Shown: positions 1 to 64,000 of the stretch, in pieces
How positions within the stretch are numbered: position 1 is the first letter of the stretch
Layout: each line of letters begins with the position of its first letter
From: Candidatus Latescibacterota bacterium
GTDB taxonomy: Bacteria; Latescibacterota; UBA2968; UBA8231
NCBI GenBank assembly: GCA_965200315.1
Contig: OZ241362.1
Location: 5,248,001-5,312,000, forward strand
Length of the DNA stretch: 64,000 nt
Direction of reading: 5' to 3'
The notes under the pieces: model-generated
What the model was told of the DNA's origin: nothing
Seen by the model: only the letters and a program-made list of their open reading frames with translations
The model's database searches: none
Program-made: the position numbers and the translations under genes

Positions 1-1882
1 CTCGCCTGTATAAGTTCAACAATCTAAAGGGAGTGTGCTGAGGAATAATGAAGCCGCGCAGGCCACGCGAATTTTTTACTGCGGGGACTAAGTGCTTAGA
101 TGAAACATTTGCGAAAAAGTTCAGAAATGGATCGCGGTCTTCTCTCAAAAGAAAAAAGGCATTCCATCCTGTTTTTACACCCATTTTGGCGCGAGTATAT
201 TGAGACAGTGTAGTCGGGCAAAGGGAAATCAACTCTTTACGGATTTTCGTTTGAAAGAAGAGTGTCTCGGTCCAGTTAGCGGAGAGTGCGAGCTCGCGTC
301 GTTTTACTGGACGACCCTCATTTATGCTCAGAGGTTGCTGCCAGTCAGAAAGATGATTAAAGAGAAGGCTATCGCCAGCAGGTTTACTTCGGTTTAAGGT
401 CAAGATGACGGTATTCGCTTTCGCCTTCATACCCGATTGGATAAAGGGGTGAGTGTGCAGTGTGAATATGTGGCGTAAATCGACCTCATTGGTCAAGTAC
501 TGCCGGAGAGATTTTCCGTATTTAGTATCGAAAAAATTACGAGATGTTATATACGATAGGCTTCCCTCGCGATTGAGGACTTCAATACCGCGCAATATGA
601 AGAACGTGCTCAAATCCGCGGTAGGTTTAAGCGGATAAGTAGGACAAGCGGCGTTCCAATGCTCGATAAATTCGCGTTTTTCGCGAATGCTATTCTGCTG
701 ACTTAGCGGGACGAAAGGCGGGTTTCCCAGAGAAATATCAAAGCCGTCAAGCCGGCTGAGAAAAGACTGCACGTTTGTCTGCTGAGGAGCAATAGATGCG
801 TCATCAAATATGGAGAGTTGGTAGTTATCGCTGGCGGCGAGAGGAATGAGTGCATTACCTGCTGTTAGGTTTTTCAAAGGATCTAAGCAATGAGATGGCG
901 TCGATATGGATAACAGGGCTCTCTCTAGTAGCCACAGACGCAATTTGGCTAAATCGAGGGCTTGGGGCGCAATGTCCATACCATAGATATTTTGTGCAAA
1001 TATATGCCTTATGATGGAAGCACGAGAACAGCTATTGGTGTTCGCTAGAGAGGTAAACTGGAAAAAATCCACGAGAACATTCACGGCTGCTACCAGAAAG
1101 GCCCCAGCTCCTACCGCCGGGTCAATTATCCTTACTGTTTTCAATGAGTGCTCGATCCAAGAGAGGACCGTGGGATGGCGGTTGGCATAACTCTGGCGAG
1201 CCGTGCTATCAGTGCAGGAGAAAGCCCACAAGAGCACATCGGCAGCCTTAAATTCTCTTTTGTATTTATTTAGCAACCAGTTTTCAATAGCGTGGCGGGC
1301 AATGGTATAACAAAGGCCATCAGGGGTGAAATACGTTCCGGCCTCCTTGCGATCGATGCTGCGTTCGTATAGATAACCTAATATCCATGGCTCGATGTTG
1401 GGCGAATGGTTTTCAGCGGGTGTTTTATCCGTAGTGGAAAAATTCCAATTGTATTTGGGAAAAACGCCACATATAAGTTGATATAATTGCTCGCTATCAA
1501 CTGTCACCGCTGCCAAAGGTCGTACAAACACCGCTTTGTCCAGATAGGGAATCCCGTGAAAAAGTGGATGCTCGCTAAGCACCGGCGTTCTGCAATCGAG
1601 AGGAACGGCAAAAATTTGAGTGAACAATACCTTGACAAAGTCCTCATAGAGGTCTTGTCCCTTTGCAAGCACCTTTTGCGCGGCCTGCTGAAGATAGTTT
1701 CCCCTCTTTGTGCCCAAATGTCCATTTTCTTGCAAGAACTGCACGAATAGCAAACGTGATATAAGAGCGACTTCCGCCGCGTTCCGTTCTGGCCCCTCCA
1801 TAATAAGCCCCGGCGCATACTTTTTGAGATCGCCTAATAAAAGCAGGGAGGCATCCTGCGTTTTGTTTGCGCTCTGGGGCAT
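1..1882 (-). CDS. N6-adenine DNA methyltransferase (TaqI/Eco57I-like gamma class), 3' end runs off window
   Basis: Not in the ORF track. Manual translation from ATG 1882 gives GTYFTP, motif I IIDPAVGAGAFL, NIYGMDI and motif IV GFDISLGNPPF (~710-745). Visibly AT-richer than the flanking genes. Confidence 0.85.
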   Translation of the reverse strand, partial: MPQSANKTQDASLLLLGDLKKYAPGLIMEGPERNAAEVALISRLLFVQFLQENGHLGTKRGNYLQQAAQKVLAKGQDLYEDFVKVLFTQIFAVPLDCRTPVLSEHPLFHGIPYLDKAVFVRPLAAVTVDSEQLYQLICGVFPKYNWNFSTTDKTPAENHSPNIEPWILGYLYERSIDRKEAGTYFTPDGLCYTIARHAIENWLLNKYKREFKAADVLLWAFSCTDSTARQSYANRHPTVLSWIEHSLKTVRIIDPAVGAGAFLVAAVNVLVDFFQFTSLANTNSCSRASIIRHIFAQNIYGMDIAPQALDLAKLRLWLLERALLSISTPSHCLDPLKNLTAGNALIPLAASDNYQLSIFDDASIAPQQTNVQSFLSRLDGFDISLGNPPFVPLSQQNSIREKREFIEHWNAACPTYPLKPTADLSTFFILRGIEVLNREGSLSYITSRNFFDTKYGKSLRQYLTNEVDLRHIFTLHTHPFIQSGMKAKANTVILTLNRSKPAGDSLLFNHLSDWQQPLSINEGRPVKRRELALSANWTETLFFQTKIRKELISLCPTTLSQYTRAKMGVKTGWNAFFLLREDRDPFLNFFANVSSKHLVPAVKNSRGLRGFIIPQHTPFRLLNLYRR

Positions 1883-1903
1883 TTTGTGTGACACGTTCAA
1901 GAT

Positions 1904-3784
1904 TCAAGCAAAGAGGACGTGTTGGCGGAGGAAGGCTTCGCAGGCTTGGTAGAAGGCCCGCACGGTCTCGGGCCTGCGCCAGCCGTGGCCTTCGCCTTCG
2001 TACAGGTGATAGACGTGTGGTATGTTGCGGCGGCGCAGCGAGGCCACGATCTCCTCGGCTTGAGCCGGGGGCACGACTTGGTCGTCGGTTCCCTGAAAGA
2101 TGGCGATTGGGTCGCGTAGCTGGTCGGCGGCATAGATTGGCGAGCGATCGCGATAGACCGCAGCCGCTTCGGGCAGGGGGCCGATCATGGAGTCGAGGTA
2201 GCGGGACTCAAATTTGTGGGTGTCTGCGGCAAGGGTGAAGAGGTTGGCTATGCCGTAGAGGCAGATACCAGCGCGGAAAAAGCCGGGCCGTGTGGTGAGT
2301 GCCCGCAAGACCGTGTAGCCGCCGGCGCTGCCGCCCATGATGACGAGGCGCTCCGGGTCGGCGAGACCATGGTCGATGAGGTGTTGGGCACCGCCGATGG
2401 CGTCTGCTACGTCGAGTAGGCCCCACTCGGAGCGCAGGGCGGTCATGTAGGCGCGCCCGTGGCCGGTGCTGCCGCGGTAATCCACGTCGAGGACGGCCCA
2501 GCCGCGCGTGGCAAAGTATTGGTGCCTGCCTTCAAAGCCGGTCTCTATCTGACCGGTGGGGCCGCCGTGGACGGTCACGATCAGCGGGGGGCGACCCCGC
2601 CCGCAAAAGCGGCTGCTGGCTGGTGGGTAATAGAGGCCGAAGATGCCAGTGGCGTCTTCGGATTGCCAAGAAACGGGCTGCGGTGCGGAAAGATCGTCCG
2701 CGGTTAGCAACTCCGTGGTTGTGTGCGCCTTCACCTGCATTTGCTCGGCCGTGCCAGCGACGATGCGGGCTGGTACGGCGCTCGCCGAGGCAATACAAGC
2801 GAGGCCCTTGCCGCGCGGAGCGGCGATGAGCTGCTCGACGTGGGTATAGCTCGCTAGGGCCGGGACCTTGGCGAGCGCACCGCTGTGGAGGTCGAGGCGG
2901 TACGCGGCGCGCTGGCTGTTTTCGCTGCGGACGAAATACAAGGTGCGGCCATCAGCGGCCAGCGAAAACGCCCGCCGCCCTTGGGCCCAAGCCGGGCCGG
3001 CCACGTCGTACGCGTCCTCGTTGAGGCAGCGCGTCGCACCGCTGGCCAAGTCGCGGCACCAAAGCTGAGAGTACCCGCGTTGGTCGGACGTGTACAGGAG
3101 CGAGTGGCCGTCGGGCGAGAAGCAAGGCTGGGCCACGGCCGTGTCGAAGTCACCGGCGACCTGTTCGGTGGTGCGCAATTGCGGCAAGCCGCTGCGGCTG
3201 CGCATCACTTGACTTAGCATCAGGCGAGTGCCATCCCAAGGCATTTGCGGATGGTCCCATTCGATCCACGCGAGGCGGTCGCCGCTGGGATGCCAAGCTG
3301 GCTGCATGTAAAAGTCGGCTCCCTCGACGAGGCGTTGCGGCCAACCACTTCCCCCCGCGTCAACTATGGCGAGGCAGTCGCGATCCTCGTAGTGGTGGAC
3401 ATAGACCAGATGGCGGCCCGAAGGGGAAGGCGCGGGGGCTGCGGCATAGCCAAAGGCCGGGATAATGGGCTGGGCTGGCCCGCTGGCGAGTGCCTGCCGA
3501 TAGAGGCGGCCGGACTGCTGCTCGGCAAAGTACAGATGGCCGCGATGGACGGCGAAGTCGCCGCCGCCGTAGCCGACTTTGGCGCGCACTGACAGGGCGG
3601 CGTTGAGGTCGCGCGGCGCGGCGTTAGGCCCTTGGCAGACTAAGACGCCTTGCGGCCCTCGCCCTTCGAGCCAGACGAGAGTGCGGCCATCGGCATCCCA
3701 AGCGAGATCGGACAACCGGATGGCGGTGGCAAGGTCGTCGGGCGAGAGGGCGCTCGGCCACAAGCCAAAGGGACGGACTTCCAC
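1904..3784 (-). CDS. S9 family peptidase (dipeptidyl aminopeptidase/acylaminoacyl peptidase)
   Basis: N-terminal beta-propeller repeats, VHGGPT, DYRGSTGHG, nucleophile GGSAGG, D in DDQVVP, H in EGHGW. Confidence 0.92.
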   Translation of the reverse strand: MEVRPFGLWPSALSPDDLATAIRLSDLAWDADGRTLVWLEGRGPQGVLVCQGPNAAPRDLNAALSVRAKVGYGGGDFAVHRGHLYFAEQQSGRLYRQALASGPAQPIIPAFGYAAAPAPSPSGRHLVYVHHYEDRDCLAIVDAGGSGWPQRLVEGADFYMQPAWHPSGDRLAWIEWDHPQMPWDGTRLMLSQVMRSRSGLPQLRTTEQVAGDFDTAVAQPCFSPDGHSLLYTSDQRGYSQLWCRDLASGATRCLNEDAYDVAGPAWAQGRRAFSLAADGRTLYFVRSENSQRAAYRLDLHSGALAKVPALASYTHVEQLIAAPRGKGLACIASASAVPARIVAGTAEQMQVKAHTTTELLTADDLSAPQPVSWQSEDATGIFGLYYPPASSRFCGRGRPPLIVTVHGGPTGQIETGFEGRHQYFATRGWAVLDVDYRGSTGHGRAYMTALRSEWGLLDVADAIGGAQHLIDHGLADPERLVIMGGSAGGYTVLRALTTRPGFFRAGICLYGIANLFTLAADTHKFESRYLDSMIGPLPEAAAVYRDRSPIYAADQLRDPIAIFQGTDDQVVPPAQAEEIVASLRRRNIPHVYHLYEGEGHGWRRPETVRAFYQACEAFLRQHVLFA

Positions 3785-3790
3785 TCAGCC

Positions 3791-4159
3791 CTACTCCATT
3801 AACTCGATTTTGACGTTGTCTGGGCCGTTGATAAAGACGATGCGGTTGCCGTCGTCGAGCGTTACCGGCCCCATCCAGATCTCGACGCCGAGCTCGGCGA
3901 TGTCGGCGAGGGTTTGATCGAAGTCGTCGGAGACGAGGGCGATGTGGTCGTAGCCTTGGTAGCGCCCCAATTCCATGGGGGCAAACTCGCGGTCCGTGAC
4001 GGTGATTTGCACGGCACCGATGTGGACCGGAACCCAAGTTGCACCGCCGCGCTCAAAGGGCGGATCGTTGGTGGCACCGAAGAGCTTTTTGTACCAGTCA
4101 ACCGCGGCGTGGACATCGACGGCCTCGTGGTGGACATGGTTGAGTGTGTAGTTGGGCAT
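3791..4159 (-). CDS. VOC/glyoxalase family protein
   Basis: LNHVHH...YDHIAL...FINGPDNVKIELME; start moved to ATG 4159, downstream of an AGGA RBS. Confidence 0.85.
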   Translation of the reverse strand: MPNYTLNHVHHEAVDVHAAVDWYKKLFGATNDPPFERGGATWVPVHIGAVQITVTDREFAPMELGRYQGYDHIALVSDDFDQTLADIAELGVEIWMGPVTLDDGNRIVFINGPDNVKIELME

Positions 4160-4211
4160 GAGAAATCCTTTCTTGGTGAAAGCCCGAAAGTTTGCAAAAA
4201 GGGTGCTACTG

Positions 4212-5039
4212 TCAAGGGAGGTCCAAGGCGGCGGCAAGGCCCTTGAGATAGTGGAGACTACCAGCGGCGATGGTGCGCGGATCTGGGCTAAAATCAAACA
4301 CTTCTACGGAGACGTAGCGCTGATAATCCAACTCTTGAAGAGTCCGCATGACGCTGGCGAAGTCGGTGTTGCCAAAGCCAGGACCGCGCTTGTTGGCGTC
4401 GTTGACGTGGACGTGGTAGAGGTGCTCGCCTGAGTCGCGCAAAAGCTGGGCGACGGGAATTTTTTCGGTTGATCCGGAGCACACATCGACCATGGTCTGG
4501 AAGTGCGGGTGGTCGATCTCGGCGACCATTTTGTGCGCTTGGGCACAGGTGGTGATGATGTTCGTCTGCTCCTTGCTCAGCGACTCGATGCAGAGATCGA
4601 CGCCGTGCTGTTGGGCCAACTCCAAGCTGCCTTCAAAGGCTCCGCGCATGCGGTTCCAGCACTCTTGGTAATCCCACCCCTCCTGCACGTTGCGCTGCAT
4701 GGGCGAGCCGATGATCATCACTTGGCCGCCGAGGTCGCCGCAGAATTGGACTAGCGCCTTGAAGTACGCGCAGGTGCGTTGGTAGATGGCTGGGTCGGGA
4801 TGGGTGATGTACAGCCCGTCGGGGCTGGCCAAGAGCCAATGCAGGCCGGCGATTTCTACGCCAGCGCGTTCGGCGGCCGCGCGGATTTGGGCGCGGCGCG
4901 ACGCGGGGATGTCCTCGACGCTGTCGGCGAGTGTGAAGGGGGCGATTTCTACGGCTTCGTATCCGAGGTCGGCCGCGTAGTCGAAGACCTCTTCGATGGG
5001 CCAGTCGGCGAAGTACTCGTTGCAGGTGGCGAATTTCAC
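4212..5039 (-). CDS. Sugar phosphate isomerase/epimerase (xylose isomerase-like TIM barrel, tagatose/psicose 3-epimerase family)
   Basis: EAVEIAPF, CIESL, MVDVCS, HVHVND, SVEVF metal-ligand pattern; RBS AAAGGAG. Confidence 0.88.
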   Translation of the reverse strand: MKFATCNEYFADWPIEEVFDYAADLGYEAVEIAPFTLADSVEDIPASRRAQIRAAAERAGVEIAGLHWLLASPDGLYITHPDPAIYQRTCAYFKALVQFCGDLGGQVMIIGSPMQRNVQEGWDYQECWNRMRGAFEGSLELAQQHGVDLCIESLSKEQTNIITTCAQAHKMVAEIDHPHFQTMVDVCSGSTEKIPVAQLLRDSGEHLYHVHVNDANKRGPGFGNTDFASVMRTLQELDYQRYVSVEVFDFSPDPRTIAAGSLHYLKGLAAALDLP

Positions 5040-5076
5040 ATTGTAGCTCCTTTAGAAGTATTTCAGAGTGCTGTCG

Positions 5077-5739
5077 TTACGATGCACAATCGATAAACTC
5101 CATCTCGACAGAGGAGCAGGACGCAAGTATGCTCTCTAGTGCTTCCGCCTCTCTGCGGTCAATCGTGAGGCCATACTTTCGGCGCACTTCAACGATGCGC
5201 TGGGCAAACCAGCACCTATTCATGGGCGGCATCCATTCGGCACCATCGTAGTGCCGCTTGCGGCCGCGATTTAATTCGGGGCTGGCAAGCGTCAGATTGA
5301 GCGGATCGGCAGCAAAGGCTCGACGTATTTGCACGATATTGGGGGCAGGCTCGCATAGCCCACTGTCGTGCGCCTCGGAAAGCGCGACGACGTGTTCGAT
5401 GTCCGTCTCCCACCGGCCGGAAAAGCAGTGCCCCGTGTACGGGCTGTAGATGCCGCCGAGTCCTTCGATAATGACCAGCTCGACGGACTGCGGGTAGCGA
5501 TAATCGCTGCGATCATAAGGGGAACATCTACTCTCGGGACGGATCTCGATCCCTCGCCAGTGGCTTTCTGCATTCCCAATGGCATTGTTCCCGCTGTCGT
5601 GCTCTTGAGCGGCGGCGGGTTGTTCCTGCCTCCGGCTCTCCCCAATGGTATTGTCCCTACTGCCTTCGACGGGATTGCCGTCGCCGCAGGCGATGAACAG
5701 GGCATTGGCAAGCAAAATAGTGTATTTGAAGACGCTCAT
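5077..5739 (-). CDS. DUF1524/HNH-type nuclease, predicted lipoprotein
   Basis: Lipobox-like LFIAC; DIEHVVALSEAHDSG, FAADPLNL, NRGRK, W-x-P motifs. Confidence 0.75.
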   Translation of the reverse strand: MSVFKYTILLANALFIACGDGNPVEGSRDNTIGESRRQEQPAAAQEHDSGNNAIGNAESHWRGIEIRPESRCSPYDRSDYRYPQSVELVIIEGLGGIYSPYTGHCFSGRWETDIEHVVALSEAHDSGLCEPAPNIVQIRRAFAADPLNLTLASPELNRGRKRHYDGAEWMPPMNRCWFAQRIVEVRRKYGLTIDRREAEALESILASCSSVEMEFIDCAS

Positions 5740-5901
5740 GGATGATCTCGTTGGGGAACGGAAACGCCCCATCCGCCTCGGCGACTCTGTAACCTAAAAG
5801 AAACAGAATAGGGAATAAAGGATACACTAGCCACTGCCCCCACCACTGACCGCCCCTCATGGCACAATCGTTGCAAGAGTCCAGACAAAGGAGGAAGGAC
5901 T

Positions 5902-7455
5902 ATGTGGCGACTGTGGGTGTTGGTATTGGTCGGCCCGGTGTGGGCACAAGAGGATTTGGGTGAAGAGGACGCGGGCTATTTGGAGCAGCGGTTGGACGAC
6001 TTGGGAGGGCTGGACGCGGCAGCCGTGCGGTGGCGGGTGCGCGGGGCCGAAGCGGCTCAGGAGCAGTGGCAGTTGTATCAGCGGGTGGAGGTCGCGCCGG
6101 TTAGCGGACAGGCGTTTTTTGGCTTGGCCGAGCGCGATCGAGGCGAGTCCGGGTGGAGCGATTTTAGGACGTTTTACTACGCGGTGCAGAGGCGGCGGTC
6201 CGAATGGGTCGTCGGTGACCTGCGGCCCGGCACGGGTGCGGGCTTGGTGTTTGGGCGCAACCGACGCGGGAGTATTGCGCCGAGGATGCCGGCGGGAGAC
6301 AGCAAGCGCTTGGGGTATCGCTCCAGCGGGGAGAATCACGCCCTGCGCGGGGCGGCGTGGCGCTACGAGGGGCAGGCGTGGAGTGGGATGCTGATTGGGG
6401 GTTGGGCGCGGCGGGATGGACGCTTGGACGAACAGGGGCAGGTGCGGTCGCTGCCCGAGAGCGGCTATCACGTGACCGCGACCGAGGTGGCTGGCCGCGA
6501 CCTGCTGGGCCTCCGCGCTGGCGGCGGCCGGCTGCACTGGCGCGGCGAGCATTGGCAGGCGGGCACATCCCTGCTGGCCTTGGACTTTTCTCACCATATT
6601 GACTTGCGCCGGAATGGGCGGACGCCTTGGGGCTTTGTCGGCGACGAGCAGCGCATGGGGGCCGTGGACGTGCGCGTGGATTGGGAGCGGGGCCGTGCGG
6701 CGTTGGCGTTGGCTGGCGATGGGGTGGGGCACTGGGGGATGGTCGGGGCCCTGCGAGTGCGGTATGGGGGGCTGCGCATGCGGACGCTGGGCCGCTACTA
6801 TGCGCCGGGATTCCACAGCTTCTTTGGCGCAGCTTCAGGGACCTCGGCGATGCAGAACGAACAGGGCGTCGTCGCCGAGGTCCGCGGGCGGGGCTGGCAC
6901 GGCTACGTGGATGTGTACCGCCGGCCCGCGCGCTCCTACTTCATACCAGTGCCGGCCACGTATGCGACTTGGGGGGGCGAACTGCGGCGGCGGTTGGGCC
7001 ACGTCTGGGCGGTGCGCGGGCAGTGGCAACGACGCCTGCGGCCCTACTGGACGGACGAGCGATTGACTCAAGAGCGCAGCCACAAGTGGCGGCTAGACGT
7101 GGACCGGGGGCCGTGGCGCTGGCGCGGCGAATGGGTGCGCTGGCACCGCGCCAACCGCGCCGAGTGGGGCCTGTTGGGCAGCGTGCGGTTTAAGGTGCGC
7201 TGGCTGACCTTACACGTGAGCCGCTTCCGCACGGACTCGTACTGGACGCGGATTTACGAATACGAGGTGGCTCTGCCCGGGGCCGTGAGCATTCGCTCGC
7301 TCTACGGCACGGGCTGGCGCGGCTACGCGCTGGTGGAGATCGCCTATCGCGGCTGGCGGCTGAGCGTCCGCTACCGCATCCAGCGCGACCAGCAGTTGAG
7401 GCACTACAGCGGAGTCCAGATCGACTGGACCCGAGGCCATATTGACAAGCGCTAG
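5902..7455 (+). CDS. Secreted outer-membrane beta-barrel-like protein resembling the C-terminal region of Bacteroidota ComEA/HhH-family proteins
   Basis: Signal peptide; ERDRGE, VGDLRPGTGAGLVFG, ENHALRGAA, NEQG and RIYEYEVALPGAVSIRSLYGTG motifs; amphipathic strands; RBS GGAGG. Confidence 0.6.
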   Translation: MWRLWVLVLVGPVWAQEDLGEEDAGYLEQRLDDLGGLDAAAVRWRVRGAEAAQEQWQLYQRVEVAPVSGQAFFGLAERDRGESGWSDFRTFYYAVQRRRSEWVVGDLRPGTGAGLVFGRNRRGSIAPRMPAGDSKRLGYRSSGENHALRGAAWRYEGQAWSGMLIGGWARRDGRLDEQGQVRSLPESGYHVTATEVAGRDLLGLRAGGGRLHWRGEHWQAGTSLLALDFSHHIDLRRNGRTPWGFVGDEQRMGAVDVRVDWERGRAALALAGDGVGHWGMVGALRVRYGGLRMRTLGRYYAPGFHSFFGAASGTSAMQNEQGVVAEVRGRGWHGYVDVYRRPARSYFIPVPATYATWGGELRRRLGHVWAVRGQWQRRLRPYWTDERLTQERSHKWRLDVDRGPWRWRGEWVRWHRANRAEWGLLGSVRFKVRWLTLHVSRFRTDSYWTRIYEYEVALPGAVSIRSLYGTGWRGYALVEIAYRGWRLSVRYRIQRDQQLRHYSGVQIDWTRGHIDKR

Positions 7456-7532
7456 CGGCGCAGATAATTTGAAACATGCCCCCGGTAGAAGTCTTTATAT
7501 CTATTAACGTTTCCAGCAGTTAAAGCATCCGC

Positions 7533-8372
7533 ATGAACGGTCCCGACCCCTATAAAGACTTCACTGATCGCCTGAAGCTGTTAATCAGCAAACACCCAGA
7601 TTTGATCGCGACCACGCTCAGCAATGTCTTTACCATGCGTCTTATTGGGAACAAAACACACGGCGACTTGGCAGAGATAGCAATTGCCGAATTCATCGAT
7701 CAATACATGTACGATTTCCGTTCTATTCACGTCGGCAAAGATCTTTATCGAGCAAATCAAAAGAGGAGGATATTAAGATCATCAACGAAGTTACCAAAGC
7801 TGAGTTTCCGGTCAGCCTTAAGGCGTACGGGGATGGTCCTCTTCAGCTTTCCACCGACAAGAACTTCCGCATGTTTCCGCGGTTAGAAAAAGAGGGGCCT
7901 GAAGTAAAGGGGCGCATGGCGGTGCAAAAATTTTGCAAGACCCTGCATTTGTTGAGTTTCGCAATATTAACGTACTGCCGCTTATCTACGACGAAGAGCA
8001 TCAACGATATAACATTCTCGTATTCGACTACAACCGTGCAATGAGTGAAACTGCTCACATTGCGAAAGAGGTGGGAGGAAAAGGCAGAAAGCACCCTGTA
8101 TATCGCTTTTACAATATCGCTGGAGACTACATTTGCGCTATGGCGATGCCACGGCAAACGCTCTGCAACGCGGCCTATGGACTCACACCAAGAATGGATT
8201 GAGCTATTTCGAGAGCATCACTCGAGGATGGATCGACTATTCATACAACCCGTTACTCGTCAAGCTATTTTCTCATGCACTGGTGTCGTCCCTGACTGGA
8301 CACACAGCGGCCTTGGCAGAAATTAAAAAAGATATGGCGCGATTGCAGCGCGGATCGGGGATAGCAACATGA
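7533..8372 (+). pseudogene. Frameshifted putative type II restriction endonuclease
   Basis: One protein is spread over frames 7533-7886, 7933-8202 and 8133-8372 (GDLAEIAIAEF...EEDIKI...SLKAYG). Its stop overlaps the MTase start (ATGA). Confidence 0.6.
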
Positions 8373-8949
8373 CGCAACTGCCGCTCTTTGGCGATATCGT
8401 CGTAGAGGTCCCTCACACAGAGGGCATCAAGTACGCCGGGTCCAAGTTGAAGCTGCTCCCACACATCTTGCAGATGGTTGAAAAAGTGGGAGCTAAGACC
8501 ATTTTGGATGGGTTTTCTGGCACGACGCGCGTATCGCAGGCCCTCGTTCAGCGTGGCTATACGGTTATCTGCAACGACATTGCCGCGTGGTCCAAAGTGT
8601 TTGGCTCGTGCTATCTGCTCAACAAGAAGAAACGCGAGGAATACCAATCGCTTATCGATCACCTCAATGCCATGCCGCCAGTGGATGGGTGGTTCACTCA
8701 GCACTACGGAGGACAGCCTAATGGCGACATCCAGCGCGTTGGACGATCCTGTCCTATAGTTCGGGCGGCCGGGCAACAGCCCGAGAATTGGACGACGTCC
8801 TGAGAAGGCACGGCAGGCTTTTAGACGTGGTCGAGATCGAATACAAGAAGAACGTCATGGCGGGAATGAAGTGGACGTATGAATGGACGCGCGATGCAAG
8901 CGAGGCGAATCGCGAATTCTTGTTTTTACTCGAAAAGCAAGCCGCTTAA
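8369..8949 (+). pseudogene. D12-class DNA adenine methylase with internal deletion
   Basis: GIKYAGSKLKLL, ILDGFSGTTRVS, ICND. The C-terminus (ILSYSSGG...EFLFLLEKQAA*) is in another frame from ~8747, and the catalytic DPPY is absent. Confidence 0.75.
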
Positions 8950-8968
8950 TCCGCCCCACCTGAGTTTG

Positions 8969-11638
8969 ATGCTTAAATTCGTTGCCAAAATCGCCCTCGT
9001 CGCCCTCGTCGCCCTCATCGCCGCAGAAGTCGGCGCGGCCCCCCTGCAAGACGTCGTCCCCTCAACCGGGCACATCCACGCCCTGACCATCTTCGCGCAT
9101 TTTGCTGATGAAGGCGGCTTGGGCCGTGCGGTCCCGTCTTTTGCGGCGAAGATTTTCGCCGAGCAGCCGGGCAGCCTAACCCACTTCTTCCGCGAGATGT
9201 CGCGCGGGCAGTTTGAACTCACCGGCGAGGTGCTGCCCCGCTGGTACGCGTCCCGCAGCAATGCCGCGGTGTACGCGGGCGCAGAAGGCGGGTATGGTCG
9301 CTTTGCCCGCGAGATAATTCAGGCCGTTGATGCCGACGTGGACTTTAGCCGCTACGACAACGACGGCCCCGACGGGGTGCCCAACTCCGGCGACGACGAT
9401 GGGTACGTGGATTTTATTTTTATCATCTCGGCCTCGACCCCAACGGGCTTTATCGTCGAAGAGGCCACAGGTATTGCTCGGCTCGGATTGGGCAACGATT
9501 TTGTGAGCCAAGACCGCGCCCTCCGCGGCGGTTTCATCCGGGTCGGCTCGAACAAAGGTGCTGTCCAGCGCGGCCGGTCTTTTGTCGAGTCCGTAGGCAG
9601 CATGGCCCACGAGTTTGGGCACGTTATCGGCCTGCCCGACCTGTACGACCGCGATCTTGGATCCGAGCCGGACCACGACTCGGGGGGCATTGGCTATTGG
9701 GGCTTGATGGGGCACGGCAATCGCGGCTGGGGCGAGGTAGATGGCCCCAACCCCTTCTGCGCGTGGAGTTTGGGGCAACTCGGCTGGCTGGGGGTAAACA
9801 ACCAACAGCTCAAAGTGCTGAGCGAGGACCAAAACGACGTGGTTTTTGCCGATGTCAACGCGGGTGGCGATGTGTATTTGCTGCCCGCGCCCGCGCCCGC
9901 CGAGCACTTTTTTCTCGTGGAGTTCCGCAGCCGGCAGCACAGCTACTACGAGCGCAATCTGCCCGGTGAAGGCTTGCTGATCTGGCGCATAAATCCCACT
10001 CGCTACGGCAATAATATGGAAGCCATCAAACAGGTGGACTTAGTGTGTGCCGATGGGCTTTTTAGGGATGCGGGCTTCCCCTTAGGCCGCGCGACAGCCC
10101 CGTTTAATGGTCGCGACAACCTCGACTTTTGGGCGCACGATGTGCGCTATCGCACGGATTTTGGCGGCAACCTTGGAGACGCCACCGACGTGTTTGACGG
10201 CGAGCAATTTACCGACTTCTGGGCCGCGTCCAACCCGGCGTCCACGACGGGGATTAGCGTGACTAATATCCGCCGTGCGGGCGATCGGATGGTGGCCGAT
10301 CTGAAGCTGCAAGACCGCCGTCGCGCCGGTCCGATTGCCGACATGGAAATCTGGCGCGACCGCATTGAAATCGTCGGCGACGTGACCGTTTTGCCCGGCG
10401 GGCACCTCGATGTCAGCGCTGGTGCGCAGGTGCAGGTGGGGCCGGACGCGCTGGCTGCGGGTGCGGATACGGCCCGCGTGGAACTGATAGTGTACGGCGA
10501 TCTCTTCATCGGCGTTTCGGGGCAGGGGCAAACCGCCTTCCACTCGGCCGCCGCCGACCCGCAGCCTGGAGATTGGCACGGCATCGTGCTGCACCCCACT
10601 GCCACGGCCTATTTGCGCAGCGTCTTCATCGACCATGCCCACTATGGCCTATTGTCCGAGGAAATCGGCCACACTATTACCTTGGAAGATGTGACGATCC
10701 GCCACCCCAGTGCGGACGGCATTCGCTTAGAAAAGGTCGAAGAGGAGATTCTCTTCGAGCGCGTACACGTCGAGGAAGCAGGTGGAGTGGGGATTTGGAT
10801 CGCTGGCCCAGGCTTGACGCGGATAAACCAAGCTGAACTACGCGACAATGGCCGCGCTGGCCTCTGGCGCGAGGGCGGATTTTTGTCGTTGCTCGATACC
10901 CGTTTCAACACCAACGGCTCGGGTGCGCCTGAGGAAGCCAACTTGGTCTTGGGGCGGGGGACCAGCGGCAAGGTGGCGGGCAATTCGTTTACCGGTGGGA
11001 TTGGGATTTACTGTGTGGAGACGCGAGAAGTCGAAATTGAGGGCAACGTGCTGTACAATCACGAAGTTGGCCTTTGGACTAGAAATGCGCGCCCGCGCAT
11101 TGTGCGCAATCGATTTTTCCGCAATGCGTTGGCCCTGCGGATGGAGGGGAGCGTGGTACCGACACGGCTGGTTTTGAACGGCGTCCAAGAGGGTGAGCAA
11201 TTGATCGACAACCAAACAAATCAACCGTTGCAGGCAATTAACAATTGGTGGGGGAACGAGGACGAGAGCTGGATTGCAGCCCGGATCAGCGGCGATGTCA
11301 ACTGGCGGCCCTTCCTCAACTTCGACCCGCGCATGCCATTGGACTTTGCCTTGGGGCAGAATTACCCCAACCCGTTCAACGTGGGTACGCAAATCGACTA
11401 TCAGATTGGGATCAACGACCCCATTGTCGCTGGCCAGACCATGGTCGAGCTGGAAGTCCGCACCTTGACCGGCGGTTTGGTGCGGCACTTGGTGGAGGGG
11501 CTGGCGGCGCCGGGGTTGTACAGCACTTCTTGGGATGGCCGCGACGAGCGGGGCGAGCGCGTGGCCAGCGGCATGTATTATTATATATTGCGCGTCGGGC
11601 CGATCTCCCGCGCTAATAAGATGATTTTTATCAAATGA
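8969..11638 (+). CDS. M6 (immune inhibitor A-like) metalloprotease with right-handed beta-helix and T9SS type A/FlgD-like C-terminal domain
   Basis: Signal peptide; DFSRYDNDG, HEFGHVIGLPDLY zinc motif, WGLMG; parallel beta-helix repeats; LGQNYPNPFN...WDGRDERG..VASGMYYY. Confidence 0.88.
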   Translation: MLKFVAKIALVALVALIAAEVGAAPLQDVVPSTGHIHALTIFAHFADEGGLGRAVPSFAAKIFAEQPGSLTHFFREMSRGQFELTGEVLPRWYASRSNAAVYAGAEGGYGRFAREIIQAVDADVDFSRYDNDGPDGVPNSGDDDGYVDFIFIISASTPTGFIVEEATGIARLGLGNDFVSQDRALRGGFIRVGSNKGAVQRGRSFVESVGSMAHEFGHVIGLPDLYDRDLGSEPDHDSGGIGYWGLMGHGNRGWGEVDGPNPFCAWSLGQLGWLGVNNQQLKVLSEDQNDVVFADVNAGGDVYLLPAPAPAEHFFLVEFRSRQHSYYERNLPGEGLLIWRINPTRYGNNMEAIKQVDLVCADGLFRDAGFPLGRATAPFNGRDNLDFWAHDVRYRTDFGGNLGDATDVFDGEQFTDFWAASNPASTTGISVTNIRRAGDRMVADLKLQDRRRAGPIADMEIWRDRIEIVGDVTVLPGGHLDVSAGAQVQVGPDALAAGADTARVELIVYGDLFIGVSGQGQTAFHSAAADPQPGDWHGIVLHPTATAYLRSVFIDHAHYGLLSEEIGHTITLEDVTIRHPSADGIRLEKVEEEILFERVHVEEAGGVGIWIAGPGLTRINQAELRDNGRAGLWREGGFLSLLDTRFNTNGSGAPEEANLVLGRGTSGKVAGNSFTGGIGIYCVETREVEIEGNVLYNHEVGLWTRNARPRIVRNRFFRNALALRMEGSVVPTRLVLNGVQEGEQLIDNQTNQPLQAINNWWGNEDESWIAARISGDVNWRPFLNFDPRMPLDFALGQNYPNPFNVGTQIDYQIGINDPIVAGQTMVELEVRTLTGGLVRHLVEGLAAPGLYSTSWDGRDERGERVASGMYYYILRVGPISRANKMIFIK

Positions 11639-13194
11639 AAATCGAGGCGGATTATCTCGTTCTCGGCAGCGGTATTGCCGGTTTGTTCTTTGCTCTCAAG
11701 GCTGCTCAGCACGGCTCCGTAGCCGTAGTGACCAAGCACGAGCGGCGCGAGTCCAATACGCAATACGCGCAAGGGGGCATTGCCGCCGCCATGGATGCGG
11801 CTGATTCAGTCGCTAGCCACACACAGGACACGCTCGCGGCAGGCGCGGGCCTGTGCGACCGCACGGTCGTCGAAGGGGTGGTGGCCGAAGGGCCGGAGGT
11901 GGTGGCCGAATTGCTGGCAATTGGTGCGGAGTTCAACCAAGCGCGGCCTAGGGTGTTGGCGCTGGGGCGCGAAGGGGGCCATGCCCATGCGCGGGTCGTA
12001 CACGCGGACGACACGACCGGCCGCGAAGTTACGCGAGCCTTGGTCTCAGCCGTGCAAGCACTGCCGCAAGTGACCTTGTACGATCACCATCTGGCTATAG
12101 ACTTAATCGTAGATGAGCAACGGCGTTGTCTCGGGGCTTGGGTATTGGATTCGCAGCAAGCCGATCCCATCGCTGCAATGGCGCCGGTTACGCTGCTGGC
12201 CACGGGTGGCTGTGGGCAGGCTTTTTTGCACACCACCAATCCGCGCGTAGCTTCTGGCGATGGGGTCGCTATGGCGTGGCGGGCTGGCGCGAGGGTGGGC
12301 AACATGGAGTTTATGCAGTTCCACCCGACCATGCTCTACGATCCGGGGCGCCCATCGTTCTTGATTACCGAGGCTTTGCGCGGGTTTGGTGCCGTGCTGA
12401 TCGACGAGCGCGGCGCGGCGTTCACCGATCCGTTGCAGACGCGCGATGTGGTGTCGCGGGCCATTGTCGCGCAGATGCAGCAAAGCGGTGCCGAGTGCGT
12501 CTATTTGGATGTCACCGGCCAAGATGCCGACCAGACCCGCCGCCGCTTTCCCAACATCTATCGGCATTGTCTGGGGATGGGAGTAGAAATGACCAAGACG
12601 CCGATCCCGGTGGTGCCGGCGGCCCACTATAGTTGCGGTGGGGTGTGGACGGACGCGCACGGCCAGACGGATATCGCGGGTCTATACGCGGCCGGCGAGG
12701 TGGCTATGAGTGGGTTTCAAGGGGCCAATCGGCTGGCGAGTAATTCGCTGTTGGAAGGGTTGGTTTTTGCGCGCCGTGCGGCCGAGTACGCCCGTGCTGT
12801 CGCGCCCGTGGCTGGGGGTCGGTTCGAGATGGAGCAGGCGGGTGATGCTGTTGCGCCTGCTGAGCTGGAGGAGCGGCGGGAGTGGCTGCGGCGCTTGATG
12901 TGGGACGAAGTGGGGATCGTGCGCAGCGACTGCGGCTTGGCGCAGGCTCAGCAGGAGACGGAGCGGCTGGCGCGAGAAGTTGAAGCGTTGTACAGCAGTC
13001 AGCGGCTCGACGCCGAGCTTGTCCAGCTACGCAGCTTGGCGACCGTGGCTCAGCTCATTGCCCGCTCGGCGCGGCAGCGCTTGGAAAGCCGCGGCGTCCA
13101 CTACAACTGCGACCATCCCGTACGCGACGATGCCCGCTGGCAGCGGCCGACGCTGTTGGTGAGGGATCGGGCCGCGGCGTCAAAAATACACTAA
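11635..13194 (+). CDS. nadB: L-aspartate oxidase
   Basis: GSGIAG, SNTQYAQGGIA, REGGH, QFHPT, LITEALRG, PAAHY, GANRLASNSLLEG, ESRGVH. Confidence 0.95.
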   Translation: MKIEADYLVLGSGIAGLFFALKAAQHGSVAVVTKHERRESNTQYAQGGIAAAMDAADSVASHTQDTLAAGAGLCDRTVVEGVVAEGPEVVAELLAIGAEFNQARPRVLALGREGGHAHARVVHADDTTGREVTRALVSAVQALPQVTLYDHHLAIDLIVDEQRRCLGAWVLDSQQADPIAAMAPVTLLATGGCGQAFLHTTNPRVASGDGVAMAWRAGARVGNMEFMQFHPTMLYDPGRPSFLITEALRGFGAVLIDERGAAFTDPLQTRDVVSRAIVAQMQQSGAECVYLDVTGQDADQTRRRFPNIYRHCLGMGVEMTKTPIPVVPAAHYSCGGVWTDAHGQTDIAGLYAAGEVAMSGFQGANRLASNSLLEGLVFARRAAEYARAVAPVAGGRFEMEQAGDAVAPAELEERREWLRRLMWDEVGIVRSDCGLAQAQQETERLAREVEALYSSQRLDAELVQLRSLATVAQLIARSARQRLESRGVHYNCDHPVRDDARWQRPTLLVRDRAAASKIH

Positions 13195-13284
13195 CGCTGC
13201 TACTTCATCTAATAGACCCCGGACGTAAATCAGTGTTAGGGACAACAAGAGCGCGTCCGTTCGTTCCGGGCGCTCATTGGCCAC

Positions 13285-14559
13285 CTAGGCTTTCGCCACG
13301 CGGTGCCAACACCAGCCGAGCAAGAGCAGCCCCAACCCGCTGAGCCAGATCGTGCGCTCGACGAAAAACGCCAATCCGAGACAGGCGATTAGGCCCACTA
13401 TGGCTATCCACCGGGGGTAGAGCCGTTGGGCGGCTGGCAAGCGCAGGGCGCAGAAGTTGGTGATGGCGTAATAGACCAGAATGGTGAAGGCGCTAAAGGA
13501 CCAAGTGGTCTTGATGTTGCCTATGAGGACCAGCCCGGCGATGGCCAGCCCGACGACCACCACGGCAATAGAGGGCGTAGTCTGAGCCCGATTGAGACGG
13601 GCAAGCACCCGGGGCATATCCCCGCGGCGGCCCATAGCGAGCAGGACCCGCGATAGACCGAGGATTAGGTTGAGCAGTACCCCGGCCATAGCGGTGATCG
13701 CTCCCAAGGCTAGGAGCCAAGAGACGCCGGGCGCACCAAAGTTCTCGGCGATGACCTTTAGGGGAGCGGCTTTCTCCATCGTGGCCGCGTAAAATGCCTC
13801 CGACCCTACGGAGGCTATGGCGATGGCACCGACGCCGATGTAGAACATCATGGCGATGAGCAGCGCGGCGACGATGGCGCGGGGGATCGTCTGGCGGGGT
13901 TGGCGCACTTCTTCGCCGAGCGTGGCGATGCGACCGTAGCCTGTATAGGCAACGAACATCAGGGCGCTGGCTTGCAACAGGGCCGACCCGCTTTGGTCCC
14001 CCAAGAAAGGGGTCAGGTGCAGGTTGTGCAGGGCGCTAGGCGTACCGGCGATGACGAAGGCGAGTAGCGAGCAAAGCGTCGCGGCGACGATGGCGATGTT
14101 GACCTTGTTGGTGCGGTTGATGCCCAAGAGGGCGATGAGGGTGAGTGCCAGCACGGCGGCCAAGGCACCCGGGGTAATAGATGCGGCCTGATCTAGCGAG
14201 TTGAGCAGGTAGCCGGCTAGTCCGAGTGCCGCAGTGGCCGCAGTCGCGCTCTTGGCGCAGATGAACATCCACCCGGCGGTAAAGCCGATGGCTGGTGAAG
14301 CGTACTCATAGCCGTACTGGTAGGTGCCGCCGCTGAGCGGATGGCTGGCGGCTAGCTGGGCGCTAGACAGGCCGTTGCAGAGGGCGACCAGCGCCGCGAT
14401 GGCAATGGCGACGAGGACCGCCGGGCCAGCGATGCCAGCGCCAATCCCAATACTGACAAAGACGCCGGTGCCGACGATCGAACCCAAGCCGAGGGCAATG
14501 GTGCCGATTAGGCCCAACTCGGGACGCAGGCGTGCGGATGGGGTGGGTGTGGAAGTCAT
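13285..14559 (-). CDS. APC family amino acid permease
   Basis: GSIVGTGVF, SGGTY, FVAYTGYGRIATLGEE; multiple hydrophobic TM segments. Confidence 0.9.
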   Translation of the reverse strand: MTSTPTPSARLRPELGLIGTIALGLGSIVGTGVFVSIGIGAGIAGPAVLVAIAIAALVALCNGLSSAQLAASHPLSGGTYQYGYEYASPAIGFTAGWMFICAKSATAATAALGLAGYLLNSLDQAASITPGALAAVLALTLIALLGINRTNKVNIAIVAATLCSLLAFVIAGTPSALHNLHLTPFLGDQSGSALLQASALMFVAYTGYGRIATLGEEVRQPRQTIPRAIVAALLIAMMFYIGVGAIAIASVGSEAFYAATMEKAAPLKVIAENFGAPGVSWLLALGAITAMAGVLLNLILGLSRVLLAMGRRGDMPRVLARLNRAQTTPSIAVVVVGLAIAGLVLIGNIKTTWSFSAFTILVYYAITNFCALRLPAAQRLYPRWIAIVGLIACLGLAFFVERTIWLSGLGLLLLGWCWHRVAKA

Positions 14560-14705
14560 GCGATCAAATCAAATATAGTCTGGCGGTTCGCTCGCATCCT
14601 ATCAGTCCGTTTACTAACAGCGAAAAAGCCAACGCGCCTTGACTATGTACTTAAAGCCCCTTTACGTACTATTTACCACTCATTAACCAACTGCGGGAAG
14701 AAATC

Positions 14706-14804
14706 ATGATCCGAATATCATCATTTGTTCTAGTTGCGATGGGGCTGCTCGGTGGAGCAGAAAAAGCTGCTGCTACCGCAAGGAATATAGTAGAGGTAGC
14801 CTGA
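14706..14804 (+). pseudogene. 32-aa ORF, possible N-terminal remnant of a secreted (fasciclin-like) protein
   Basis: MIRISSFVLVAMGLLGGAEKAAATARNIVEVA*: signal peptide followed by NIVEVA, then a stop. Confidence 0.3.
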
Positions 14805-14821
14805 AAGGGCAGGTGTAAACC

Positions 14822-16627
14822 TTGAGCATCGTCGTCCTCGACTTCGGAGGGCAGTACGCCCACCTGATCGCCAATCGCCTGCGCCGCCTCCGCGTCCATG
14901 CTGAGATCCGCTCGCCAGAGACAGAAGTCGCCGATTTGCAAGACGCCGACGGGCTGATTCTGTCGGGCGGACCGGCCAGTGTCTACGACCCGCAAGCCCC
15001 GGCGTACAATCCCGATATTTTGGCGATGGACAAGCCGATGCTGGGCTTGTGCTACGGCCACCAACTGCTCTGCCACCGCTTGGGCGGCCAAGTTGAGCGG
15101 GGGGCGATCCACGAGTTTGGCGCGGCCTATCTGCACGTCCACAAGGCCGAGGGCGTACTGGCCGGGTTAGACGCACGCGAGCGGGTGTGGATGAGCCATC
15201 GCGACCACGTCGCAGCCCTGCCGCCCGGGTTTGCCGTCTTGGGCGCGACCGAGGCTTGCCCGGTGGCGGCCATGGGCAATGCCGAGCGCAAGATATACGG
15301 CTTGCAGTTCCATCCAGAAGTAACCCACACTGTCCGGGGCATGGACATCCTCGACAACTTTGCCGCGCTGTGTGGCGCAGCGCAAAACTGGACGATGGAG
15401 CGCTACGCCGAGCAGGCCATAGCGCGGATTCAAAAGCAGGCGAAGGGGCGCAACGTCTTTTTGTTCGTCAGCGGCGGGGTTGATTCGTCGGTGGCGTTTC
15501 TCCTGCTCAACCGCGCCTTGGGTGCCGAGCGGGTGCTGGGCTTGCACATTGACAACGGCTTTATGCGCGAGGGCGAGACCGCGCTGGTCGAGCAGCTGAT
15601 GAAGGGGGCCGGCCTGCACAATCTGGAGGTTGTCGATGCCAGCGCGGAATTCCTCGCCGCCACCGAAGGAATTGCCGACCCGGAAGAAAAGCGGCGGCGG
15701 ATCGGCGAGGAGTTCATCCGCGTCCGCGACCGGGCGCTGGCGGCGCTGGCGCTGGACCCGGACGAGTGGTTGTTGGGCCAAGGGACGCTCTACACGGATA
15801 CCATCGAGTCCGGCGGCACGGAAAACTCAGCGGTCATCAAGACTCATCACAACCGCGTCGGCGTCATCGATCAGCTCTTGGCCGCGGGCAAGGTAGTCGA
15901 GCCGCTGGACCAGCTCTACAAGGATGAGGCGCGCACCTTGGGAGAGACGCTCGGCTTGCCGCACCATTTGGTTTGGCGGCATCCGTTCCCAGGGCCGGGG
16001 CTGGCGGTCCGGGTCTTGTGCAGCGAGGGGCGAGACGCAGAGAATGCCGGTGGCGACTTAGCTCGCGAAACAATCGCCGAGGCTCAGCAGGTGGCGGAGA
16101 CATTTGGTCTGGTGCTTGATGTGTTGCCGTTGCGCAGCGTCGGCGTGCAGGGCGATGGGCGCACCTACGCGCATCCAGCGGTGGTCACTGGTCAGCGCGA
16201 ATGGAAAACGCTGGAGGCCCTGTCCACTGAGCTGACTAATCACTTCCCGTCGATCAATCGGGTGATCTACTTGCTGGGGCCGACGCCGCGGCCGCAGCAA
16301 AACATCAAAGCGGGATATTTGACCCGCGACCGGCTCGATCTCCTGCGTCGGGCCGATGCCATCAGCATGGAGGCGCTGGAACGCCACGAGCTGATGGAGG
16401 AAGTAACCCAGATGCCGACAGTGCTCCTGCCGCTGTCGTCGGATGGAGTGCAAGAGAGCGTGGTGCTGCGGCCGATAGCGACTTCCGACTTTATGACCGC
16501 GCGCTTTTGCCCATTGCCACAAGCGTTTTTGGACGACGTGTGCCAGCGGCTGTTGGCGCTAGCGGGGATTGAAGCGGTCTTCTACGACATTACCCACAAG
16601 CCGCCGGGCACTGTGGAGTGGGAGTGA
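14822..16627 (+). CDS. guaA: GMP synthase (glutamine-hydrolysing)
   Basis: LDFGGQY, SGGPASV, GLCYGHQ, QFHPEV, SGGVDS, IKTHHN, RHPFPGPGL, KPPGTVEWE. Confidence 0.97.
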   Translation: MSIVVLDFGGQYAHLIANRLRRLRVHAEIRSPETEVADLQDADGLILSGGPASVYDPQAPAYNPDILAMDKPMLGLCYGHQLLCHRLGGQVERGAIHEFGAAYLHVHKAEGVLAGLDARERVWMSHRDHVAALPPGFAVLGATEACPVAAMGNAERKIYGLQFHPEVTHTVRGMDILDNFAALCGAAQNWTMERYAEQAIARIQKQAKGRNVFLFVSGGVDSSVAFLLLNRALGAERVLGLHIDNGFMREGETALVEQLMKGAGLHNLEVVDASAEFLAATEGIADPEEKRRRIGEEFIRVRDRALAALALDPDEWLLGQGTLYTDTIESGGTENSAVIKTHHNRVGVIDQLLAAGKVVEPLDQLYKDEARTLGETLGLPHHLVWRHPFPGPGLAVRVLCSEGRDAENAGGDLARETIAEAQQVAETFGLVLDVLPLRSVGVQGDGRTYAHPAVVTGQREWKTLEALSTELTNHFPSINRVIYLLGPTPRPQQNIKAGYLTRDRLDLLRRADAISMEALERHELMEEVTQMPTVLLPLSSDGVQESVVLRPIATSDFMTARFCPLPQAFLDDVCQRLLALAGIEAVFYDITHKPPGTVEWE

Positions 16628-16633
16628 GCAAGC

Positions 16634-17337
16634 GTGTTCGACACCAGCATTCTCGACGAAGCCATAAGGGCGCGCCGCCAGAAGCTAGCGGCCGAGCAAG
16701 CCGAGTTGCTCGCCGGTGTTCGTCGCACCCTATTGGAACTGCGGAAGCCTCTCGGAATTGAGGCGGCGTACATTGTGGGCTCGCTGCGGTCGCCAGATTC
16801 TTGGCGCGAGTCGTCCGGCAAAGAGGTGGACGTAATCGACCTCGACCAGCATCCTTCCCCCAATCCTTTGCGCAGTCTGGAGTCGAGGTCTATGGACTCG
16901 AAGCGGAACTACGAGCGCGTTTACGAGACATCAGTCGCATCAACGGTCGCATTGAGGAACGCCTAGGCGCGTTTACCCGTAGTGCCGAAGGGGTGGACAG
17001 CATGGGATACCAGCTCCACAATCTCTATGGCGCGTTTGAGCAGTTGTTCGAGGAAGTTGCGCGATTCTTTGAGAGTCGAATCGAAGGGATTCAGCATCGC
17101 GCAGAACTGATCCGGCGAATGCAGCTAGAAATCGCGGGCATCCGCCCGGCACTTCTGGCCGCAGAGACTGCTTCCGACCTAGATGAATTGCGGCGATTCC
17201 GCCATCTGTTTCGCCACGCATACGCCGCGGATTTAGAGCCCGACAAGGTGGCGGATTTAGCGGCCAAAGCCGGGCGCGTTCAGCGCACTTTTACGCAGGA
17301 CTTTGAGCGATCCTTAGCGCATTTGCGGTCTGAGTAG
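16634..17337 (+). pseudogene. Degenerate MNT (nucleotidyltransferase) / HEPN toxin-antitoxin pair
   Basis: The MNT has GS (IVGSL) but no DxD (RESS joined directly to GKEVDVIDL). The MNT tail GVEVYG is fused in frame to a start-less HEPN with LHNLY...E..F and RRFRHLFRHAY (Rx4H). Confidence 0.7.
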
Positions 17338-17338
17338 C

Positions 17339-18586
17339 TCAGCAGACGAGTGTGTACTGCTTCTTACCTCGGCGCACGATCAAGTACTTGCCGTGTAGGC
17401 CCTCTTGGCACCGCATGCTCCGCGCCAGGTCCGTGCAGCGGGTGCCGTTGATGTATATGGAGCCGTTTTGCACATCTTGGCGGGCTTGGCGCTTGGAGGG
17501 CGAGACGCCGGCCGCGACGAGCAGATCGACTAGCCCTAATTCCCCCGGACCCATCGCGTGCGTTGGCACGTCGTCAAAGCCTTCGAGGATTTCCTCCTCG
17601 GATAGTTCCTGAAATTTCCCGTAAAAGAGCGCGTCCGAGATGCGTTCGGCCCGGCGAGCAGCGTCGGCTCCGTGTACGATAGTCGTTGTTTCAGTGGCGA
17701 GGGTGCGCTGGGCCTCGCGCTGGGCAGGCTGATCGCGGACGGCCTCGGCGAGCTGGAGAATCGCGTCTTGCTCCAAGAAGGTGTACGTCTTCAGGTAGTC
17801 GATGACCTGCTGATCCTCGGCGTTGATCCAGAATTGGTAAAACTGGTAGGGCGAGGTTTTAGCGGAGTCGAGCCAGACGGTGCCCGCCTCGGTTTTGCCG
17901 AATTTGGTGCCGTCTGCTTTGGTTACGAGCGGGCAAGTCAGGCCAAAGGCTCGGTTGCCGGCCGCGCGGCGGATCAGATCGGTGCCAGCGGTGATATTGC
18001 CCCACTGGTCAGAGCCGCCGGTCTGCAACTCGCAGCCGTATTTTTCGTTGAGGGCCAAGAAGTCGTACGCCTGTAGTGCCATGTAGCTGAACTCGGTATA
18101 GGAAATGCCCGTTTCTAGGCGCGAGGCGACCGAGTCCTTGGCCAGCATGTAGGGGACTGGAAAGTGCTTGCCGACGTGGCGCATAAAGTCGATGGCCGAG
18201 AATTGGCCGAGCCAGTCGTGGTTATCGACCATGATCGCGGGGTTGGGGCCATCGAATGCGAGGAAACGCTCTAGCTGGGCTTTGACCTTCTGAGTCCACT
18301 CGGCCACGACGTCGCTGGCATTGAGCTGGCGTTCCTTGGTTTTGCCGCCTGGATCGCCAATCAGGCCGGTGCCGCCGCCAGCGAGGGCGATGACCTTGTG
18401 ACCGGCGAGCTGGAAGCGGCGCAGGAGCAGGATCGGCACGAGGTTGCCCACAGTCAGGCTGTCGGCGGTCGGATCGAAGCCATTGTAGAGCACGATCGGC
18501 CCGGTAGCGAGGCGTTCGGCGAGGCCGTTGAGGTCGGTGACTTGGTGGATCAAGCCGCGAAATTCAAGATCGGGTATGATGTTCAT
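17339..18586 (-). CDS. tyrS: Tyrosine--tRNA ligase
   Basis: GFDPTADSL, HIGH-like TVGN, EFSYMALQAYDF, GGSDQWGN, KFGKT, C-terminal S4 domain RRGKK. Confidence 0.97.
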   Translation of the reverse strand: MNIIPDLEFRGLIHQVTDLNGLAERLATGPIVLYNGFDPTADSLTVGNLVPILLLRRFQLAGHKVIALAGGGTGLIGDPGGKTKERQLNASDVVAEWTQKVKAQLERFLAFDGPNPAIMVDNHDWLGQFSAIDFMRHVGKHFPVPYMLAKDSVASRLETGISYTEFSYMALQAYDFLALNEKYGCELQTGGSDQWGNITAGTDLIRRAAGNRAFGLTCPLVTKADGTKFGKTEAGTVWLDSAKTSPYQFYQFWINAEDQQVIDYLKTYTFLEQDAILQLAEAVRDQPAQREAQRTLATETTTIVHGADAARRAERISDALFYGKFQELSEEEILEGFDDVPTHAMGPGELGLVDLLVAAGVSPSKRQARQDVQNGSIYINGTRCTDLARSMRCQEGLHGKYLIVRRGKKQYTLVC

Positions 18587-18604
18587 TGCGTTTCCTTATG
18601 GGCA

Positions 18605-18633
18605 TAAAAAAAGCCCCTGTAATCAGGGGCTTG
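18605..18633 (-). terminator. Intrinsic terminator (attenuator) immediately upstream of tyrS
   Basis: Minus strand AAGCCCCTG-ATTA-CAGGGGCTT followed by a T run, just before the tyrS RBS (AAGGA). Confidence 0.9.
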
Positions 18634-18664
18634 TAAATGCGGTTGAGACGATAAAGCGGATGTA

Positions 18665-18724
18665 CTACCCTTGTCTATGAAGCGGGGTATAATAATAGTG
18701 GCGATCAGCGAGATTCTGCATCAT
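18665..18724 (-). CDS. Putative tyrS leader peptide MMQNLADRHYYYTPLHRQG
   Basis: GGAG RBS 5 nt before ATG; TAT TAT TAT codons at 18689-18697; lies between the promoter and the terminator. Confidence 0.8.
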   Translation of the reverse strand: MMQNLADRHYYYTPLHRQG

Positions 18725-18740
18725 CCATTCTCCGCGCAAA

Positions 18741-18769
18741 AATATAACCGCGATCCCTATCCCCGTCAA
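18741..18769 (-). promoter_or_regulatory. sigma70 promoter for the leader-tyrS transcript
   Basis: TTGACG (18769-18764), 17-nt spacer, TATATT (18746-18741). Confidence 0.75.
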
Positions 18770-18783
18770 TTAAGAGGCTAACA

Positions 18784-19875
18784 ATGACTAATGAACAATA
18801 CCGAGTGGCCGTCGTCGGCGCGGCCGGCACGTGGGGGGGCTATTACACGCACGCCTACGCCGCCCATCCCAACTGTGAGATTGTCGGCCTCGTCGATCGC
18901 GCCAGAGAGCGGCGGGACGCCATGGCCCGGCGCTACGGAGTGGAGAAGGTGTACGACGATCTCGACAGCCTCTTGGCGGCCGAAGTGCCCGACATCGTCT
19001 CCGCTGTGGTTCCGGTGGGCCAGAACTACCCCTGTGTTACGGCCTGCGCTCGCGCTGGGGTGCGGGTCGTCTCCTGTGAGAAGCCGATTTCTCACCAGCT
19101 CCACGAGGCCGATGAAATGATCCGCATCTGCCGGGAGCACGGTGCGTTATTCGGCTGCGCTCAGGCCGGATGGGCGACTCCGTATATGCCCGAGGTGGTC
19201 GAGTGGGTGCGGCAGGGGCATATTGGCCGGTTGACCGCGGCGGCGATCCCGGGCGGGTTGCCGACCGAGGTGTCGGGCGGCGGTTGCGTGCAGATCGCGG
19301 CCTTGCGCATCCTCACTGGTATGGACGTGGAATGGGTGGAAGGGTACACCTTGCCGGCGGTGTCGGGGTACGTGGCGGAAGGCGCACCCGTAGAGGAGGG
19401 GGATGTGCCTGCGTATGGCCGCTTGGGCCTGAGCGGTGGCATCGTCTGCGAGGTCGTCGCCCCTGAGCCGGATGGTCGTGTGCCGACCTTTATCTCGGTT
19501 GTCGGCGAATGCGGGCAGGTCTTTTTAACGCGCCAGCAGCCCGTGTTGATCGAGGGGACCGGCGCGGCGGCTTCTCCAGTATATCCCGACTTTTTGGATC
19601 AGCCAGCGGCCGACTCTTTTACCTATACGATTGAGCGCCTAATGAACGCCCATCGGGACGGCACTGAGCCGTATAGCAGCGGCGACGACTACCGCCACGC
19701 GCTCGAAGTGGCCATCGCCTTGGTGCGCTCGGCTCATCGAGGACACGAGCGGGTGTCCCTGCCGTTTGCGGACCGCACGCTCAAGCTGTATCCGCATCCC
19801 TATCGCCTCAGAGGCGGCGATGTCGCCGGGTGGCAGAGCATTGGCTACGATGGACCGCCGGCGATGGATTTTTGA
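18784..19875 (+). CDS. Gfo/Idh/MocA family oxidoreductase
   Basis: RVAVVGAAGTWG Rossmann motif, CEKP. Confidence 0.88.
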   Translation: MTNEQYRVAVVGAAGTWGGYYTHAYAAHPNCEIVGLVDRARERRDAMARRYGVEKVYDDLDSLLAAEVPDIVSAVVPVGQNYPCVTACARAGVRVVSCEKPISHQLHEADEMIRICREHGALFGCAQAGWATPYMPEVVEWVRQGHIGRLTAAAIPGGLPTEVSGGGCVQIAALRILTGMDVEWVEGYTLPAVSGYVAEGAPVEEGDVPAYGRLGLSGGIVCEVVAPEPDGRVPTFISVVGECGQVFLTRQQPVLIEGTGAAASPVYPDFLDQPAADSFTYTIERLMNAHRDGTEPYSSGDDYRHALEVAIALVRSAHRGHERVSLPFADRTLKLYPHPYRLRGGDVAGWQSIGYDGPPAMDF

Positions 19876-20038
19876 GAATGTGGGGTCGAACATAGCGCTG
19901 GCTGTCATGCCGCGGTCGCACTGGAGCAGGGGTACTCAAGTGAAGGTCCAGTTGCCAAAGGACGGCATGGTGGATGCTGAGGTGGTGCGGGTGCCGTTCT
20001 TCGATCCAACCAAGGAGCGTCCCAAGAGCGCTTTGTGA
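19876..20038 (+). pseudogene. C-terminal remnant of a GcvT/aminomethyltransferase-family gene
   Basis: SNIALAVMP...GTQVKVQLP...AEVVRVPFFDPTKERPK; no start codon. Confidence 0.55.
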
Positions 20039-20042
20039 AGAA

Positions 20043-21293
20043 TCAATCGCCGCGATAACCCTGTGCTGCCCAGATTTTGCTCGCCAGCTTTTCCGCTGCG
20101 GCGTCTGGTTCGATTGTACCCAAGATACTGCTCGGCGGCTGTCCTTTCTTTTTGCGCTCGGGGTCGGGCGACCAGTCGTCTTTGGCGTATTTTCTGCGCA
20201 CGGACTCGCGGCGGAAATCGGGTACTTCCATTGGTGCCGAATCGTTCAGCACCGAACGCCACGCTTGGATTCCGGCGATGCTCATGTCGATGCCGCGGTA
20301 CACGTCGAGATAGGGCGGCTCGCTGGTGCGGATGGCCGCGGCAAATTGGTAGCTGGTGAAGAAGTCGCCGCCACCGTGGCCGGTGCGCGTGGCTTGGGCA
20401 TGATGTGCGGGGAAGTTGGGACTGTACACGGTTTCGACTGGATCGCTCTGGCGCTTTTCCCACGGTTCGTACCACACGCGCAGCCGCTGTTTGTCGCCGT
20501 GGCGGCAGTTTTCCATCACGCCCTTGTTGCCGTGGATGCGGACGTAGTTGCCGTGCCCGCGCAGAGCGCCGTGTAGCGATTTCATCACCGCGTCGTTATC
20601 CATCCGACAGATGATTACTGCGGCAGTGTCACTGCGGTTCATGTGCAGCGTTTGGGTGGGGTCCGCAAAGTCAAAGGGGATGACAAAGCCGTTCACTTTT
20701 ACGGGCCGGGTGTCGGTGATGTACATGACTGGGGCGATGGAATGGGTGCAGTAGTAGGTGGCCGGGATCCAGTTGCGCCAGTGGTCGCGCCCGCAGCTAC
20801 GCGCCAGTTTCACTTCGGGTGGGTCGGGGTGGACGTATTCGCCCTCGCCGTATTTGAACTCGCCGACGCGGCCTTGTTGGTAGAGCCGCTTCATCTCTTG
20901 GTTGAAGACCATATAGGGGTAGTTCTCGGCGAACATGTAGGTCTTGCCGCTTTTCTCGACCGCTCGCGCCAGCGCCACGCCTTCGCCCAAGGTGTGGCAG
21001 GCTGCGGTTTCGCTCATTACGTGTTTGCCGGCGTTGAGCGCTTTGATGGCAAAGGGCGTGTGCTGGTGGAAGTAGTTGGCTAGCACGACCGCGTCCATGT
21101 CGCAGCCGAGGAATTCGCGGTAATCGACAAATGTCGGCACGTTGAGCGCCTTGCCTTCTGCAAGGAGGCGCTCTTCCCATATATCGCAAATGGCGACCAG
21201 TTCCATGCCGGTCGCCGCAGCCGCCTGCATGAAGGAGCGGCCGCGACCGACGCCGACTACGCCGACGCGGATGGGACGTTGTTTTTTGGTCAT
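20043..21293 (-). CDS. Gfo/Idh/MocA family oxidoreductase
   Basis: IRVGVVGVGRG, GKHVMSE, YMFAENY, GEYVH, YCTHS, GHGGGDF. Confidence 0.9.
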   Translation of the reverse strand: MTKKQRPIRVGVVGVGRGRSFMQAAAATGMELVAICDIWEERLLAEGKALNVPTFVDYREFLGCDMDAVVLANYFHQHTPFAIKALNAGKHVMSETAACHTLGEGVALARAVEKSGKTYMFAENYPYMVFNQEMKRLYQQGRVGEFKYGEGEYVHPDPPEVKLARSCGRDHWRNWIPATYYCTHSIAPVMYITDTRPVKVNGFVIPFDFADPTQTLHMNRSDTAAVIICRMDNDAVMKSLHGALRGHGNYVRIHGNKGVMENCRHGDKQRLRVWYEPWEKRQSDPVETVYSPNFPAHHAQATRTGHGGGDFFTSYQFAAAIRTSEPPYLDVYRGIDMSIAGIQAWRSVLNDSAPMEVPDFRRESVRRKYAKDDWSPDPERKKKGQPPSSILGTIEPDAAAEKLASKIWAAQGYRGD

Positions 21294-21394
21294 GATTCGA
21301 TCCTGTGTATTGGTGTATGGGAAGATTCGCTAGCCGTGCGGAGGGGACCTATTATACCTATGTACACCGGTAAACGCCAGAGACTCAGAGTGTG

Positions 21395-21981
21395 ATGAAC
21401 CCACGCCCGAATATAGTGCTGATTATGTGTGACCAGATGCGATGGGACGCGGGCGGATTCGCGGGTAGTCCTATGGTTCAGACGCCACACCTCGATGAGT
21501 TGGCGGCGCATGGCGTTTGCTTTGAGAACGCGTACTGCGCTTCGCCGGTGTGTTCGCCTGCACGCGCGAGTTGGTTGACGGGCCTTTATCCGCTATGCCC
21601 ACCTGCAACTGCGCAATTACGGCCCCGGCAGAAAGGGAGAGTTCGGTTCCTATCTGCCGGATAACTGCATTACAATCGGGGATGTGCTGAAAGCGGTCGG
21701 GTATCGCTGTGGCATCGTTGGACCGTGGCATTTGGGCGATGACCACCTGCCGCAACACGGGTTCACCGACTTCTGGTGTACCTACCGTTATTTGGGCGAA
21801 TATCCAGACCCGCTGTTTGATTATTTTAAACGAGAAGGGGTTCCCGGGTGAAATGAAAAACGTGGCTGGCCGTCCCGATTGTCAGGACCGGCTTGCTTCA
21901 ATGCGCGGGCAAATCGCCGAGATGATTTGCCATACTGGGCCTGGGCCGGACGAGTGGTGCTTGGAAGAGGTTTGCCAATGA
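21395..21981 (+). pseudogene. Sulfatase pseudogene (frameshift plus large internal deletion)
   Basis: RPNIVLIMCDQ, CSPARAS, frameshift ~21592, GPWHLG...QHGF, then a direct jump to the C-terminal PGEMKNVA. Confidence 0.8.
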
Positions 21982-21987
21982 TGGCAC

Positions 21988-23331
21988 CTAAAACGTCCCG
22001 GGTTTGGGCGTTGCCGGAGGCCAGTAGCCGTCGGGGTCTTCGTCCCACGCCGTGCCGCACATCCGCGAGATAACTGCCCATTCGGCCGCGGTCAGGTGGG
22101 CGTGATTGTGGAAGAGGAAGCGCTGTAGCCCGGCCGCTTCCGAGGCTTGAAGGATGCGGTGGAGATCGCCGGCGGTCATGGGGTCGCCGCCGTGGGGCAT
22201 GCGCCCGGTATCGACCCAGGGCAGGATTTTTTGCGGATCGCCGACCGCGGAGATGGCGCGGCGCGTCTCTTCTTGCACCACCTCGTCGAAAAACGCCTGC
22301 GGAAACCCCAGTTCCATATCGGCTAGGCACTCCACTTCGGGCAGGCGGATGCCGAGCCAAGCGCGGAGGACCGTCCAGCACTGCGCCTCGCTCAACACCG
22401 GATTCCACGCCTGAATCTGCTGCACCCAGCGGGCGACTGTGCCGTACATCCCGTCGAAGCCGCGATGCCAGAAGTAGTGCTTGACCAGCAGCAAATCCAC
22501 GATCTGGCCCCAAGCGTGGAAGTCGAGCGCGGTCATGCCGGAAAACACGGCTGAGCGCGGGCCGTTGCTCAAGAGCAATCGGCGCGGCAGCTCATCGAGG
22601 GCTTGGCGGAAGGCGCGGCCTTGGCGAATGCCGTCTTCGCGACGCCAGCGCAGCCAGTAGAGCGCGTCCTCGTTGATGTCGAAGAGGTTCATCGCCGAGA
22701 GTACGCCGTAATCTCCATAGTAGTTCACTTCGGCGGGCGTGAAGCACTGGAAGCGCTGGTGCAAATGGTGGCGTCCCCGATCCAAACGCTCGGCGTCGTA
22801 GCCTCTAGCCGTTGCTTCTCGACGTTGGCCGTCGTTGAGCGGGCGGAAAACCGCGTTGCCGTGGTGATACGTCAGCTCGTAGGGCGACTCGGTCCAGCCA
22901 TCGACAATGCCGCCGTCGGCTTCCGGGAAAGCCGCGAAGATGTCCTCCCAAGACGCAGCGTGTAGCTGAGTGCCGTAGGGGTCTTCTGCCAGCGGCAGGC
23001 CCTCGGCGGCGATGGTGCCGGAGGCAGGCGCGAAGATCATCACGGTCCAGCCGCGCTTTTTGGCGTCGGCCAGCATGGCGTGCAGGAGCTTTTCTTTGTC
23101 GGGTTGCCGGGGCACGTCGCGCAGTTGGGCTTTGAGGCCGCGCTTTTGATAGGGCGCGAGGTCGCCCTTGAACGCGGGTATGGTACACTGGCCTTGCTCA
23201 TCGGTAAACAGCAGGCGGCCAAAGACCAGGCCGCGAATGCCGCCTTGTTCCCAGGCGTCGAAGATGCGCTCGTAGTCGGCCATGACTGCCTCTAAGGGCT
23301 GGCCGATGCGGATCCAAGGGGTCAAAGCCAT
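21988..23331 (-). CDS. Hypothetical protein
   Basis: Long ORF with host-like codon use; ATG 23331 (MALTPWIRIG) behind an AGGAG RBS; no family recognised. Confidence 0.75.
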   Translation of the reverse strand: MALTPWIRIGQPLEAVMADYERIFDAWEQGGIRGLVFGRLLFTDEQGQCTIPAFKGDLAPYQKRGLKAQLRDVPRQPDKEKLLHAMLADAKKRGWTVMIFAPASGTIAAEGLPLAEDPYGTQLHAASWEDIFAAFPEADGGIVDGWTESPYELTYHHGNAVFRPLNDGQRREATARGYDAERLDRGRHHLHQRFQCFTPAEVNYYGDYGVLSAMNLFDINEDALYWLRWRREDGIRQGRAFRQALDELPRRLLLSNGPRSAVFSGMTALDFHAWGQIVDLLLVKHYFWHRGFDGMYGTVARWVQQIQAWNPVLSEAQCWTVLRAWLGIRLPEVECLADMELGFPQAFFDEVVQEETRRAISAVGDPQKILPWVDTGRMPHGGDPMTAGDLHRILQASEAAGLQRFLFHNHAHLTAAEWAVISRMCGTAWDEDPDGYWPPATPKPGTF

Positions 23332-23518
23332 GGCGTGTTCTCCTGTCGATGAGTAGGGCAGGCAATATATTGAGTCGATGTAGCGGCGTCCATTCATCTT
23401 GACGCAGATAACCAACATCACTGGCTTCGTTGTCGCGATTGAAAGCAAGTTCACCGAGCAATAGTTATATAGTTATAGTATTGATAGATCAAAGAGAAAC
23501 GGACAAAGGAGGTGTCCA

Positions 23519-25264
23519 ATGGACCGCGATGTGATGACCAACGAAGAGAATTACTGTTTTGACGTGGCTGGATATTTGCACGTGCCGGGGACGTTGACTC
23601 GGCCGCAGGTCGAGCGGCTCAATAGGGAGATTGACGCCATGGGGGCGACGGAAGGGATGCTGGGCTGGCCGGGGAAGGCGCGGGAGCCGTTCCGCGACCT
23701 GTTGGTGCATCCGGCGTTGGTGTGGTATCTCAACCAGCTCGTCGGCGAGGGGTTTATCCTCGACCGCGCACCACAAGTTTGGTGCGAGGAGACCGGCGAT
23801 ACGAGTGCGCCGCTGGTCGGCGGCAACGAGCCTCGGGACCCGGCCATTGCTTACTACTTCCAGAACGGGCGGCGCTTCAGCGAGGGAGTGCGGGTGCTGT
23901 GGGCGCTGGAGGATGTCGGGGAGGGGGACGGCGGTTTTGTGCTGGTGCCGTGCAGCCACAAGGGCAATGTGGCGACGCCGGAGGAGGTAGCGACCGGGGC
24001 CGACGATATGGGGCTTACCTCGCAGCCGGAGCTCCAAGCGGGGGATTTGCTGATCGTGGCGTTGGCGACTGTGCAGGGGATGCGGCCGTGGAAGGGGAAA
24101 GGACGCCAGCGGCTGCTGAGTTACGAATTCGTGGGACGCGGCGCGATCCGCAGCGCGGGGACTGGGCCGCAGACCAAAGCGGAGCCGCGCCCGGAATGGC
24201 ACGCCGAATTGGATGCGGTGCAGCGGGCCTCGCTCTACAAGCCGGGCTATCAGGCCATGTCTCCGCCGCCGACGATTGCGACCGATGGCCAGACGACGCG
24301 GATGGAGTCCGGGGTCTTCCATCCGTCGCTTTTGCAAGAAGATCCCAACAGCAGCATCGACTACCGGGAATTTTACTTTTGGGACCTCAACGGCTATCTG
24401 GTCTTGCGCGGGGTGATGGACGAGGAGTGGTTGGCCGCGGCCAACGAGGCTGTGGACCGCTTTGCGGAGCAAATCCAAGTCGGCGAAGAGCTGGCGCGCG
24501 GGTCCAAAAGCTTGGCGGGAACGGGGCGGCCCTTGTTGCACGGACTGCTGGAACTGCCTCATCCGCATTGCGAACCGTTCCGGCGCATGGTCGCGCATCC
24601 GGCGGTCGAGCACCGGCTGAACTGGATGGGCGGCAGCGGCGGGCGGATGGGTGGAGCGACAGGTTTTGTCTCGGTCAAGGGGACCAGCGGCCACGCCCTG
24701 CACGACGCCAACGAGCCGCTCAACCCCAGCCGCGGCTATGTGTACCACAACGGCCGCAGCTATTGCGAGGCAATCACCGTAACTTGGCAGCTCCGGGACG
24801 TGCGGGCGGGCGACGGGGGTTTTGCCTGCGTGCCGGGCAGCCACAAGGCCTACTACAAAATACCTCCCGGCGTACGGACCTGCGACCGCGATATGGGGCT
24901 GGTCAAACACGTCGAGATGCAGGCCGGCGATGTGCTGTTCTTCGGCGATGGCGGCACGACCCACGGGGCGTTGGCTTGGAAGAGCGAGATGGCGCGGCGG
25001 GGCATCCTGATCAAGTATTCGTCGCGCAACTTCAACCGCAGCGGCGGCGAGATGGTCCACCCGCAAAACCGCTGGGGCGAATTGGTCGAGGGCATGAGCG
25101 ACGCCCAGTTGGCGGTGATGCGCGGCCCGGACCGCGATGTGTTCAACAGCAACGTGCCGCGGCTAGACGTGGCCAATGGCGAAGTGACCGTGTCGTACGA
25201 GCGGGGATCGTCGCTCTATAGCAAGGAAGCGCCGACCGGGCCGTTGGCAGAGGACAAGCCCTAG
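23519..25264 (+). CDS. Phytanoyl-CoA dioxygenase (PhyH) family protein, two tandem domains
   Basis: Duplicated FD(V/L)xGYL...HP...GDGGFxxVPxSHK...QAGDxL; RBS AAGGAGG. Confidence 0.88.
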   Translation: MDRDVMTNEENYCFDVAGYLHVPGTLTRPQVERLNREIDAMGATEGMLGWPGKAREPFRDLLVHPALVWYLNQLVGEGFILDRAPQVWCEETGDTSAPLVGGNEPRDPAIAYYFQNGRRFSEGVRVLWALEDVGEGDGGFVLVPCSHKGNVATPEEVATGADDMGLTSQPELQAGDLLIVALATVQGMRPWKGKGRQRLLSYEFVGRGAIRSAGTGPQTKAEPRPEWHAELDAVQRASLYKPGYQAMSPPPTIATDGQTTRMESGVFHPSLLQEDPNSSIDYREFYFWDLNGYLVLRGVMDEEWLAAANEAVDRFAEQIQVGEELARGSKSLAGTGRPLLHGLLELPHPHCEPFRRMVAHPAVEHRLNWMGGSGGRMGGATGFVSVKGTSGHALHDANEPLNPSRGYVYHNGRSYCEAITVTWQLRDVRAGDGGFACVPGSHKAYYKIPPGVRTCDRDMGLVKHVEMQAGDVLFFGDGGTTHGALAWKSEMARRGILIKYSSRNFNRSGGEMVHPQNRWGELVEGMSDAQLAVMRGPDRDVFNSNVPRLDVANGEVTVSYERGSSLYSKEAPTGPLAEDKP

Positions 25265-25380
25265 AAGCCATCTCACATGGCTGTCCTATCCTAACTGGGT
25301 GCGTGGACGTCTCGCCCGCTGGCTTACGGCCGGGAACGCAGCGGAGCCGGATCCGATAGACGTTCCATGCTTTCAACTCA

Positions 25381-25440
25381 TGTAGGATGGCTATAGATGC
25401 CACCAGCCCCTAGGCTTGTTAAACAACGGTCGCCCCTACA
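25381..25440. repeat. Degenerate GTAG-type REP-like sequence
   Basis: TGTAGGATGGC...GGTCGCCCCTACA; the right arm matches the reverse complement of GTAGGGGCG at 33707. Confidence 0.35.
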
Positions 25441-25507
25441 CAAATGACGTATGCAGACGTTTATGAGATGACTTCTAATCCCCATCCATCGACACTTGGG
25501 AGGAATC

Positions 25508-26418
25508 ATGCGCCTATCTATCCTAATCCTCATCCTCGGCACAGCCCAGCTAATCGCAGCCGACGCACCCGACTGGCGGCGACCTGTAGCCACGTATTCC
25601 ATAGTCGCCCGCGATTCCCTCAGCGGACAGCTCGGCGTCGCCGTCCAGTCGCACTGGTTTTCCGTGGGGCCTATCGTTCTGTGGGCCCGTCCCGGCGTTG
25701 GCGCGGTGGCCACCCAATCCCTCGTTGATCCGGCCTACGGTCTGCTCGGCCTCGAACTGATGGCCATGGGCAAGACGGCTTCAGCGGCCCTCACCGCTTT
25801 GCTTGCGGGAGATGCCGACTCTGCGGTGCGGCAAGTGGCCATGGTCGATGCTGCTGGGAATGTAGCTGGCCACACGGGCGCGCGGGCCATCAGACCGGGG
25901 CCCAGTACAGCGTCCAAGCGAATCTGATGGACCAAGACAGCGTGTGGCCGGCTATGGCACACGCCTACGAAAACGCCGAAGGCGATCTAGCCGAGCGGCT
26001 GCTGGTGGCCCTCGAAGCCGCCGAGGCCGAGGGGGGAGACCTACGCGGCCGCCAGTCCGCGGCTATCCTCGTGGTCTCTGCCGAGGATACGGGCCGGCCG
26101 TGGGTCGATCGCCTGTTCGATCTGCGCGTGGAAGATCATCCCGAGCCTGTGGCGGAACTGCGCCGCTTGGTGCGTCTGGCGCGGGCCTACCACAAGCTCA
26201 ACGAGGGCGACGAATGGGTGACCGCAGGCGACATGGAGGCGGCGATGGATGCCTACCGCGCAGCGACCGAGTTGGTGCCCGATGCGGCGACGGGCGGCGA
26301 GGCTCCGTTCTGGGTGGGTGTGACCTTGGTTTCTGAGGGCCGCGTGGAAGAGGCCGTGCCCTACCTGCAACGGGCGCAGGCACAGCACGCCCGCTGGGCG
26401 CAGAGCCTTCGTTGCTAA
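25508..26418 (+). pseudogene. DUF1028 (Ntn-hydrolase-like) protein, frameshifted and 3'-truncated
   Basis: ATYSIVARD...GVAVQSHWFSVG...GAVATQ; frameshift ~25892; GGDLRGRQSAA...DLRVEDHPEPVAEL; partial TPR tail. Confidence 0.8.
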
Positions 26419-26517
26419 ATAATGCACCTGCTGGACGAAATGAATTTCCTGCATCATTTCGTCGTGTGGGAATTCTTCGCGGATCCTCTCTCGCTCATCA
26501 TCCGTCACTTGGCCCAT
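26400..26517 (-). pseudogene. Truncated small protein (MGQVTDDERERIREEFPHDEMMQEIHFV...)
   Basis: ATG 26517 with an AGGAG RBS; reading continues antisense into the DUF1028 gene, suggesting a deletion between convergent genes. Confidence 0.35.
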
Positions 26518-26623
26518 CGGTAGCTCCTGTGGCTCTGGTGGAGCCATGAGCTCAACTGGCCCATATCCTATCAAAGGGTTTACCAAGTTTACTTCTCGAC
26601 GGGTTGCGCGTTCCAGCAGCACC

Positions 26624-27727
26624 TTACTCGACGACAATCGCATGGATCGTGGCCGCCTGCATAGCTTCCCAGTCCACGGCGAGGCCGAGGCCCGGCCCGG
26701 CGGGCGCGTACGCATAGCCGTCGGGTTGGGCGCGGATGACTTCTTGCATTCCGTATTCGTAGGGTTCGCAGGGAACCGACTGCTCGAAATAGGAGCAATT
26801 GTCGCGAGCCAGCATCAGGTGCAGGTTGGCGGCCGACACGAGGCTGTATCCCCACGACATGATCTCGCATTTCATGCCAGCCGCTTCGGTGAGGGCGATC
26901 GCTTTGTTGGTCTGCGTGATTCCGCCCATCATGGCCACATCGGTGCGGGCGCGGCCCCACGCCTTTGAATGGAGGGCTTCGGCAAAGGTGTGGAGGTCTT
27001 GGAACCAGTTGCCGGACGGCAGGATTGGAATGGTTACCCGGCGCGTCAGATCGCGGTAGCCGTCGAGGTCCGAGTCGTGCAGCGGGGCCTCAAACCACGT
27101 AAAGCCCATTGCTTCAAGCTCTTGGGCCACGCGCAGGGCACCGTCGCGGTCGTAGTTGTTTTCGGCGTCGAGCATGAAGGCGACCTCGTTGCCGGGGTAC
27201 TGCTTTCTGACGGTGCGGGCAAGTTCGAGGTCTAGCTCGGGGATGCACCAAGTGTGGAACTTGATGGCCTTGAAGCCTTGGGCGATGAATTCCTCGGCAT
27301 TCTGTAGATAGGATTCGACATCCTCAAAGAGCGGGGTGCTGGCGTAGGCGGGGATTTTGTCACGCGCTCCGCCCAGTAGCTGGTAGAGCGGCAGTCCCGC
27401 CACCTTGCCTGCCAAATCCCACAAGGCAATATCGATGGCGGCCAGCGACTGGGGCGGCAGCGGAAAGACGCGCGGCCTGATCGCGTGCCATATGTGTTCC
27501 CGCAAGAGCGGGTCCTTGCCCAGCAGGATGGGGGCTAGGTGGCGTATGGATTCGGCGGTGTAGCGCTCGAAGTCAAAGGAGGTCGCGTTCCAGACGCCGG
27601 CTACGCCCTCGTCTGTATAGAGCCTGACGACCGTGTTGGTCGAGTACTGGTCCGGCAGATCATCCGACCAAGTGAAGCGGTCAACCGGCGGAGCTACGGT
27701 GCGTATTTCGACCTTGGTGATGTGCAT
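26624..27727 (-). CDS. Mandelate racemase/muconate lactonizing enzyme family (enolase superfamily)
   Basis: AAIDIALWDLAGK, LLGG, AYAS, GFKAIKFH, MLDAE, WFEAP, GPGLG. Confidence 0.9.
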   Translation of the reverse strand: MHITKVEIRTVAPPVDRFTWSDDLPDQYSTNTVVRLYTDEGVAGVWNATSFDFERYTAESIRHLAPILLGKDPLLREHIWHAIRPRVFPLPPQSLAAIDIALWDLAGKVAGLPLYQLLGGARDKIPAYASTPLFEDVESYLQNAEEFIAQGFKAIKFHTWCIPELDLELARTVRKQYPGNEVAFMLDAENNYDRDGALRVAQELEAMGFTWFEAPLHDSDLDGYRDLTRRVTIPILPSGNWFQDLHTFAEALHSKAWGRARTDVAMMGGITQTNKAIALTEAAGMKCEIMSWGYSLVSAANLHLMLARDNCSYFEQSVPCEPYEYGMQEVIRAQPDGYAYAPAGPGLGLAVDWEAMQAATIHAIVVE

Positions 27728-27751
27728 GGAATACCTTTCGTGGAAACGAAT

Positions 27752-29437
27752 CTATAAGGCCGATTCGGATGCGAGGTTCTCGGGATATATTTCGATGTGC
27801 TCTGCATACTGCTCCCGCAGTTGGTTTAGAAATGCTTCAAAACGCTCCTCAATGCGCTGGCCATTTGCCGATCGCACCATCTTTTTTACGGTTTGCTGAA
27901 CCTCGGGATGGGCAAAAGGTAGCAATCGGGCCGGGCGTTGCTCCAGCGTGCGAAACACGATGTATCCCGGCCAGATTTTTTCGCGCGGCTGGAAGTGTAC
28001 CAAGAAAGGCCCACCGACTTTTTCCACTGGGGTTTTGCGGACGGCCGCCAGCACGGCCGACATGGAGTGCGGGGAGTGGGCGTGTTGTTCGTCTTCCTCG
28101 CGGTGGATGTGGTAAATGTTATAGTGGAACCAAGCGTCGTGAAAGCGAGGATAACCTTGGGCCAAAGTCCACATATCGGCTCCTTGGCGCACTTTTTCGG
28201 CGACGTCGAGTGCATCTGCTTCGTGGCGGAGCAGGATGGCTTCGTAGATGAGCAGATCGGGATCGGTAAACCAAGATAGATGATCCTCGTAATAGGCCCG
28301 CCTAGCCGCTTCGTTGACAAGTGGTGCTTCGGCCTCTAGGCGGCGCAATTCTTCGATCATTAGCACTGTTTGGCGCTTTTCTAGGTAGCGCTTCATCTCG
28401 TCGTCGTCGGCTAGCCCGGCCTGCTGAGCGGCTAGCGGCAACAGTACGGAATCGACTGCCGTGCGTCTGGCGTACCGAGCAATACTCGCGGTATCTACGG
28501 TTACGGGACGCCGCTGGGATGGGGTTGCTACTAACCATTGCAGGTACTGTCCAAGTGTAACCTGCCCCCCTTCATAGAGCATTAGCTGCTTTGCTGACTG
28601 CTCGCCCTCGTTGAACTCGGGTATGCCGTGGGAGGCGGTTTTGCCCAGTTTTACTAGCTGCAACCAAGTTTCTTCGACTAGCTGTAGATTGAACTGTTTT
28701 CTGGTGTTCGTGCGCAACTCCGCCGTGCGCACGGCAAGGCGATCGGCGTAGAGCCGGTCTTTGATCCTCTTTTTTACGGACTCATAGGACAGCGGGCGCT
28801 CGTCCTCCACGCGCACGATGTGGAAGTAGCCCTCTCTGCCTTGGAAAGGCTCAGACAGCTCGCCCAACGGCATGGAAAAGAGCACCTTGCTGACGGGGCC
28901 GATCATCAAGGACTCGTCCCAGTAACCTAGGTCTCCTCCTTTATCAGCGGTCTGTTGGTCCAGAGAAAAACGACGGGCTAGCTCGGCGAAATTTTCACCA
29001 TCTAGGAGCGCTTGGTAGAGCGTTTGCGCTTCTGCCGCTGTTTTTACCATGATATGCCGCCCCCGCACCTCGCGCTTGGTGTGCAGGGCACTGTTTTCGT
29101 AATAGGTCCTGATCTCTGCGTCAGAGACTGTTATACGGCTTTTAACCTCTCTTTCGATGAGGCGTTCTACGGCCCGTTGTCGGCGCACGCGTTCTAAGCC
29201 GGATAGGACCTGAGTGCTTTTATCCAGTTCCCTATTCTTGGCTTCTATGAGCAGCAATTCGCGGTTGATAAGCGTCTCTAGGACATCTTGCTTTGATTTT
29301 TTTTGCTCCTGCGGCAACTTGTCCCAGACCCGTTCCACCTGATCGATCGCGATGATCCGCTCGGCGATCCGCGCTGCTACAGAATGGTTCTCCGCGCATC
29401 CCAAGAGGATGCCGGACAAAAGGACTACCATTATCAC
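27752..29437 (-). CDS. PpiC/PrsA/SurA-like peptidyl-prolyl isomerase lipoprotein
   Basis: Lipobox LLGC; LINRELLLIEA; RHIMVK...FAELARRFSLD...GGDLG...GELSEP...FHIV; second degenerate parvulin domain. Confidence 0.85.
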   Translation of the reverse strand: MIMVVLLSGILLGCAENHSVAARIAERIIAIDQVERVWDKLPQEQKKSKQDVLETLINRELLLIEAKNRELDKSTQVLSGLERVRRQRAVERLIEREVKSRITVSDAEIRTYYENSALHTKREVRGRHIMVKTAAEAQTLYQALLDGENFAELARRFSLDQQTADKGGDLGYWDESLMIGPVSKVLFSMPLGELSEPFQGREGYFHIVRVEDERPLSYESVKKRIKDRLYADRLAVRTAELRTNTRKQFNLQLVEETWLQLVKLGKTASHGIPEFNEGEQSAKQLMLYEGGQVTLGQYLQWLVATPSQRRPVTVDTASIARYARRTAVDSVLLPLAAQQAGLADDDEMKRYLEKRQTVLMIEELRRLEAEAPLVNEAARRAYYEDHLSWFTDPDLLIYEAILLRHEADALDVAEKVRQGADMWTLAQGYPRFHDAWFHYNIYHIHREEDEQHAHSPHSMSAVLAAVRKTPVEKVGGPFLVHFQPREKIWPGYIVFRTLEQRPARLLPFAHPEVQQTVKKMVRSANGQRIEERFEAFLNQLREQYAEHIEIYPENLASESAL

Positions 29438-29518
29438 TATAGCTTCTCCACGGTTCAGGATTGTGCGGGGGAGGATAAGGACGAGGTAGAGGTGCTTGGT
29501 GGGGGCGAAGTTTGCAAT

Positions 29519-29698
29519 TTATTGCACAGGTTCGAGCTCGAGGAGAACCAGCAGCCAAGTACGCGCCCAATAGGCGCTGTTGATATAAGGCGTCTTCGCG
29601 GTGGGCCAGTTCTGCCAGTAGGTCTCGTTGTGGGGGATTCTGTGGTACCACTGGAGTATCGGAATGGAGGGTAGCTCGCGCAGCCAGATTTTTGACAT
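29519..29698 (-). pseudogene. C-terminal remnant of a family-5 ABC transporter substrate-binding protein
   Basis: Manual translation: IWLRELPSIPILQWYHRIPHNETYWQNWPTAKTPYINSAYWARTWLLVLLELEPVQ*. Confidence 0.6.
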
Positions 29699-29718
29699 GC
29701 ACTATGCTATTAAATAGC

Positions 29719-29748
29719 TTGAACGGGCAAAAGGGCGTATGGTATAAC
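29719..29748 (+). promoter_or_regulatory. sigma70 promoter with extended -10, driving the envelope operon
   Basis: TTGAAC, 18-nt spacer, TGgTATAAC; AAAGGAGG RBS before ATG 29835. Confidence 0.55.
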
Positions 29749-29834
29749 CCTTCAAAAAGGAGGTTTTAGTAGTGAACAGAACGAGCATATCTGACCAACA
29801 AAACAGCCCATTTAATCCTAAAAGGAGGCTAACC

Positions 29835-30743
29835 ATGAGAATCTGTGCTGTTTTTGGCGTTTTGCTGTTGGCTACGAGCATGTGCTTTGCGCACAGCAAC
29901 GCCAATGGTTTCGGGTATTTCGCTTTGGAATGGCCCGCGGATGTGACGTACGTCGCCGATGGTGAGGATGGAGATTGGGCGTGGTACGATCCCAATTTCA
30001 TCGTCACTCCCGACGAAATGGGCGAGGTCGTACAGCAGGTGATTCCAGATAAGAGCGATATTGATGTTTCCATCAGGACCGCTTGGACGCAGGCACCCGA
30101 CAACCGCATCTTTGGCTTTGTGCGGGTGACGGACGATTCGCTGCACGCGGCCGAAACAGATCCGGAAAACGGATGGTATGAGGACGACCTCGAAATCATT
30201 ACCGACGGCGACCACAGTGGTGGCCCGTACCGCGATCCGAACCAAGTAAACGCTCAGCAGTGGACCATGCACGTGCAGGTTCCCGGCGGGTATTCGACGC
30301 CCTACGGCAACGGCACGACTTGGCTACGCAAAGACGCCGATCCAGCCAAGCAGTGGGCCACAGCCTATATTGAGGCCGATGTCAGTCTCAGTCCTCCTGG
30401 TGCTACGCACGGATCGACCAATGTCACCTTAGGCTATGAGTTCGCCATGCCGCTGTGGGTCAGCTTGGAAAACGACGAGGCCTCTACCGAACGCGTGGTC
30501 CTGCAACCGGGAATGACCGTTGGTCTCACCTATCAGCTCAACGAGGCCGATACGACACCTGCGGAAGGTGCCGCCCGGACGCATCAGCTTGTCACTGGGG
30601 ATGTCAACGGGGCGCATAGAGATCAGGATTTCGCCTCTGACTTTACCCTACTTACCGTAGATGAGTACACCCGGGGCAGCGATGCTGGCACTGCGGTCGA
30701 AGGCAGTACTTGGGGAAAAATTAAGGCTACTTTCGACGAGTAA
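29835..30743 (+). CDS. Secreted protein with CBM9/DOMON-like fold and C-terminal TAVEGSTWGKIK motif
   Basis: Signal peptide; ADGEDGDW, VRVTDD, WYEDDLEIITDGD, YEFAMP; tail TAVEGSTWGKIKATF. Confidence 0.7.
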   Translation: MRICAVFGVLLLATSMCFAHSNANGFGYFALEWPADVTYVADGEDGDWAWYDPNFIVTPDEMGEVVQQVIPDKSDIDVSIRTAWTQAPDNRIFGFVRVTDDSLHAAETDPENGWYEDDLEIITDGDHSGGPYRDPNQVNAQQWTMHVQVPGGYSTPYGNGTTWLRKDADPAKQWATAYIEADVSLSPPGATHGSTNVTLGYEFAMPLWVSLENDEASTERVVLQPGMTVGLTYQLNEADTTPAEGAARTHQLVTGDVNGAHRDQDFASDFTLLTVDEYTRGSDAGTAVEGSTWGKIKATFDE

Positions 30744-30765
30744 AATTTCTCCATTTTATTTTGCC

Positions 30766-30803
30766 GCGGGGGAGGAGAGGTGTGCATATCTTTCCTCCCC
30801 CGC
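30766..30803 (+). terminator. Strong intergenic stem-loop (mRNA stabiliser or partial terminator)
   Basis: GCGGGGGAGGAGAGGTG-TGCA-TATCTTTCCTCCCCCGC; 17-bp stem including G:U pairs. Confidence 0.7.
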
Positions 30804-30841
30804 TTGCGCGTTTTGTAGGATACTGGGGGGAGCGCTTTGCC

Positions 30842-31561
30842 ATGAGTTCATATTTGGGTGCCTTGGTGTTGCTGGTCGGTTGTGGTCGCTACTTCCCAGG
30901 ACCGATCGAACCCGCACCCGAAAATAGCCAGCAAGCCTATGCCTCGGTTGAGGACGACGGGACCATTATCGCGGTTTTTAACCGTCTCGAAATTTCCCTG
31001 CGTCCCATGACGGACGAAGAACTGAACCGTCAATTCGCCGACTACTCTGTGGCGGGTGCCAATTCCAAAAATCCATATACCTTTGGCAACTGGAAGCCGC
31101 TGGGCGATACCTATACGCCACCCAAGTACACTGTCTTTTCGGTTCAGGTAAAAAACTACGAGTATCCCAAGGTGCATCTGGACCCCACCCGCATAACCCT
31201 CGTCTCTCAACAGGCTGGCCGCGAGTATGATCCTCTCAACAGAAGAGATATCCTCGAATTCTATGCTTCTATGATTCTCGGATATGCGGGTAATGCCTAC
31301 AGCGTCTTCCAAGAGCGCAGGGAGATTCTGACCCGCACTATGTATCCAGACGAAGACGTTTTCAGCGGCCAGGAAGTCGAGGGGTATGTGGTGTTTCCCG
31401 CCTTACCTCGCGATATCAATGAGTTTATCGTTCACCTCAGCGACGTGGCGATTCGCTTCGACTTCAGGCAGCAACCTGTCGAGACCATAGATCTGGCCTA
31501 TCGCTTCCAGCGCGAGGTGTTCAGGGGGTATCAGCCTCCGGCAGATTGGGCGCAGGAATGA
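30842..31561 (+). CDS. Hypothetical lipoprotein
   Basis: MSSYLGALVLLVGC lipobox; beta-sandwich-like FSVQVKNY...GQEVEGYVVFP; stop overlaps the next ATG. Confidence 0.75.
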   Translation: MSSYLGALVLLVGCGRYFPGPIEPAPENSQQAYASVEDDGTIIAVFNRLEISLRPMTDEELNRQFADYSVAGANSKNPYTFGNWKPLGDTYTPPKYTVFSVQVKNYEYPKVHLDPTRITLVSQQAGREYDPLNRRDILEFYASMILGYAGNAYSVFQERREILTRTMYPDEDVFSGQEVEGYVVFPALPRDINEFIVHLSDVAIRFDFRQQPVETIDLAYRFQREVFRGYQPPADWAQE

Positions 31562-33462
31562 GACTGCTGGCGAGCAGGCTCACTTTGTGCGGAATATGTT
31601 ATCTGAGCGCGCCGCTTGAAGCACAGGTCGAAAGCTATAAAGTTGGTGAGGATGGGTTTTCTTGGGATTCTCAAGCCGCGGTTGCCGGGGGAGTAGATCT
31701 GCAAGACCCGGCTCTGATCCGGCCCATCGGCTTGGTCGCAACCGACAATATCCTCCGCTCGCTCAACTGGAGCGACTCGCCTACCTTGGACTTTGTCGCC
31801 GAAGGCCGTGCTCACATCTGGGACAACGCCGCGATCGAAGGCTCGGCCGCTGCCTTGGTCGATGGCGATGAGCAGACTTCCTCTGGCGACCGCTTTAAAG
31901 GGCTAGGCACCGATCAGACTGGACGCATCTTTTTTTTGGACTTGGGGGTTTCTTTTCCGGTCAATCGCCTGATCTACTTCCCTAGTCCATCCTTTCCCGA
32001 CGACTTCCCTAGGGCCTTTGAACTTGCCGTAAGCGATGGCCGCGACTATACCCAGCAAGGAGAGCCGCGCTATCAGGTCTTAAAACGCGTTGACTTGCAG
32101 CCCGAGCCGAGGACGATAATCGACTTTCCAGTGCAGCTAATCCGCTTTATCAGACTGCGCATCCTGTCGCCCAATCCGTTTGAAATAGCGGAAATCCAAG
32201 CCTTTGGCACAGGGTTCGTGCCCAAGGGCACTTACAATTCCAAGCTCATTGAATTGCCCACGGCAGCAATTCTCGGCACGCTCTCCATCAAAGCCACCAA
32301 GTTGCGTCGCCAAGAGGACGGCGTCCTGCTGTCGACAGCGGCTGCCGCTGCGTCTATGGACCTGACCCTGCGCAACGGCACTGACGAGACCCCTCTGGTC
32401 CATTTTGAAATCGTCGATCGCGAAACGGGTTCGGAGCAGCCCACGACCGCAGACGCCTATGCCAAGCTGGCGGAAGACTTTCGCGGTTCCATCCTCGACG
32501 ATGCCGAAAACTGGACTTGGAAGAATCCGATCCGCATTGATTCGACCGGGACTTTTACCTATCCCCTCGAACTGCCCGGACCGAGGAAGTATTTTGATTT
32601 CCAGCTCTTTTTTCGCGGCACTTCTACCGATCTCGTTCAGATAGAGAGCTTAGCCATTAGCTACTCTCTGCCGCTGGCCGACCGCGCCGTAGGCGAGGTG
32701 GCTGTTTTAGCAGACCCATTTCCCCCAAGTGGTATAGTCGCGGTGCCAGCCGGTCGCGATACCCTTTTTACCTATGACATCCGGGCGGAATTTGGTAGCG
32801 CCGCGCAGGTTGGGTTCGATGGTTTGCACATTGCGACCCAAACCGAACCGACGTTGCTCAAATTCGAGTTGGGGGAGCCACTCGTCGAGGTAGTGCCCGA
32901 CAGCGTCCATGCGGATGCACAGGGGCTGATGCTGTACTTCCCATCGAATCGGGTCACGCCGAGTAACAACCAGCCGCTGCGCGTTACCTTTCGCACGGCT
33001 ATTCTGGTATATGCCACTGATTTGGTGAGCCACCTAATCGACTCTGGGGGGCGTTTGCCCCAGCCGGTCGCTGCCGGCGATGCTAGTCCGAATGTTGGCA
33101 CCAACACCAATCGGGTCTTTTTCTCCAACGCCGCAGGGGGTGGGATTTTATCCGCGATGCAGGTCGTGCCGGCGGTGTGTACGCCCAATGGGGATGGCGT
33201 CAATGAAGAGAGTCGCATTGTTTTCCAAGTCTTGCGTCTGGTGCAGGAGGTCGATTTTTCCATTGGGATCTACGATTTGGCTGGCCGCCGGGTGCGTCAG
33301 CTATTTTTCGACGCCTTGTCCGCCGGGGCCTATGAGCACACTTGGGATGGCCGCGATGCGACCGGTGAGTTGGTGCCTCCGGGGGCTTATATCGCACGCA
33401 TTGCGGCTGAGACCGAATCAGGGGAAGAGGTATTGGCTAGGACGCTCAGTGTGGTCTATTAA
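31558..33462 (+). CDS. Secreted discoidin-like + FlgD/T9SS-type CTD protein (paralog family, subtype A)
   Basis: Signal peptide; LDLG, EIAEIQAFG, NGTDETP, GFDGL, TPNGDGVNE, WDGRDATGELVPPGAY. Confidence 0.8.
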   Translation: MRLLASRLTLCGICYLSAPLEAQVESYKVGEDGFSWDSQAAVAGGVDLQDPALIRPIGLVATDNILRSLNWSDSPTLDFVAEGRAHIWDNAAIEGSAAALVDGDEQTSSGDRFKGLGTDQTGRIFFLDLGVSFPVNRLIYFPSPSFPDDFPRAFELAVSDGRDYTQQGEPRYQVLKRVDLQPEPRTIIDFPVQLIRFIRLRILSPNPFEIAEIQAFGTGFVPKGTYNSKLIELPTAAILGTLSIKATKLRRQEDGVLLSTAAAAASMDLTLRNGTDETPLVHFEIVDRETGSEQPTTADAYAKLAEDFRGSILDDAENWTWKNPIRIDSTGTFTYPLELPGPRKYFDFQLFFRGTSTDLVQIESLAISYSLPLADRAVGEVAVLADPFPPSGIVAVPAGRDTLFTYDIRAEFGSAAQVGFDGLHIATQTEPTLLKFELGEPLVEVVPDSVHADAQGLMLYFPSNRVTPSNNQPLRVTFRTAILVYATDLVSHLIDSGGRLPQPVAAGDASPNVGTNTNRVFFSNAAGGGILSAMQVVPAVCTPNGDGVNEESRIVFQVLRLVQEVDFSIGIYDLAGRRVRQLFFDALSAGAYEHTWDGRDATGELVPPGAYIARIAAETESGEEVLARTLSVVY

Positions 33463-33507
33463 ATGCAACTCCCCTCACCGGCTAATGTGCCCTGTGTCCG
33501 CCGATGA

Positions 33508-33693
33508 ATATATAGTAACACCTTTCCAAAGGAGCCGCGTTACGCGAGGGATTCTTTGACGTGTGGACTATTGGTCAATCTGACCAACGGCTTAGGTGGA
33601 TTCTCTCCTGCTTGGCAACCGGTATCCTCTTCTGAGACGGCTAAGAGCGTCGAAGCCCAGTCGTGGGGACGGATCAAATCGCCATCCCATTAA
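33508..33693 (+). pseudogene. Remnant of a TolB/PD40-like secreted protein ending in a WGRIK tail
   Basis: Start-less frame ...VNLTNGLGGFSPAWQPVSSSETAKSVEAQSWGRIKSPSH*. Confidence 0.5.
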
Positions 33694-33705
33694 TCGCGTC
33701 TCGTC

Positions 33706-33740
33706 CGTAGGGGCGGTGCAGAGCGCAAGCTGTCCCTACG
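33706..33740. repeat. GTAG-type REP-like palindrome
   Basis: CGTAGGGGCGGT-GCAGAGCGCAA-GCTGTCCCTACG; 12-bp stem. Confidence 0.6.
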
Positions 33741-33987
33741 CACCCTTCTGCAAATCCCACTTTATCGTCCGCAAGCGCAAAATCCAAGAGTAATCGCTAT
33801 CCAAATGCGCGATGCCCGACACTTCGAGCTGTAGCGCAATCGCAACACGGCTGTTTATCCCACACTACACCGCGTCGCCGAACAAAGAGCCATCGTTCAG
33901 AGTGCGGGATGATTTAAGTCGATTGGTCTGCATTTTGCATAGGACATATAGCCGATTATCTTTAACCCGATACCAAAGGATACTCAC

Positions 33988-34497
33988 ATGTCCACACCAC
34001 AACCCTCTGCCGAGCTGACTACCCGCGATGTTTTGCAGCAGATTGACCATCGCCTAAGTCTCATCGAGACGGATGTGCGCGAAAACAGTACCAAACTCGA
34101 GTCTAAGATCGACGATCTTGAAGCCAAGACCGAGTCTAAGATTGACGATCTTAAGGCTGAAATCGACGATCTTAAGGTCAAACTCGAGTCTAAGATTGAC
34201 AATCTTGAAGCCAAGACCGAGTCTAAGATTGACGATCTTGAAGCCAAGACCGAGTCTAAAATTGACGATCTTAAGGTCAAACTCGAGTCTAAGATTGACA
34301 ATCTTGAAGCCAAGACCGAGTCTAAGATTGACAATCTTGAAGCCAAAGTTGAAGGCAAACTCGACGGTCTCGATAACAAAATTGAAATCGCAACACGCGA
34401 AATACGCCGCGACTTCAACGGCAAATTTAACTTGGTTATCGGCTTGGTTATCACCACTTGGCTGTCGATGATGGGTACACTGTTCTTCAAATTGTAA
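33988..34497 (+). CDS. Tail-anchored coiled-coil repeat protein (DUF1640/CCDC90/Bdr-like architecture)
   Basis: 11-aa repeats LEAKTESKIDD / LKVKLESKIDN; C-terminal TM LVIGLVITTWLSMMGTLFF. Confidence 0.8.
   Translation: MSTPQPSAELTTRDVLQQIDHRLSLIETDVRENSTKLESKIDDLEAKTESKIDDLKAEIDDLKVKLESKIDNLEAKTESKIDDLEAKTESKIDDLKVKLESKIDNLEAKTESKIDNLEAKVEGKLDGLDNKIEIATREIRRDFNGKFNLVIGLVITTWLSMMGTLFFKL
34093..34350 (+). repeat. 33-bp coding tandem repeat (about 7 units plus one 21-bp insert)
   Basis: GAGTCTAAGATTGAC(G/A)ATCTT-(GAAGCCAAGACC or AAGGTCAAACTC) units. Confidence 0.9.
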
Positions 34498-34503
34498 ATG
34501 TGC

Positions 34504-36060
34504 TCACGTGCCCTTCTGCACTAACCCCACCTTATCGCTCCACAAGCCCAAAATCCGTGCCGACTCGCGCAACAAATGCACGTATAGGGAACCAGCACGG
34601 CGTCTCTTTTCGAGCCGTTCCCGCTGATTGAGCACCATGTTGAACTTGCCGCGGGCTTGGGTGACGGCCCGTTGGCGGTTGGCGACAGCGACGGTGAGAA
34701 CGCGCTTTTCGAGGGCCTCTTCGGAGTCGGCGTTGAGCGCCCGCAGCGACCAGATCGAGGTGTCGCCCGCAAGGCACTGGTCGGTGTAAGAAAAGACGCA
34801 ATGGCCCATGATGCGGCCCTCGGCTTGGAGCTGCTGCGAGGTGCAGAGCTCGTAGATGGTCCAGACGAGGTTGCACTTGAGCGGCGCGTCGTATTCTTCG
34901 AGACGGAAATCAGCCAAACCCGTAGCCGCCCACGTCTTGAGCGGCACGTCTTCTGCTCCCGACAACGTCTCGTGCCATTGATCCACTTGGTGGAGTAGCT
35001 TGGCGGCGCTGCGGCCTTTCATGCAGAAGTTGGGCTGCGGCGGCGGTCCTGTGATTTGGGTGCTGTCGGGCTGTGTGATCTGCTGTGGCAGGTACTTCTG
35101 GTGACGGATGTAGTCGTAGAGCGGCAGGAAGTAGCTGCGGTGCAGCATGGGGTAGTTGTTGACGTAGAAGTGGACGACCGAAATCCAGAAGTCCTCGTTT
35201 TCCAATGAGTCGCCCAGCGGCGTGGCGGCTACGTACCAAGAGACGTGGGAATCGCCGCCGAGTGCCTCCACTTGGGCCATGCGCAACGCCTGAAGCAGGG
35301 TATGGTGTGGATGGTGCATCTGCATGAAGATATGCGCCATGCGCTTGGTGACCTTCATCGGCACACCTGCGGTACGCAGGTTTTGACCGCCGGCTACGTG
35401 CTTGAACCACTCCTGCTGTTGATAGGCTGCCTCCGTGTGCCCTTGGAGCCAAGCGGTGTCCATGGGCGCGGGGACTGTGTAGTGAGCCAGCAGGTGCCGC
35501 GCCAGCGATTGGAATTGCGGCCGCTCTTTGGCCGTGTCGGGCCGCCACTCCTCCACTGGACGCAGCCAGTCGCGGTGGTGTCGGGCAAGCTGCCCCAAGG
35601 CGGCGATATAGGTGTTGGCATGGTTGGCACCGAGGCGCTTGAGCACGGGCATGGGCCGCAACAAGTGGCCGTATTTTTCGACGTGCAGCACTAACCCCCC
35701 GAGAGCCCTTTGGGCGCTTGGATCGCTGGCCAGCGCACTGCGTTCGACGCGCAGCCGCGAGAGCAGGTCGTTGAGCTTTTCGTCTTCTAGCTCGCCGTTG
35801 AACAGCCGGTTGATCAGAGCGGCGCGGCGCGGGTCGTGCTCTTTGCTAACGGCTGGATCTATTGAGGGCTGCAACGAGGCAAAAAGCGCCCGCTCTGCGG
35901 CTCGCTCTTGTGGCGTCTTGTCCAGCGCTGTGCTCAGGCCGTGCCGGTAGCACCAGAGCTTGTAGGCGGCGATTGTGCCGACGCCGAGTGCGGCAAAGTG
36001 CGCGGCGAGGGCTTCGCCAACTTGGTTGGGGAACAGCAGGGTGTGTGTGGCGTTGGTCAT
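34504..36060 (-). CDS. PcfJ domain-containing protein
   Basis: LARHLLAHY.VP..MD..W, GQNLR, DYI, FCMKGRS, V..WH, EL.T..QL.AEGRIMGHCV.SY...C..G..SIWSL, QARGKFN. Confidence 0.82.
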   Translation of the reverse strand: MTNATHTLLFPNQVGEALAAHFAALGVGTIAAYKLWCYRHGLSTALDKTPQERAAERALFASLQPSIDPAVSKEHDPRRAALINRLFNGELEDEKLNDLLSRLRVERSALASDPSAQRALGGLVLHVEKYGHLLRPMPVLKRLGANHANTYIAALGQLARHHRDWLRPVEEWRPDTAKERPQFQSLARHLLAHYTVPAPMDTAWLQGHTEAAYQQQEWFKHVAGGQNLRTAGVPMKVTKRMAHIFMQMHHPHHTLLQALRMAQVEALGGDSHVSWYVAATPLGDSLENEDFWISVVHFYVNNYPMLHRSYFLPLYDYIRHQKYLPQQITQPDSTQITGPPPQPNFCMKGRSAAKLLHQVDQWHETLSGAEDVPLKTWAATGLADFRLEEYDAPLKCNLVWTIYELCTSQQLQAEGRIMGHCVFSYTDQCLAGDTSIWSLRALNADSEEALEKRVLTVAVANRQRAVTQARGKFNMVLNQRERLEKRRRAGSLYVHLLRESARILGLWSDKVGLVQKGT

Positions 36061-36297
36061 GTCGTATTATCGCTATCTGTGTCGGCTATGAGGCAAATTT
36101 CAATTTTAGGGCAGAAGATCAACAATGCCAAGCGGTTCCTCTCGACCGCGGAGGGTTTATAACGCCGTTGTTCTGCTGTATATTCTGTCGCCTACATCTC
36201 AACATATAAGCCACTCACTTGCTGACTCACTTCGACCAAAGGGCTAGACAAGCAACCCTATCTAACATACGGGGATTGCAACCCAGAGTTTGGACGA

Positions 36298-38304
36298 ATG
36301 AAAATTACTTTTATTGCCGTTGCGGTGGTGTTGTTGAGCGGCATTGAGTCGCTACGGGCCGAGATCCACACCTTGGTCCTCGGACCGGGCGGGGTCCCAT
36401 GGAATGAACTAGGTGAGCGCGTCGTCGGCTTGGAGACAGTTCCGGTCAGTGGTGCCCTACAGCCCCTCGAACTCTTGCCGCAGCAGAATATCATCGCAGG
36501 CCCCCGCACGGACAGCGGTGAATACACCACGATTTTGGGCAGCACTTGGCAGCTAGGGAAGCAACCCAAAAGGGACGATTTTGAACTGGGGGTGACGCCT
36601 CGTTTCTGGACCAGTATTCTGCCTCTCTACCACACGGCACCCTTTCAGGTCATCGACGGAGATCGCGCTACGGTGACCAAGCTGCGCTGGTCTGTAGTGG
36701 GTGGGGGTCGCCGGGAAGATATATACACGTTTGACTTTGCGTTCCCCATTCCCATAAACCGCGTAGTACTCTATCCGCCAGCTACCGGACTGGACGAAGG
36801 CGGAGGCTTGAGAAAGCAGCGCTTCCCCCGGGCCTATGAAATATCGGGTGCCAGAGAACCGGTAGATTTTCTCCTGCTCAGCGAAGAAGACAGGCCTCAC
36901 ACCCTAGAGCAGGTACTGTCCCGCACCTTTGTCAACTCTGACCGCGTTATAGATGTCCGCTTCCCCGCGCAGACTCTGCGTTTTTTGCGCATTGCCTTCA
37001 ATCTGATCGCACAGGTGTACATGCTGAGCGAGATTGAGGTGTACGGCGAGGGTTTTGCGCCGGAGACTAGTTATCGCACAGCGGTTATCGACTTGGGGGC
37101 GCCGGTGAATTTCGGGCGCATTTTTTGGGAGTTTGAAAAGTTCCGCAAAACCTCGAGCGCACTCATTCCGGCCCCGGAGGCGCCGATCCGCTTGGTGTTG
37201 GAAACGCGCACTGGCCGGGACGATACCCCGAAGGCGTACTACATCATCAGCGACATAGGTACGGAACGGCAAGTAGAGGAAGCGGTTTACAATAAGGCGC
37301 TGGAGAAATCGCCCTTTGTCCAGGGCGATCGTCCCGGTGATAAATCGTCGATCAAGCTCGACGAGCAAAACTGGAGTTTCTGGTCAACGCCCTATGACCT
37401 TTCTGGCCAGTTACTCCGCTCGCCGGATGCACGGCGTTATATGCAGCTTCAGTTCAATATGGTAGCCGAGGATTTTCACACTTTCGGTCGTGTGAAATCC
37501 GTGGCGATTGAGTACTCGCCGCTCCTTGTGGAATCCCTCGTTGGCGAGGTAGGTTTGGCTGGGAGAGGAGACCGGGTGCCCGAAGCGCCGGCAGGTCAGG
37601 AGACAACATTTATCTACGCCGTCTCGGCTAGTTTTGGCACCGACGGTCAGCTAGGCTTTGATGCGATTAAACTCAATACTGTAGCTGAGGCTGAGTTCGC
37701 CAAGCTGGAGATTGGACAGCCGCTAGCGGCTGTAGTCCCCGACAGCGTCCGTTTCGCCGATGGGGTTTTAGCCGTGTATTTTCCCTCGCATAAAGTAGTG
37801 CGCGCCGATGGCGAGGAGCATCTGCGGCTGACCTTTCGCACGTCCTTGTTGGATTTTACTACCCACTTCCTCGGCGAGGTGTTGGAATTGACGGGAGAAA
37901 ACCTGCCCCAGTCGATTGAGCCTGGCGACGCGAGTGCGGAGCTCCATAGCGACGACGTCCGAGTCTTCGCCACGGGGACCTCCATAGAAGCGCTGTCCGA
38001 GATTGTGTTGGATTCGCCGTTCCTGACGCCCAACGGCGACCGCATCAACGACGAACTCGACATCGCGTTCACGTTACTCGGCGCGGAAGATACCGCCACT
38101 GAGATCGGAGTCTATACTCTTACAGGCCAGCGGGTCAGGGCCTTGGTACGCGGGAAATTCAACAAGGGTTTTTACACTAATCAATGGGATGGGCGCGACG
38201 ACCAAGGGACGCTGGTCCCTCCCGGCATCTACCTTTTGCACATAAAGGTAGATGCCGACAAGGAAACATCAGAACAATTTCGTTCGGTGTCGGTAGCATA
38301 TTGA
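36298..38304 (+). CDS. Secreted discoidin-like + FlgD/T9SS-type CTD protein (subtype A)
   Basis: Signal peptide; EIEVYGEGF, IDLGAPVNFGRI, TRTGRDDTP, NWSFWSTPY, SPDARRY, TPNGDRINDE, WDGRDDQGTLVPPGIY. Confidence 0.85.
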   Translation: MKITFIAVAVVLLSGIESLRAEIHTLVLGPGGVPWNELGERVVGLETVPVSGALQPLELLPQQNIIAGPRTDSGEYTTILGSTWQLGKQPKRDDFELGVTPRFWTSILPLYHTAPFQVIDGDRATVTKLRWSVVGGGRREDIYTFDFAFPIPINRVVLYPPATGLDEGGGLRKQRFPRAYEISGAREPVDFLLLSEEDRPHTLEQVLSRTFVNSDRVIDVRFPAQTLRFLRIAFNLIAQVYMLSEIEVYGEGFAPETSYRTAVIDLGAPVNFGRIFWEFEKFRKTSSALIPAPEAPIRLVLETRTGRDDTPKAYYIISDIGTERQVEEAVYNKALEKSPFVQGDRPGDKSSIKLDEQNWSFWSTPYDLSGQLLRSPDARRYMQLQFNMVAEDFHTFGRVKSVAIEYSPLLVESLVGEVGLAGRGDRVPEAPAGQETTFIYAVSASFGTDGQLGFDAIKLNTVAEAEFAKLEIGQPLAAVVPDSVRFADGVLAVYFPSHKVVRADGEEHLRLTFRTSLLDFTTHFLGEVLELTGENLPQSIEPGDASAELHSDDVRVFATGTSIEALSEIVLDSPFLTPNGDRINDELDIAFTLLGAEDTATEIGVYTLTGQRVRALVRGKFNKGFYTNQWDGRDDQGTLVPPGIYLLHIKVDADKETSEQFRSVSVAY

Positions 38305-38319
38305 GCATCCGAGGATAGC

Positions 38320-40647
38320 ATGTTGCAACGGGCATATTTGCTGACGCTGTTGGCGCTTTTACCCAGCGGGGAAACAGATGCCGGGACGCTGCTTATAAAC
38401 AGCCAAGACCAGTGGCGGCAATGGACTTTTCCACAAGGGGTGCTATCGCTAGCGGAAGATGGCAGCGTGGGACTGAGACATTTCCGACGCGATATAGATG
38501 CCGTCGCCGACGCGGCCGAATTCTTTCACCCAAATGCCAAGGGGAAAGAGGTACAGGGAGGAATCCGAGGTGCGGGCACCCACATCGACCAAGCGGCCCA
38601 TATTCTCGATGGCGCGGCTACTACTTGGTGGCAACCCAGCCAAGCGGCTCCGCTCGACGATTGGTGGGTCGAGATCGATTTAGGCCGCCTCGTCCAGGCT
38701 AAAAAGCTCCGGCTGACCTTTCCCGATATCGAGGGTGCGCGGCCGCTGCGCGAGTTTTCCGTTTTCGTCGCCGAGGGAACGCCTTTTCTCACCGGCCAAG
38801 ACGTTTTCCGCTACGACCGGGTGGGCGGCACGACCCAGCCCAGCCGGGAGACGGTGATAGAGTACGACCTTGGGACGCCGGAGTTGGGCAACGCTACTGG
38901 CGAGTATTTGGCGACTAGCGATACCCTAGAGTATATGTCCATTCAGTACGTGCGCGTCGTTGCTCACGCCAAGAGTCTGGATGCGGCACTGGCTGCGGTC
39001 GATGTCGAGGCCATAGGCGACAACATTGCCCCGGGGACTATCGAGCGGGGAGGCGTCATTCGGACTGGTCGCGACCCGCGCACTATCGCCAATATCATGG
39101 ATGGAACCGCAGCCACGTGGTGGTCCCTGACCTCGCGGGGCGACCTCGATTGGCGCGATAAAGGCGATTGGTTTGAGTGGGATCTGGGAGCCACCTTCTG
39201 GATTGATCAACTAACTATGGTGGAGCCGCCGCCGGGATTTGCCACACTGGGGGTGAATTCGTACCGGAATCAGTCCAGTTTTGAACTATTGACCTCGGAC
39301 GGCACGCCGATTCCCACCCAAGGGGGAGAGCGGCTTCAGAGTCCCGTTGATTACCAGTTGCTCAGCTTCGTCGATAACGAAACGCTGAGTAGCGCGGGCA
39401 TGAGAAACCGCAATTTTGATTTCCGCTTTCCCGCTCGCAAGGTGCGCTATCTGTTCTATCACCACGAATCTCCGGTCAATAGGTCCACCGTTTTCCATTT
39501 ATTCGAGATTTTCCTCTACGGCGCCGGTCATCCGGCCGAGGTGGTGATGACCGCGAATTTTATCGATCTGGAAGGAGCCAAAAGCCTGCGCCGGATGCGC
39601 TGGGAGGCGGAGACAACGGCCGAGACGCGCATAGAAATTCGTACGCGCACCGGTAATACGCTGGACGAAGAGATATTCTATTACGACAAAAATGGTCGCG
39701 AAGTTCCCAAAGGACGTTGGGACAAACTGCCGGCCAGCCAGAAATTGCCCGAAGTAAAAGTGGCGAAAGCCGGTGCCGACTGGAGTGCGTGGAGCTCGGC
39801 CTACAAGGAGTCAGGGGAAGTCTTCCGCTCGCCCACGCCGAGGAAGTTCGTCCAAATGGAGGTGCGTCTGCAGACCGAAGACCCCCAAGTGGCACCGACG
39901 CTGCGCGAGATTGCCCTCGATTTCGACGATCCGCTCATCGGCGGCGGGGTTTTCGCCCGCGTTTCTCCACGCGAAGTGGTCCTCGATTCGCTGACGGTTT
40001 TTACCTTCCGCCTTGGGGGTCGCACTAGACCGACTGATCGGGGTTTCAACCGCCTCGTGTTCGATTTGCCGAACTCCCTCGAAGGTGACGTGCAACTGCG
40101 GATAGGGGATCGCCGCGTTGAACCCTTGCAGGTGGAGTCCAGCGGCGATTCGGTCGTGATCGACTTACCCGAACAGGTCCGCGGGGACAGCATTGAAGTC
40201 AACTTGCCGTTGCGCCTGTTGGCCGATGCGGTTGCTTTCGACGCTTGGGTAAGCTCTACGACGCAGCCCGATGTTCGCCAAGGGATTCAGCCAGAAGCCC
40301 TAGGAGTTTTGACGGTGTTCGTACCCGAGATTGCCCAAGAGGAGCACCTCATCCGCGCATTGGAGGTGTCCTCGGCGATGGTCACACCCAACGGCGACGG
40401 CATCAACGACGGGCTGAAGCTACGCCTGTTAGTGGTAAAAACCACCGCCCAACCCGAGGTCGCCATTTACGATTTGAGTGGCTCATTAGTCGTTAGCACC
40501 GAACAGGTGGATCAAGCGCACTATGTGTGGAATGGTCGGGATGAGAGCGGTCTATTGTTGCCCCCCGGTATCTACATTCTGGACGCCAAGGTAGCGACCG
40601 ACACTGCAACGGAGCGGCGACAGCGTATCATCCATCTGGTCTATTAG
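38320..40647 (+). CDS. Secreted discoidin-like + FlgD/T9SS-type CTD protein (subtype B)
   Basis: Signal peptide; QWRQWTFP, WWVEIDLGR, RTRTGN, YDKNG, WSAWS, SPTPRKF, TPNGDGIND, WNGRDESG.LLPPGIY. Confidence 0.85.
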   Translation: MLQRAYLLTLLALLPSGETDAGTLLINSQDQWRQWTFPQGVLSLAEDGSVGLRHFRRDIDAVADAAEFFHPNAKGKEVQGGIRGAGTHIDQAAHILDGAATTWWQPSQAAPLDDWWVEIDLGRLVQAKKLRLTFPDIEGARPLREFSVFVAEGTPFLTGQDVFRYDRVGGTTQPSRETVIEYDLGTPELGNATGEYLATSDTLEYMSIQYVRVVAHAKSLDAALAAVDVEAIGDNIAPGTIERGGVIRTGRDPRTIANIMDGTAATWWSLTSRGDLDWRDKGDWFEWDLGATFWIDQLTMVEPPPGFATLGVNSYRNQSSFELLTSDGTPIPTQGGERLQSPVDYQLLSFVDNETLSSAGMRNRNFDFRFPARKVRYLFYHHESPVNRSTVFHLFEIFLYGAGHPAEVVMTANFIDLEGAKSLRRMRWEAETTAETRIEIRTRTGNTLDEEIFYYDKNGREVPKGRWDKLPASQKLPEVKVAKAGADWSAWSSAYKESGEVFRSPTPRKFVQMEVRLQTEDPQVAPTLREIALDFDDPLIGGGVFARVSPREVVLDSLTVFTFRLGGRTRPTDRGFNRLVFDLPNSLEGDVQLRIGDRRVEPLQVESSGDSVVIDLPEQVRGDSIEVNLPLRLLADAVAFDAWVSSTTQPDVRQGIQPEALGVLTVFVPEIAQEEHLIRALEVSSAMVTPNGDGINDGLKLRLLVVKTTAQPEVAIYDLSGSLVVSTEQVDQAHYVWNGRDESGLLLPPGIYILDAKVATDTATERRQRIIHLVY

Positions 40648-40700
40648 TCGGGCCGGGCGTCGCCTATGCAAAGCTGCTATCGATACGGGAAACCAGCGCG

Positions 40701-43337
40701 ATGAATAAAGCCATTTGGTCTTTTGTCTTTCTCGCCCTCTTGCCACTAAGACTCAAGGCCGACTTGCAGAGCGGGTTTTTCAATCCGTACAGAGCGACGG
40801 GAACACCTGTCGATTTTGAGTCGCTGAGTCCGGTGCTGCGAAAATGGTACGTACCTCAGACGCTGCTTTATCTTTATGGCTGGAAGACCTACGAGTACAC
40901 CAACTACGCCCGGGACAACTACCAGCGCTACGTCAATCTCTTCTTGGAAGGGGATCGCTATTACGACCTGTACGGTAACTATATTACCCGGGGTTGGCGC
41001 ATCTACGACTGGCGTCAGGAACACCCGCTCGATTTTGGCAGCAGCATCTTCAAAAATCCCCGCTTCAATAGTTGGTTCAACCGCGTCCTGATATCGTCGG
41101 CTTCCAAAGGACAATTCTACACCGCACTGACCGTCGGCGAACAGCTACGCACCACGCTTACGCCGCTGACCTTCTCGAAGCCGCTCTTCGACGGTATCCA
41201 GTGGGATATGCAGTCCGACAAATACGCCTTGACCCTTATTGCTTCGCGCATTGACAATCCGGCCGTTCAGCGTCTCGACAGCGAAATCTCCGAAGCGAGA
41301 GAGACGGTCTTCACCAATTTGTACGGCTTGCGCGGAGTTGCCCAAATCGGCGATTTCGCCACGTTGGGATTGACGTACGTCAATGCCAACCACGGCAACA
41401 GCCGCTTGAGCGTCGAGGAGAATTCCCTCAAGGGCGTCTTGGGGGGGCGCTTGAACGCGGAAAACGTCCGCCGCATCGTCGTCCGCCTCAGCGACGATTC
41501 GCCCGAAGACAACACCGGCGGTGCGCTGCTGTTCCGCGCGCGGATCTTCATCGACGACGTCGAGCACCCAGAAATAAAACCTTCGATTGACGGGGGGACG
41601 CGGCGTCAAGGCTTGCTCGAAGCCAACGGCGGCGATGTACTGACGCTCAGTTACGACATCGAACGCGATTTCGTCCCGGGCGTAAAGGACCAGATCGGCG
41701 ATTTCAAAGAGGCCCGCAAGATCGATATTGAGCTGGTGGTGGCCAATGATTTTCGCATAGAGATAACCTCTAATATGCAGACTAATTTCACCGGCGAGAC
41801 GGTCTTCTTGCCGGTCAAGCGGAGCAACGGCAACATCAGCGATGGTTCCAATCAACAGGTCGTCCGCTTCCAGTACGGCCTGCCGACAGCCAATGAAATC
41901 ATGGGTTTTACGTTTGAGGTTTCCGAGCTGGCCGGATTTAATCTCCGCTCCGAATTCAACGTCAATCGCCACCACCGCAAGTTTCCCAACCAGAACATCG
42001 TCAAGAGGCAGGCGCTAGCGTCTGATCGCGCCGAGGCTTTTTACGTTACGGCCTCGCGCTTGACCTATCCGTGGTTCGCCTATGGAGAGGCCTTCTCTAT
42101 GGATCCGAACTACGGGACCTCTATGGTCATTCCCGACCAGCGCGGTTTTATCGACTACGAGGATGAGCTCAACTTCACCTATGAATTTGTCGAGGACAAC
42201 GACGACCAAGATCGCTTTCCCGACTGGCGGCGGCGCGTTACCGGGGGCGGTTTTGTGCCGGGGCAGCAGACGACCCGCGCCGCGGATGTCGAGGTGTTTC
42301 CCGGCCTCGACGAGAACAACGACTTGGTCAATGACTTCAATCAGAACGACAATTTGCAGCCCGATTACGTCGAACCCTTTCTGCGCTACAATGTCGATCC
42401 GCCCGAATTCCTCTTCGGCACCGACATGAACAACAACACCGTCATAGACCGCCTCGAAAACGATACCGAACCCGATTATCCCTACAAGCGCGACCACCGT
42501 GGCTACAATTTCTACGTGGGCGCTGAAATGCAGCCCGGTTCTAAGGTCATGGTCGGGCATCTACGCGAGTGGTTGATCGGTAGTGCCCGGCGAAACCAGA
42601 CGAGCTATGGGCTTTTTACTTGGCAGGAAGACCTGCCCTTGCGCGGGTTTAAGTTTCGCTTCATGGAATTTTTGCGCTTTGCCCGCGACGATATTCCCGA
42701 TGCACTGATCCAGTGGGTACAGTCTCCCTTTTCGGCAGGAGGTCTGCAGGATGTGCCGGACCGCTTGATAGCCCAGCATACGATGATCAACACGTCGTAC
42801 CTCGACTTTGCCATTCATCGCCTGCGGCCGCTGAATGTGTCTGGTAAAGTCAAGTGGGACCATTATTTTCAGCGCGGAGATCAGGTGCGAGAAAATCGCG
42901 ACGAGAGTTTCTTGGGTGCCATCCTGAGAGCGGAGTACTTCTACGAGCCGTTCGCGGGCGTCACCATTTCGCCCAAATGGAAGCAACAGTACGCCCGCCG
43001 AGTCCCGACGGATCCCTTGGTGCTGCGGCGCAATGAGCTATCGGAGATTTTTTCTTTTATCGGGACATACGATCTCATCCCCGGCCAGCTCGTCTCGGAG
43101 TCGGGGATCGAATGGGAGGTCTTTAGGAACCTACAGCAAGAGCCCGATCCGCTGCCGCCGGCCTTTGTCGAGGATTTCACGACCCTGACCTTGGCCACTC
43201 AGTTCACCAACAGCTCCGAGTATCAGGGCTACGCACTGTCCACCAAGATCGGTGTGCGCTGGCAACGCCGGGCCTTGCAACAAGGCGATGAGACCAATTT
43301 CCTCACGTTTGTAACCATCTTCGCCGGATTGCGCTAA
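40701..43337 (+). CDS. Secreted 878-aa putative outer-membrane beta-barrel protein with Asp/Asn-rich Ca-binding-like repeats
   Basis: Signal peptide; amphipathic beta-strand pattern; DNDDQDRFPD, DENNDLVNDFNQNDNLQPDY, DMNNNTVIDR; ends FLTFVTIFAGLR. Confidence 0.7.
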   Translation: MNKAIWSFVFLALLPLRLKADLQSGFFNPYRATGTPVDFESLSPVLRKWYVPQTLLYLYGWKTYEYTNYARDNYQRYVNLFLEGDRYYDLYGNYITRGWRIYDWRQEHPLDFGSSIFKNPRFNSWFNRVLISSASKGQFYTALTVGEQLRTTLTPLTFSKPLFDGIQWDMQSDKYALTLIASRIDNPAVQRLDSEISEARETVFTNLYGLRGVAQIGDFATLGLTYVNANHGNSRLSVEENSLKGVLGGRLNAENVRRIVVRLSDDSPEDNTGGALLFRARIFIDDVEHPEIKPSIDGGTRRQGLLEANGGDVLTLSYDIERDFVPGVKDQIGDFKEARKIDIELVVANDFRIEITSNMQTNFTGETVFLPVKRSNGNISDGSNQQVVRFQYGLPTANEIMGFTFEVSELAGFNLRSEFNVNRHHRKFPNQNIVKRQALASDRAEAFYVTASRLTYPWFAYGEAFSMDPNYGTSMVIPDQRGFIDYEDELNFTYEFVEDNDDQDRFPDWRRRVTGGGFVPGQQTTRAADVEVFPGLDENNDLVNDFNQNDNLQPDYVEPFLRYNVDPPEFLFGTDMNNNTVIDRLENDTEPDYPYKRDHRGYNFYVGAEMQPGSKVMVGHLREWLIGSARRNQTSYGLFTWQEDLPLRGFKFRFMEFLRFARDDIPDALIQWVQSPFSAGGLQDVPDRLIAQHTMINTSYLDFAIHRLRPLNVSGKVKWDHYFQRGDQVRENRDESFLGAILRAEYFYEPFAGVTISPKWKQQYARRVPTDPLVLRRNELSEIFSFIGTYDLIPGQLVSESGIEWEVFRNLQQEPDPLPPAFVEDFTTLTLATQFTNSSEYQGYALSTKIGVRWQRRALQQGDETNFLTFVTIFAGLR

Positions 43338-43344
43338 CAGAGCG

Positions 43345-44748
43345 ATGGGTAGTACCCGTCCATCTGTTCTCTTGGCGCTGGCGCTGGCCACGCTGGTCGC
43401 CTGCGAGCGTCCCCCCACGACCAAGCCCGACTACCAAATGTGGCTGGAGCGGCATCCGCAGGATAGCGAAGCCCATTGGCAACTGGCCGATCTGCTCTTG
43501 CAAGAGCGCGACTTGCAAGGGGCCGAGCATCACTACCGCACGGCCCTGAGCATCAAGCCGATGACTGTGGACGCTTGGGTCGGGCTGGGAAATATCTCCT
43601 GCAAACAGGGCCTATACGAGCAGGCCGAGCGCCACTTCCGCAACGCCCTCTCGCTGGACGATGAGCACGTGGGTGCCTTGTGCAGCTTGGCCAGTTTGTC
43701 CCTAGAACAAGAGGAATACGCCCATGGCCGCGATTTGTATCGGCAGGCGCTGGCTCTCGATCCAGACAATGCCGGGGCGTTCTACAATCTCGCTTTGGCT
43801 TATATCAAGCTCAAGGCTTACTACGAGGCGATTACAGCCCTGCGGCAGGCCACTCGCATTGATACGGGGTACAGTTTGGCATTTTACGCCCTCGGCCAGA
43901 TCTACGCCGAGCGTCTCGGCCAGTACCAAGAAGGTATCGCGGCGTTTAGGCGGGCAGTGGCACTGAGAGCAGACTGGCCTAGAGCGCAGATAGGTCTAGG
44001 CCACGCCCTGCTGAAGGCCGGCCAAGTAGATGCGGCCACAGCGGCTTTTGGCGAGGCCCTCGCGCTCGATCCGAGTGCGGCCCAAGCCCATGTAGGCTTG
44101 GGGTTGGCCGAGGAGCGACGGGGTGCCGAGACGCTCGCCGAGGCGCATTACCTGCGCGCCATCGCCTTGGATCCGGTGCGGGCGAGGACCTATTTTAAGC
44201 TCGGAACGCTCTACGTCAGACAGGGAAGAAAGGAGGAAGCCCGACAATACTTGGGCCGCTTTGAAGGGCTGGCACCTTATACCGACGAGTTGGCGCAACT
44301 CAGAGACCGACTGCGGCGAGAGCCGGATAACGCACTGGCCCATTACGCTTTGGCCGGGATTTACGCCAAACTGAATATGCCCTCCCTCGCAATCAGTGCC
44401 CTGAGAAGCTGTCTCGCCGTGCGGCCGGATTATGCGCCTGCCTACAACAATCTCGGCAACGCATATTTGCGCTTGGGAGATACCGGGGAAGCCATCGCGA
44501 TGTACGAAGTCGCCGTCCGCATTGACACGGCGTACGCGCTGGCCTACAACAATTTGGGGAGTGCCCAGCTACTCAAGGGTCAATCCCATCAGGCGCTGGC
44601 GTGCTACCAACGCGCACTGCGGATTCGCCCGGATTATGCCGATGCGTATTACGGGCTTGCTATGGCCTATAGAGAACAGGGGCGGCACGCCGAGGCCGGA
44701 GCGGCCATGGCCCGGTATGAACAAATTGTCGCGGCTGATGAGCCGTAA
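43345..44748 (+). CDS. Tetratricopeptide repeat lipoprotein
   Basis: Lipobox LVAC; many TPR units (AYNNLG, AFYNLA, ALALDP). Confidence 0.9.
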   Translation: MGSTRPSVLLALALATLVACERPPTTKPDYQMWLERHPQDSEAHWQLADLLLQERDLQGAEHHYRTALSIKPMTVDAWVGLGNISCKQGLYEQAERHFRNALSLDDEHVGALCSLASLSLEQEEYAHGRDLYRQALALDPDNAGAFYNLALAYIKLKAYYEAITALRQATRIDTGYSLAFYALGQIYAERLGQYQEGIAAFRRAVALRADWPRAQIGLGHALLKAGQVDAATAAFGEALALDPSAAQAHVGLGLAEERRGAETLAEAHYLRAIALDPVRARTYFKLGTLYVRQGRKEEARQYLGRFEGLAPYTDELAQLRDRLRREPDNALAHYALAGIYAKLNMPSLAISALRSCLAVRPDYAPAYNNLGNAYLRLGDTGEAIAMYEVAVRIDTAYALAYNNLGSAQLLKGQSHQALACYQRALRIRPDYADAYYGLAMAYREQGRHAEAGAAMARYEQIVAADEP

Positions 44749-44764
44749 ATAGACGGTGCTCATT

Positions 44765-44793
44765 TTGCGTATGAAGGCTGGAATAACTATGCT
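44765..44793 (+). promoter_or_regulatory. sigma70 promoter of tRNA-Val
   Basis: TTGCGT, 17-nt spacer, TATGCT, 8 nt before the tRNA. Confidence 0.65.
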
Positions 44794-44801
44794 TAGAGGC
44801 C

Positions 44802-44878
44802 GGGCGGTTAGCTCAGTTGGTCAGAGCGCCTGCCTTACAAGCAGGATGTCCCCAGTTCGAGTCTGGGATCGCCCACCA
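44802..44878 (+). tRNA. tRNA-Val (anticodon TAC)
   Basis: GGGCGGT/ATCGCCC acceptor stem, D-arm TAGCTCAGTTGG, anticodon arm CCTGC-CTTACAA-GCAGG, T-loop TTCGAGT, encoded CCA. Confidence 0.97.
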
Positions 44879-44888
44879 CTCTAAAAGT

Positions 44889-44922
44889 AAAAGCCCCTGA
44901 GCAATCAGGGGCTTTATTTTTT
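44889..44922 (+). terminator. Intrinsic terminator after tRNA-Val
   Basis: AAAGCCCCTGA-GCAA-TCAGGGGCTTT-ATTTTTT. Confidence 0.9.
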
Positions 44923-44965
44923 CTGGAGTTTTACCCAAGCTCTAACTTCTACAGGAGCTATACCC

Positions 44966-46538
44966 ATGCCCAATCGCCCCAATATCCTCTTTCTCCTCAG
45001 CGATGAACACAGTTTTCGCTTTCTCTCGGCTCGCCCTCCGGAGCGCGGCGGCGAACCCTGCCGCACGCCGACGCTTGATCGCCTCATCCAGCAGGGCGTC
45101 CACTTTGAAACCGCCTATTGCCAGATGCCCTTGTGTACGCCCAGCCGCATGTCGATGCTGTCCGGCCGACACCCGCACCGCTGCCCAGTCCTATGGCCTG
45201 ACACCCCTACCTTTGCTTCGCACCTAGGGCAGCATGGCTACGCCACGGCCGCCGTCGGCAAGATGCATCTGCAAGGCTCCCGTCAGTACGCCGGCTTCGG
45301 GGCCCGCCCCTACGGCGACTTTGGCGCGCCCTCGCCAGGCCATCAGAAAGACCCACTTTTTCTGCTTGGGGTCCAGGATCACATCTTCATGCCCTCCATC
45401 ATCGAGGATGCCGGTCTCAGCGATATCCCCGAATCCCTGCTTCAGGAGCAGTTTGTCGTGCGCGAGGCCACGGCGTGGCTGCGCGAACACCGCCACGCCC
45501 ATCCAGACCAGCCTTGGTTGATGTACACCTCGTTCGTCCATCCACACTTCCCGATGAACGCACCCCGCCGCTTTTTCGAGCGCTACTATCCCGAAGGAGT
45601 TACCCCACCGAAGGTGGGCCGCAACGGGGACGCCGAGGATCACCCCATGACCTTGGAGGCTCTCAGGTCGAATAGCGGCGAATCTCAGGGGCATCCCGCC
45701 GAAGAGATCTCCTCAGAGCAGACCCTGCGCGCGCGGGCGGCATACGCTGCCTGCGTAGACCAGTTGGACGAGATCATAGGGGATTTTTTAGCGGTCCTAG
45801 AGCGCGACGGGCTACTCGACAACACCGTCGTCATCTATACCTCGGACCACGGCGAATTAGCTGGAGAGCACGGCCTGTGGTGGAAACAGACCTGGCACGA
45901 AGCTTCTGTTCGGGTGCCGCTGATCGTCTCCCTGCCGGAGCACCGCAGAGGCCGGCTCTCGCCAGCTAAAATCGCCGCACCGGTGAGCCTCGCTGATATC
46001 TTTCCCCACGCTCTGTGGCCTGACCGACGCGCCCCTGCTCGACGATCTGGCCGGCATTGACCTAGCGCCTGTAGTGCGGGGCGATGCCGGCCCGGCTCTG
46101 GCAGCCCGCCCCGGCGTCGTCGTCGAGAACTTGAGCAAAGGATACCGCATGATCCGCTCGCCGCGCTACAAGTACATTGCCTTCCGCACCTACGAGGACT
46201 TGGCCTTCGATCTGCTCGACGATCCGAACGAGCAGCGCAATCTAGTAGGCCGCGCCGCAGGAGAGGCGGCCGCCGAACTGGAAAAGCTCAAGTCCGCGCT
46301 CTTCGATGGCTTTGATTTTGAGCAAGCCATTGAGGCGACTAGGCGGGAAAGTGCGCAATATCACAAGCAGTATCCGAGCCGGATAAAGCCCCGAACGTCT
46401 AACCAGATCATGCGTGGAGACGGGATGCTGGTCGAAGCGGACCAGCCGCTCTATTGTCCAGATGTGGTCAGCGAGGACCCGCGCCGCGACTTCAGTGACT
46501 GTCCGCAGCAGCGCCGAGCTTCCCGTCGCCGTCGATGA
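44966..46538 (+). pseudogene. Choline-sulfatase-like sulfatase with one frameshift (~46000, TTTCCCC)
   Basis: RPNILFLLSDEH, CTPSR, GKMH, HPHFP, SDHGE, WWKQ, DIFP; continues in another frame as TLCGLT...YKY...DPNEQRNL. Confidence 0.8.
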
Positions 46539-46568
46539 ACTTGGCGATTGCAAAATAAAAAGTGCGTT

Positions 46569-48530
46569 TCAATAGACCACGGCGAGGCTGCGTTCTTGCG
46601 CCCATTGCCCGTGGTCGGTTTGGGCGCGCACTTGCACGACGTATATCCCGGGCGCGACGAGTTGGTCTTCTTCGTCGCGCCCGTTCCACATTGCTCGATG
46701 GCGGCCGCTGAGTTGGGTGCCAAAGGCTTGCCGCCACGTGGAGCGGCCGTCGAGCGCGTAAATTTCCAGCTCGACCTCGGCCGGGGCTAGCAAACGGAAC
46801 AAGGTGTAGTGGATGGTTACGCGGTCGTTGATGCCGTCGCCCTGCGGGGTGAACGCGGTCGGCTGCACTTCTATAGCGCCCAACACCTCATTCAATGCCC
46901 GGCCGCTGGCGACCATGCGGAGTTGATTCGTGCCCAAAGCGTCGCTGGCGTCGCCCCCTTCTACTTGCTGTGGCAGACTCTGTTCGGAGCGCGTGAATAC
47001 CTCGGCTTGCACCGTGCCCGAAGCCGTGTACATGACGGTCTCCAAGTGCAAGCGCAGCGTTTGCGCCCCTCCGTCGCGAACGGGTTCGGGCAGGTAGATC
47101 GCTAGGCCCTCGGGTTCGGCGACCACGCTGTCGGCTACTACTGGCTGTAGGGGATTGCCCATCGCCAAGCCGAGGAGGGTGCCCGCGCCGGGCAGGGTCA
47201 GGCGCACTGCGTCAAAACCGGCTTGTTCCGCTGCAAACTCAGCTCGCAGGTCGCAGACCAACTCGATCTTTTGGCCGACCGGCACTTCGGCGATATGGCC
47301 TGCGGGTTGTAGGTCGCTGACCGCGGCTACTTCGCCCACCACCCGCTTGGCCAGCAGCGGAGAGTACTCAATCGCCAGCGAATCCAAGCGCATAAAATCC
47401 CACAGCGTTTCGGTCTCCAAAGTCAGGCGTAGCTGTAGGTAGCGGCCGCTCGGTACGCGGGGCAGTTGGCCGGAACGGCGCAGCGGCGGCGACCAAAAGC
47501 TCCAGTTGTCCGCGTCGTCGATAATGGGGCCGCGCCAGCCTACGGCCGGGGGGTCCCAAGGCCAGATGCGCTGCTTGAGCCGTTCGTATGCGCTTTGCGT
47601 TACTTCCACGAGTTGGCCGATGTCGTCGTACCCGTGATAGCCAGTGGGCGTGGGGTCTAGGCCGGTCTTGATTTCTACTTGCGCGGCGGTGGGGGCGTCG
47701 GGCGCGGCTGCGAGTTGGTCTCCCTCGCGCCGCCACTTGCTCGCGCCAAAGCGTACGCGCCCGATGTTGACTGTTTGCTCTAGATCGATCACCTGCGATG
47801 TCCACACGGCCTGCGGCGGAAAGCCCCGGCCGGACACCTCTAGCTCGGCTAAGGCGAACTTGGTGTAGAACCGGCCATTGTCTGGGAAGAAATGGACGCG
47901 CAGAAAGCGCAGGTATTGCAGTGGGAACTCGATATGCACGACGGCCTCGGTGTTTAGATCGACGCTGGCTAGCAGGACGTCCAAAGGCCGGTAGTGGGCA
48001 CCTTCTTCCTGTGCTATGCCGACGGGGTCGAGGCTGGCGGAGAGTTCGTATTTTTTAAAGGCAAAGTTGGGGCGATAGGGCTCTTGGGTGAGCGCGTCGC
48101 GGCCCTCGGGCGGGTAGAAGGCAAAGCGATCCACTGGCGCGGGCACACCGAGGTCAATGGTGTAGAATTCGTTGGGGTCGTAGTAGTCGTGCGCCGAGAA
48201 GAAGGTCGCGAGGTCGCCATCGACAAAGTCGCGTGGCTCGGCGCGTGGGCGGAGGTAGTTGATGCCGCGCCAGATGCGGAGGTCGCCTAAGCGATACGTG
48301 GATTCTCCCGGGGAGCGCCAGCGATACCAAGGGCCTAATTGGGGGAGCAAGTTCTCGCCGGGTTTGAGCTCGTGCGGCTGGAGTACGGCCGGGTCGGTCG
48401 CGTCGTCCATCATCCGCAGTTGCCCGGTCCATGTCGCCCACGGCTCCGGGCCGCCGAGGCGAAACTCATCTACTGCCCATGACGCCGATAGACCGCTTAG
48501 CATGAATGCAAGAGCGAACGCATATCGCAT
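46569..48530 (-). CDS. Secreted discoidin-like + FlgD/T9SS-type CTD protein (subtype A)
   Basis: Signal peptide; IDLG, ELEVSGRGF, IKTGLDPTP, NWSFWSPP, GFDAV, TPQGDGIND, WNGRDEE.QLVAPGIY. Confidence 0.85.
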   Translation of the reverse strand: MRYAFALAFMLSGLSASWAVDEFRLGGPEPWATWTGQLRMMDDATDPAVLQPHELKPGENLLPQLGPWYRWRSPGESTYRLGDLRIWRGINYLRPRAEPRDFVDGDLATFFSAHDYYDPNEFYTIDLGVPAPVDRFAFYPPEGRDALTQEPYRPNFAFKKYELSASLDPVGIAQEEGAHYRPLDVLLASVDLNTEAVVHIEFPLQYLRFLRVHFFPDNGRFYTKFALAELEVSGRGFPPQAVWTSQVIDLEQTVNIGRVRFGASKWRREGDQLAAAPDAPTAAQVEIKTGLDPTPTGYHGYDDIGQLVEVTQSAYERLKQRIWPWDPPAVGWRGPIIDDADNWSFWSPPLRRSGQLPRVPSGRYLQLRLTLETETLWDFMRLDSLAIEYSPLLAKRVVGEVAAVSDLQPAGHIAEVPVGQKIELVCDLRAEFAAEQAGFDAVRLTLPGAGTLLGLAMGNPLQPVVADSVVAEPEGLAIYLPEPVRDGGAQTLRLHLETVMYTASGTVQAEVFTRSEQSLPQQVEGGDASDALGTNQLRMVASGRALNEVLGAIEVQPTAFTPQGDGINDRVTIHYTLFRLLAPAEVELEIYALDGRSTWRQAFGTQLSGRHRAMWNGRDEEDQLVAPGIYVVQVRAQTDHGQWAQERSLAVVY

Positions 48531-48659
48531 GGGAACCTCTTTGGGAGATTTTTAGGAGCTTAGTGGCTAGTGGCCAACACTAACCACTACCAGAACGGAG
48601 GTCCGGTGTCAATAGAGTGCGGGAAGAGCGCTATTAGATTTCCACGCGAGTGATTGACA

Positions 48660-49916
48660 CTAGCGCTCTGTTGCAGGAGGACGCGCTGGCCGCAGCCCGA
48701 AAAAAGCCGCCATGATCAGGCCGCTCGCAACCCGCGACGCGCAGGCCAGCCCAAAGGCGGCCCCGTAGCCATAGTCGAGGATGAGTATGCCGCCGAGGAG
48801 GCTGCCGAGGAAGTTCAGAAGCTGGAAGCCGCAGACGCGCAGGCCCTGGATCCGCGCCCAGTAGCGCCGGGGCAGCACTTGAGTGGAGAAGTGCTGGTCG
48901 GACGGGTTGTCAATGACTTCGCCGATGCGCACGAGCAGGAACATGGGCACGGCCAACGGCAAGCTGATAAAGGCCCCCATGACCCCGAGGGCACTGCCGC
49001 CCATAATGCGAGATGGAAGTATGGTCAGCGTCGGCCCGAAGCGGCGCACCAGCGTCGGCGCGGCGAAGGTCGCTGGTAGGCCGGCGAGCTGGCTGAGGAA
49101 AAAGATCGCGCCGATCGCAGCCGGACCGACCCCCAATTCGGCCTCGAAGAACACGTTGAAGAACGGATACGTCAGCCCCATGGAGAAGCCGCGCGTACCA
49201 CTCAAGGCGGTAATAGCGGCAAAGACGCGCCACGGCGAGGCCACTGGTTCGTCTTCGTCCGGCGACCGGGATGGTGCGGGTGCTCTTTCGCGGCGGGTTT
49301 GACCCGATGCGTACAACAGGGGCACGACGGCCGCGAGCGAACACGCCGCACCGAGGAGCAGCGCGTAGCGGAAGGGCGCAGGGGCCTCGGTGGAAAGCCC
49401 GAGAAAGTAGCCCATGATTCCGGGCATGAAGCCGCCGATTAGGCTCAAGAGCATGCGGACGATTATTTGCAGGGCCGACCAGATGGCGAGAGCTTCGGCG
49501 CGCCGCGCTGGGTGGGCGTTGTCCGAGAGGAAGGGCACGTGGTTGACCCAGACGAAGGCCATGGCCACGCCGCCGACAAACGAAAACGCCAGCAGTGCGC
49601 CCGACGACGTGGCCAAGCACAGGCCCAACTGGGAGATGGCCAGCAGCAGGCCCGAGGCTATCAAAAAAGGCCGGCGGCCGAGGCGGTCGCTCAGGATGCC
49701 GGTGGGCAGTGCCAACAGGCCGGTCGCCAGCGGTGCCATGCCGGCGACTTGGCCGATAAAGTCCTCTTGGTAGCTCAGGCGTAGGAGATAGAGGTTGTAC
49801 AGCAGGGAAAAGAGCGCCATGCCGGCGTTGATCGAGGTGCCAAAAGCGAAAAACAACCGAACATTGCGGTTGAATTCCCGCAGCCGAAAGCGGCTTAGGG
49901 CGTGGCCGACGGGCAT
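48660..49916 (-). CDS. MFS transporter
   Basis: Motif A GILSDRLGRR; two blocks of hydrophobic helices. Confidence 0.88.
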   Translation of the reverse strand: MPVGHALSRFRLREFNRNVRLFFAFGTSINAGMALFSLLYNLYLLRLSYQEDFIGQVAGMAPLATGLLALPTGILSDRLGRRPFLIASGLLLAISQLGLCLATSSGALLAFSFVGGVAMAFVWVNHVPFLSDNAHPARRAEALAIWSALQIIVRMLLSLIGGFMPGIMGYFLGLSTEAPAPFRYALLLGAACSLAAVVPLLYASGQTRRERAPAPSRSPDEDEPVASPWRVFAAITALSGTRGFSMGLTYPFFNVFFEAELGVGPAAIGAIFFLSQLAGLPATFAAPTLVRRFGPTLTILPSRIMGGSALGVMGAFISLPLAVPMFLLVRIGEVIDNPSDQHFSTQVLPRRYWARIQGLRVCGFQLLNFLGSLLGGILILDYGYGAAFGLACASRVASGLIMAAFFGLRPARPPATER

Positions 49917-50923
49917 CCGGCGTGGCGTCTTGCAAAGACCTCGACAGCCTTTTGCACGACGAGCTTTGCGGTGTGGACCCGCTCGGCAAAGGGCCGTTCC
50001 ATGCCGGTCTCAATGGTGAAGGCCAAGCCGTAGGTGTGCGCGGCAAAGTCGGCGAGGTTGAGGCCCTCGCCGCGCTGCTGGGGGTTGAGCCAGAAGACGC
50101 TGCGCGGCCCCTTGGTAAAAAAAGATCCGGGCAAATACTCGCTTGGGGCGAGGGCCACGCCAGAGGCCGCGACCGCAGCGATCATCTCGCTGGCGAGGGC
50201 CTCCTCCCACTGTTGGTCGCTGGGAGTGCGCTGGTGCCGCGCTGAAAACCAGAAGAAGTCGCCCCCGTGCTCGTGGAGGTCCAGCGTCAAGCCGGGCTGG
50301 ATGGCGGCCATCAGGTCGCGGGTGCAGCGCGGCTCGACGGGCCCCCAAGGGGTGTCGTGGAAGCGGTTGAGATGGAGGACTTCGCCAGCCGGGTCAATTA
50401 CTAGGGTGTAGGCGCGCTCGACGCCGGGGTTGTTGGCGGGGAAATAGAGCCGACGGCCCTTGAGTACTTCGACCCAGTCCCCGACTGGATGGTTGTACAG
50501 GTTGCTCGTCGCGTAGCCGTACTCGCCGATGAGGGCGACCACAATGTCGCCTTCTTCATAGAGGACTTCGCCGCGCTTTTTGAGCAAGGGCGCGACGTCG
50601 TCGAGGCCGCCGAGGGTTGGGGCTTCGTCTAGGCTCAGGCCGAGGGCGTAGGCGAGGCCGTTCATGCCGATGGGGTCGCGGCTGGGGATGGTGTAGAGCT
50701 GGTGCTCGGTGTCGATTTCGTCGATGAGGGCGTAGGCCGCGCTGACGCCAGCTTGTTCGGTGGCGTGGCTACCGGCACTGATGAAAATGGCCGGTGTTTT
50801 GTCGCCGCCGCTTTTGACCGCGACAATGGGTTGTCCGTCGGGTGCGCGGCCAAGGATTTGCAAAGTGTGGCCGTTGTCCTGAATGCAGGTGAGCAGGTCG
50901 GCGTAGCTATCGAATGGCTGCAT
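49895..50923 (-). CDS. M14 family zinc carboxypeptidase/deacylase
   Basis: GSHATE (HxxE), LNRF, LDLHEH, FTIETG; start ATG 50923. Confidence 0.8.
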   Translation of the reverse strand: MQPFDSYADLLTCIQDNGHTLQILGRAPDGQPIVAVKSGGDKTPAIFISAGSHATEQAGVSAAYALIDEIDTEHQLYTIPSRDPIGMNGLAYALGLSLDEAPTLGGLDDVAPLLKKRGEVLYEEGDIVVALIGEYGYATSNLYNHPVGDWVEVLKGRRLYFPANNPGVERAYTLVIDPAGEVLHLNRFHDTPWGPVEPRCTRDLMAAIQPGLTLDLHEHGGDFFWFSARHQRTPSDQQWEEALASEMIAAVAASGVALAPSEYLPGSFFTKGPRSVFWLNPQQRGEGLNLADFAAHTYGLAFTIETGMERPFAERVHTAKLVVQKAVEVFARRHAGCPSATP

Positions 50924-50928
50924 GGCGT

Positions 50929-51936
50929 TTAGGCACATAAGGGATGCGCTATTTGCTCGCGACGGAAGGGGACGTCGATCTGCCCGTCTTGGTTGAGAGT
51001 GGCCATTCTGGCTCGCGCTTCTAGCCACAGCCGGTGCCACTCGGCCGGATCGCGCAACTCACTGCTCGGATCGCGGCGGCTGCGCGCGACAAACCCGGGG
51101 AAGGCGATGCGCCCGGTGGGCTGGTCGGTGGGATTGTAGCGCAGGTCAAAGCTCCAGCGGACCTCGTTGCTGACGTTGGGATAGGAGCCGTGGACGGTCT
51201 GCTTGTGGACGAAGATGACATCGCCGCGCTCGACCGGCAGGGGAATGGCCTGATCGGCGGCGAAGAGTTTTTCCGGGACTTGCGCGGCTCCGGCAAACTG
51301 GGGCGCGTTGTCCATGTAGTTGGGGCAGTGCGGCAAAAGGCCGCTTTTGTGCGAGCCGGGCACGACCATCAGCGGCCCCTTCTCGATGGGGGTGGCTTGC
51401 AGCGAGAACCACACCGTCAGCATCTGCGTGTCGTCCGCCTCCTCGGTTACGACGCCGTGGTCTTGGTGCCACTGGGTCGCGCCGAGGATGGGGTTGCCGT
51501 ATTGGTTTTTGGGCAGGTAGCACTCGGGTGGTTTTATGCGCACGTGCTGGACGGGATTGGAATAGATTTCCGGGCCAATCAGCGACTCGACGACGTCGAG
51601 CAGGTTCGGGTCCGTGAAGGCGCGGAAGACGGCCGGCCCGGCCCAAAAAGGCGTGTCGGGTTGGACGTTTTGAAAGGGCAGCGAGAAGTCGAAGTACTGG
51701 CTGTGGACGCGGCCGGTTTCAACGCAAATCTGGATGTAGCGGTCGCCAAACTCGAGCGCTTCGTAGCGCGAGGTGATTTCGCCTTGCGCGTAGAGCTGAT
51801 CGGCCAAGCTGTCGAGGACGGTGGCGTATTCGTCGATGACCGGATCGAGCGCGGTGACCGGATCGAGCACGCCTTGGACGACGACATAGCCTTCGCTAGC
51901 AAAGTGGTCGAGTTGGCGGGGGGTGAGCGCGGGCAT
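50929..51936 (-). CDS. Phytanoyl-CoA dioxygenase (PhyH) family protein
   Basis: EGYVVV, WHQDHG (HxD), VPGSH, GDV, VHGS, RWSFDLRY; start ATG 51936 with GGAGG RBS. Confidence 0.9.
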   Translation of the reverse strand: MPALTPRQLDHFASEGYVVVQGVLDPVTALDPVIDEYATVLDSLADQLYAQGEITSRYEALEFGDRYIQICVETGRVHSQYFDFSLPFQNVQPDTPFWAGPAVFRAFTDPNLLDVVESLIGPEIYSNPVQHVRIKPPECYLPKNQYGNPILGATQWHQDHGVVTEEADDTQMLTVWFSLQATPIEKGPLMVVPGSHKSGLLPHCPNYMDNAPQFAGAAQVPEKLFAADQAIPLPVERGDVIFVHKQTVHGSYPNVSNEVRWSFDLRYNPTDQPTGRIAFPGFVARSRRDPSSELRDPAEWHRLWLEARARMATLNQDGQIDVPFRREQIAHPLCA

Positions 51937-52113
51937 GGTTTTCCTCCGATGGGTGCGCTGTTGGTGGGCGACGCGTGTGTTTCTACAATAACAAGGGCAA
52001 TACTTAAGAGGCAAGCGCGGATTGGAGGAAGAAGTGCGATTCAATATACTATGATTCCGCGTCACTTGCGGTGGGTAACGCCAGCCGCGGCGACCGATGT
52101 CATAGAGGACACC

Positions 52114-54393
52114 ATGGCTTGCAAAGTATTTCTCCACGCCGCTATGCTCTGGCTAGCCGGTTCGCTAACCGCCGAACAACTCCGCTTTGACGCCGTTGAT
52201 GAGTGGCAGACGTGGCGCTTGCCGCTGGGGATTGTTGCACTCGACGACGCTGGAGTCATCCGCCCGGTCAAAATTCGCAAAAACCCCGATCCCGTACGCG
52301 ATGCCGCGGCCTTTGGCGGTGGGATTTACGCGGCTGGCTCCAATGCCCCAACTGCGGCGCGAGCCATTGACGGGGATCAGCTGACCGGCTGGAGTCCCAA
52401 CTTGACCGACGACTTAGACGATTGGTGGATCGAGATCGACTTGGGGCGAGCCGTGGCAGCGCGCAAAGTAGCGCTGACCTTTTTGGAGAGTGCGCCGCCG
52501 TGCGCACTGTTCGACGTGTTGCTTTCCACTGGGGAGCCAGCCATCGACGTGGTCGGCAATCCCATTGCAGGCAGCCTCGTGTACCGAGTGAAGGAACGCT
52601 TCAAGGAAAACCAGCGGCAGCAGGTTGCGCTGGAACTGGACCCGGTGCGCGATCCGTTTGTGCAATTTATCCGCGTCGAAATGCTCGACTGTGGAGCCGG
52701 GGCCGCGCTGGCCGAAGTAGAGGTCGAAGCCATCGGCGACAACCTCTCCTTGGATCTGGCCGCCAAAGGCGGAGACTTGGAAATCATCGTCGATATCGAC
52801 GGCTTTGGCGATGCTGCGTCGTTTGCCAACTCGCTGCCGCTGGCCGACGGCCGGTTTTCTCTGTGGACGGAAAACCGCCGCATCAACCGCCCGGTGGATG
52901 TGATTTCGCGCATGACCTTGGACTTGGGCGCGGTTTATTGGGTGGATTTGGTGCGCATCGTGGGGAATTTTTTGTCGCGGCCAGGGCAATTCCGCTTCAA
53001 CTTCGACCGCTACGAGGTGTTGACTGCGGATGGTTCGCTGGCGCCGGATGGTACGCGCATCTGGCATCGGCAATTCACCGGCCAGGCCACCCGGTCCAAC
53101 CGCCAACTCGGGATTGCCAATCACCACTTTGCGCCGATCAAGACGCGCTACGTGCGGATCGAATGGGTGTTTTGGGACGCGGCCTGCGCCGCCGCTTGCA
53201 CAGGCTGCGGCATTGTGCCGCCCTGTCAGTTTTGGGGTGGCACGCGCGAGTTACAGGTTTTTGGCGAGGGCTATCCGCAGCGGGTGCTGCTGGCCTCGCC
53301 TCTGATCGACCTCGGCGGCGATAAGCAGGTACACGCGATTCGCTGGCGAGCTGACGCGCCCGCTGGGACGCGGGTGGAGGTGCGCAGCCGCACGGGCAAT
53401 GACCTGCAAATGGACATCACCTATCACGACAAAAACGGCCGGGTTGTCACCGAGCGGAAGTACAACAAGCTCATTCCGTCCTTTAAGGGCCGGATCGACA
53501 CCGCGCTGTCGCCGGGGGCCAATTGGAGCCCGTGGAGCAAGCTGTACTTGCAGCCGGGCGAGCCGTTTGCGTCGCCTTCGCCGCGGCAATACGCCGAGTT
53601 GGATGTCGCCTTGGTATCCGAGCGGCCGGATGTGGGGGCGGCCTTAGGTTGGCTGGAGATCGAGTTCGGCGACCCAGTGGCGCAAGGAGTGGTGGGGGAG
53701 ATTTTCCCAGTCGAAGTGCAGCCTGGGGAGCGGACCGAGTTTGCCTATTACATTCGTCCTCAGCAGGTGGCAGGTCGCGGCTTTGCTCACTTGGAGGTGG
53801 AGAGTTCCGCGCCGATTGAGTTTGTCGAGGTGTTGGTGGAGGGCGAGGGGGTGGAGACGACGTCCACGCCGACGGAAGGGGGGGTGGCCATTGCCTTGGC
53901 CGCGCCGGTCAAGAGCCGCCAGCTAGTGGAATTGCGCTTTGCCGCAACCGTGTTTGTCGATGCCACGCGCTTTGATGCCTTTATCGCCCAAGGCCCGGCC
54001 GACGCGCTGCTGCGGCAGCGGGTGGATGTGGGCGACGCGTACTCAGAAGTTGTCAGCAGCACCAATGCCGTGCGCTTGCCCGTGGGAGCGCGGCTGTTGG
54101 CCAACGTGGCCATGGGGCCGCTGGCGTTGACGCCCAACGGCGACGGAGTCAACGACGCGCTGCGGGTGGAATTCGACTTGGTCAATGTCTTGGCCGCGCG
54201 GCGGATCGGCCTGCGGATTTTCGACTTGGCGGGGCGGTTGGTGTGGGTGCGGGAAGAGGAGGGCCGGGCTGGTGGTCGGGCTTGGGTATGGGATGGCCGG
54301 GGGGTCGCGCCCGGGCTGTACATGGCGGAATTGCGCGTCGAGGGCGATGAGAGAAGCTACAGCAAGCGGCGCGTGGTCGCCGTCGTTTATTAG
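52114..54393 (+). CDS. Secreted discoidin-like + FlgD/T9SS-type CTD protein (subtype B)
   Basis: GAGG RBS and signal peptide at 52114; EWQTWRLP, WWIEIDLGR, RSRTGN, HDKNG, WSPWS, SPSPRQY, TPNGDGVND, WDGRGVAPGLY. Confidence 0.85.
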   Translation: MACKVFLHAAMLWLAGSLTAEQLRFDAVDEWQTWRLPLGIVALDDAGVIRPVKIRKNPDPVRDAAAFGGGIYAAGSNAPTAARAIDGDQLTGWSPNLTDDLDDWWIEIDLGRAVAARKVALTFLESAPPCALFDVLLSTGEPAIDVVGNPIAGSLVYRVKERFKENQRQQVALELDPVRDPFVQFIRVEMLDCGAGAALAEVEVEAIGDNLSLDLAAKGGDLEIIVDIDGFGDAASFANSLPLADGRFSLWTENRRINRPVDVISRMTLDLGAVYWVDLVRIVGNFLSRPGQFRFNFDRYEVLTADGSLAPDGTRIWHRQFTGQATRSNRQLGIANHHFAPIKTRYVRIEWVFWDAACAAACTGCGIVPPCQFWGGTRELQVFGEGYPQRVLLASPLIDLGGDKQVHAIRWRADAPAGTRVEVRSRTGNDLQMDITYHDKNGRVVTERKYNKLIPSFKGRIDTALSPGANWSPWSKLYLQPGEPFASPSPRQYAELDVALVSERPDVGAALGWLEIEFGDPVAQGVVGEIFPVEVQPGERTEFAYYIRPQQVAGRGFAHLEVESSAPIEFVEVLVEGEGVETTSTPTEGGVAIALAAPVKSRQLVELRFAATVFVDATRFDAFIAQGPADALLRQRVDVGDAYSEVVSSTNAVRLPVGARLLANVAMGPLALTPNGDGVNDALRVEFDLVNVLAARRIGLRIFDLAGRLVWVREEEGRAGGRAWVWDGRGVAPGLYMAELRVEGDERSYSKRRVVAVVY

Positions 54394-54438
54394 ATTACCA
54401 ATCGCGCTCACTTTGAATATTTTAGAAAAGGAGGAACC

Positions 54439-55101
54439 ATGAGACTGATCCTCGTAGGTTGCGAATACGCCGGTAAGACGACCTTGGCCAACGCCATCGT
54501 CGGTTGGCTCGAGCGCACCTTTGGCTCGTCGCGCACCTTTCACGACCACTTCAGCCTGCCGTGCAACGAGTTCCCCGTAGAGGAGCAGGAGCAACTGCTG
54601 GCCCTCAGCCCGCGACTGAAGGAGATGTTCCAGCGCTACATGATGAACTACCACTTCCACGCCGCCTTCTACAGCGACCCGGACCACAACTTGGTGGGCT
54701 TCCACCTTGAAGAGGCCGTGTACGCGCCCTTGTACTACGGCTACGGGGGCCGCGGCGAGTACGCCGACCGCGCCGCCTTGGCGCGTACCTTCGACGAAGA
54801 GATCATGCAGTACGCGCCCGACACGGTGCTCGTGCTGCTGAGTGCGCGGCCCGAAGTCATTGCCCAGCGCATGCGCGAGCAGCCTCACGAGCGGCCGGTG
54901 GTGCAGGAAGAGGACATCGAGCACGTGTTGCAGCGCTTTGAGGAGGAATACCGCGACTCGCTCATCCGCAAGAAATTCGCCCTCGACACGTCCGACGCCA
55001 CGGTAGAGCAGACCTTGGCTGAGTTCGCAGGAGAAATCAAAAAGCACCTGAGCGAAGCCGACCGCTTGCGCCTGTTGGCCCACCAGAACTGGCCGAGTTA
55101 G
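54439..55101 (+). CDS. P-loop NMP-kinase-like protein
   Basis: Walker A GCEYAGKTT; LVLLSARPEVIAQR lid; LDTS. Confidence 0.75.
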   Translation: MRLILVGCEYAGKTTLANAIVGWLERTFGSSRTFHDHFSLPCNEFPVEEQEQLLALSPRLKEMFQRYMMNYHFHAAFYSDPDHNLVGFHLEEAVYAPLYYGYGGRGEYADRAALARTFDEEIMQYAPDTVLVLLSARPEVIAQRMREQPHERPVVQEEDIEHVLQRFEEEYRDSLIRKKFALDTSDATVEQTLAEFAGEIKKHLSEADRLRLLAHQNWPS

Positions 55102-55104
55102 ACC

Positions 55105-56577
55105 ATGCCGCAGCCCTTTCTCGATTGGTATGGCGTATGGGCTGGCCAAGCTGGCATTGCAGGCGGCCAAGCTTGGGTGCAAGACCCGCCGGTGGGCGTC
55201 CGCTTAGCCGTGCAGGAGGCGCGCAAATCCCCGGTCTTCATCGCGCCGGAGCACCCTTGGGAAATGGGTGGCCTGACGCCGCAAGCGGTGCTTTGCGATG
55301 ATGGTGTGCTGAAGATGTGGTACATCGCCCGCGGCGCTGGGGACGACCAACCTCCCTTCATTGCGTATGCCGAGAGCGCGGACGGCTTTTGTTGGGAAAG
55401 ACCGGCCTTGTATTTGCAAGAGTACGACGGCAGCACGGCCAACAACCTGCTCTTCCGCTTCGGCGACTTTGGGCTGCAATCCGTGTTTGTGGATCCCGTG
55501 GCTCCGCCGGAGGCTCGTTACAAGGCCATGGCGCGCGATTCTATCACCTATCACGAAGGTGTGCCGGTGCCCGCCATGACGCGGGAGCGCAAGTGGGCCA
55601 TTCGCCGCGCTATGGCAGAGGCCGGCTACACGCCAGAGCAGCGGGCCGCCGCGCTGTATTTCGTCGGTTTGCTCAAAGGTGCGGTGTCGCCCGACGGCAA
55701 GCAGTGGGCCTTCTTGGAGGAGCCGCTTTTGAACGTGGGCCGCACGGGGCTCGACAGCCACAACATCGCCGCGTACGACGCCGAAGCGGGTCAATACGTG
55801 GCCTATTTGCGCGGCCATCAGCATCGCCGCCGCATCGTGCGCCGCACCGAGGGTGCGGAGTTCGGGAACTGGTCCCCGCCGCGCCCGGTATTCGCTACGG
55901 ATCCGCAAGACCCCATAGACGACGACGTGTACGCGGCGGGTTATTGCCGCTATCCCCACGGCGGTTTTCACCTGATGTTCCCAGCCATGTACCACCGCTG
56001 GACAGCCACGGTAGATGTGCAATTGGCGACTAGCCGCGACGGCTTGCTGTGGAGCCGACCCGAGCGCAAGCCCATCATCTCCCCCGAGCCGGAAGGGTAC
56101 GGCATGATGTTTGCCTTCCCGGAATTGGTCTCACTCGACTCGGAGACGTGGGGCGCGATGTTCTTTGGGCAGTACGACTTGCACGACTGGGGAGAGCGGT
56201 ATGATCCAGGCCGCCTTGGGGAATGGCGTTGGGCTACTTGGCAGCAGGATCGGCTGGTGGCTCTCGAAGCGCCGGTGGAGGGGCGCGTAACACTAGTTGA
56301 ACGCGCGTGCGTCGGCCGCGAGCTGATGCTCAATTTTCAGACGCAAAAAGAAGGCGGCTGGATCAAGGCCGAGCTGGTCGAGCCGCCCTCTTCGCCGGCC
56401 GCGCCGGTGCGGGCCATAGCGGGCTTTGGGTTAGCGGAGGCGGATGTGCTGGCCGGCGACGAGTTGGCTGGGGTGGCGACGTGGCGGGGCAGCAGCGATT
56501 TGTCGGCCTTGCGCGGTAGGCAGGTGGCCGTGCGCCTGCATCTGGCGCGGGCGAAGGTGTTTGCGGTGGGGATGTGA
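55105..56577 (+). CDS. Five-bladed beta-propeller glycoside hydrolase-like protein
   Basis: PEHPWE, KMWY, YAESADG..W.RP, SPDGKQW, DSHN, QLATSRDGLLW Asp-box-like repeats. Confidence 0.65.
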   Translation: MPQPFLDWYGVWAGQAGIAGGQAWVQDPPVGVRLAVQEARKSPVFIAPEHPWEMGGLTPQAVLCDDGVLKMWYIARGAGDDQPPFIAYAESADGFCWERPALYLQEYDGSTANNLLFRFGDFGLQSVFVDPVAPPEARYKAMARDSITYHEGVPVPAMTRERKWAIRRAMAEAGYTPEQRAAALYFVGLLKGAVSPDGKQWAFLEEPLLNVGRTGLDSHNIAAYDAEAGQYVAYLRGHQHRRRIVRRTEGAEFGNWSPPRPVFATDPQDPIDDDVYAAGYCRYPHGGFHLMFPAMYHRWTATVDVQLATSRDGLLWSRPERKPIISPEPEGYGMMFAFPELVSLDSETWGAMFFGQYDLHDWGERYDPGRLGEWRWATWQQDRLVALEAPVEGRVTLVERACVGRELMLNFQTQKEGGWIKAELVEPPSSPAAPVRAIAGFGLAEADVLAGDELAGVATWRGSSDLSALRGRQVAVRLHLARAKVFAVGM

Positions 56578-56630
56578 GGGGATGGACGCCAATCCGACCT
56601 CGGGCGAGAGATTTGCGCCTTTGCCATTTT

Positions 56631-56652
56631 TGTATATCCTTATTGTATATCC
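56631..56652 (+). promoter_or_regulatory. Putative vapBC operator
   Basis: TGTATATCC repeated at 56631 and 56644, just upstream of vapB. Confidence 0.5.
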
Positions 56653-56677
56653 AATTAAATTAAAGCGAGGTCATAGT

Positions 56678-56914
56678 ATGGCGACGGCCCACACGAAAGT
56701 TTTTATGAGCAACAAGAGCCAAGCGGTGCGGCTGCCTAAGGCCGTTGAACTGCCGGAATCAGTGCGCGAGGTCGATATCGTCGCGATAGGGTCAAAGCGC
56801 GTTATCACACCTGCTGGCGAGAGTTGGGATGAGTGGTTCAACGGCCCCGGTGTTTCAGATGATTTCATGTCGGTAAGGGAACAGCCGGCCGATGCACGGC
56901 GGGAAAAACTGTGA
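56678..56914 (+). CDS. vapB: VapB antitoxin (AbrB/SpoVT fold)
   Basis: TKVFMSNKSQAVRLPKAV...RVITP..ESWDEWF...DFM..REQP. Confidence 0.9.
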   Translation: MATAHTKVFMSNKSQAVRLPKAVELPESVREVDIVAIGSKRVITPAGESWDEWFNGPGVSDDFMSVREQPADARREKL

Positions 56915-57315
56915 TGCTCAGGTATCTGTTAGATACCAATGTGGTAATTTATGCCATCAAGAACCGCCCCCAATCGCTGCGGCAAAAATTCAATCGGTCG
57001 CAAGGTCAGATGGCGATTTCTTCCGTAACTTGGGGCGAACTTGTCTATGGCGTTGAACGCTCCGCCCAGCCCGAGCGCAATTTGGCGGATATTGAATCGC
57101 TGGGCACTAGGCTTGAGATCATGCCGTTTGACCAAGTTGCAGCCAGCCATTTTGGTCGAATCCGTGCAGAACTGTATCGCATTGGTGCTCCGATTGGCCC
57201 CTATGATATGATGATCGCGGGTCAGGCGCGTGCGTCCGGGCTGGTTTTGGTGAGCAATAATGTAAAAGAGTTTGAAAAAGTTCCGGGGCTCATGCTGGAA
57301 AACTGGGTTCACTGA
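56911..57315 (+). CDS. vapC: VapC PIN-domain toxin
   Basis: YLLDTN, SSVTWGEL, GPYDMMIAG, SNN.KEF..VPGL..ENW. Confidence 0.92.
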   Translation: MMLRYLLDTNVVIYAIKNRPQSLRQKFNRSQGQMAISSVTWGELVYGVERSAQPERNLADIESLGTRLEIMPFDQVAASHFGRIRAELYRIGAPIGPYDMMIAGQARASGLVLVSNNVKEFEKVPGLMLENWVH

Positions 57316-57351
57316 TTCGTCCAGCAAATCACCGCTTGCTATGGGATAAGT

Positions 57352-59451
57352 ATGTCGCAACTCGAACACATTGAAGCTATTGAAAGACGGCTCTGGAGCG
57401 CGGCAGATACTCTGCGTGCCAACTCTAGCCATGCCAGCAACGAATACTTCCTGCCGGTAATGGGACTGGTTTTCCTGCGCCACGCCTACAGCCGCTATTT
57501 GGCAGTAAAGGACGACATAGAAGCCAACTTACCTACTCGCGGTGGCGTGAAACGGGTGCTGATCAAGGAGGATTTCTCCCAGCAGAGCGCTATCTTCCTC
57601 CGGCCCGGGGCCCAGTTCGACTATCTTGTCGCCTTACCCGACGGCGCGGACCGGGCCGGAGCGATCATCGCGGCTATGGAGTCTATTGAGAACGACTACG
57701 ACAGCCTGCGCGGCGTCCTGCCCAAGAGCGAATATCGGGAATTGGACAGTGCTGTACTCGGCCAGCTCCTGCGCACGCTCAATCCGGACGAGTTGAAGCA
57801 GGTCTCCGGCGATGTATTCGGTCGCATCTACGAGTACTTCCTGACGCAGTTCGCCGATCAGAAGGCTCACGATGGCGGGGAATTCTTCACGCCTGTGTCG
57901 CTGGTGTCGCTGATTGCCCATGTGCTCGATCCGCAGCGCGGCACTGTGTTGGACCCGGCGTGTGGCTCCGGTGGTATGTTCGTGCAGAGCGCCCGCACTG
58001 TGGAGGAGCACGGCCAGAGCCCCACTGAGCGGCTCACTTTTCGCGGCTTGGAGAAAAACGCCACCACCATCCACCTCGCCAAGATGAACCTCGCCGTCCA
58101 CGGCCTTGAAGGCGACATTCAGCAGGCCATCACGTACTACGAGGATCCGCACGAACTGGTGGGGCAGGCCGACTATGTCATAGCCAATCCTCCCTTCAAT
58201 GTGGACGAGATTGACGCCGACAAGGTGAAGGTTGATCCGCGCTTGCCGTTTGGCCTACCTGGTGTCAACAAGCAGGGCAAGGTCAGCAACGGCAACTACG
58301 TCTGGATTAGCTACTTCTACAGCTATCTGAAAGAGCGGGGGCGGGCTGGCTTTGTGATGTCGTCGCAGGCGTCTAGTGCTGGTCGCGGCGAGGCGCAGGT
58401 GCGGCGGAAGCTGGTGGAGAGTGGTGATGTGGATGCGATGATCGCCATCCGCAGCAACTTCTTCTATACCCGCACCGTGCCGTGTGAGTTATGGTTTTTT
58501 AACCGTGCCAAGCCGGAGGCGCACCGTGACAAGGTGCTGATGATCGACGCGCGCAATGTGTATCGCCAAGTGACGCGCAAGATCTGCGACTTTAGCTCCG
58601 AACAGCAGCAGAATTTGCTGGCTATCGTCTGGCTCTATCGGGGCGAGAGCGAGCGTTTTGTCGATCTGGTGTCGAGCTACTGCGACCGCGTTCTCGACGA
58701 GGGGAAGGGGGCCTTCAGCGCCGAGAGTGAACGGGGCCTGCCGAATTTTCTAGCCTCGCTCAACAGCTTGCGGGATGCGCTGGTTCCTTTTCTCGATACG
58801 CTTGGTGCAGAAGATGCCCATGCCGAGGCGTCCGAGAAATTGACGGACGCCCTGCGCGACTTTGAGGCTGATGGGGACGCTTTCCAAAAGGCGGTTGTCG
58901 CGCAGGGGGAGGCTTGGGCTGGGCAGGAAATTGATAGCGGCACGATGAAAACAAGGGTTGACGGCCTTGCTTCGCTGGCCGAGAGCAGCCGCGATCTTGC
59001 CGGACAGGCCGAACACCTGTACAAGCTGGCTGCTCGTCTCATCGAGATTTGCGAGGAGGAGTGTGATGCCAAGTCCAGCGTCTTCTATGACGCCCGTGGT
59101 GTCACCCGCGCCCGCAGAGATGCCGACGAGGCTCGCCAGCGAGCTGTTGAGCAACTCAAGCAGGTGCGCTACTTCTATCAGCAGGCCCACTGGCTCACCG
59201 AGCGCTTTCCAGACGCTGAGCTGCGCAATGTGGAGGGGCTAGTTAAGCTGGTGGATTGCGCTGAGATTGAGGCCAACGACTGGAGCTTGACTCCGGGCCG
59301 CTATGTGGGGGTCGCGCCCGAGGACGAGGACGAGGATTTCGACTTCAGGGAGGCCCTGCGCGAAATTCACGAGGAACTGGATGAGCTGAACGCAGAGGCG
59401 GCGACGCTGGCGGCGACCATTAAGAAGAACTTCGAGGCGTTGGAGATATGA
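57352..59451 (+). CDS. hsdM: Type I R-M methyltransferase subunit
   Basis: LWSAADTLR, FGRIYEYFL, GEFFTP, DPACGSGGMF, ANPPFN, WSLTPGRYVG. Confidence 0.95.
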   Translation: MSQLEHIEAIERRLWSAADTLRANSSHASNEYFLPVMGLVFLRHAYSRYLAVKDDIEANLPTRGGVKRVLIKEDFSQQSAIFLRPGAQFDYLVALPDGADRAGAIIAAMESIENDYDSLRGVLPKSEYRELDSAVLGQLLRTLNPDELKQVSGDVFGRIYEYFLTQFADQKAHDGGEFFTPVSLVSLIAHVLDPQRGTVLDPACGSGGMFVQSARTVEEHGQSPTERLTFRGLEKNATTIHLAKMNLAVHGLEGDIQQAITYYEDPHELVGQADYVIANPPFNVDEIDADKVKVDPRLPFGLPGVNKQGKVSNGNYVWISYFYSYLKERGRAGFVMSSQASSAGRGEAQVRRKLVESGDVDAMIAIRSNFFYTRTVPCELWFFNRAKPEAHRDKVLMIDARNVYRQVTRKICDFSSEQQQNLLAIVWLYRGESERFVDLVSSYCDRVLDEGKGAFSAESERGLPNFLASLNSLRDALVPFLDTLGAEDAHAEASEKLTDALRDFEADGDAFQKAVVAQGEAWAGQEIDSGTMKTRVDGLASLAESSRDLAGQAEHLYKLAARLIEICEEECDAKSSVFYDARGVTRARRDADEARQRAVEQLKQVRYFYQQAHWLTERFPDAELRNVEGLVKLVDCAEIEANDWSLTPGRYVGVAPEDEDEDFDFREALREIHEELDELNAEAATLAATIKKNFEALEI

Positions 59452-59455
59452 GGAG

Positions 59456-59980
59456 ATGGACGCCGACCGGAAAATCATTATCATCGCCGGACCCAATGGC
59501 GCGGGAAAAACAACGTTCGCACAGGAGCATTTGCCACACGAAGCCGAATGTCCCGCCTTTGTCAACGCCGACCTGATCGCAGCGGGCCTGTCCCCCTTTC
59601 AGCCGGACGCCGCTCTTTTTCGCACCGGCCGGCTGATGTTGGAGGAAATCAAAAGTCATGTGCAGCAGCGAAGAAGTTTTGCCTTTGAAACTACCTTGTC
59701 TGGTATCGGCTATGCCAGAATGATCCCGCACTGGCGCAGCGACGGTTATACGGTCAAGCTGATATTTCTGGCACTGGCAACGCCGGAAGAAGCGATCAAA
59801 CGAGTTGAATTGCGCGTAAAGCAAGGCGGCCACCATGTTCCGCCGGATGTTATTAGCCGCCGCTTTGCGAGTGGGTTAAAGAATTTTCAGAATATGTACC
59901 GCCACATCGTCGATTATTGGCAGTGGTTCGACAATAGTGGCCGTATCCCCATATTGATTGATGAAGGAGAGAATCCATGA
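59456..59980 (+). CDS. Zeta toxin-like/AAA P-loop ATPase
   Basis: AGPNGAGKTT, VNADLIA, FETTLS, RVKQGGHHVP. Confidence 0.85.
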   Translation: MDADRKIIIIAGPNGAGKTTFAQEHLPHEAECPAFVNADLIAAGLSPFQPDAALFRTGRLMLEEIKSHVQQRRSFAFETTLSGIGYARMIPHWRSDGYTVKLIFLALATPEEAIKRVELRVKQGGHHVPPDVISRRFASGLKNFQNMYRHIVDYWQWFDNSGRIPILIDEGENP

Positions 59981-60171
59981 AAGAGCCAAAGCAACCGATC
60001 CCCGTCTCTAAGCTTGACGATCCCGATATGCAGGCTGTCGCCAGTGCGTTATACCGGGCTTCTAGACGTGCTCATCTGATCGCGCATCAGACCGGGACTG
60101 GTGTTATCGTGATGCGCGATGGTGAGGTGGTGGAGATCGAGCCGGATCCGGAAATGTACGAGGGGCTGTGA
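59977..60171 (+). CDS. Small protein coupled to the zeta-like ATPase
   Basis: ATGA overlap; AAGGAG RBS; ALYRASRRAH..A.QTGTGVIVMRDGEVVEI. Confidence 0.7.
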   Translation: MKEPKQPIPVSKLDDPDMQAVASALYRASRRAHLIAHQTGTGVIVMRDGEVVEIEPDPEMYEGL

Positions 60172-60214
60172 AATGGATATACTCGCGTTGTTTTCTCAAT
60201 AAGGGGTTGATACT

Positions 60215-61387
60215 ATGAAAAACGCGCCTTTGATGTCCCTTGCAGAGATTTCCGAGTCAGTCCAATACGGATACACAGCCTCGGCATCCGACACAGAGGT
60301 AGGACCAAAGTTTCTGCGTATCACCGACATAGTGCCACCTCAGATCGACTGGTATAAGGTCCCTTATTGTGAGATCGATGAAGTAAATCTCAACAAATTT
60401 TCTCTTGTACCTGGAGACATTGTTATAGCTCGTACTGGAGCAACAGTAGGACATGCCAAGCTAATTCGGAGCAATGAAACATCTGTGTTTGCATCATATC
60501 TTGTAAGAATTCGAGTTGACCGTGATAAAGCAGATCCTGGTTATGTTGGCCGGATTGTCGAATCAGATACATACAAAAAATTTGTTCTTTCTCATGTAGG
60601 AGGCGCGGCCCAGCCAAACGCAAACGCAAGAGTGCTTTCGTCCTTTATGCTACCGATTCCCCCAAAATCTGCACAGACCCACATCGCCTCCATCCTTTCT
60701 GTCTACGACGACCTGATTGAGAACAATCGGCGGCGGATTCAGTTGCTGGAGCAGGCGGCGCGGCTGCTCTACAAGGAGTGGTTTGTCCACCTCCGCTTCC
60801 CCGGCCATGAGCACGTTAAGATCAAGGATGGTGTGCCGGAGGGATGGGAGAAGAAGCCGCTGAGTGAGGTTGCTCTGCTAAATTATGGGAGGTCTCTCAA
60901 GAAGGATGATAGGCTTCCCGGTAGCGTTCCGGTCTATGGATCAAGCGGCATTGTAGGAACTCACAATCAGGCTACGGTCAATGGCCCAACGATAATTATT
61001 GGACGCAAAGGTAACGTTGGTAGTGTTTACTGGTCATCGGAAGACTGCGTCCCGATAGATACAGTGTATTACGTCCAGAGCGAAAGCTGTTCTTTACGTC
61101 TGTATTATGCACTGAGGACTTTGCCATTTATTAGCACAGACGTTGCGGTCCCCGGATTGAACCGCGATTTTGCTCACAGCCGCCTGATCTTGACGCCATC
61201 ATCGTCGTACCATCGCCTTTTCGAGAACACGGTCGGCCCTTTCCATCAGCAAATCGCCATCTTACGTCGGCAAAATGCCAAGCTCGAAAGAGCACTCGAC
61301 CTACTCCTACCACGACTGATGAGTGGGGAGGTTTGGGGCAAAAAGCTGTGTCCGGCCAGCTCAACAAGGTTATCCGCGCCTTGCTGA
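60215..61387 (+). CDS. hsdS: Type I R-M specificity subunit (C-terminus extended by fusion)
   Basis: Two TRDs; central Q..IASILS.YDDLIENNRRRI.LLEQ.A..LYKEWFV; DLLLPRLMSGE. Confidence 0.92.
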   Translation: MKNAPLMSLAEISESVQYGYTASASDTEVGPKFLRITDIVPPQIDWYKVPYCEIDEVNLNKFSLVPGDIVIARTGATVGHAKLIRSNETSVFASYLVRIRVDRDKADPGYVGRIVESDTYKKFVLSHVGGAAQPNANARVLSSFMLPIPPKSAQTHIASILSVYDDLIENNRRRIQLLEQAARLLYKEWFVHLRFPGHEHVKIKDGVPEGWEKKPLSEVALLNYGRSLKKDDRLPGSVPVYGSSGIVGTHNQATVNGPTIIIGRKGNVGSVYWSSEDCVPIDTVYYVQSESCSLRLYYALRTLPFISTDVAVPGLNRDFAHSRLILTPSSSYHRLFENTVGPFHQQIAILRRQNAKLERALDLLLPRLMSGEVWGKKLCPASSTRLSAPC

Positions 61388-61500
61388 GCGATGGAGCTAT
61401 CGAATACACGATTCCAGAAAAGCCGAATAGTCGTCTTCAGCAGTATCGGTTGACAGACAAGGGCCAAGCGTTGCGAGATCGCTTGACGCAGACCCAATAA
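61336..61500 (+). pseudogene. C-terminal winged-helix remnant of a Fic/ATP-binding regulator
   Basis: Alternative frame GQLNKVIRALLSDGAIEYTIPEKPNSRLQQYRLTDKGQALRDRLTQTQ*. Confidence 0.65.
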
Positions 61501-61568
61501 ACCAATGCTTACGCGCTTGGTGAATTGGAAAACGGCAGTCTAAGGCTTGACGTCGAGGCTTTGATACT

Positions 61569-62459
61569 ATGGCAGACCCGTATCGCATCGTTGAAGTGAA
61601 ACCGGAATGGGTTATTGATTGGGAAGATATGGGAACCAAGACAAAGTTCTGGTATCGTGACCCTGATGACGATGCAAACTGGCTCTTCAAGTATCCCCGG
61701 CCAAATACAGGGGAACACTGGGCGGAGAAAATTGCCGCAGAAGTTGCGTCTGTACTCGGAATCAGACACGCGAAGGTGGAATTGGCACAGTTTGAAGGTG
61801 ATTATGGTTCGGTAACAGAATCGTTTGCTCGTAGCGGTAGAGCACTATACCATGGCAACCAAATGCTGAAATGGATCGTTAGCGGCTACGAGCCTAAGAG
61901 AAGATTCCGCCAATCACAGCATACACTGGCGAATATATTTGAAGGAATGGACCGTGTTTTTATTAGACCTGAAGCCGCGATTCGAGCAAAAAGCACCATT
62001 GCAAGCTATATAGTTTTGGACTCTTTGATTGGCAACACGGATCGTCATCATGAGAACTGGGGATTGCTTTTCCGACGCGAGGGTGATGGTAAGAAGGGTT
62101 TTGTGGCACCGTCTTTCGATCACGCATCTTCGCTAGGACGAGAACTACCCGACGAACGCCGCGATAGATTCTTAAAGGGAAATGGCGTAGGTGGTTATGC
62201 GGAAAAAGGACGCGGTGCGATTTATTGGTCTGAAGAAGAGCGGCGGGCCCCCAGTCCTCTGGAACTGGTACGGCGGGCGGTCCGCGATTATTCAGATTTT
62301 TTCCGTCCAGTACTCCTGAAACTCGCAGAGATAGACGAGAGCATTTTTTCTAAGATCGTCAGGAGAATCCCCCCTGATTGGATGACTTCTTCGGCGCGTG
62401 AATTCGCGGTTAAACTATTATGCTATAATTATAGACAGTTAAAGGAGATTTTTCGATGA
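61569..62459 (+). CDS. HipA-like Ser/Thr kinase
   Basis: MGTKTKFW, LFKYPR, EHWAEKIA, DSLIGNTDRHHENWG, APSFDHASSLG. Confidence 0.88.
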   Translation: MADPYRIVEVKPEWVIDWEDMGTKTKFWYRDPDDDANWLFKYPRPNTGEHWAEKIAAEVASVLGIRHAKVELAQFEGDYGSVTESFARSGRALYHGNQMLKWIVSGYEPKRRFRQSQHTLANIFEGMDRVFIRPEAAIRAKSTIASYIVLDSLIGNTDRHHENWGLLFRREGDGKKGFVAPSFDHASSLGRELPDERRDRFLKGNGVGGYAEKGRGAIYWSEEERRAPSPLELVRRAVRDYSDFFRPVLLKLAEIDESIFSKIVRRIPPDWMTSSAREFAVKLLCYNYRQLKEIFR

Positions 62460-63247
62460 GCATGAAAACCTTGTTTTTAGCATGGCAGGACAAAAGAACG
62501 GAAGGCCGACCATGGTTTCCAGTGGGTAGGCTGGATATCGTCGAGCCGGAGCTTTATCGCTTCCGCTACATCGTCGGTGCGCAACTAGCTGGGTATATTC
62601 CATTCATTGATTTCCCCGAGTTATATGGAGATTACCGTTCCTCAGAGTTATTCCCGTTGTTCAGGAATCGCGTCATTGCACAGGGAAGGCCGGACCGCAT
62701 GGACTACCTGAGCAATCTCGATCTCCCAGAGGATGCGACTCCTTTCGAGATTCTATCGGTTAATGGTGGCACTCGCGTCACGGACGCCTACGAAGTATTC
62801 CCGAAGCTCGAAAAGGACTCCGACGGCTATTTCACCTGTCGATTCTTCCTGCACAGTTGGCGACGTGCAAGTAAAGAGGCCCAAGAGCGGATTGACTATC
62901 TGAAGCCAGAAGAGGAGCTATACGTAACCCTCGAATTGACCAATCCAGCAACCAAACTGGCAGTCCAAATCCAGACGACGGACTACTATATGATCGGCTG
63001 GACACCGCGCTATCTCGTAAACGATCTGGCCATGGCGATGACTGAAGGTCCCAATGACTACACCGCGCAAGTAGTGCGTGTTAATCCTATGCCGGCACCG
63101 TCAAGCCAGCGCGTTTTGATTGAAATGCGTGGCCGCTGGAATAAGCACAAGCCGATGAGCGGCAAGGAGTTCCAGCCTTTAGTATCCTCCCACATCGCGG
63201 TTGATCCAAATGTCGATGATCCAAGACATTATCAAGTTGCTTTGTAA
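62456..63247 (+). CDS. HipS-like N-terminal + HIRAN domain protein
   Basis: LFLAWQD...WFPVGRL...YRFRY...LFPLFRNR; HIRAN-like LELTNP...AVQI...IGWTPRYL; ATGA-coupled to the kinase. Confidence 0.78.
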   Translation: MSMKTLFLAWQDKRTEGRPWFPVGRLDIVEPELYRFRYIVGAQLAGYIPFIDFPELYGDYRSSELFPLFRNRVIAQGRPDRMDYLSNLDLPEDATPFEILSVNGGTRVTDAYEVFPKLEKDSDGYFTCRFFLHSWRRASKEAQERIDYLKPEEELYVTLELTNPATKLAVQIQTTDYYMIGWTPRYLVNDLAMAMTEGPNDYTAQVVRVNPMPAPSSQRVLIEMRGRWNKHKPMSGKEFQPLVSSHIAVDPNVDDPRHYQVAL

Positions 63248-63325
63248 TTCATAGATCGTCTCGGATAGCGATTGACACCTCGGTGTGGATTGAGCATAAG
63301 GCATGCGTGTCCGACAACCCTACAT

Positions 63326-63400
63326 GTTACCGCACAAGTCACCGCACAAGTTACACCCAAAGTTACGGCCAGAGTTACGGTCAGAGTCACGGCCAGAGTC
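63326..63400 (+). repeat. 12-bp tandem repeat (VTAQ/VTAR-type linker remnant)
   Basis: GTTACCGCACAA GTCACCGCACAA GTTACACCCAAA GTTACGGCCAGA GTTACGGTCAGA GTCACGGCCAGA. Confidence 0.75.
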
Positions 63401-63480
63401 GTGTGCTTATTCAGTCGTTAAAAGGCTCATGACGAAGACAGACAAGGACCAAGCGTTGCGAGATTCTTGACCCACACCCT

Positions 63481-64000
63481 ATGCCCCCCGCGCCCTACAC
63501 CGAAGACACCCTCGTCCAGCAGACCACCGCCGATTACTTAAAGCAACCGCTCGGCTGGGAATCCATCTACGCCCATAACGCCGAGGACTTCGGCCCGAAT
63601 AGCCTGCTGGGCCGCGCCTCCGACCGCGAAGTAGTGCTGACTCGCTATCTGTTCGCCGCGCTGCGCTCGCTAAATCCGGATCTGCCGGCCGCCGCTTATG
63701 ACGACGCCGTCCGGCAGATTACCGCTACCGTCGCTTCGCAGACCCTCGTCGCCGCCAACCGCGAGCAGTACGACCTGCTGCGTGACGGTGTGCTGGTCAC
63801 CTTCCACAACGCCAAGGGCGATCGGATGCGGCAGCGGCTGAAGGTCTTTGACTTCGAGACGCCAGAGAACAACCACTTCCTCTGCGTACGCGAACTGTGG
63901 GTGCGCGGCGATCTCTATCGTCGGCGAGCCGACATCGTGGGTTTCGTCAACGGTTTGCCCTTGTTGTTCGTCGAGTGCAAGAACATCCACCGCAATCTCA
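63481..64000 (+). CDS. hsdR: Type I R-M restriction subunit, 5' part
   Basis: Manual translation MPPAPYTEDTLVQQTTADYL..LGW...LLGRASDREVVL...NHFLCVREL...RRADIVGFVNGLPLLFVECK; runs off the window. Confidence 0.92.
   Translation, partial: MPPAPYTEDTLVQQTTADYLKQPLGWESIYAHNAEDFGPNSLLGRASDREVVLTRYLFAALRSLNPDLPAAAYDDAVRQITATVASQTLVAANREQYDLLRDGVLVTFHNAKGDRMRQRLKVFDFETPENNHFLCVRELWVRGDLYRRRADIVGFVNGLPLLFVECKNIHRNL

Follow-up and report, generated by a model that had tools for sequence, protein, structure and literature searches.

A multi-copy Latescibacterota gene cassette pairing a predicted outer-membrane barrel of a new family with a secreted trio of sugar-binding type

The genome of Candidatus Latescibacterota bacterium (GCA_965200315.1, contig OZ241362.1) holds an undescribed gene set in which a new large barrel is paired with a fixed trio of secreted proteins of sugar-binding type, the binding itself being predicted from their fold. 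The locus described here lies within a window of 64,000 nucleotides, to which all coordinates below refer, and the genome contains 27 barrel clusters, this one included, which together make up ~8% of it. Our preferred reading, to which we give nearly an even chance, is that the cassette supplies the outer, substrate-specific parts of a proton-motor-energised capture-and-uptake machine, SusCD-like and made from unrelated parts. All open reading frames named in the first-pass annotation were found in place, and the features are as follows.

27752..29437, minus strand: parvulin/SurA-like PPIase lipoprotein, 561 aa (PF13145, E 7e-17)
29692..29720, plus strand: possible sigma-70 promoter, perfect -35 and weak -10 (sequence reading)
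29835..30743 (alternative start 29772), plus strand: secreted CBM9/DOMON-like WGxIK protein, 302 aa
30766..30803, plus strand: 17-bp RNA hairpin without U-tail (shuffle test)
30842..31561, plus strand: lipoprotein, 239 aa, not assignable to any known family
31546..33462, plus strand: cargo alpha, 638 aa, with F5/8-type (CBM32-like) match and FlgD/CHU_C type-B-like CTD
33598..33693, plus strand: WGxIK-tailed gene remnant (no start found), part of an insert
33988..34497, plus strand: coiled-coil repeat protein that has a hydrophobic helix at its C-terminus, in the insert and outside the cassette proper
34504..36060, minus strand: PcfJ-like protein, in the insert and outside the cassette proper
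36298..38304, plus strand: cargo beta, 668 aa
38320..40647, plus strand: cargo gamma, 775 aa
40701..43337, plus strand: predicted outer-membrane beta-barrel of a new family, 878 aa
43345..44748, plus strand: TPR lipoprotein, 467 aa
44802..44915, plus strand: tRNA-Val(TAC), then a bidirectional terminator; end of the locus
46569..48530, minus strand: extra beta-type cargo gene, beyond 27752..44748
51034..54393, plus strand: further gamma-type cargo gene whose product is extended by a long N-terminal stretch, beyond 27752..44748

Signal peptides and lipoboxes (LLGC, LVGC, LVAC) were judged by eye from the translations. The gene set first described is real and its three paralogs of 638, 668 and 775 aa stand, but the multi-copy context and a 2.8-kb insert between the first two paralogs had been overlooked, and two further paralogs (46569-48530 and 51034-54393) lie beyond the coordinates first given. 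This insert, between cargo alpha and beta, consists of the coiled-coil repeat gene, the PcfJ-like gene and the WGxIK remnant, and neither the orthologous locus in genome G009 nor the more distant loci contain the PcfJ-like gene. Three studies have RNA runs that cover parts of the locus, and such runs may contain DNA; their contig depth is unfit for ranking genes and was left out of the argument.

The 878-aa protein, earlier called a putative barrel, is indeed predicted to adopt an outer-membrane barrel fold (pLDDT 87.6), and the model makes it a member of a new family of such barrels. Residues 129-876 contain at least 23 long strands, and the model ends with its last strand. Residues 21-128 form an N-terminal region that is a candidate plug and partly of low confidence in the model, and with the region in that state neither a TonB box nor a plug was found in the barrel. 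A beta-sandwich is inserted at 234-393 and a loop with a conserved acidic DxDxD/N motif at 468-598, both on the long-loop side according to strand parity. Covariation (329 sequences, Neff 181) supports the pairing of consecutive strands and gives no support for the seam and N-terminal strands; since its alignment draws on largely the same sequences as the structure model, the two lines of evidence overlap. No sequence relative was found in Pfam, NCBIfam or PDB, and the structural search returned all-barrel folds of a generic kind at Z 13-14, none of them prominent, with FimD at Z 13.3 over 324 aligned residues. The nearest named cluster in the Atlas was DUF6029 at 0.89, a lead only; an Atlas search with the inserted domain of a barrel homologue found nothing, and the inserted domain of the barrel has no similarity to the CBM32 of gamma. 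The PF00593 barrel and PF07715 plug matched neither the 878-aa protein nor its 48 homologues. The same holds for PF11751, TIGR03519 and NF033709 (PorP/SprF/PorV), whose members have about 300-350 aa, and divergent loci carry a separate PorV/PorP-like gene. The proposal of a PorP/SprF counterpart is thus not supported, and the barrel does not replace that family by descent.

The three paralogs are distinct subtypes, termed alpha, beta and gamma, present 1:1:1 in 39 of 51 loci; alpha and beta are 32% identical and share the same CTD type. In the model of gamma, two CBM32/discoidin domains (~57-403) lie within a split jelly-roll (21-56 plus 407-541), followed by an all-beta domain (~544-668) and the CTD (674-775). 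The galactose-binding-like fold matches CBM32 at Z 16.1 (rmsd 1.9) and the CTD matches the PorU CTD 6za2 at Z 11.7 (rmsd 2.6 over 93). The layout of alpha beyond its F5/8-type (CBM32-like) match and CTD is presumably the same, judging by homology to gamma. CBM32-like matches occur in the trio and no catalytic domain was found there. The split jelly-roll also matches phage tail-hub domains of an oligomerising kind (Z 12.0, rmsd 2.3), which we take as a common fold and not as ancestry, and a viral fold library gave generic Ig/discoidin matches only.

With a signal peptide (by eye), an Ig-like CTD and translocon genes in the genome, the paralogs resemble T9SS type B cargo, and the first-pass claim of a type B CTD holds in part. 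The PNxDG tail is confined to the cargo family, where 93 of 103 ORFs have it against 0 of 34 other CTD ORFs, and PF13585 passes its cut-off of 27 in beta and gamma (26.0, 32.5 and 35.7 on the three paralogs), but none reaches the TIGR04131 cut-off of 35 bits (13.1, 15.0 and 25.6). Export by T9SS is made plausible by the genome, where SprA (621 bits), PorU (615 bits) and seven PorV-family genes score over their cut-offs; GldM, GldN and PF11751 gave no match in searches whose controls were silent too. Apart from these silent searches, the differences from known type B systems (TIGR04131/TIGR03519) are the sub-cut-off TIGR04131 scores, the three cargo subtypes per locus, the barrel's lack of relation to PorP/SprF, and a shuttle gene missing from most loci: a cognate porP/sprF-like gene downstream of the cargo is absent here and in all of 80 close loci.

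The WGxIK protein (302 aa when counted from an ATG behind a strong ribosome site) ends in a conserved TAVExxSWGxIK tail, which also terminates unrelated proteins (41 ORFs). Its description as CBM9-like stands at the level of the family profile, which matches Thermotoga maritima CBM9-2 (1i82) at E 6.5e-6; PF06452 is matched by 10 of 24 family members, but not by the window's own. As for the promoter proposed upstream, TTGACA-N17-TAGCTT can be read at 29692-29720, but a promoter scanner called nothing near 29.7 kb (6 sites vs 8.1 expected). In two studies RNA contigs start near 29737-29738 and another run, of unrecorded kind and flat cover, continues, which gives a weak hint. The hairpin at 30766-30803 is well borne out (z -4.2; no shuffle among 200 reached its stability). 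Of the 31 genes of the WGxIK family in the genome, 25 are followed by a fold at least as strong as -20 kcal/mol, compared with 1 of 26 PPIase genes, 12 of 100 cargo genes, 10 of 42 barrel genes and 5 of 14 lipoprotein genes, and the hairpin probably stabilises or truncates the mRNA of the first gene.

A gene with a stabilising hairpin and three related accessory genes, beside a barrel close in size to 24-strand ushers such as FimD, recalls chaperone-usher pili (FimD/PapC). The barrel would then be an usher-like assembly pore through which the CBM9-like WGxIK protein is polymerised as major subunit, the fixed trio providing tip subunits, and the likeness of the split jelly-roll to oligomerising tail-hub domains would suit such a role. 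We consider this very improbable: the cassette has no usher family match, no usher N- or C-terminal or periplasmic domains, no pilin folds and no chaperone of that family, the barrel insertion falls on the long-loop side, the trio bears T9SS tails in a genome with SprA, and the WGxIK tail is shared with those unrelated proteins.

Among loci with full flanks, barrel homologues occur with the paralogs in 51 of 51, with the WGxIK protein in 49 and with the lipoprotein in 48, which supports the association proposed at first. The PPIase belongs to a dedicated paralog family of 26 strong members, all inside barrel clusters, and is a probable folding helper; the TPR lipoprotein is probably an assembly factor. 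The 239-aa lipoprotein, whose profile has no PDB match, has 14 strong paralogs, all likewise inside barrel clusters, although it is not universal (12 of the 27 clusters of its own genome), and its family also forms the end of motor-linked loci. The cargo subtypes form mirrored clades, and over 19 clusters the barrel distances track those of the WGxIK protein (rho 0.79), the PPIase (0.60) and gamma (0.58), a pattern that duplication of whole cassettes would be expected to produce. Across 168 genomes of the phylum, which as relatives are not independent of one another in such counts, the barrel was found in 107, the cargo in 105 and the TonB-like DUF4159 protein in 104, the latter two in barrel-positive genomes only. 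None of the three was found in the 56 genomes that represent three families within the same class, and SprA is kept in 24 of 24 genomes tested among these families.

Divergent loci place the cassette beside a motor. There the gene after the cargo is PorV/PorP-like, and next to it lie one to three barrels, a giant TPR, ExbB and a pair of ExbD, in most cases with a TonB-like DUF4159 protein as well; the order cargo, shuttle, barrel(s), TPR, ExbB, ExbD, ExbD, lipoprotein recurs in three other families, and in genome G071 the DUF4159 gene sits within the motor-linked gene run. The shuttle-like gene is PorV-family, below cut-off, and its position directly after the cargo gene is that of T9SS type B. 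In the genome studied here, three of four ExbB hits, four of nine DUF4159 hits and all four giant TPRs lie in or beside barrel clusters. The arm is tipped with DUF4159, TonB_C being absent, and a TonB-type transmembrane His occurs in five of six aligned DUF4159 proteins, but in one of four cluster-linked copies in the genome. No motor, shuttle or DUF6785 gene was found at the window's own locus, and among close loci a DUF4159 gene occurs in 3 of 80 and a PorV-like gene in 0 of 80. DUF6785 genes are enriched in 8-kb flanks (18 of 39 vs 3.1 expected, p 0.001); their product, whose profile has no PDB match, is a putative transporter from its hydrophobic sequence. The flanks show no enrichment of sulfatase, PhyH, enolase or GFO genes, ABC sugar-uptake genes are enriched only marginally (p 0.06-0.08), and no glycoside hydrolase family recurs among 304 neighbours (BLAST-clustered, some families annotated).

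The linkage of these relatives to a proton-driven motor is what suggests nutrient capture and import. The SusCD-independent uptake analogue proposed at first is therefore kept as the best reading, in a version that now includes the ExbB/ExbD/TonB-like motor and the DUF6785 protein, which the earlier one had lacked. All parts would be exported by Sec, with the PPIase and TPR proteins assisting BAM in folding the barrel, and the trio would cross the outer membrane via the single SprA translocon, helped in trans by a PorV/PorP-like shuttle from the few motor-linked loci. It might then dock on the extracellular beta-sandwich and calcium-binding-type loop of the barrel, as SusD and surface glycan-binding proteins do on SusC. 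ExbB-ExbD-ExbD and the TonB-like DUF4159 protein, which the cassettes would share although only three or four loci encode them, would open the barrel by pulling on its N-terminal region, and the solute would be handed inward by the CBM9-like protein together with an inner-membrane protein of the DUF6785 type. Between them the 27 diverged copies may cover a range of specificities, with carbohydrates or glycoconjugates as the probable targets. The shuttle and motor steps depend on action in trans, because the window's locus is without those genes and they are rare in close loci.

SusC/SusD loci and TBDTs offer the nearest parallel, with multi-copy loci, an outer-membrane barrel preceded by an N-terminal region, non-catalytic surface binding proteins and, going by gene linkage and phyletic profile, a shared ExbB/ExbD motor with a TonB-like arm. 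The cassette barrel differs in its lack of a TBDT family match, its at least 23 strands and its two large insertions, the binding proteins are T9SS-tailed rather than lipoproteins, no SusD match was found in the locus, the arm ends in DUF4159 in place of TonB_C, and the tested catabolic enzyme families are not enriched nearby, unlike in a SusCD PUL. The genome's own TBDTs are separate (13 PF00593 matches, all outside this locus).

A surface-display platform, close to the first-pass idea, would account for part of the same evidence. In it a plugged barrel scaffold keeps the T9SS-secreted trio at the cell surface, where it forms an adhesin or coat of variable kind, and the motor serves assembly and not uptake. 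According to PMC12618676, type B shuttles probably act stoichiometrically, and if so, at most 11 PorV/PorP-like genes vs ~100 type-B-like cargo genes would be too few and another anchor would be needed. Gamma lies directly upstream of the barrel gene in 38 of 51 loci, as type B cargo precedes its shuttle, and 22 cargo genes, several as gamma-beta pairs, lie outside barrel clusters. The Deinococcus-Thermus SlpA (PF21620), proposed as a scaffold (PMC9388160), is likewise a large barrel with acidic, probably metal-binding insertions: PF21620 is matched weakly and locally by 7 of 48 barrel homologues (best E 2e-7; all below cut-off, best 30 of 35 bits, ~four strands covered), and SlpA barrels rank 2-4 in Foldseek with TM-scores of 0.27 or less. 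SlpA has fewer strands, however, and the cassette barrel has no SLH or coiled-coil stalk and is linked to motor and cargo genes. The separate shuttle gene of motor-linked loci and the DUF6785 enrichment also speak against display, and genome G068 has loci with barrel, DUF4159, CBM9-like and DUF6785 genes and no cargo, which fit uptake better than cargo anchoring. On balance we find the display platform rather unlikely.

The Myxococcus Agl-Glt system comprises AglR/Q/S, GltG, a large TPR and three barrels. The motor-linked set parallels this and the Nfs layout in its ExbB-like and two ExbD-like genes, TonB-like arm, giant TPR, up to three barrels and lipoprotein, and could belong to a machine that moves or remodels surface adhesins, in motility or surface-polymer handling; that GldM and GldN were not found (controls silent) would agree. 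Such a machine seems improbable here, as the ~27 diverged copies and DUF6785 neighbours suit a specificity repertoire better than a single motility apparatus, the cargo is T9SS-tailed, and NCBIfam scans give no family-level match for barrels or cargo and no Glt match for the core proteins beyond generic TPR.

To our knowledge, active outer-membrane uptake is known essentially through TonB-dependent 22-strand transporters. Our literature search, covering mainly openly available papers, found nothing on this locus nor on DUF6785/DUF6784, and DUF4159 has no mention among the matches listed. Taking the uptake reading further, we suggest with some reserve that Latescibacterota possess a second, non-homologous class of PMF-energised importers, where an ExbB-ExbD motor and a DUF4159-tipped arm would open a new barrel, perhaps a trimer, capped by a T9SS-delivered alpha/beta/gamma lectin heterotrimer with exchangeable subunits and served by DUF6785 permeases, with dozens of specificities per genome. 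The parts of the cassette are discrete and expressible, making the idea testable, and even as an adhesin scaffold only it would be a surface machine not yet described. If true, the second barrel family, with its ties to ExbB/ExbD and to a TonB-like arm bearing a different tip, would represent a new class, DUF4159 fusions and DUF6785 would gain roles, the range of type-B-like T9SS cargo would reach into Latescibacterota in the absence of recognisable GldM/GldN, and ~8% of this genome, from a lineage associated with sponges and the ocean, would be accounted for.

All open reading frames named in the first-pass annotation were recovered in place, and Pfam assigned domains to the PPIase, the TPR protein and the three secreted paralogs (cargo alpha, beta and gamma), finding no family for the WGxIK protein, the lipoprotein or the 878-aa protein. 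The features discussed below are as follows.

27752-29437, parvulin domain protein (PPIase), from Pfam
33598-36060, insert in the alpha-beta gap: WGxIK gene remnant, coiled-coil repeat gene and PcfJ-like gene
40701-43337 (+), 878-aa protein
43345-44748, TPR repeat protein, from Pfam
44802-44915, tRNA-Val(TAC) and bidirectional terminator, end of the locus
46569-48530 and 51034-54393, two extra paralogs, absent from the first-pass annotation

The hairpin named in the first-pass annotation, at 30766-30803, proved to be strong (z -4.2). For the promoter proposed before the WGxIK gene the scanner made no call. At 29692-29720 there is a -35 box without mismatch followed by a weak -10 box, and RNA contigs of two studies begin near 29737, a weak hint of a promoter. 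The 2.8-kb insert separating the first two paralogs had been overlooked; among 14 regions compared it is present in most close orthologous loci and missing from one of them and from the more distant loci. Its coiled-coil repeat gene varies in length among relatives, and its PcfJ-like gene has 5 relatives in the genome. Since the genes beyond the tRNA-Val(TAC) and terminator differ among relatives, this may be an integration site. Further along, a sulfatase gene (44966-46538) is split into ORFs of 364 and 154 aa, while close relatives hold it whole (ORFs of 520-620 aa), and the aligned contigs differ by one base near 46000. The stretch 57352-63247 is a probable defence island: the type I restriction-modification genes HsdM and HsdS flank a zeta-toxin-like AAA gene, and HipA-like and HIRAN genes follow.

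The 878-aa protein is a barrel that belongs to no family described so far. The barrel proposed from sequence is borne out by an AlphaFold2 model built with 150 homologues (pLDDT 87.6, pTM 0.85), which has 23 long, mostly amphipathic strands from residue 129 to 876, a beta-sandwich (234-393), a conserved acidic loop (468-598) and a partly low-confidence N-terminal region. Judging from strand parity in the model, sandwich and loop would both lie on the long-loop side. Covariation recovered most consecutive strand pairs and did not recover the seam. All family tests with a sequence criterion failed for the protein, and a PDB sequence search gave no match. By structure, VIA-align returned many barrels (Z 13-14, high rmsd), and Foldseek returned MtrB, SlpA, LptD, ushers and TBDTs, all with TM <=0.27. 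One fold match was identified from 10.1101/2024.12.09.627619. An usher-like assembly is an improbable reading. SlpA has been proposed as a scaffold (PMC9388160), and a surface-display scaffold is the rival we rate highest, at a limited chance. The SlpA_C profile PF21620 matches 7 of 48 distant homologues, each time under its cut-off and in the same part of the profile (232-308), and a six-frame search gave 9 sub-cut-off matches in 4 of 5 genomes, 8 within mapped barrel genes; barrel and SlpA may be distantly related across some four strands.

The paralogs had been read as FlgD/T9SS-B-like, by a motif typical of type B CTDs (TIGR04131). All three match FlgD_ig/CHU_C, two also with weak F5/8 type C matches, while TIGR04131 scores 13, 15 and 26 bits against a cut-off of 35; by sequence they are type-B-like, yet under the cut-off. 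Among 137 CTD-bearing ORFs of the genome, the PNxDG motif occurs in 93/103 cargo ORFs vs 0/34 others, and 31 of those 34 carry PNPF. In the gamma model (pLDDT 91.1) a split jelly-roll encloses a pair of CBM32/discoidin domains (best Z 16.1, rmsd 1.9). The jelly-roll resembles the insertion domain that 10.1101/2025.06.11.659172 describes in a phage tail hub (Z 12.0), and the CTD can be superposed on that of PorU (Z 11.7); no catalytic domain was found in the cargo. A tree of 102 C-terminal regions resolves three lineages with one member of each in most clusters, mirrored sub-clades, and orphan genes, several as gamma-beta pairs. Three such pairs stand in tandem without a barrel at 4940613-4953884 of the window's own genome (G000:C1), with more at 0.82, 3.28, 3.92 and 4.59 Mb. 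Orphan pairs are possible exchangeable subunits.

The WGxIK protein is CBM9-like, as first read, and a strong hairpin follows 25 of the 31 genes of its family in the genome. Its tail, for which no family model was found, looks like a general short sorting signal, a candidate put forward because unrelated proteins also end in it: 41 ORFs genome-wide carry a TAVExxS/TWGxIK-like terminus, and many of them have no relation to the CBM9-like family.

A search of the genome with profiles made from proteins of the window found 42 barrel ORFs (fragments counted) in 27 clusters, accompanied by PPIase and WGxIK/CBM9-like genes in 24 each, cargo (strict threshold) and TPR genes in 23 each, and the lipoprotein in 12. 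Cassette genes span 423 kb (7.9% of the genome), and all strong PPIase (26/26) and lipoprotein (14/14) paralogs lie inside clusters. Homologues elsewhere carry source labels Latescibacterota or Gemmatimonadota. In the 51 public loci, of 80, with full 10-kb flanks (closest relatives, many of one genus), the predicted co-occurrence of barrel with paralogs (51) and lipoprotein (48) held, alongside WGxIK 49, TPR 42, PPIase 40, CRTAC1-like 31 and DUF6785 24; 39 hold a single copy each of alpha, beta and gamma, and gamma lies directly upstream of the barrel in 38. Folds, linkage, gene stoichiometry and co-occurrence are observed. The 304 other neighbours of the clusters include CRTAC1-like ASPIC/FG-GAP proteins (17 clusters) and DUF6785/DUF6784 membrane proteins (15). 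DUF6785 is enriched there (18/39 vs 3.1 expected, p 0.001), ABC sugar-uptake genes only marginally; sulfatase, PhyH, enolase and GFO genes are not. About half of the 39 DUF6785 matches lie away from clusters.

Of the T9SS core genes sought, SprA (621 bits) and PorU (615 bits), the latter adjoining a PorV-family gene, were found.

G000:C1:3732008-3738400 and 1598472-1603339, SprA, PorU and PorV-family genes

The PorV family has seven matches above cut-off; GldM, GldN and PF11751 gave no match in the genome, where the controls were silent too. The barrel is not core T9SS, because SprA occurs in 61/61 relatives and the barrel only in 37. An M6-peptidase/beta-helix protein with a FlgD-type CTD (8879-11638) is likely further T9SS cargo. 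Type B cargo of Bacteroidota depends on a cognate PorP/SprF shuttle, whose gene usually comes next downstream, and orphan cargo share one (PMC12618676, PMC9143113). The barrel had been cast as that counterpart; loci among 20 regions from eight genomes of other families speak against this. In loci of G071, G091 and G068 the order is cargo, PorV/PorP-like gene, one to three barrels, 1100-aa TPR, ExbB, ExbD, ExbD and lipoprotein, with a DUF4159 protein in the run of G071, and in G086 a PorV-like gene closes a trio cassette (PorV-family, ExbB and ExbD scores all under curated cut-offs). Because shuttle and barrel coexist, the barrel is not a shuttle by descent. ExbB/ExbD loci are candidates for energising this T9SS, which lacks detectable GldM/GldN.

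The DUF4159 proteins combine a membrane helix with a long linker rich in Lys, Arg and Pro, and carry DUF4159 where TonB_C would be. A helix His, for which we take the TonB Ser/His motif as comparison, occurs in 5/6 aligned proteins and in only 1/4 cluster-linked copies of the genome. In or beside clusters lie 3/4 ExbB matches, 4/9 DUF4159 matches and 4/4 giant TPRs. Across 168 phylum genomes, 107 have the barrel, 105 gamma-type cargo (E 1e-30) and 104 the DUF4159 arm (E 1e-60), the latter two confined to genomes with the barrel; the 56 genomes of three families of the same class gave no match to any of the three. As related genomes are not independent, this co-occurrence counts as a small number of events. 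Cargo-free loci in which barrels stand with CBM9-like genes, DUF6785 genes and DUF4159 arms occur in G068 as well, and six of its listed barrel matches (G068:C2) hold an internal stop, which suggests ongoing decay of some copies. An Agl-Glt-like motor machine is an outside chance; it and the scaffold can overlap with uptake.

No description of the cassette was found in the main texts surveyed, and a term search of the available parts of two phylum papers (PMC7081726, PMC4454575) returned only generic porins and TonB systems. The reading we favour, though held at somewhat under even odds, is an energised capture-and-uptake machine that would work like SusCD/TBDT, whose mechanism uses a TonB box and plug (PMC11658791), but from different parts; its docking, energisation, substrate and transport we infer. 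The window's locus would then supply one specificity set, and would borrow translocon, shuttle and motor in trans.
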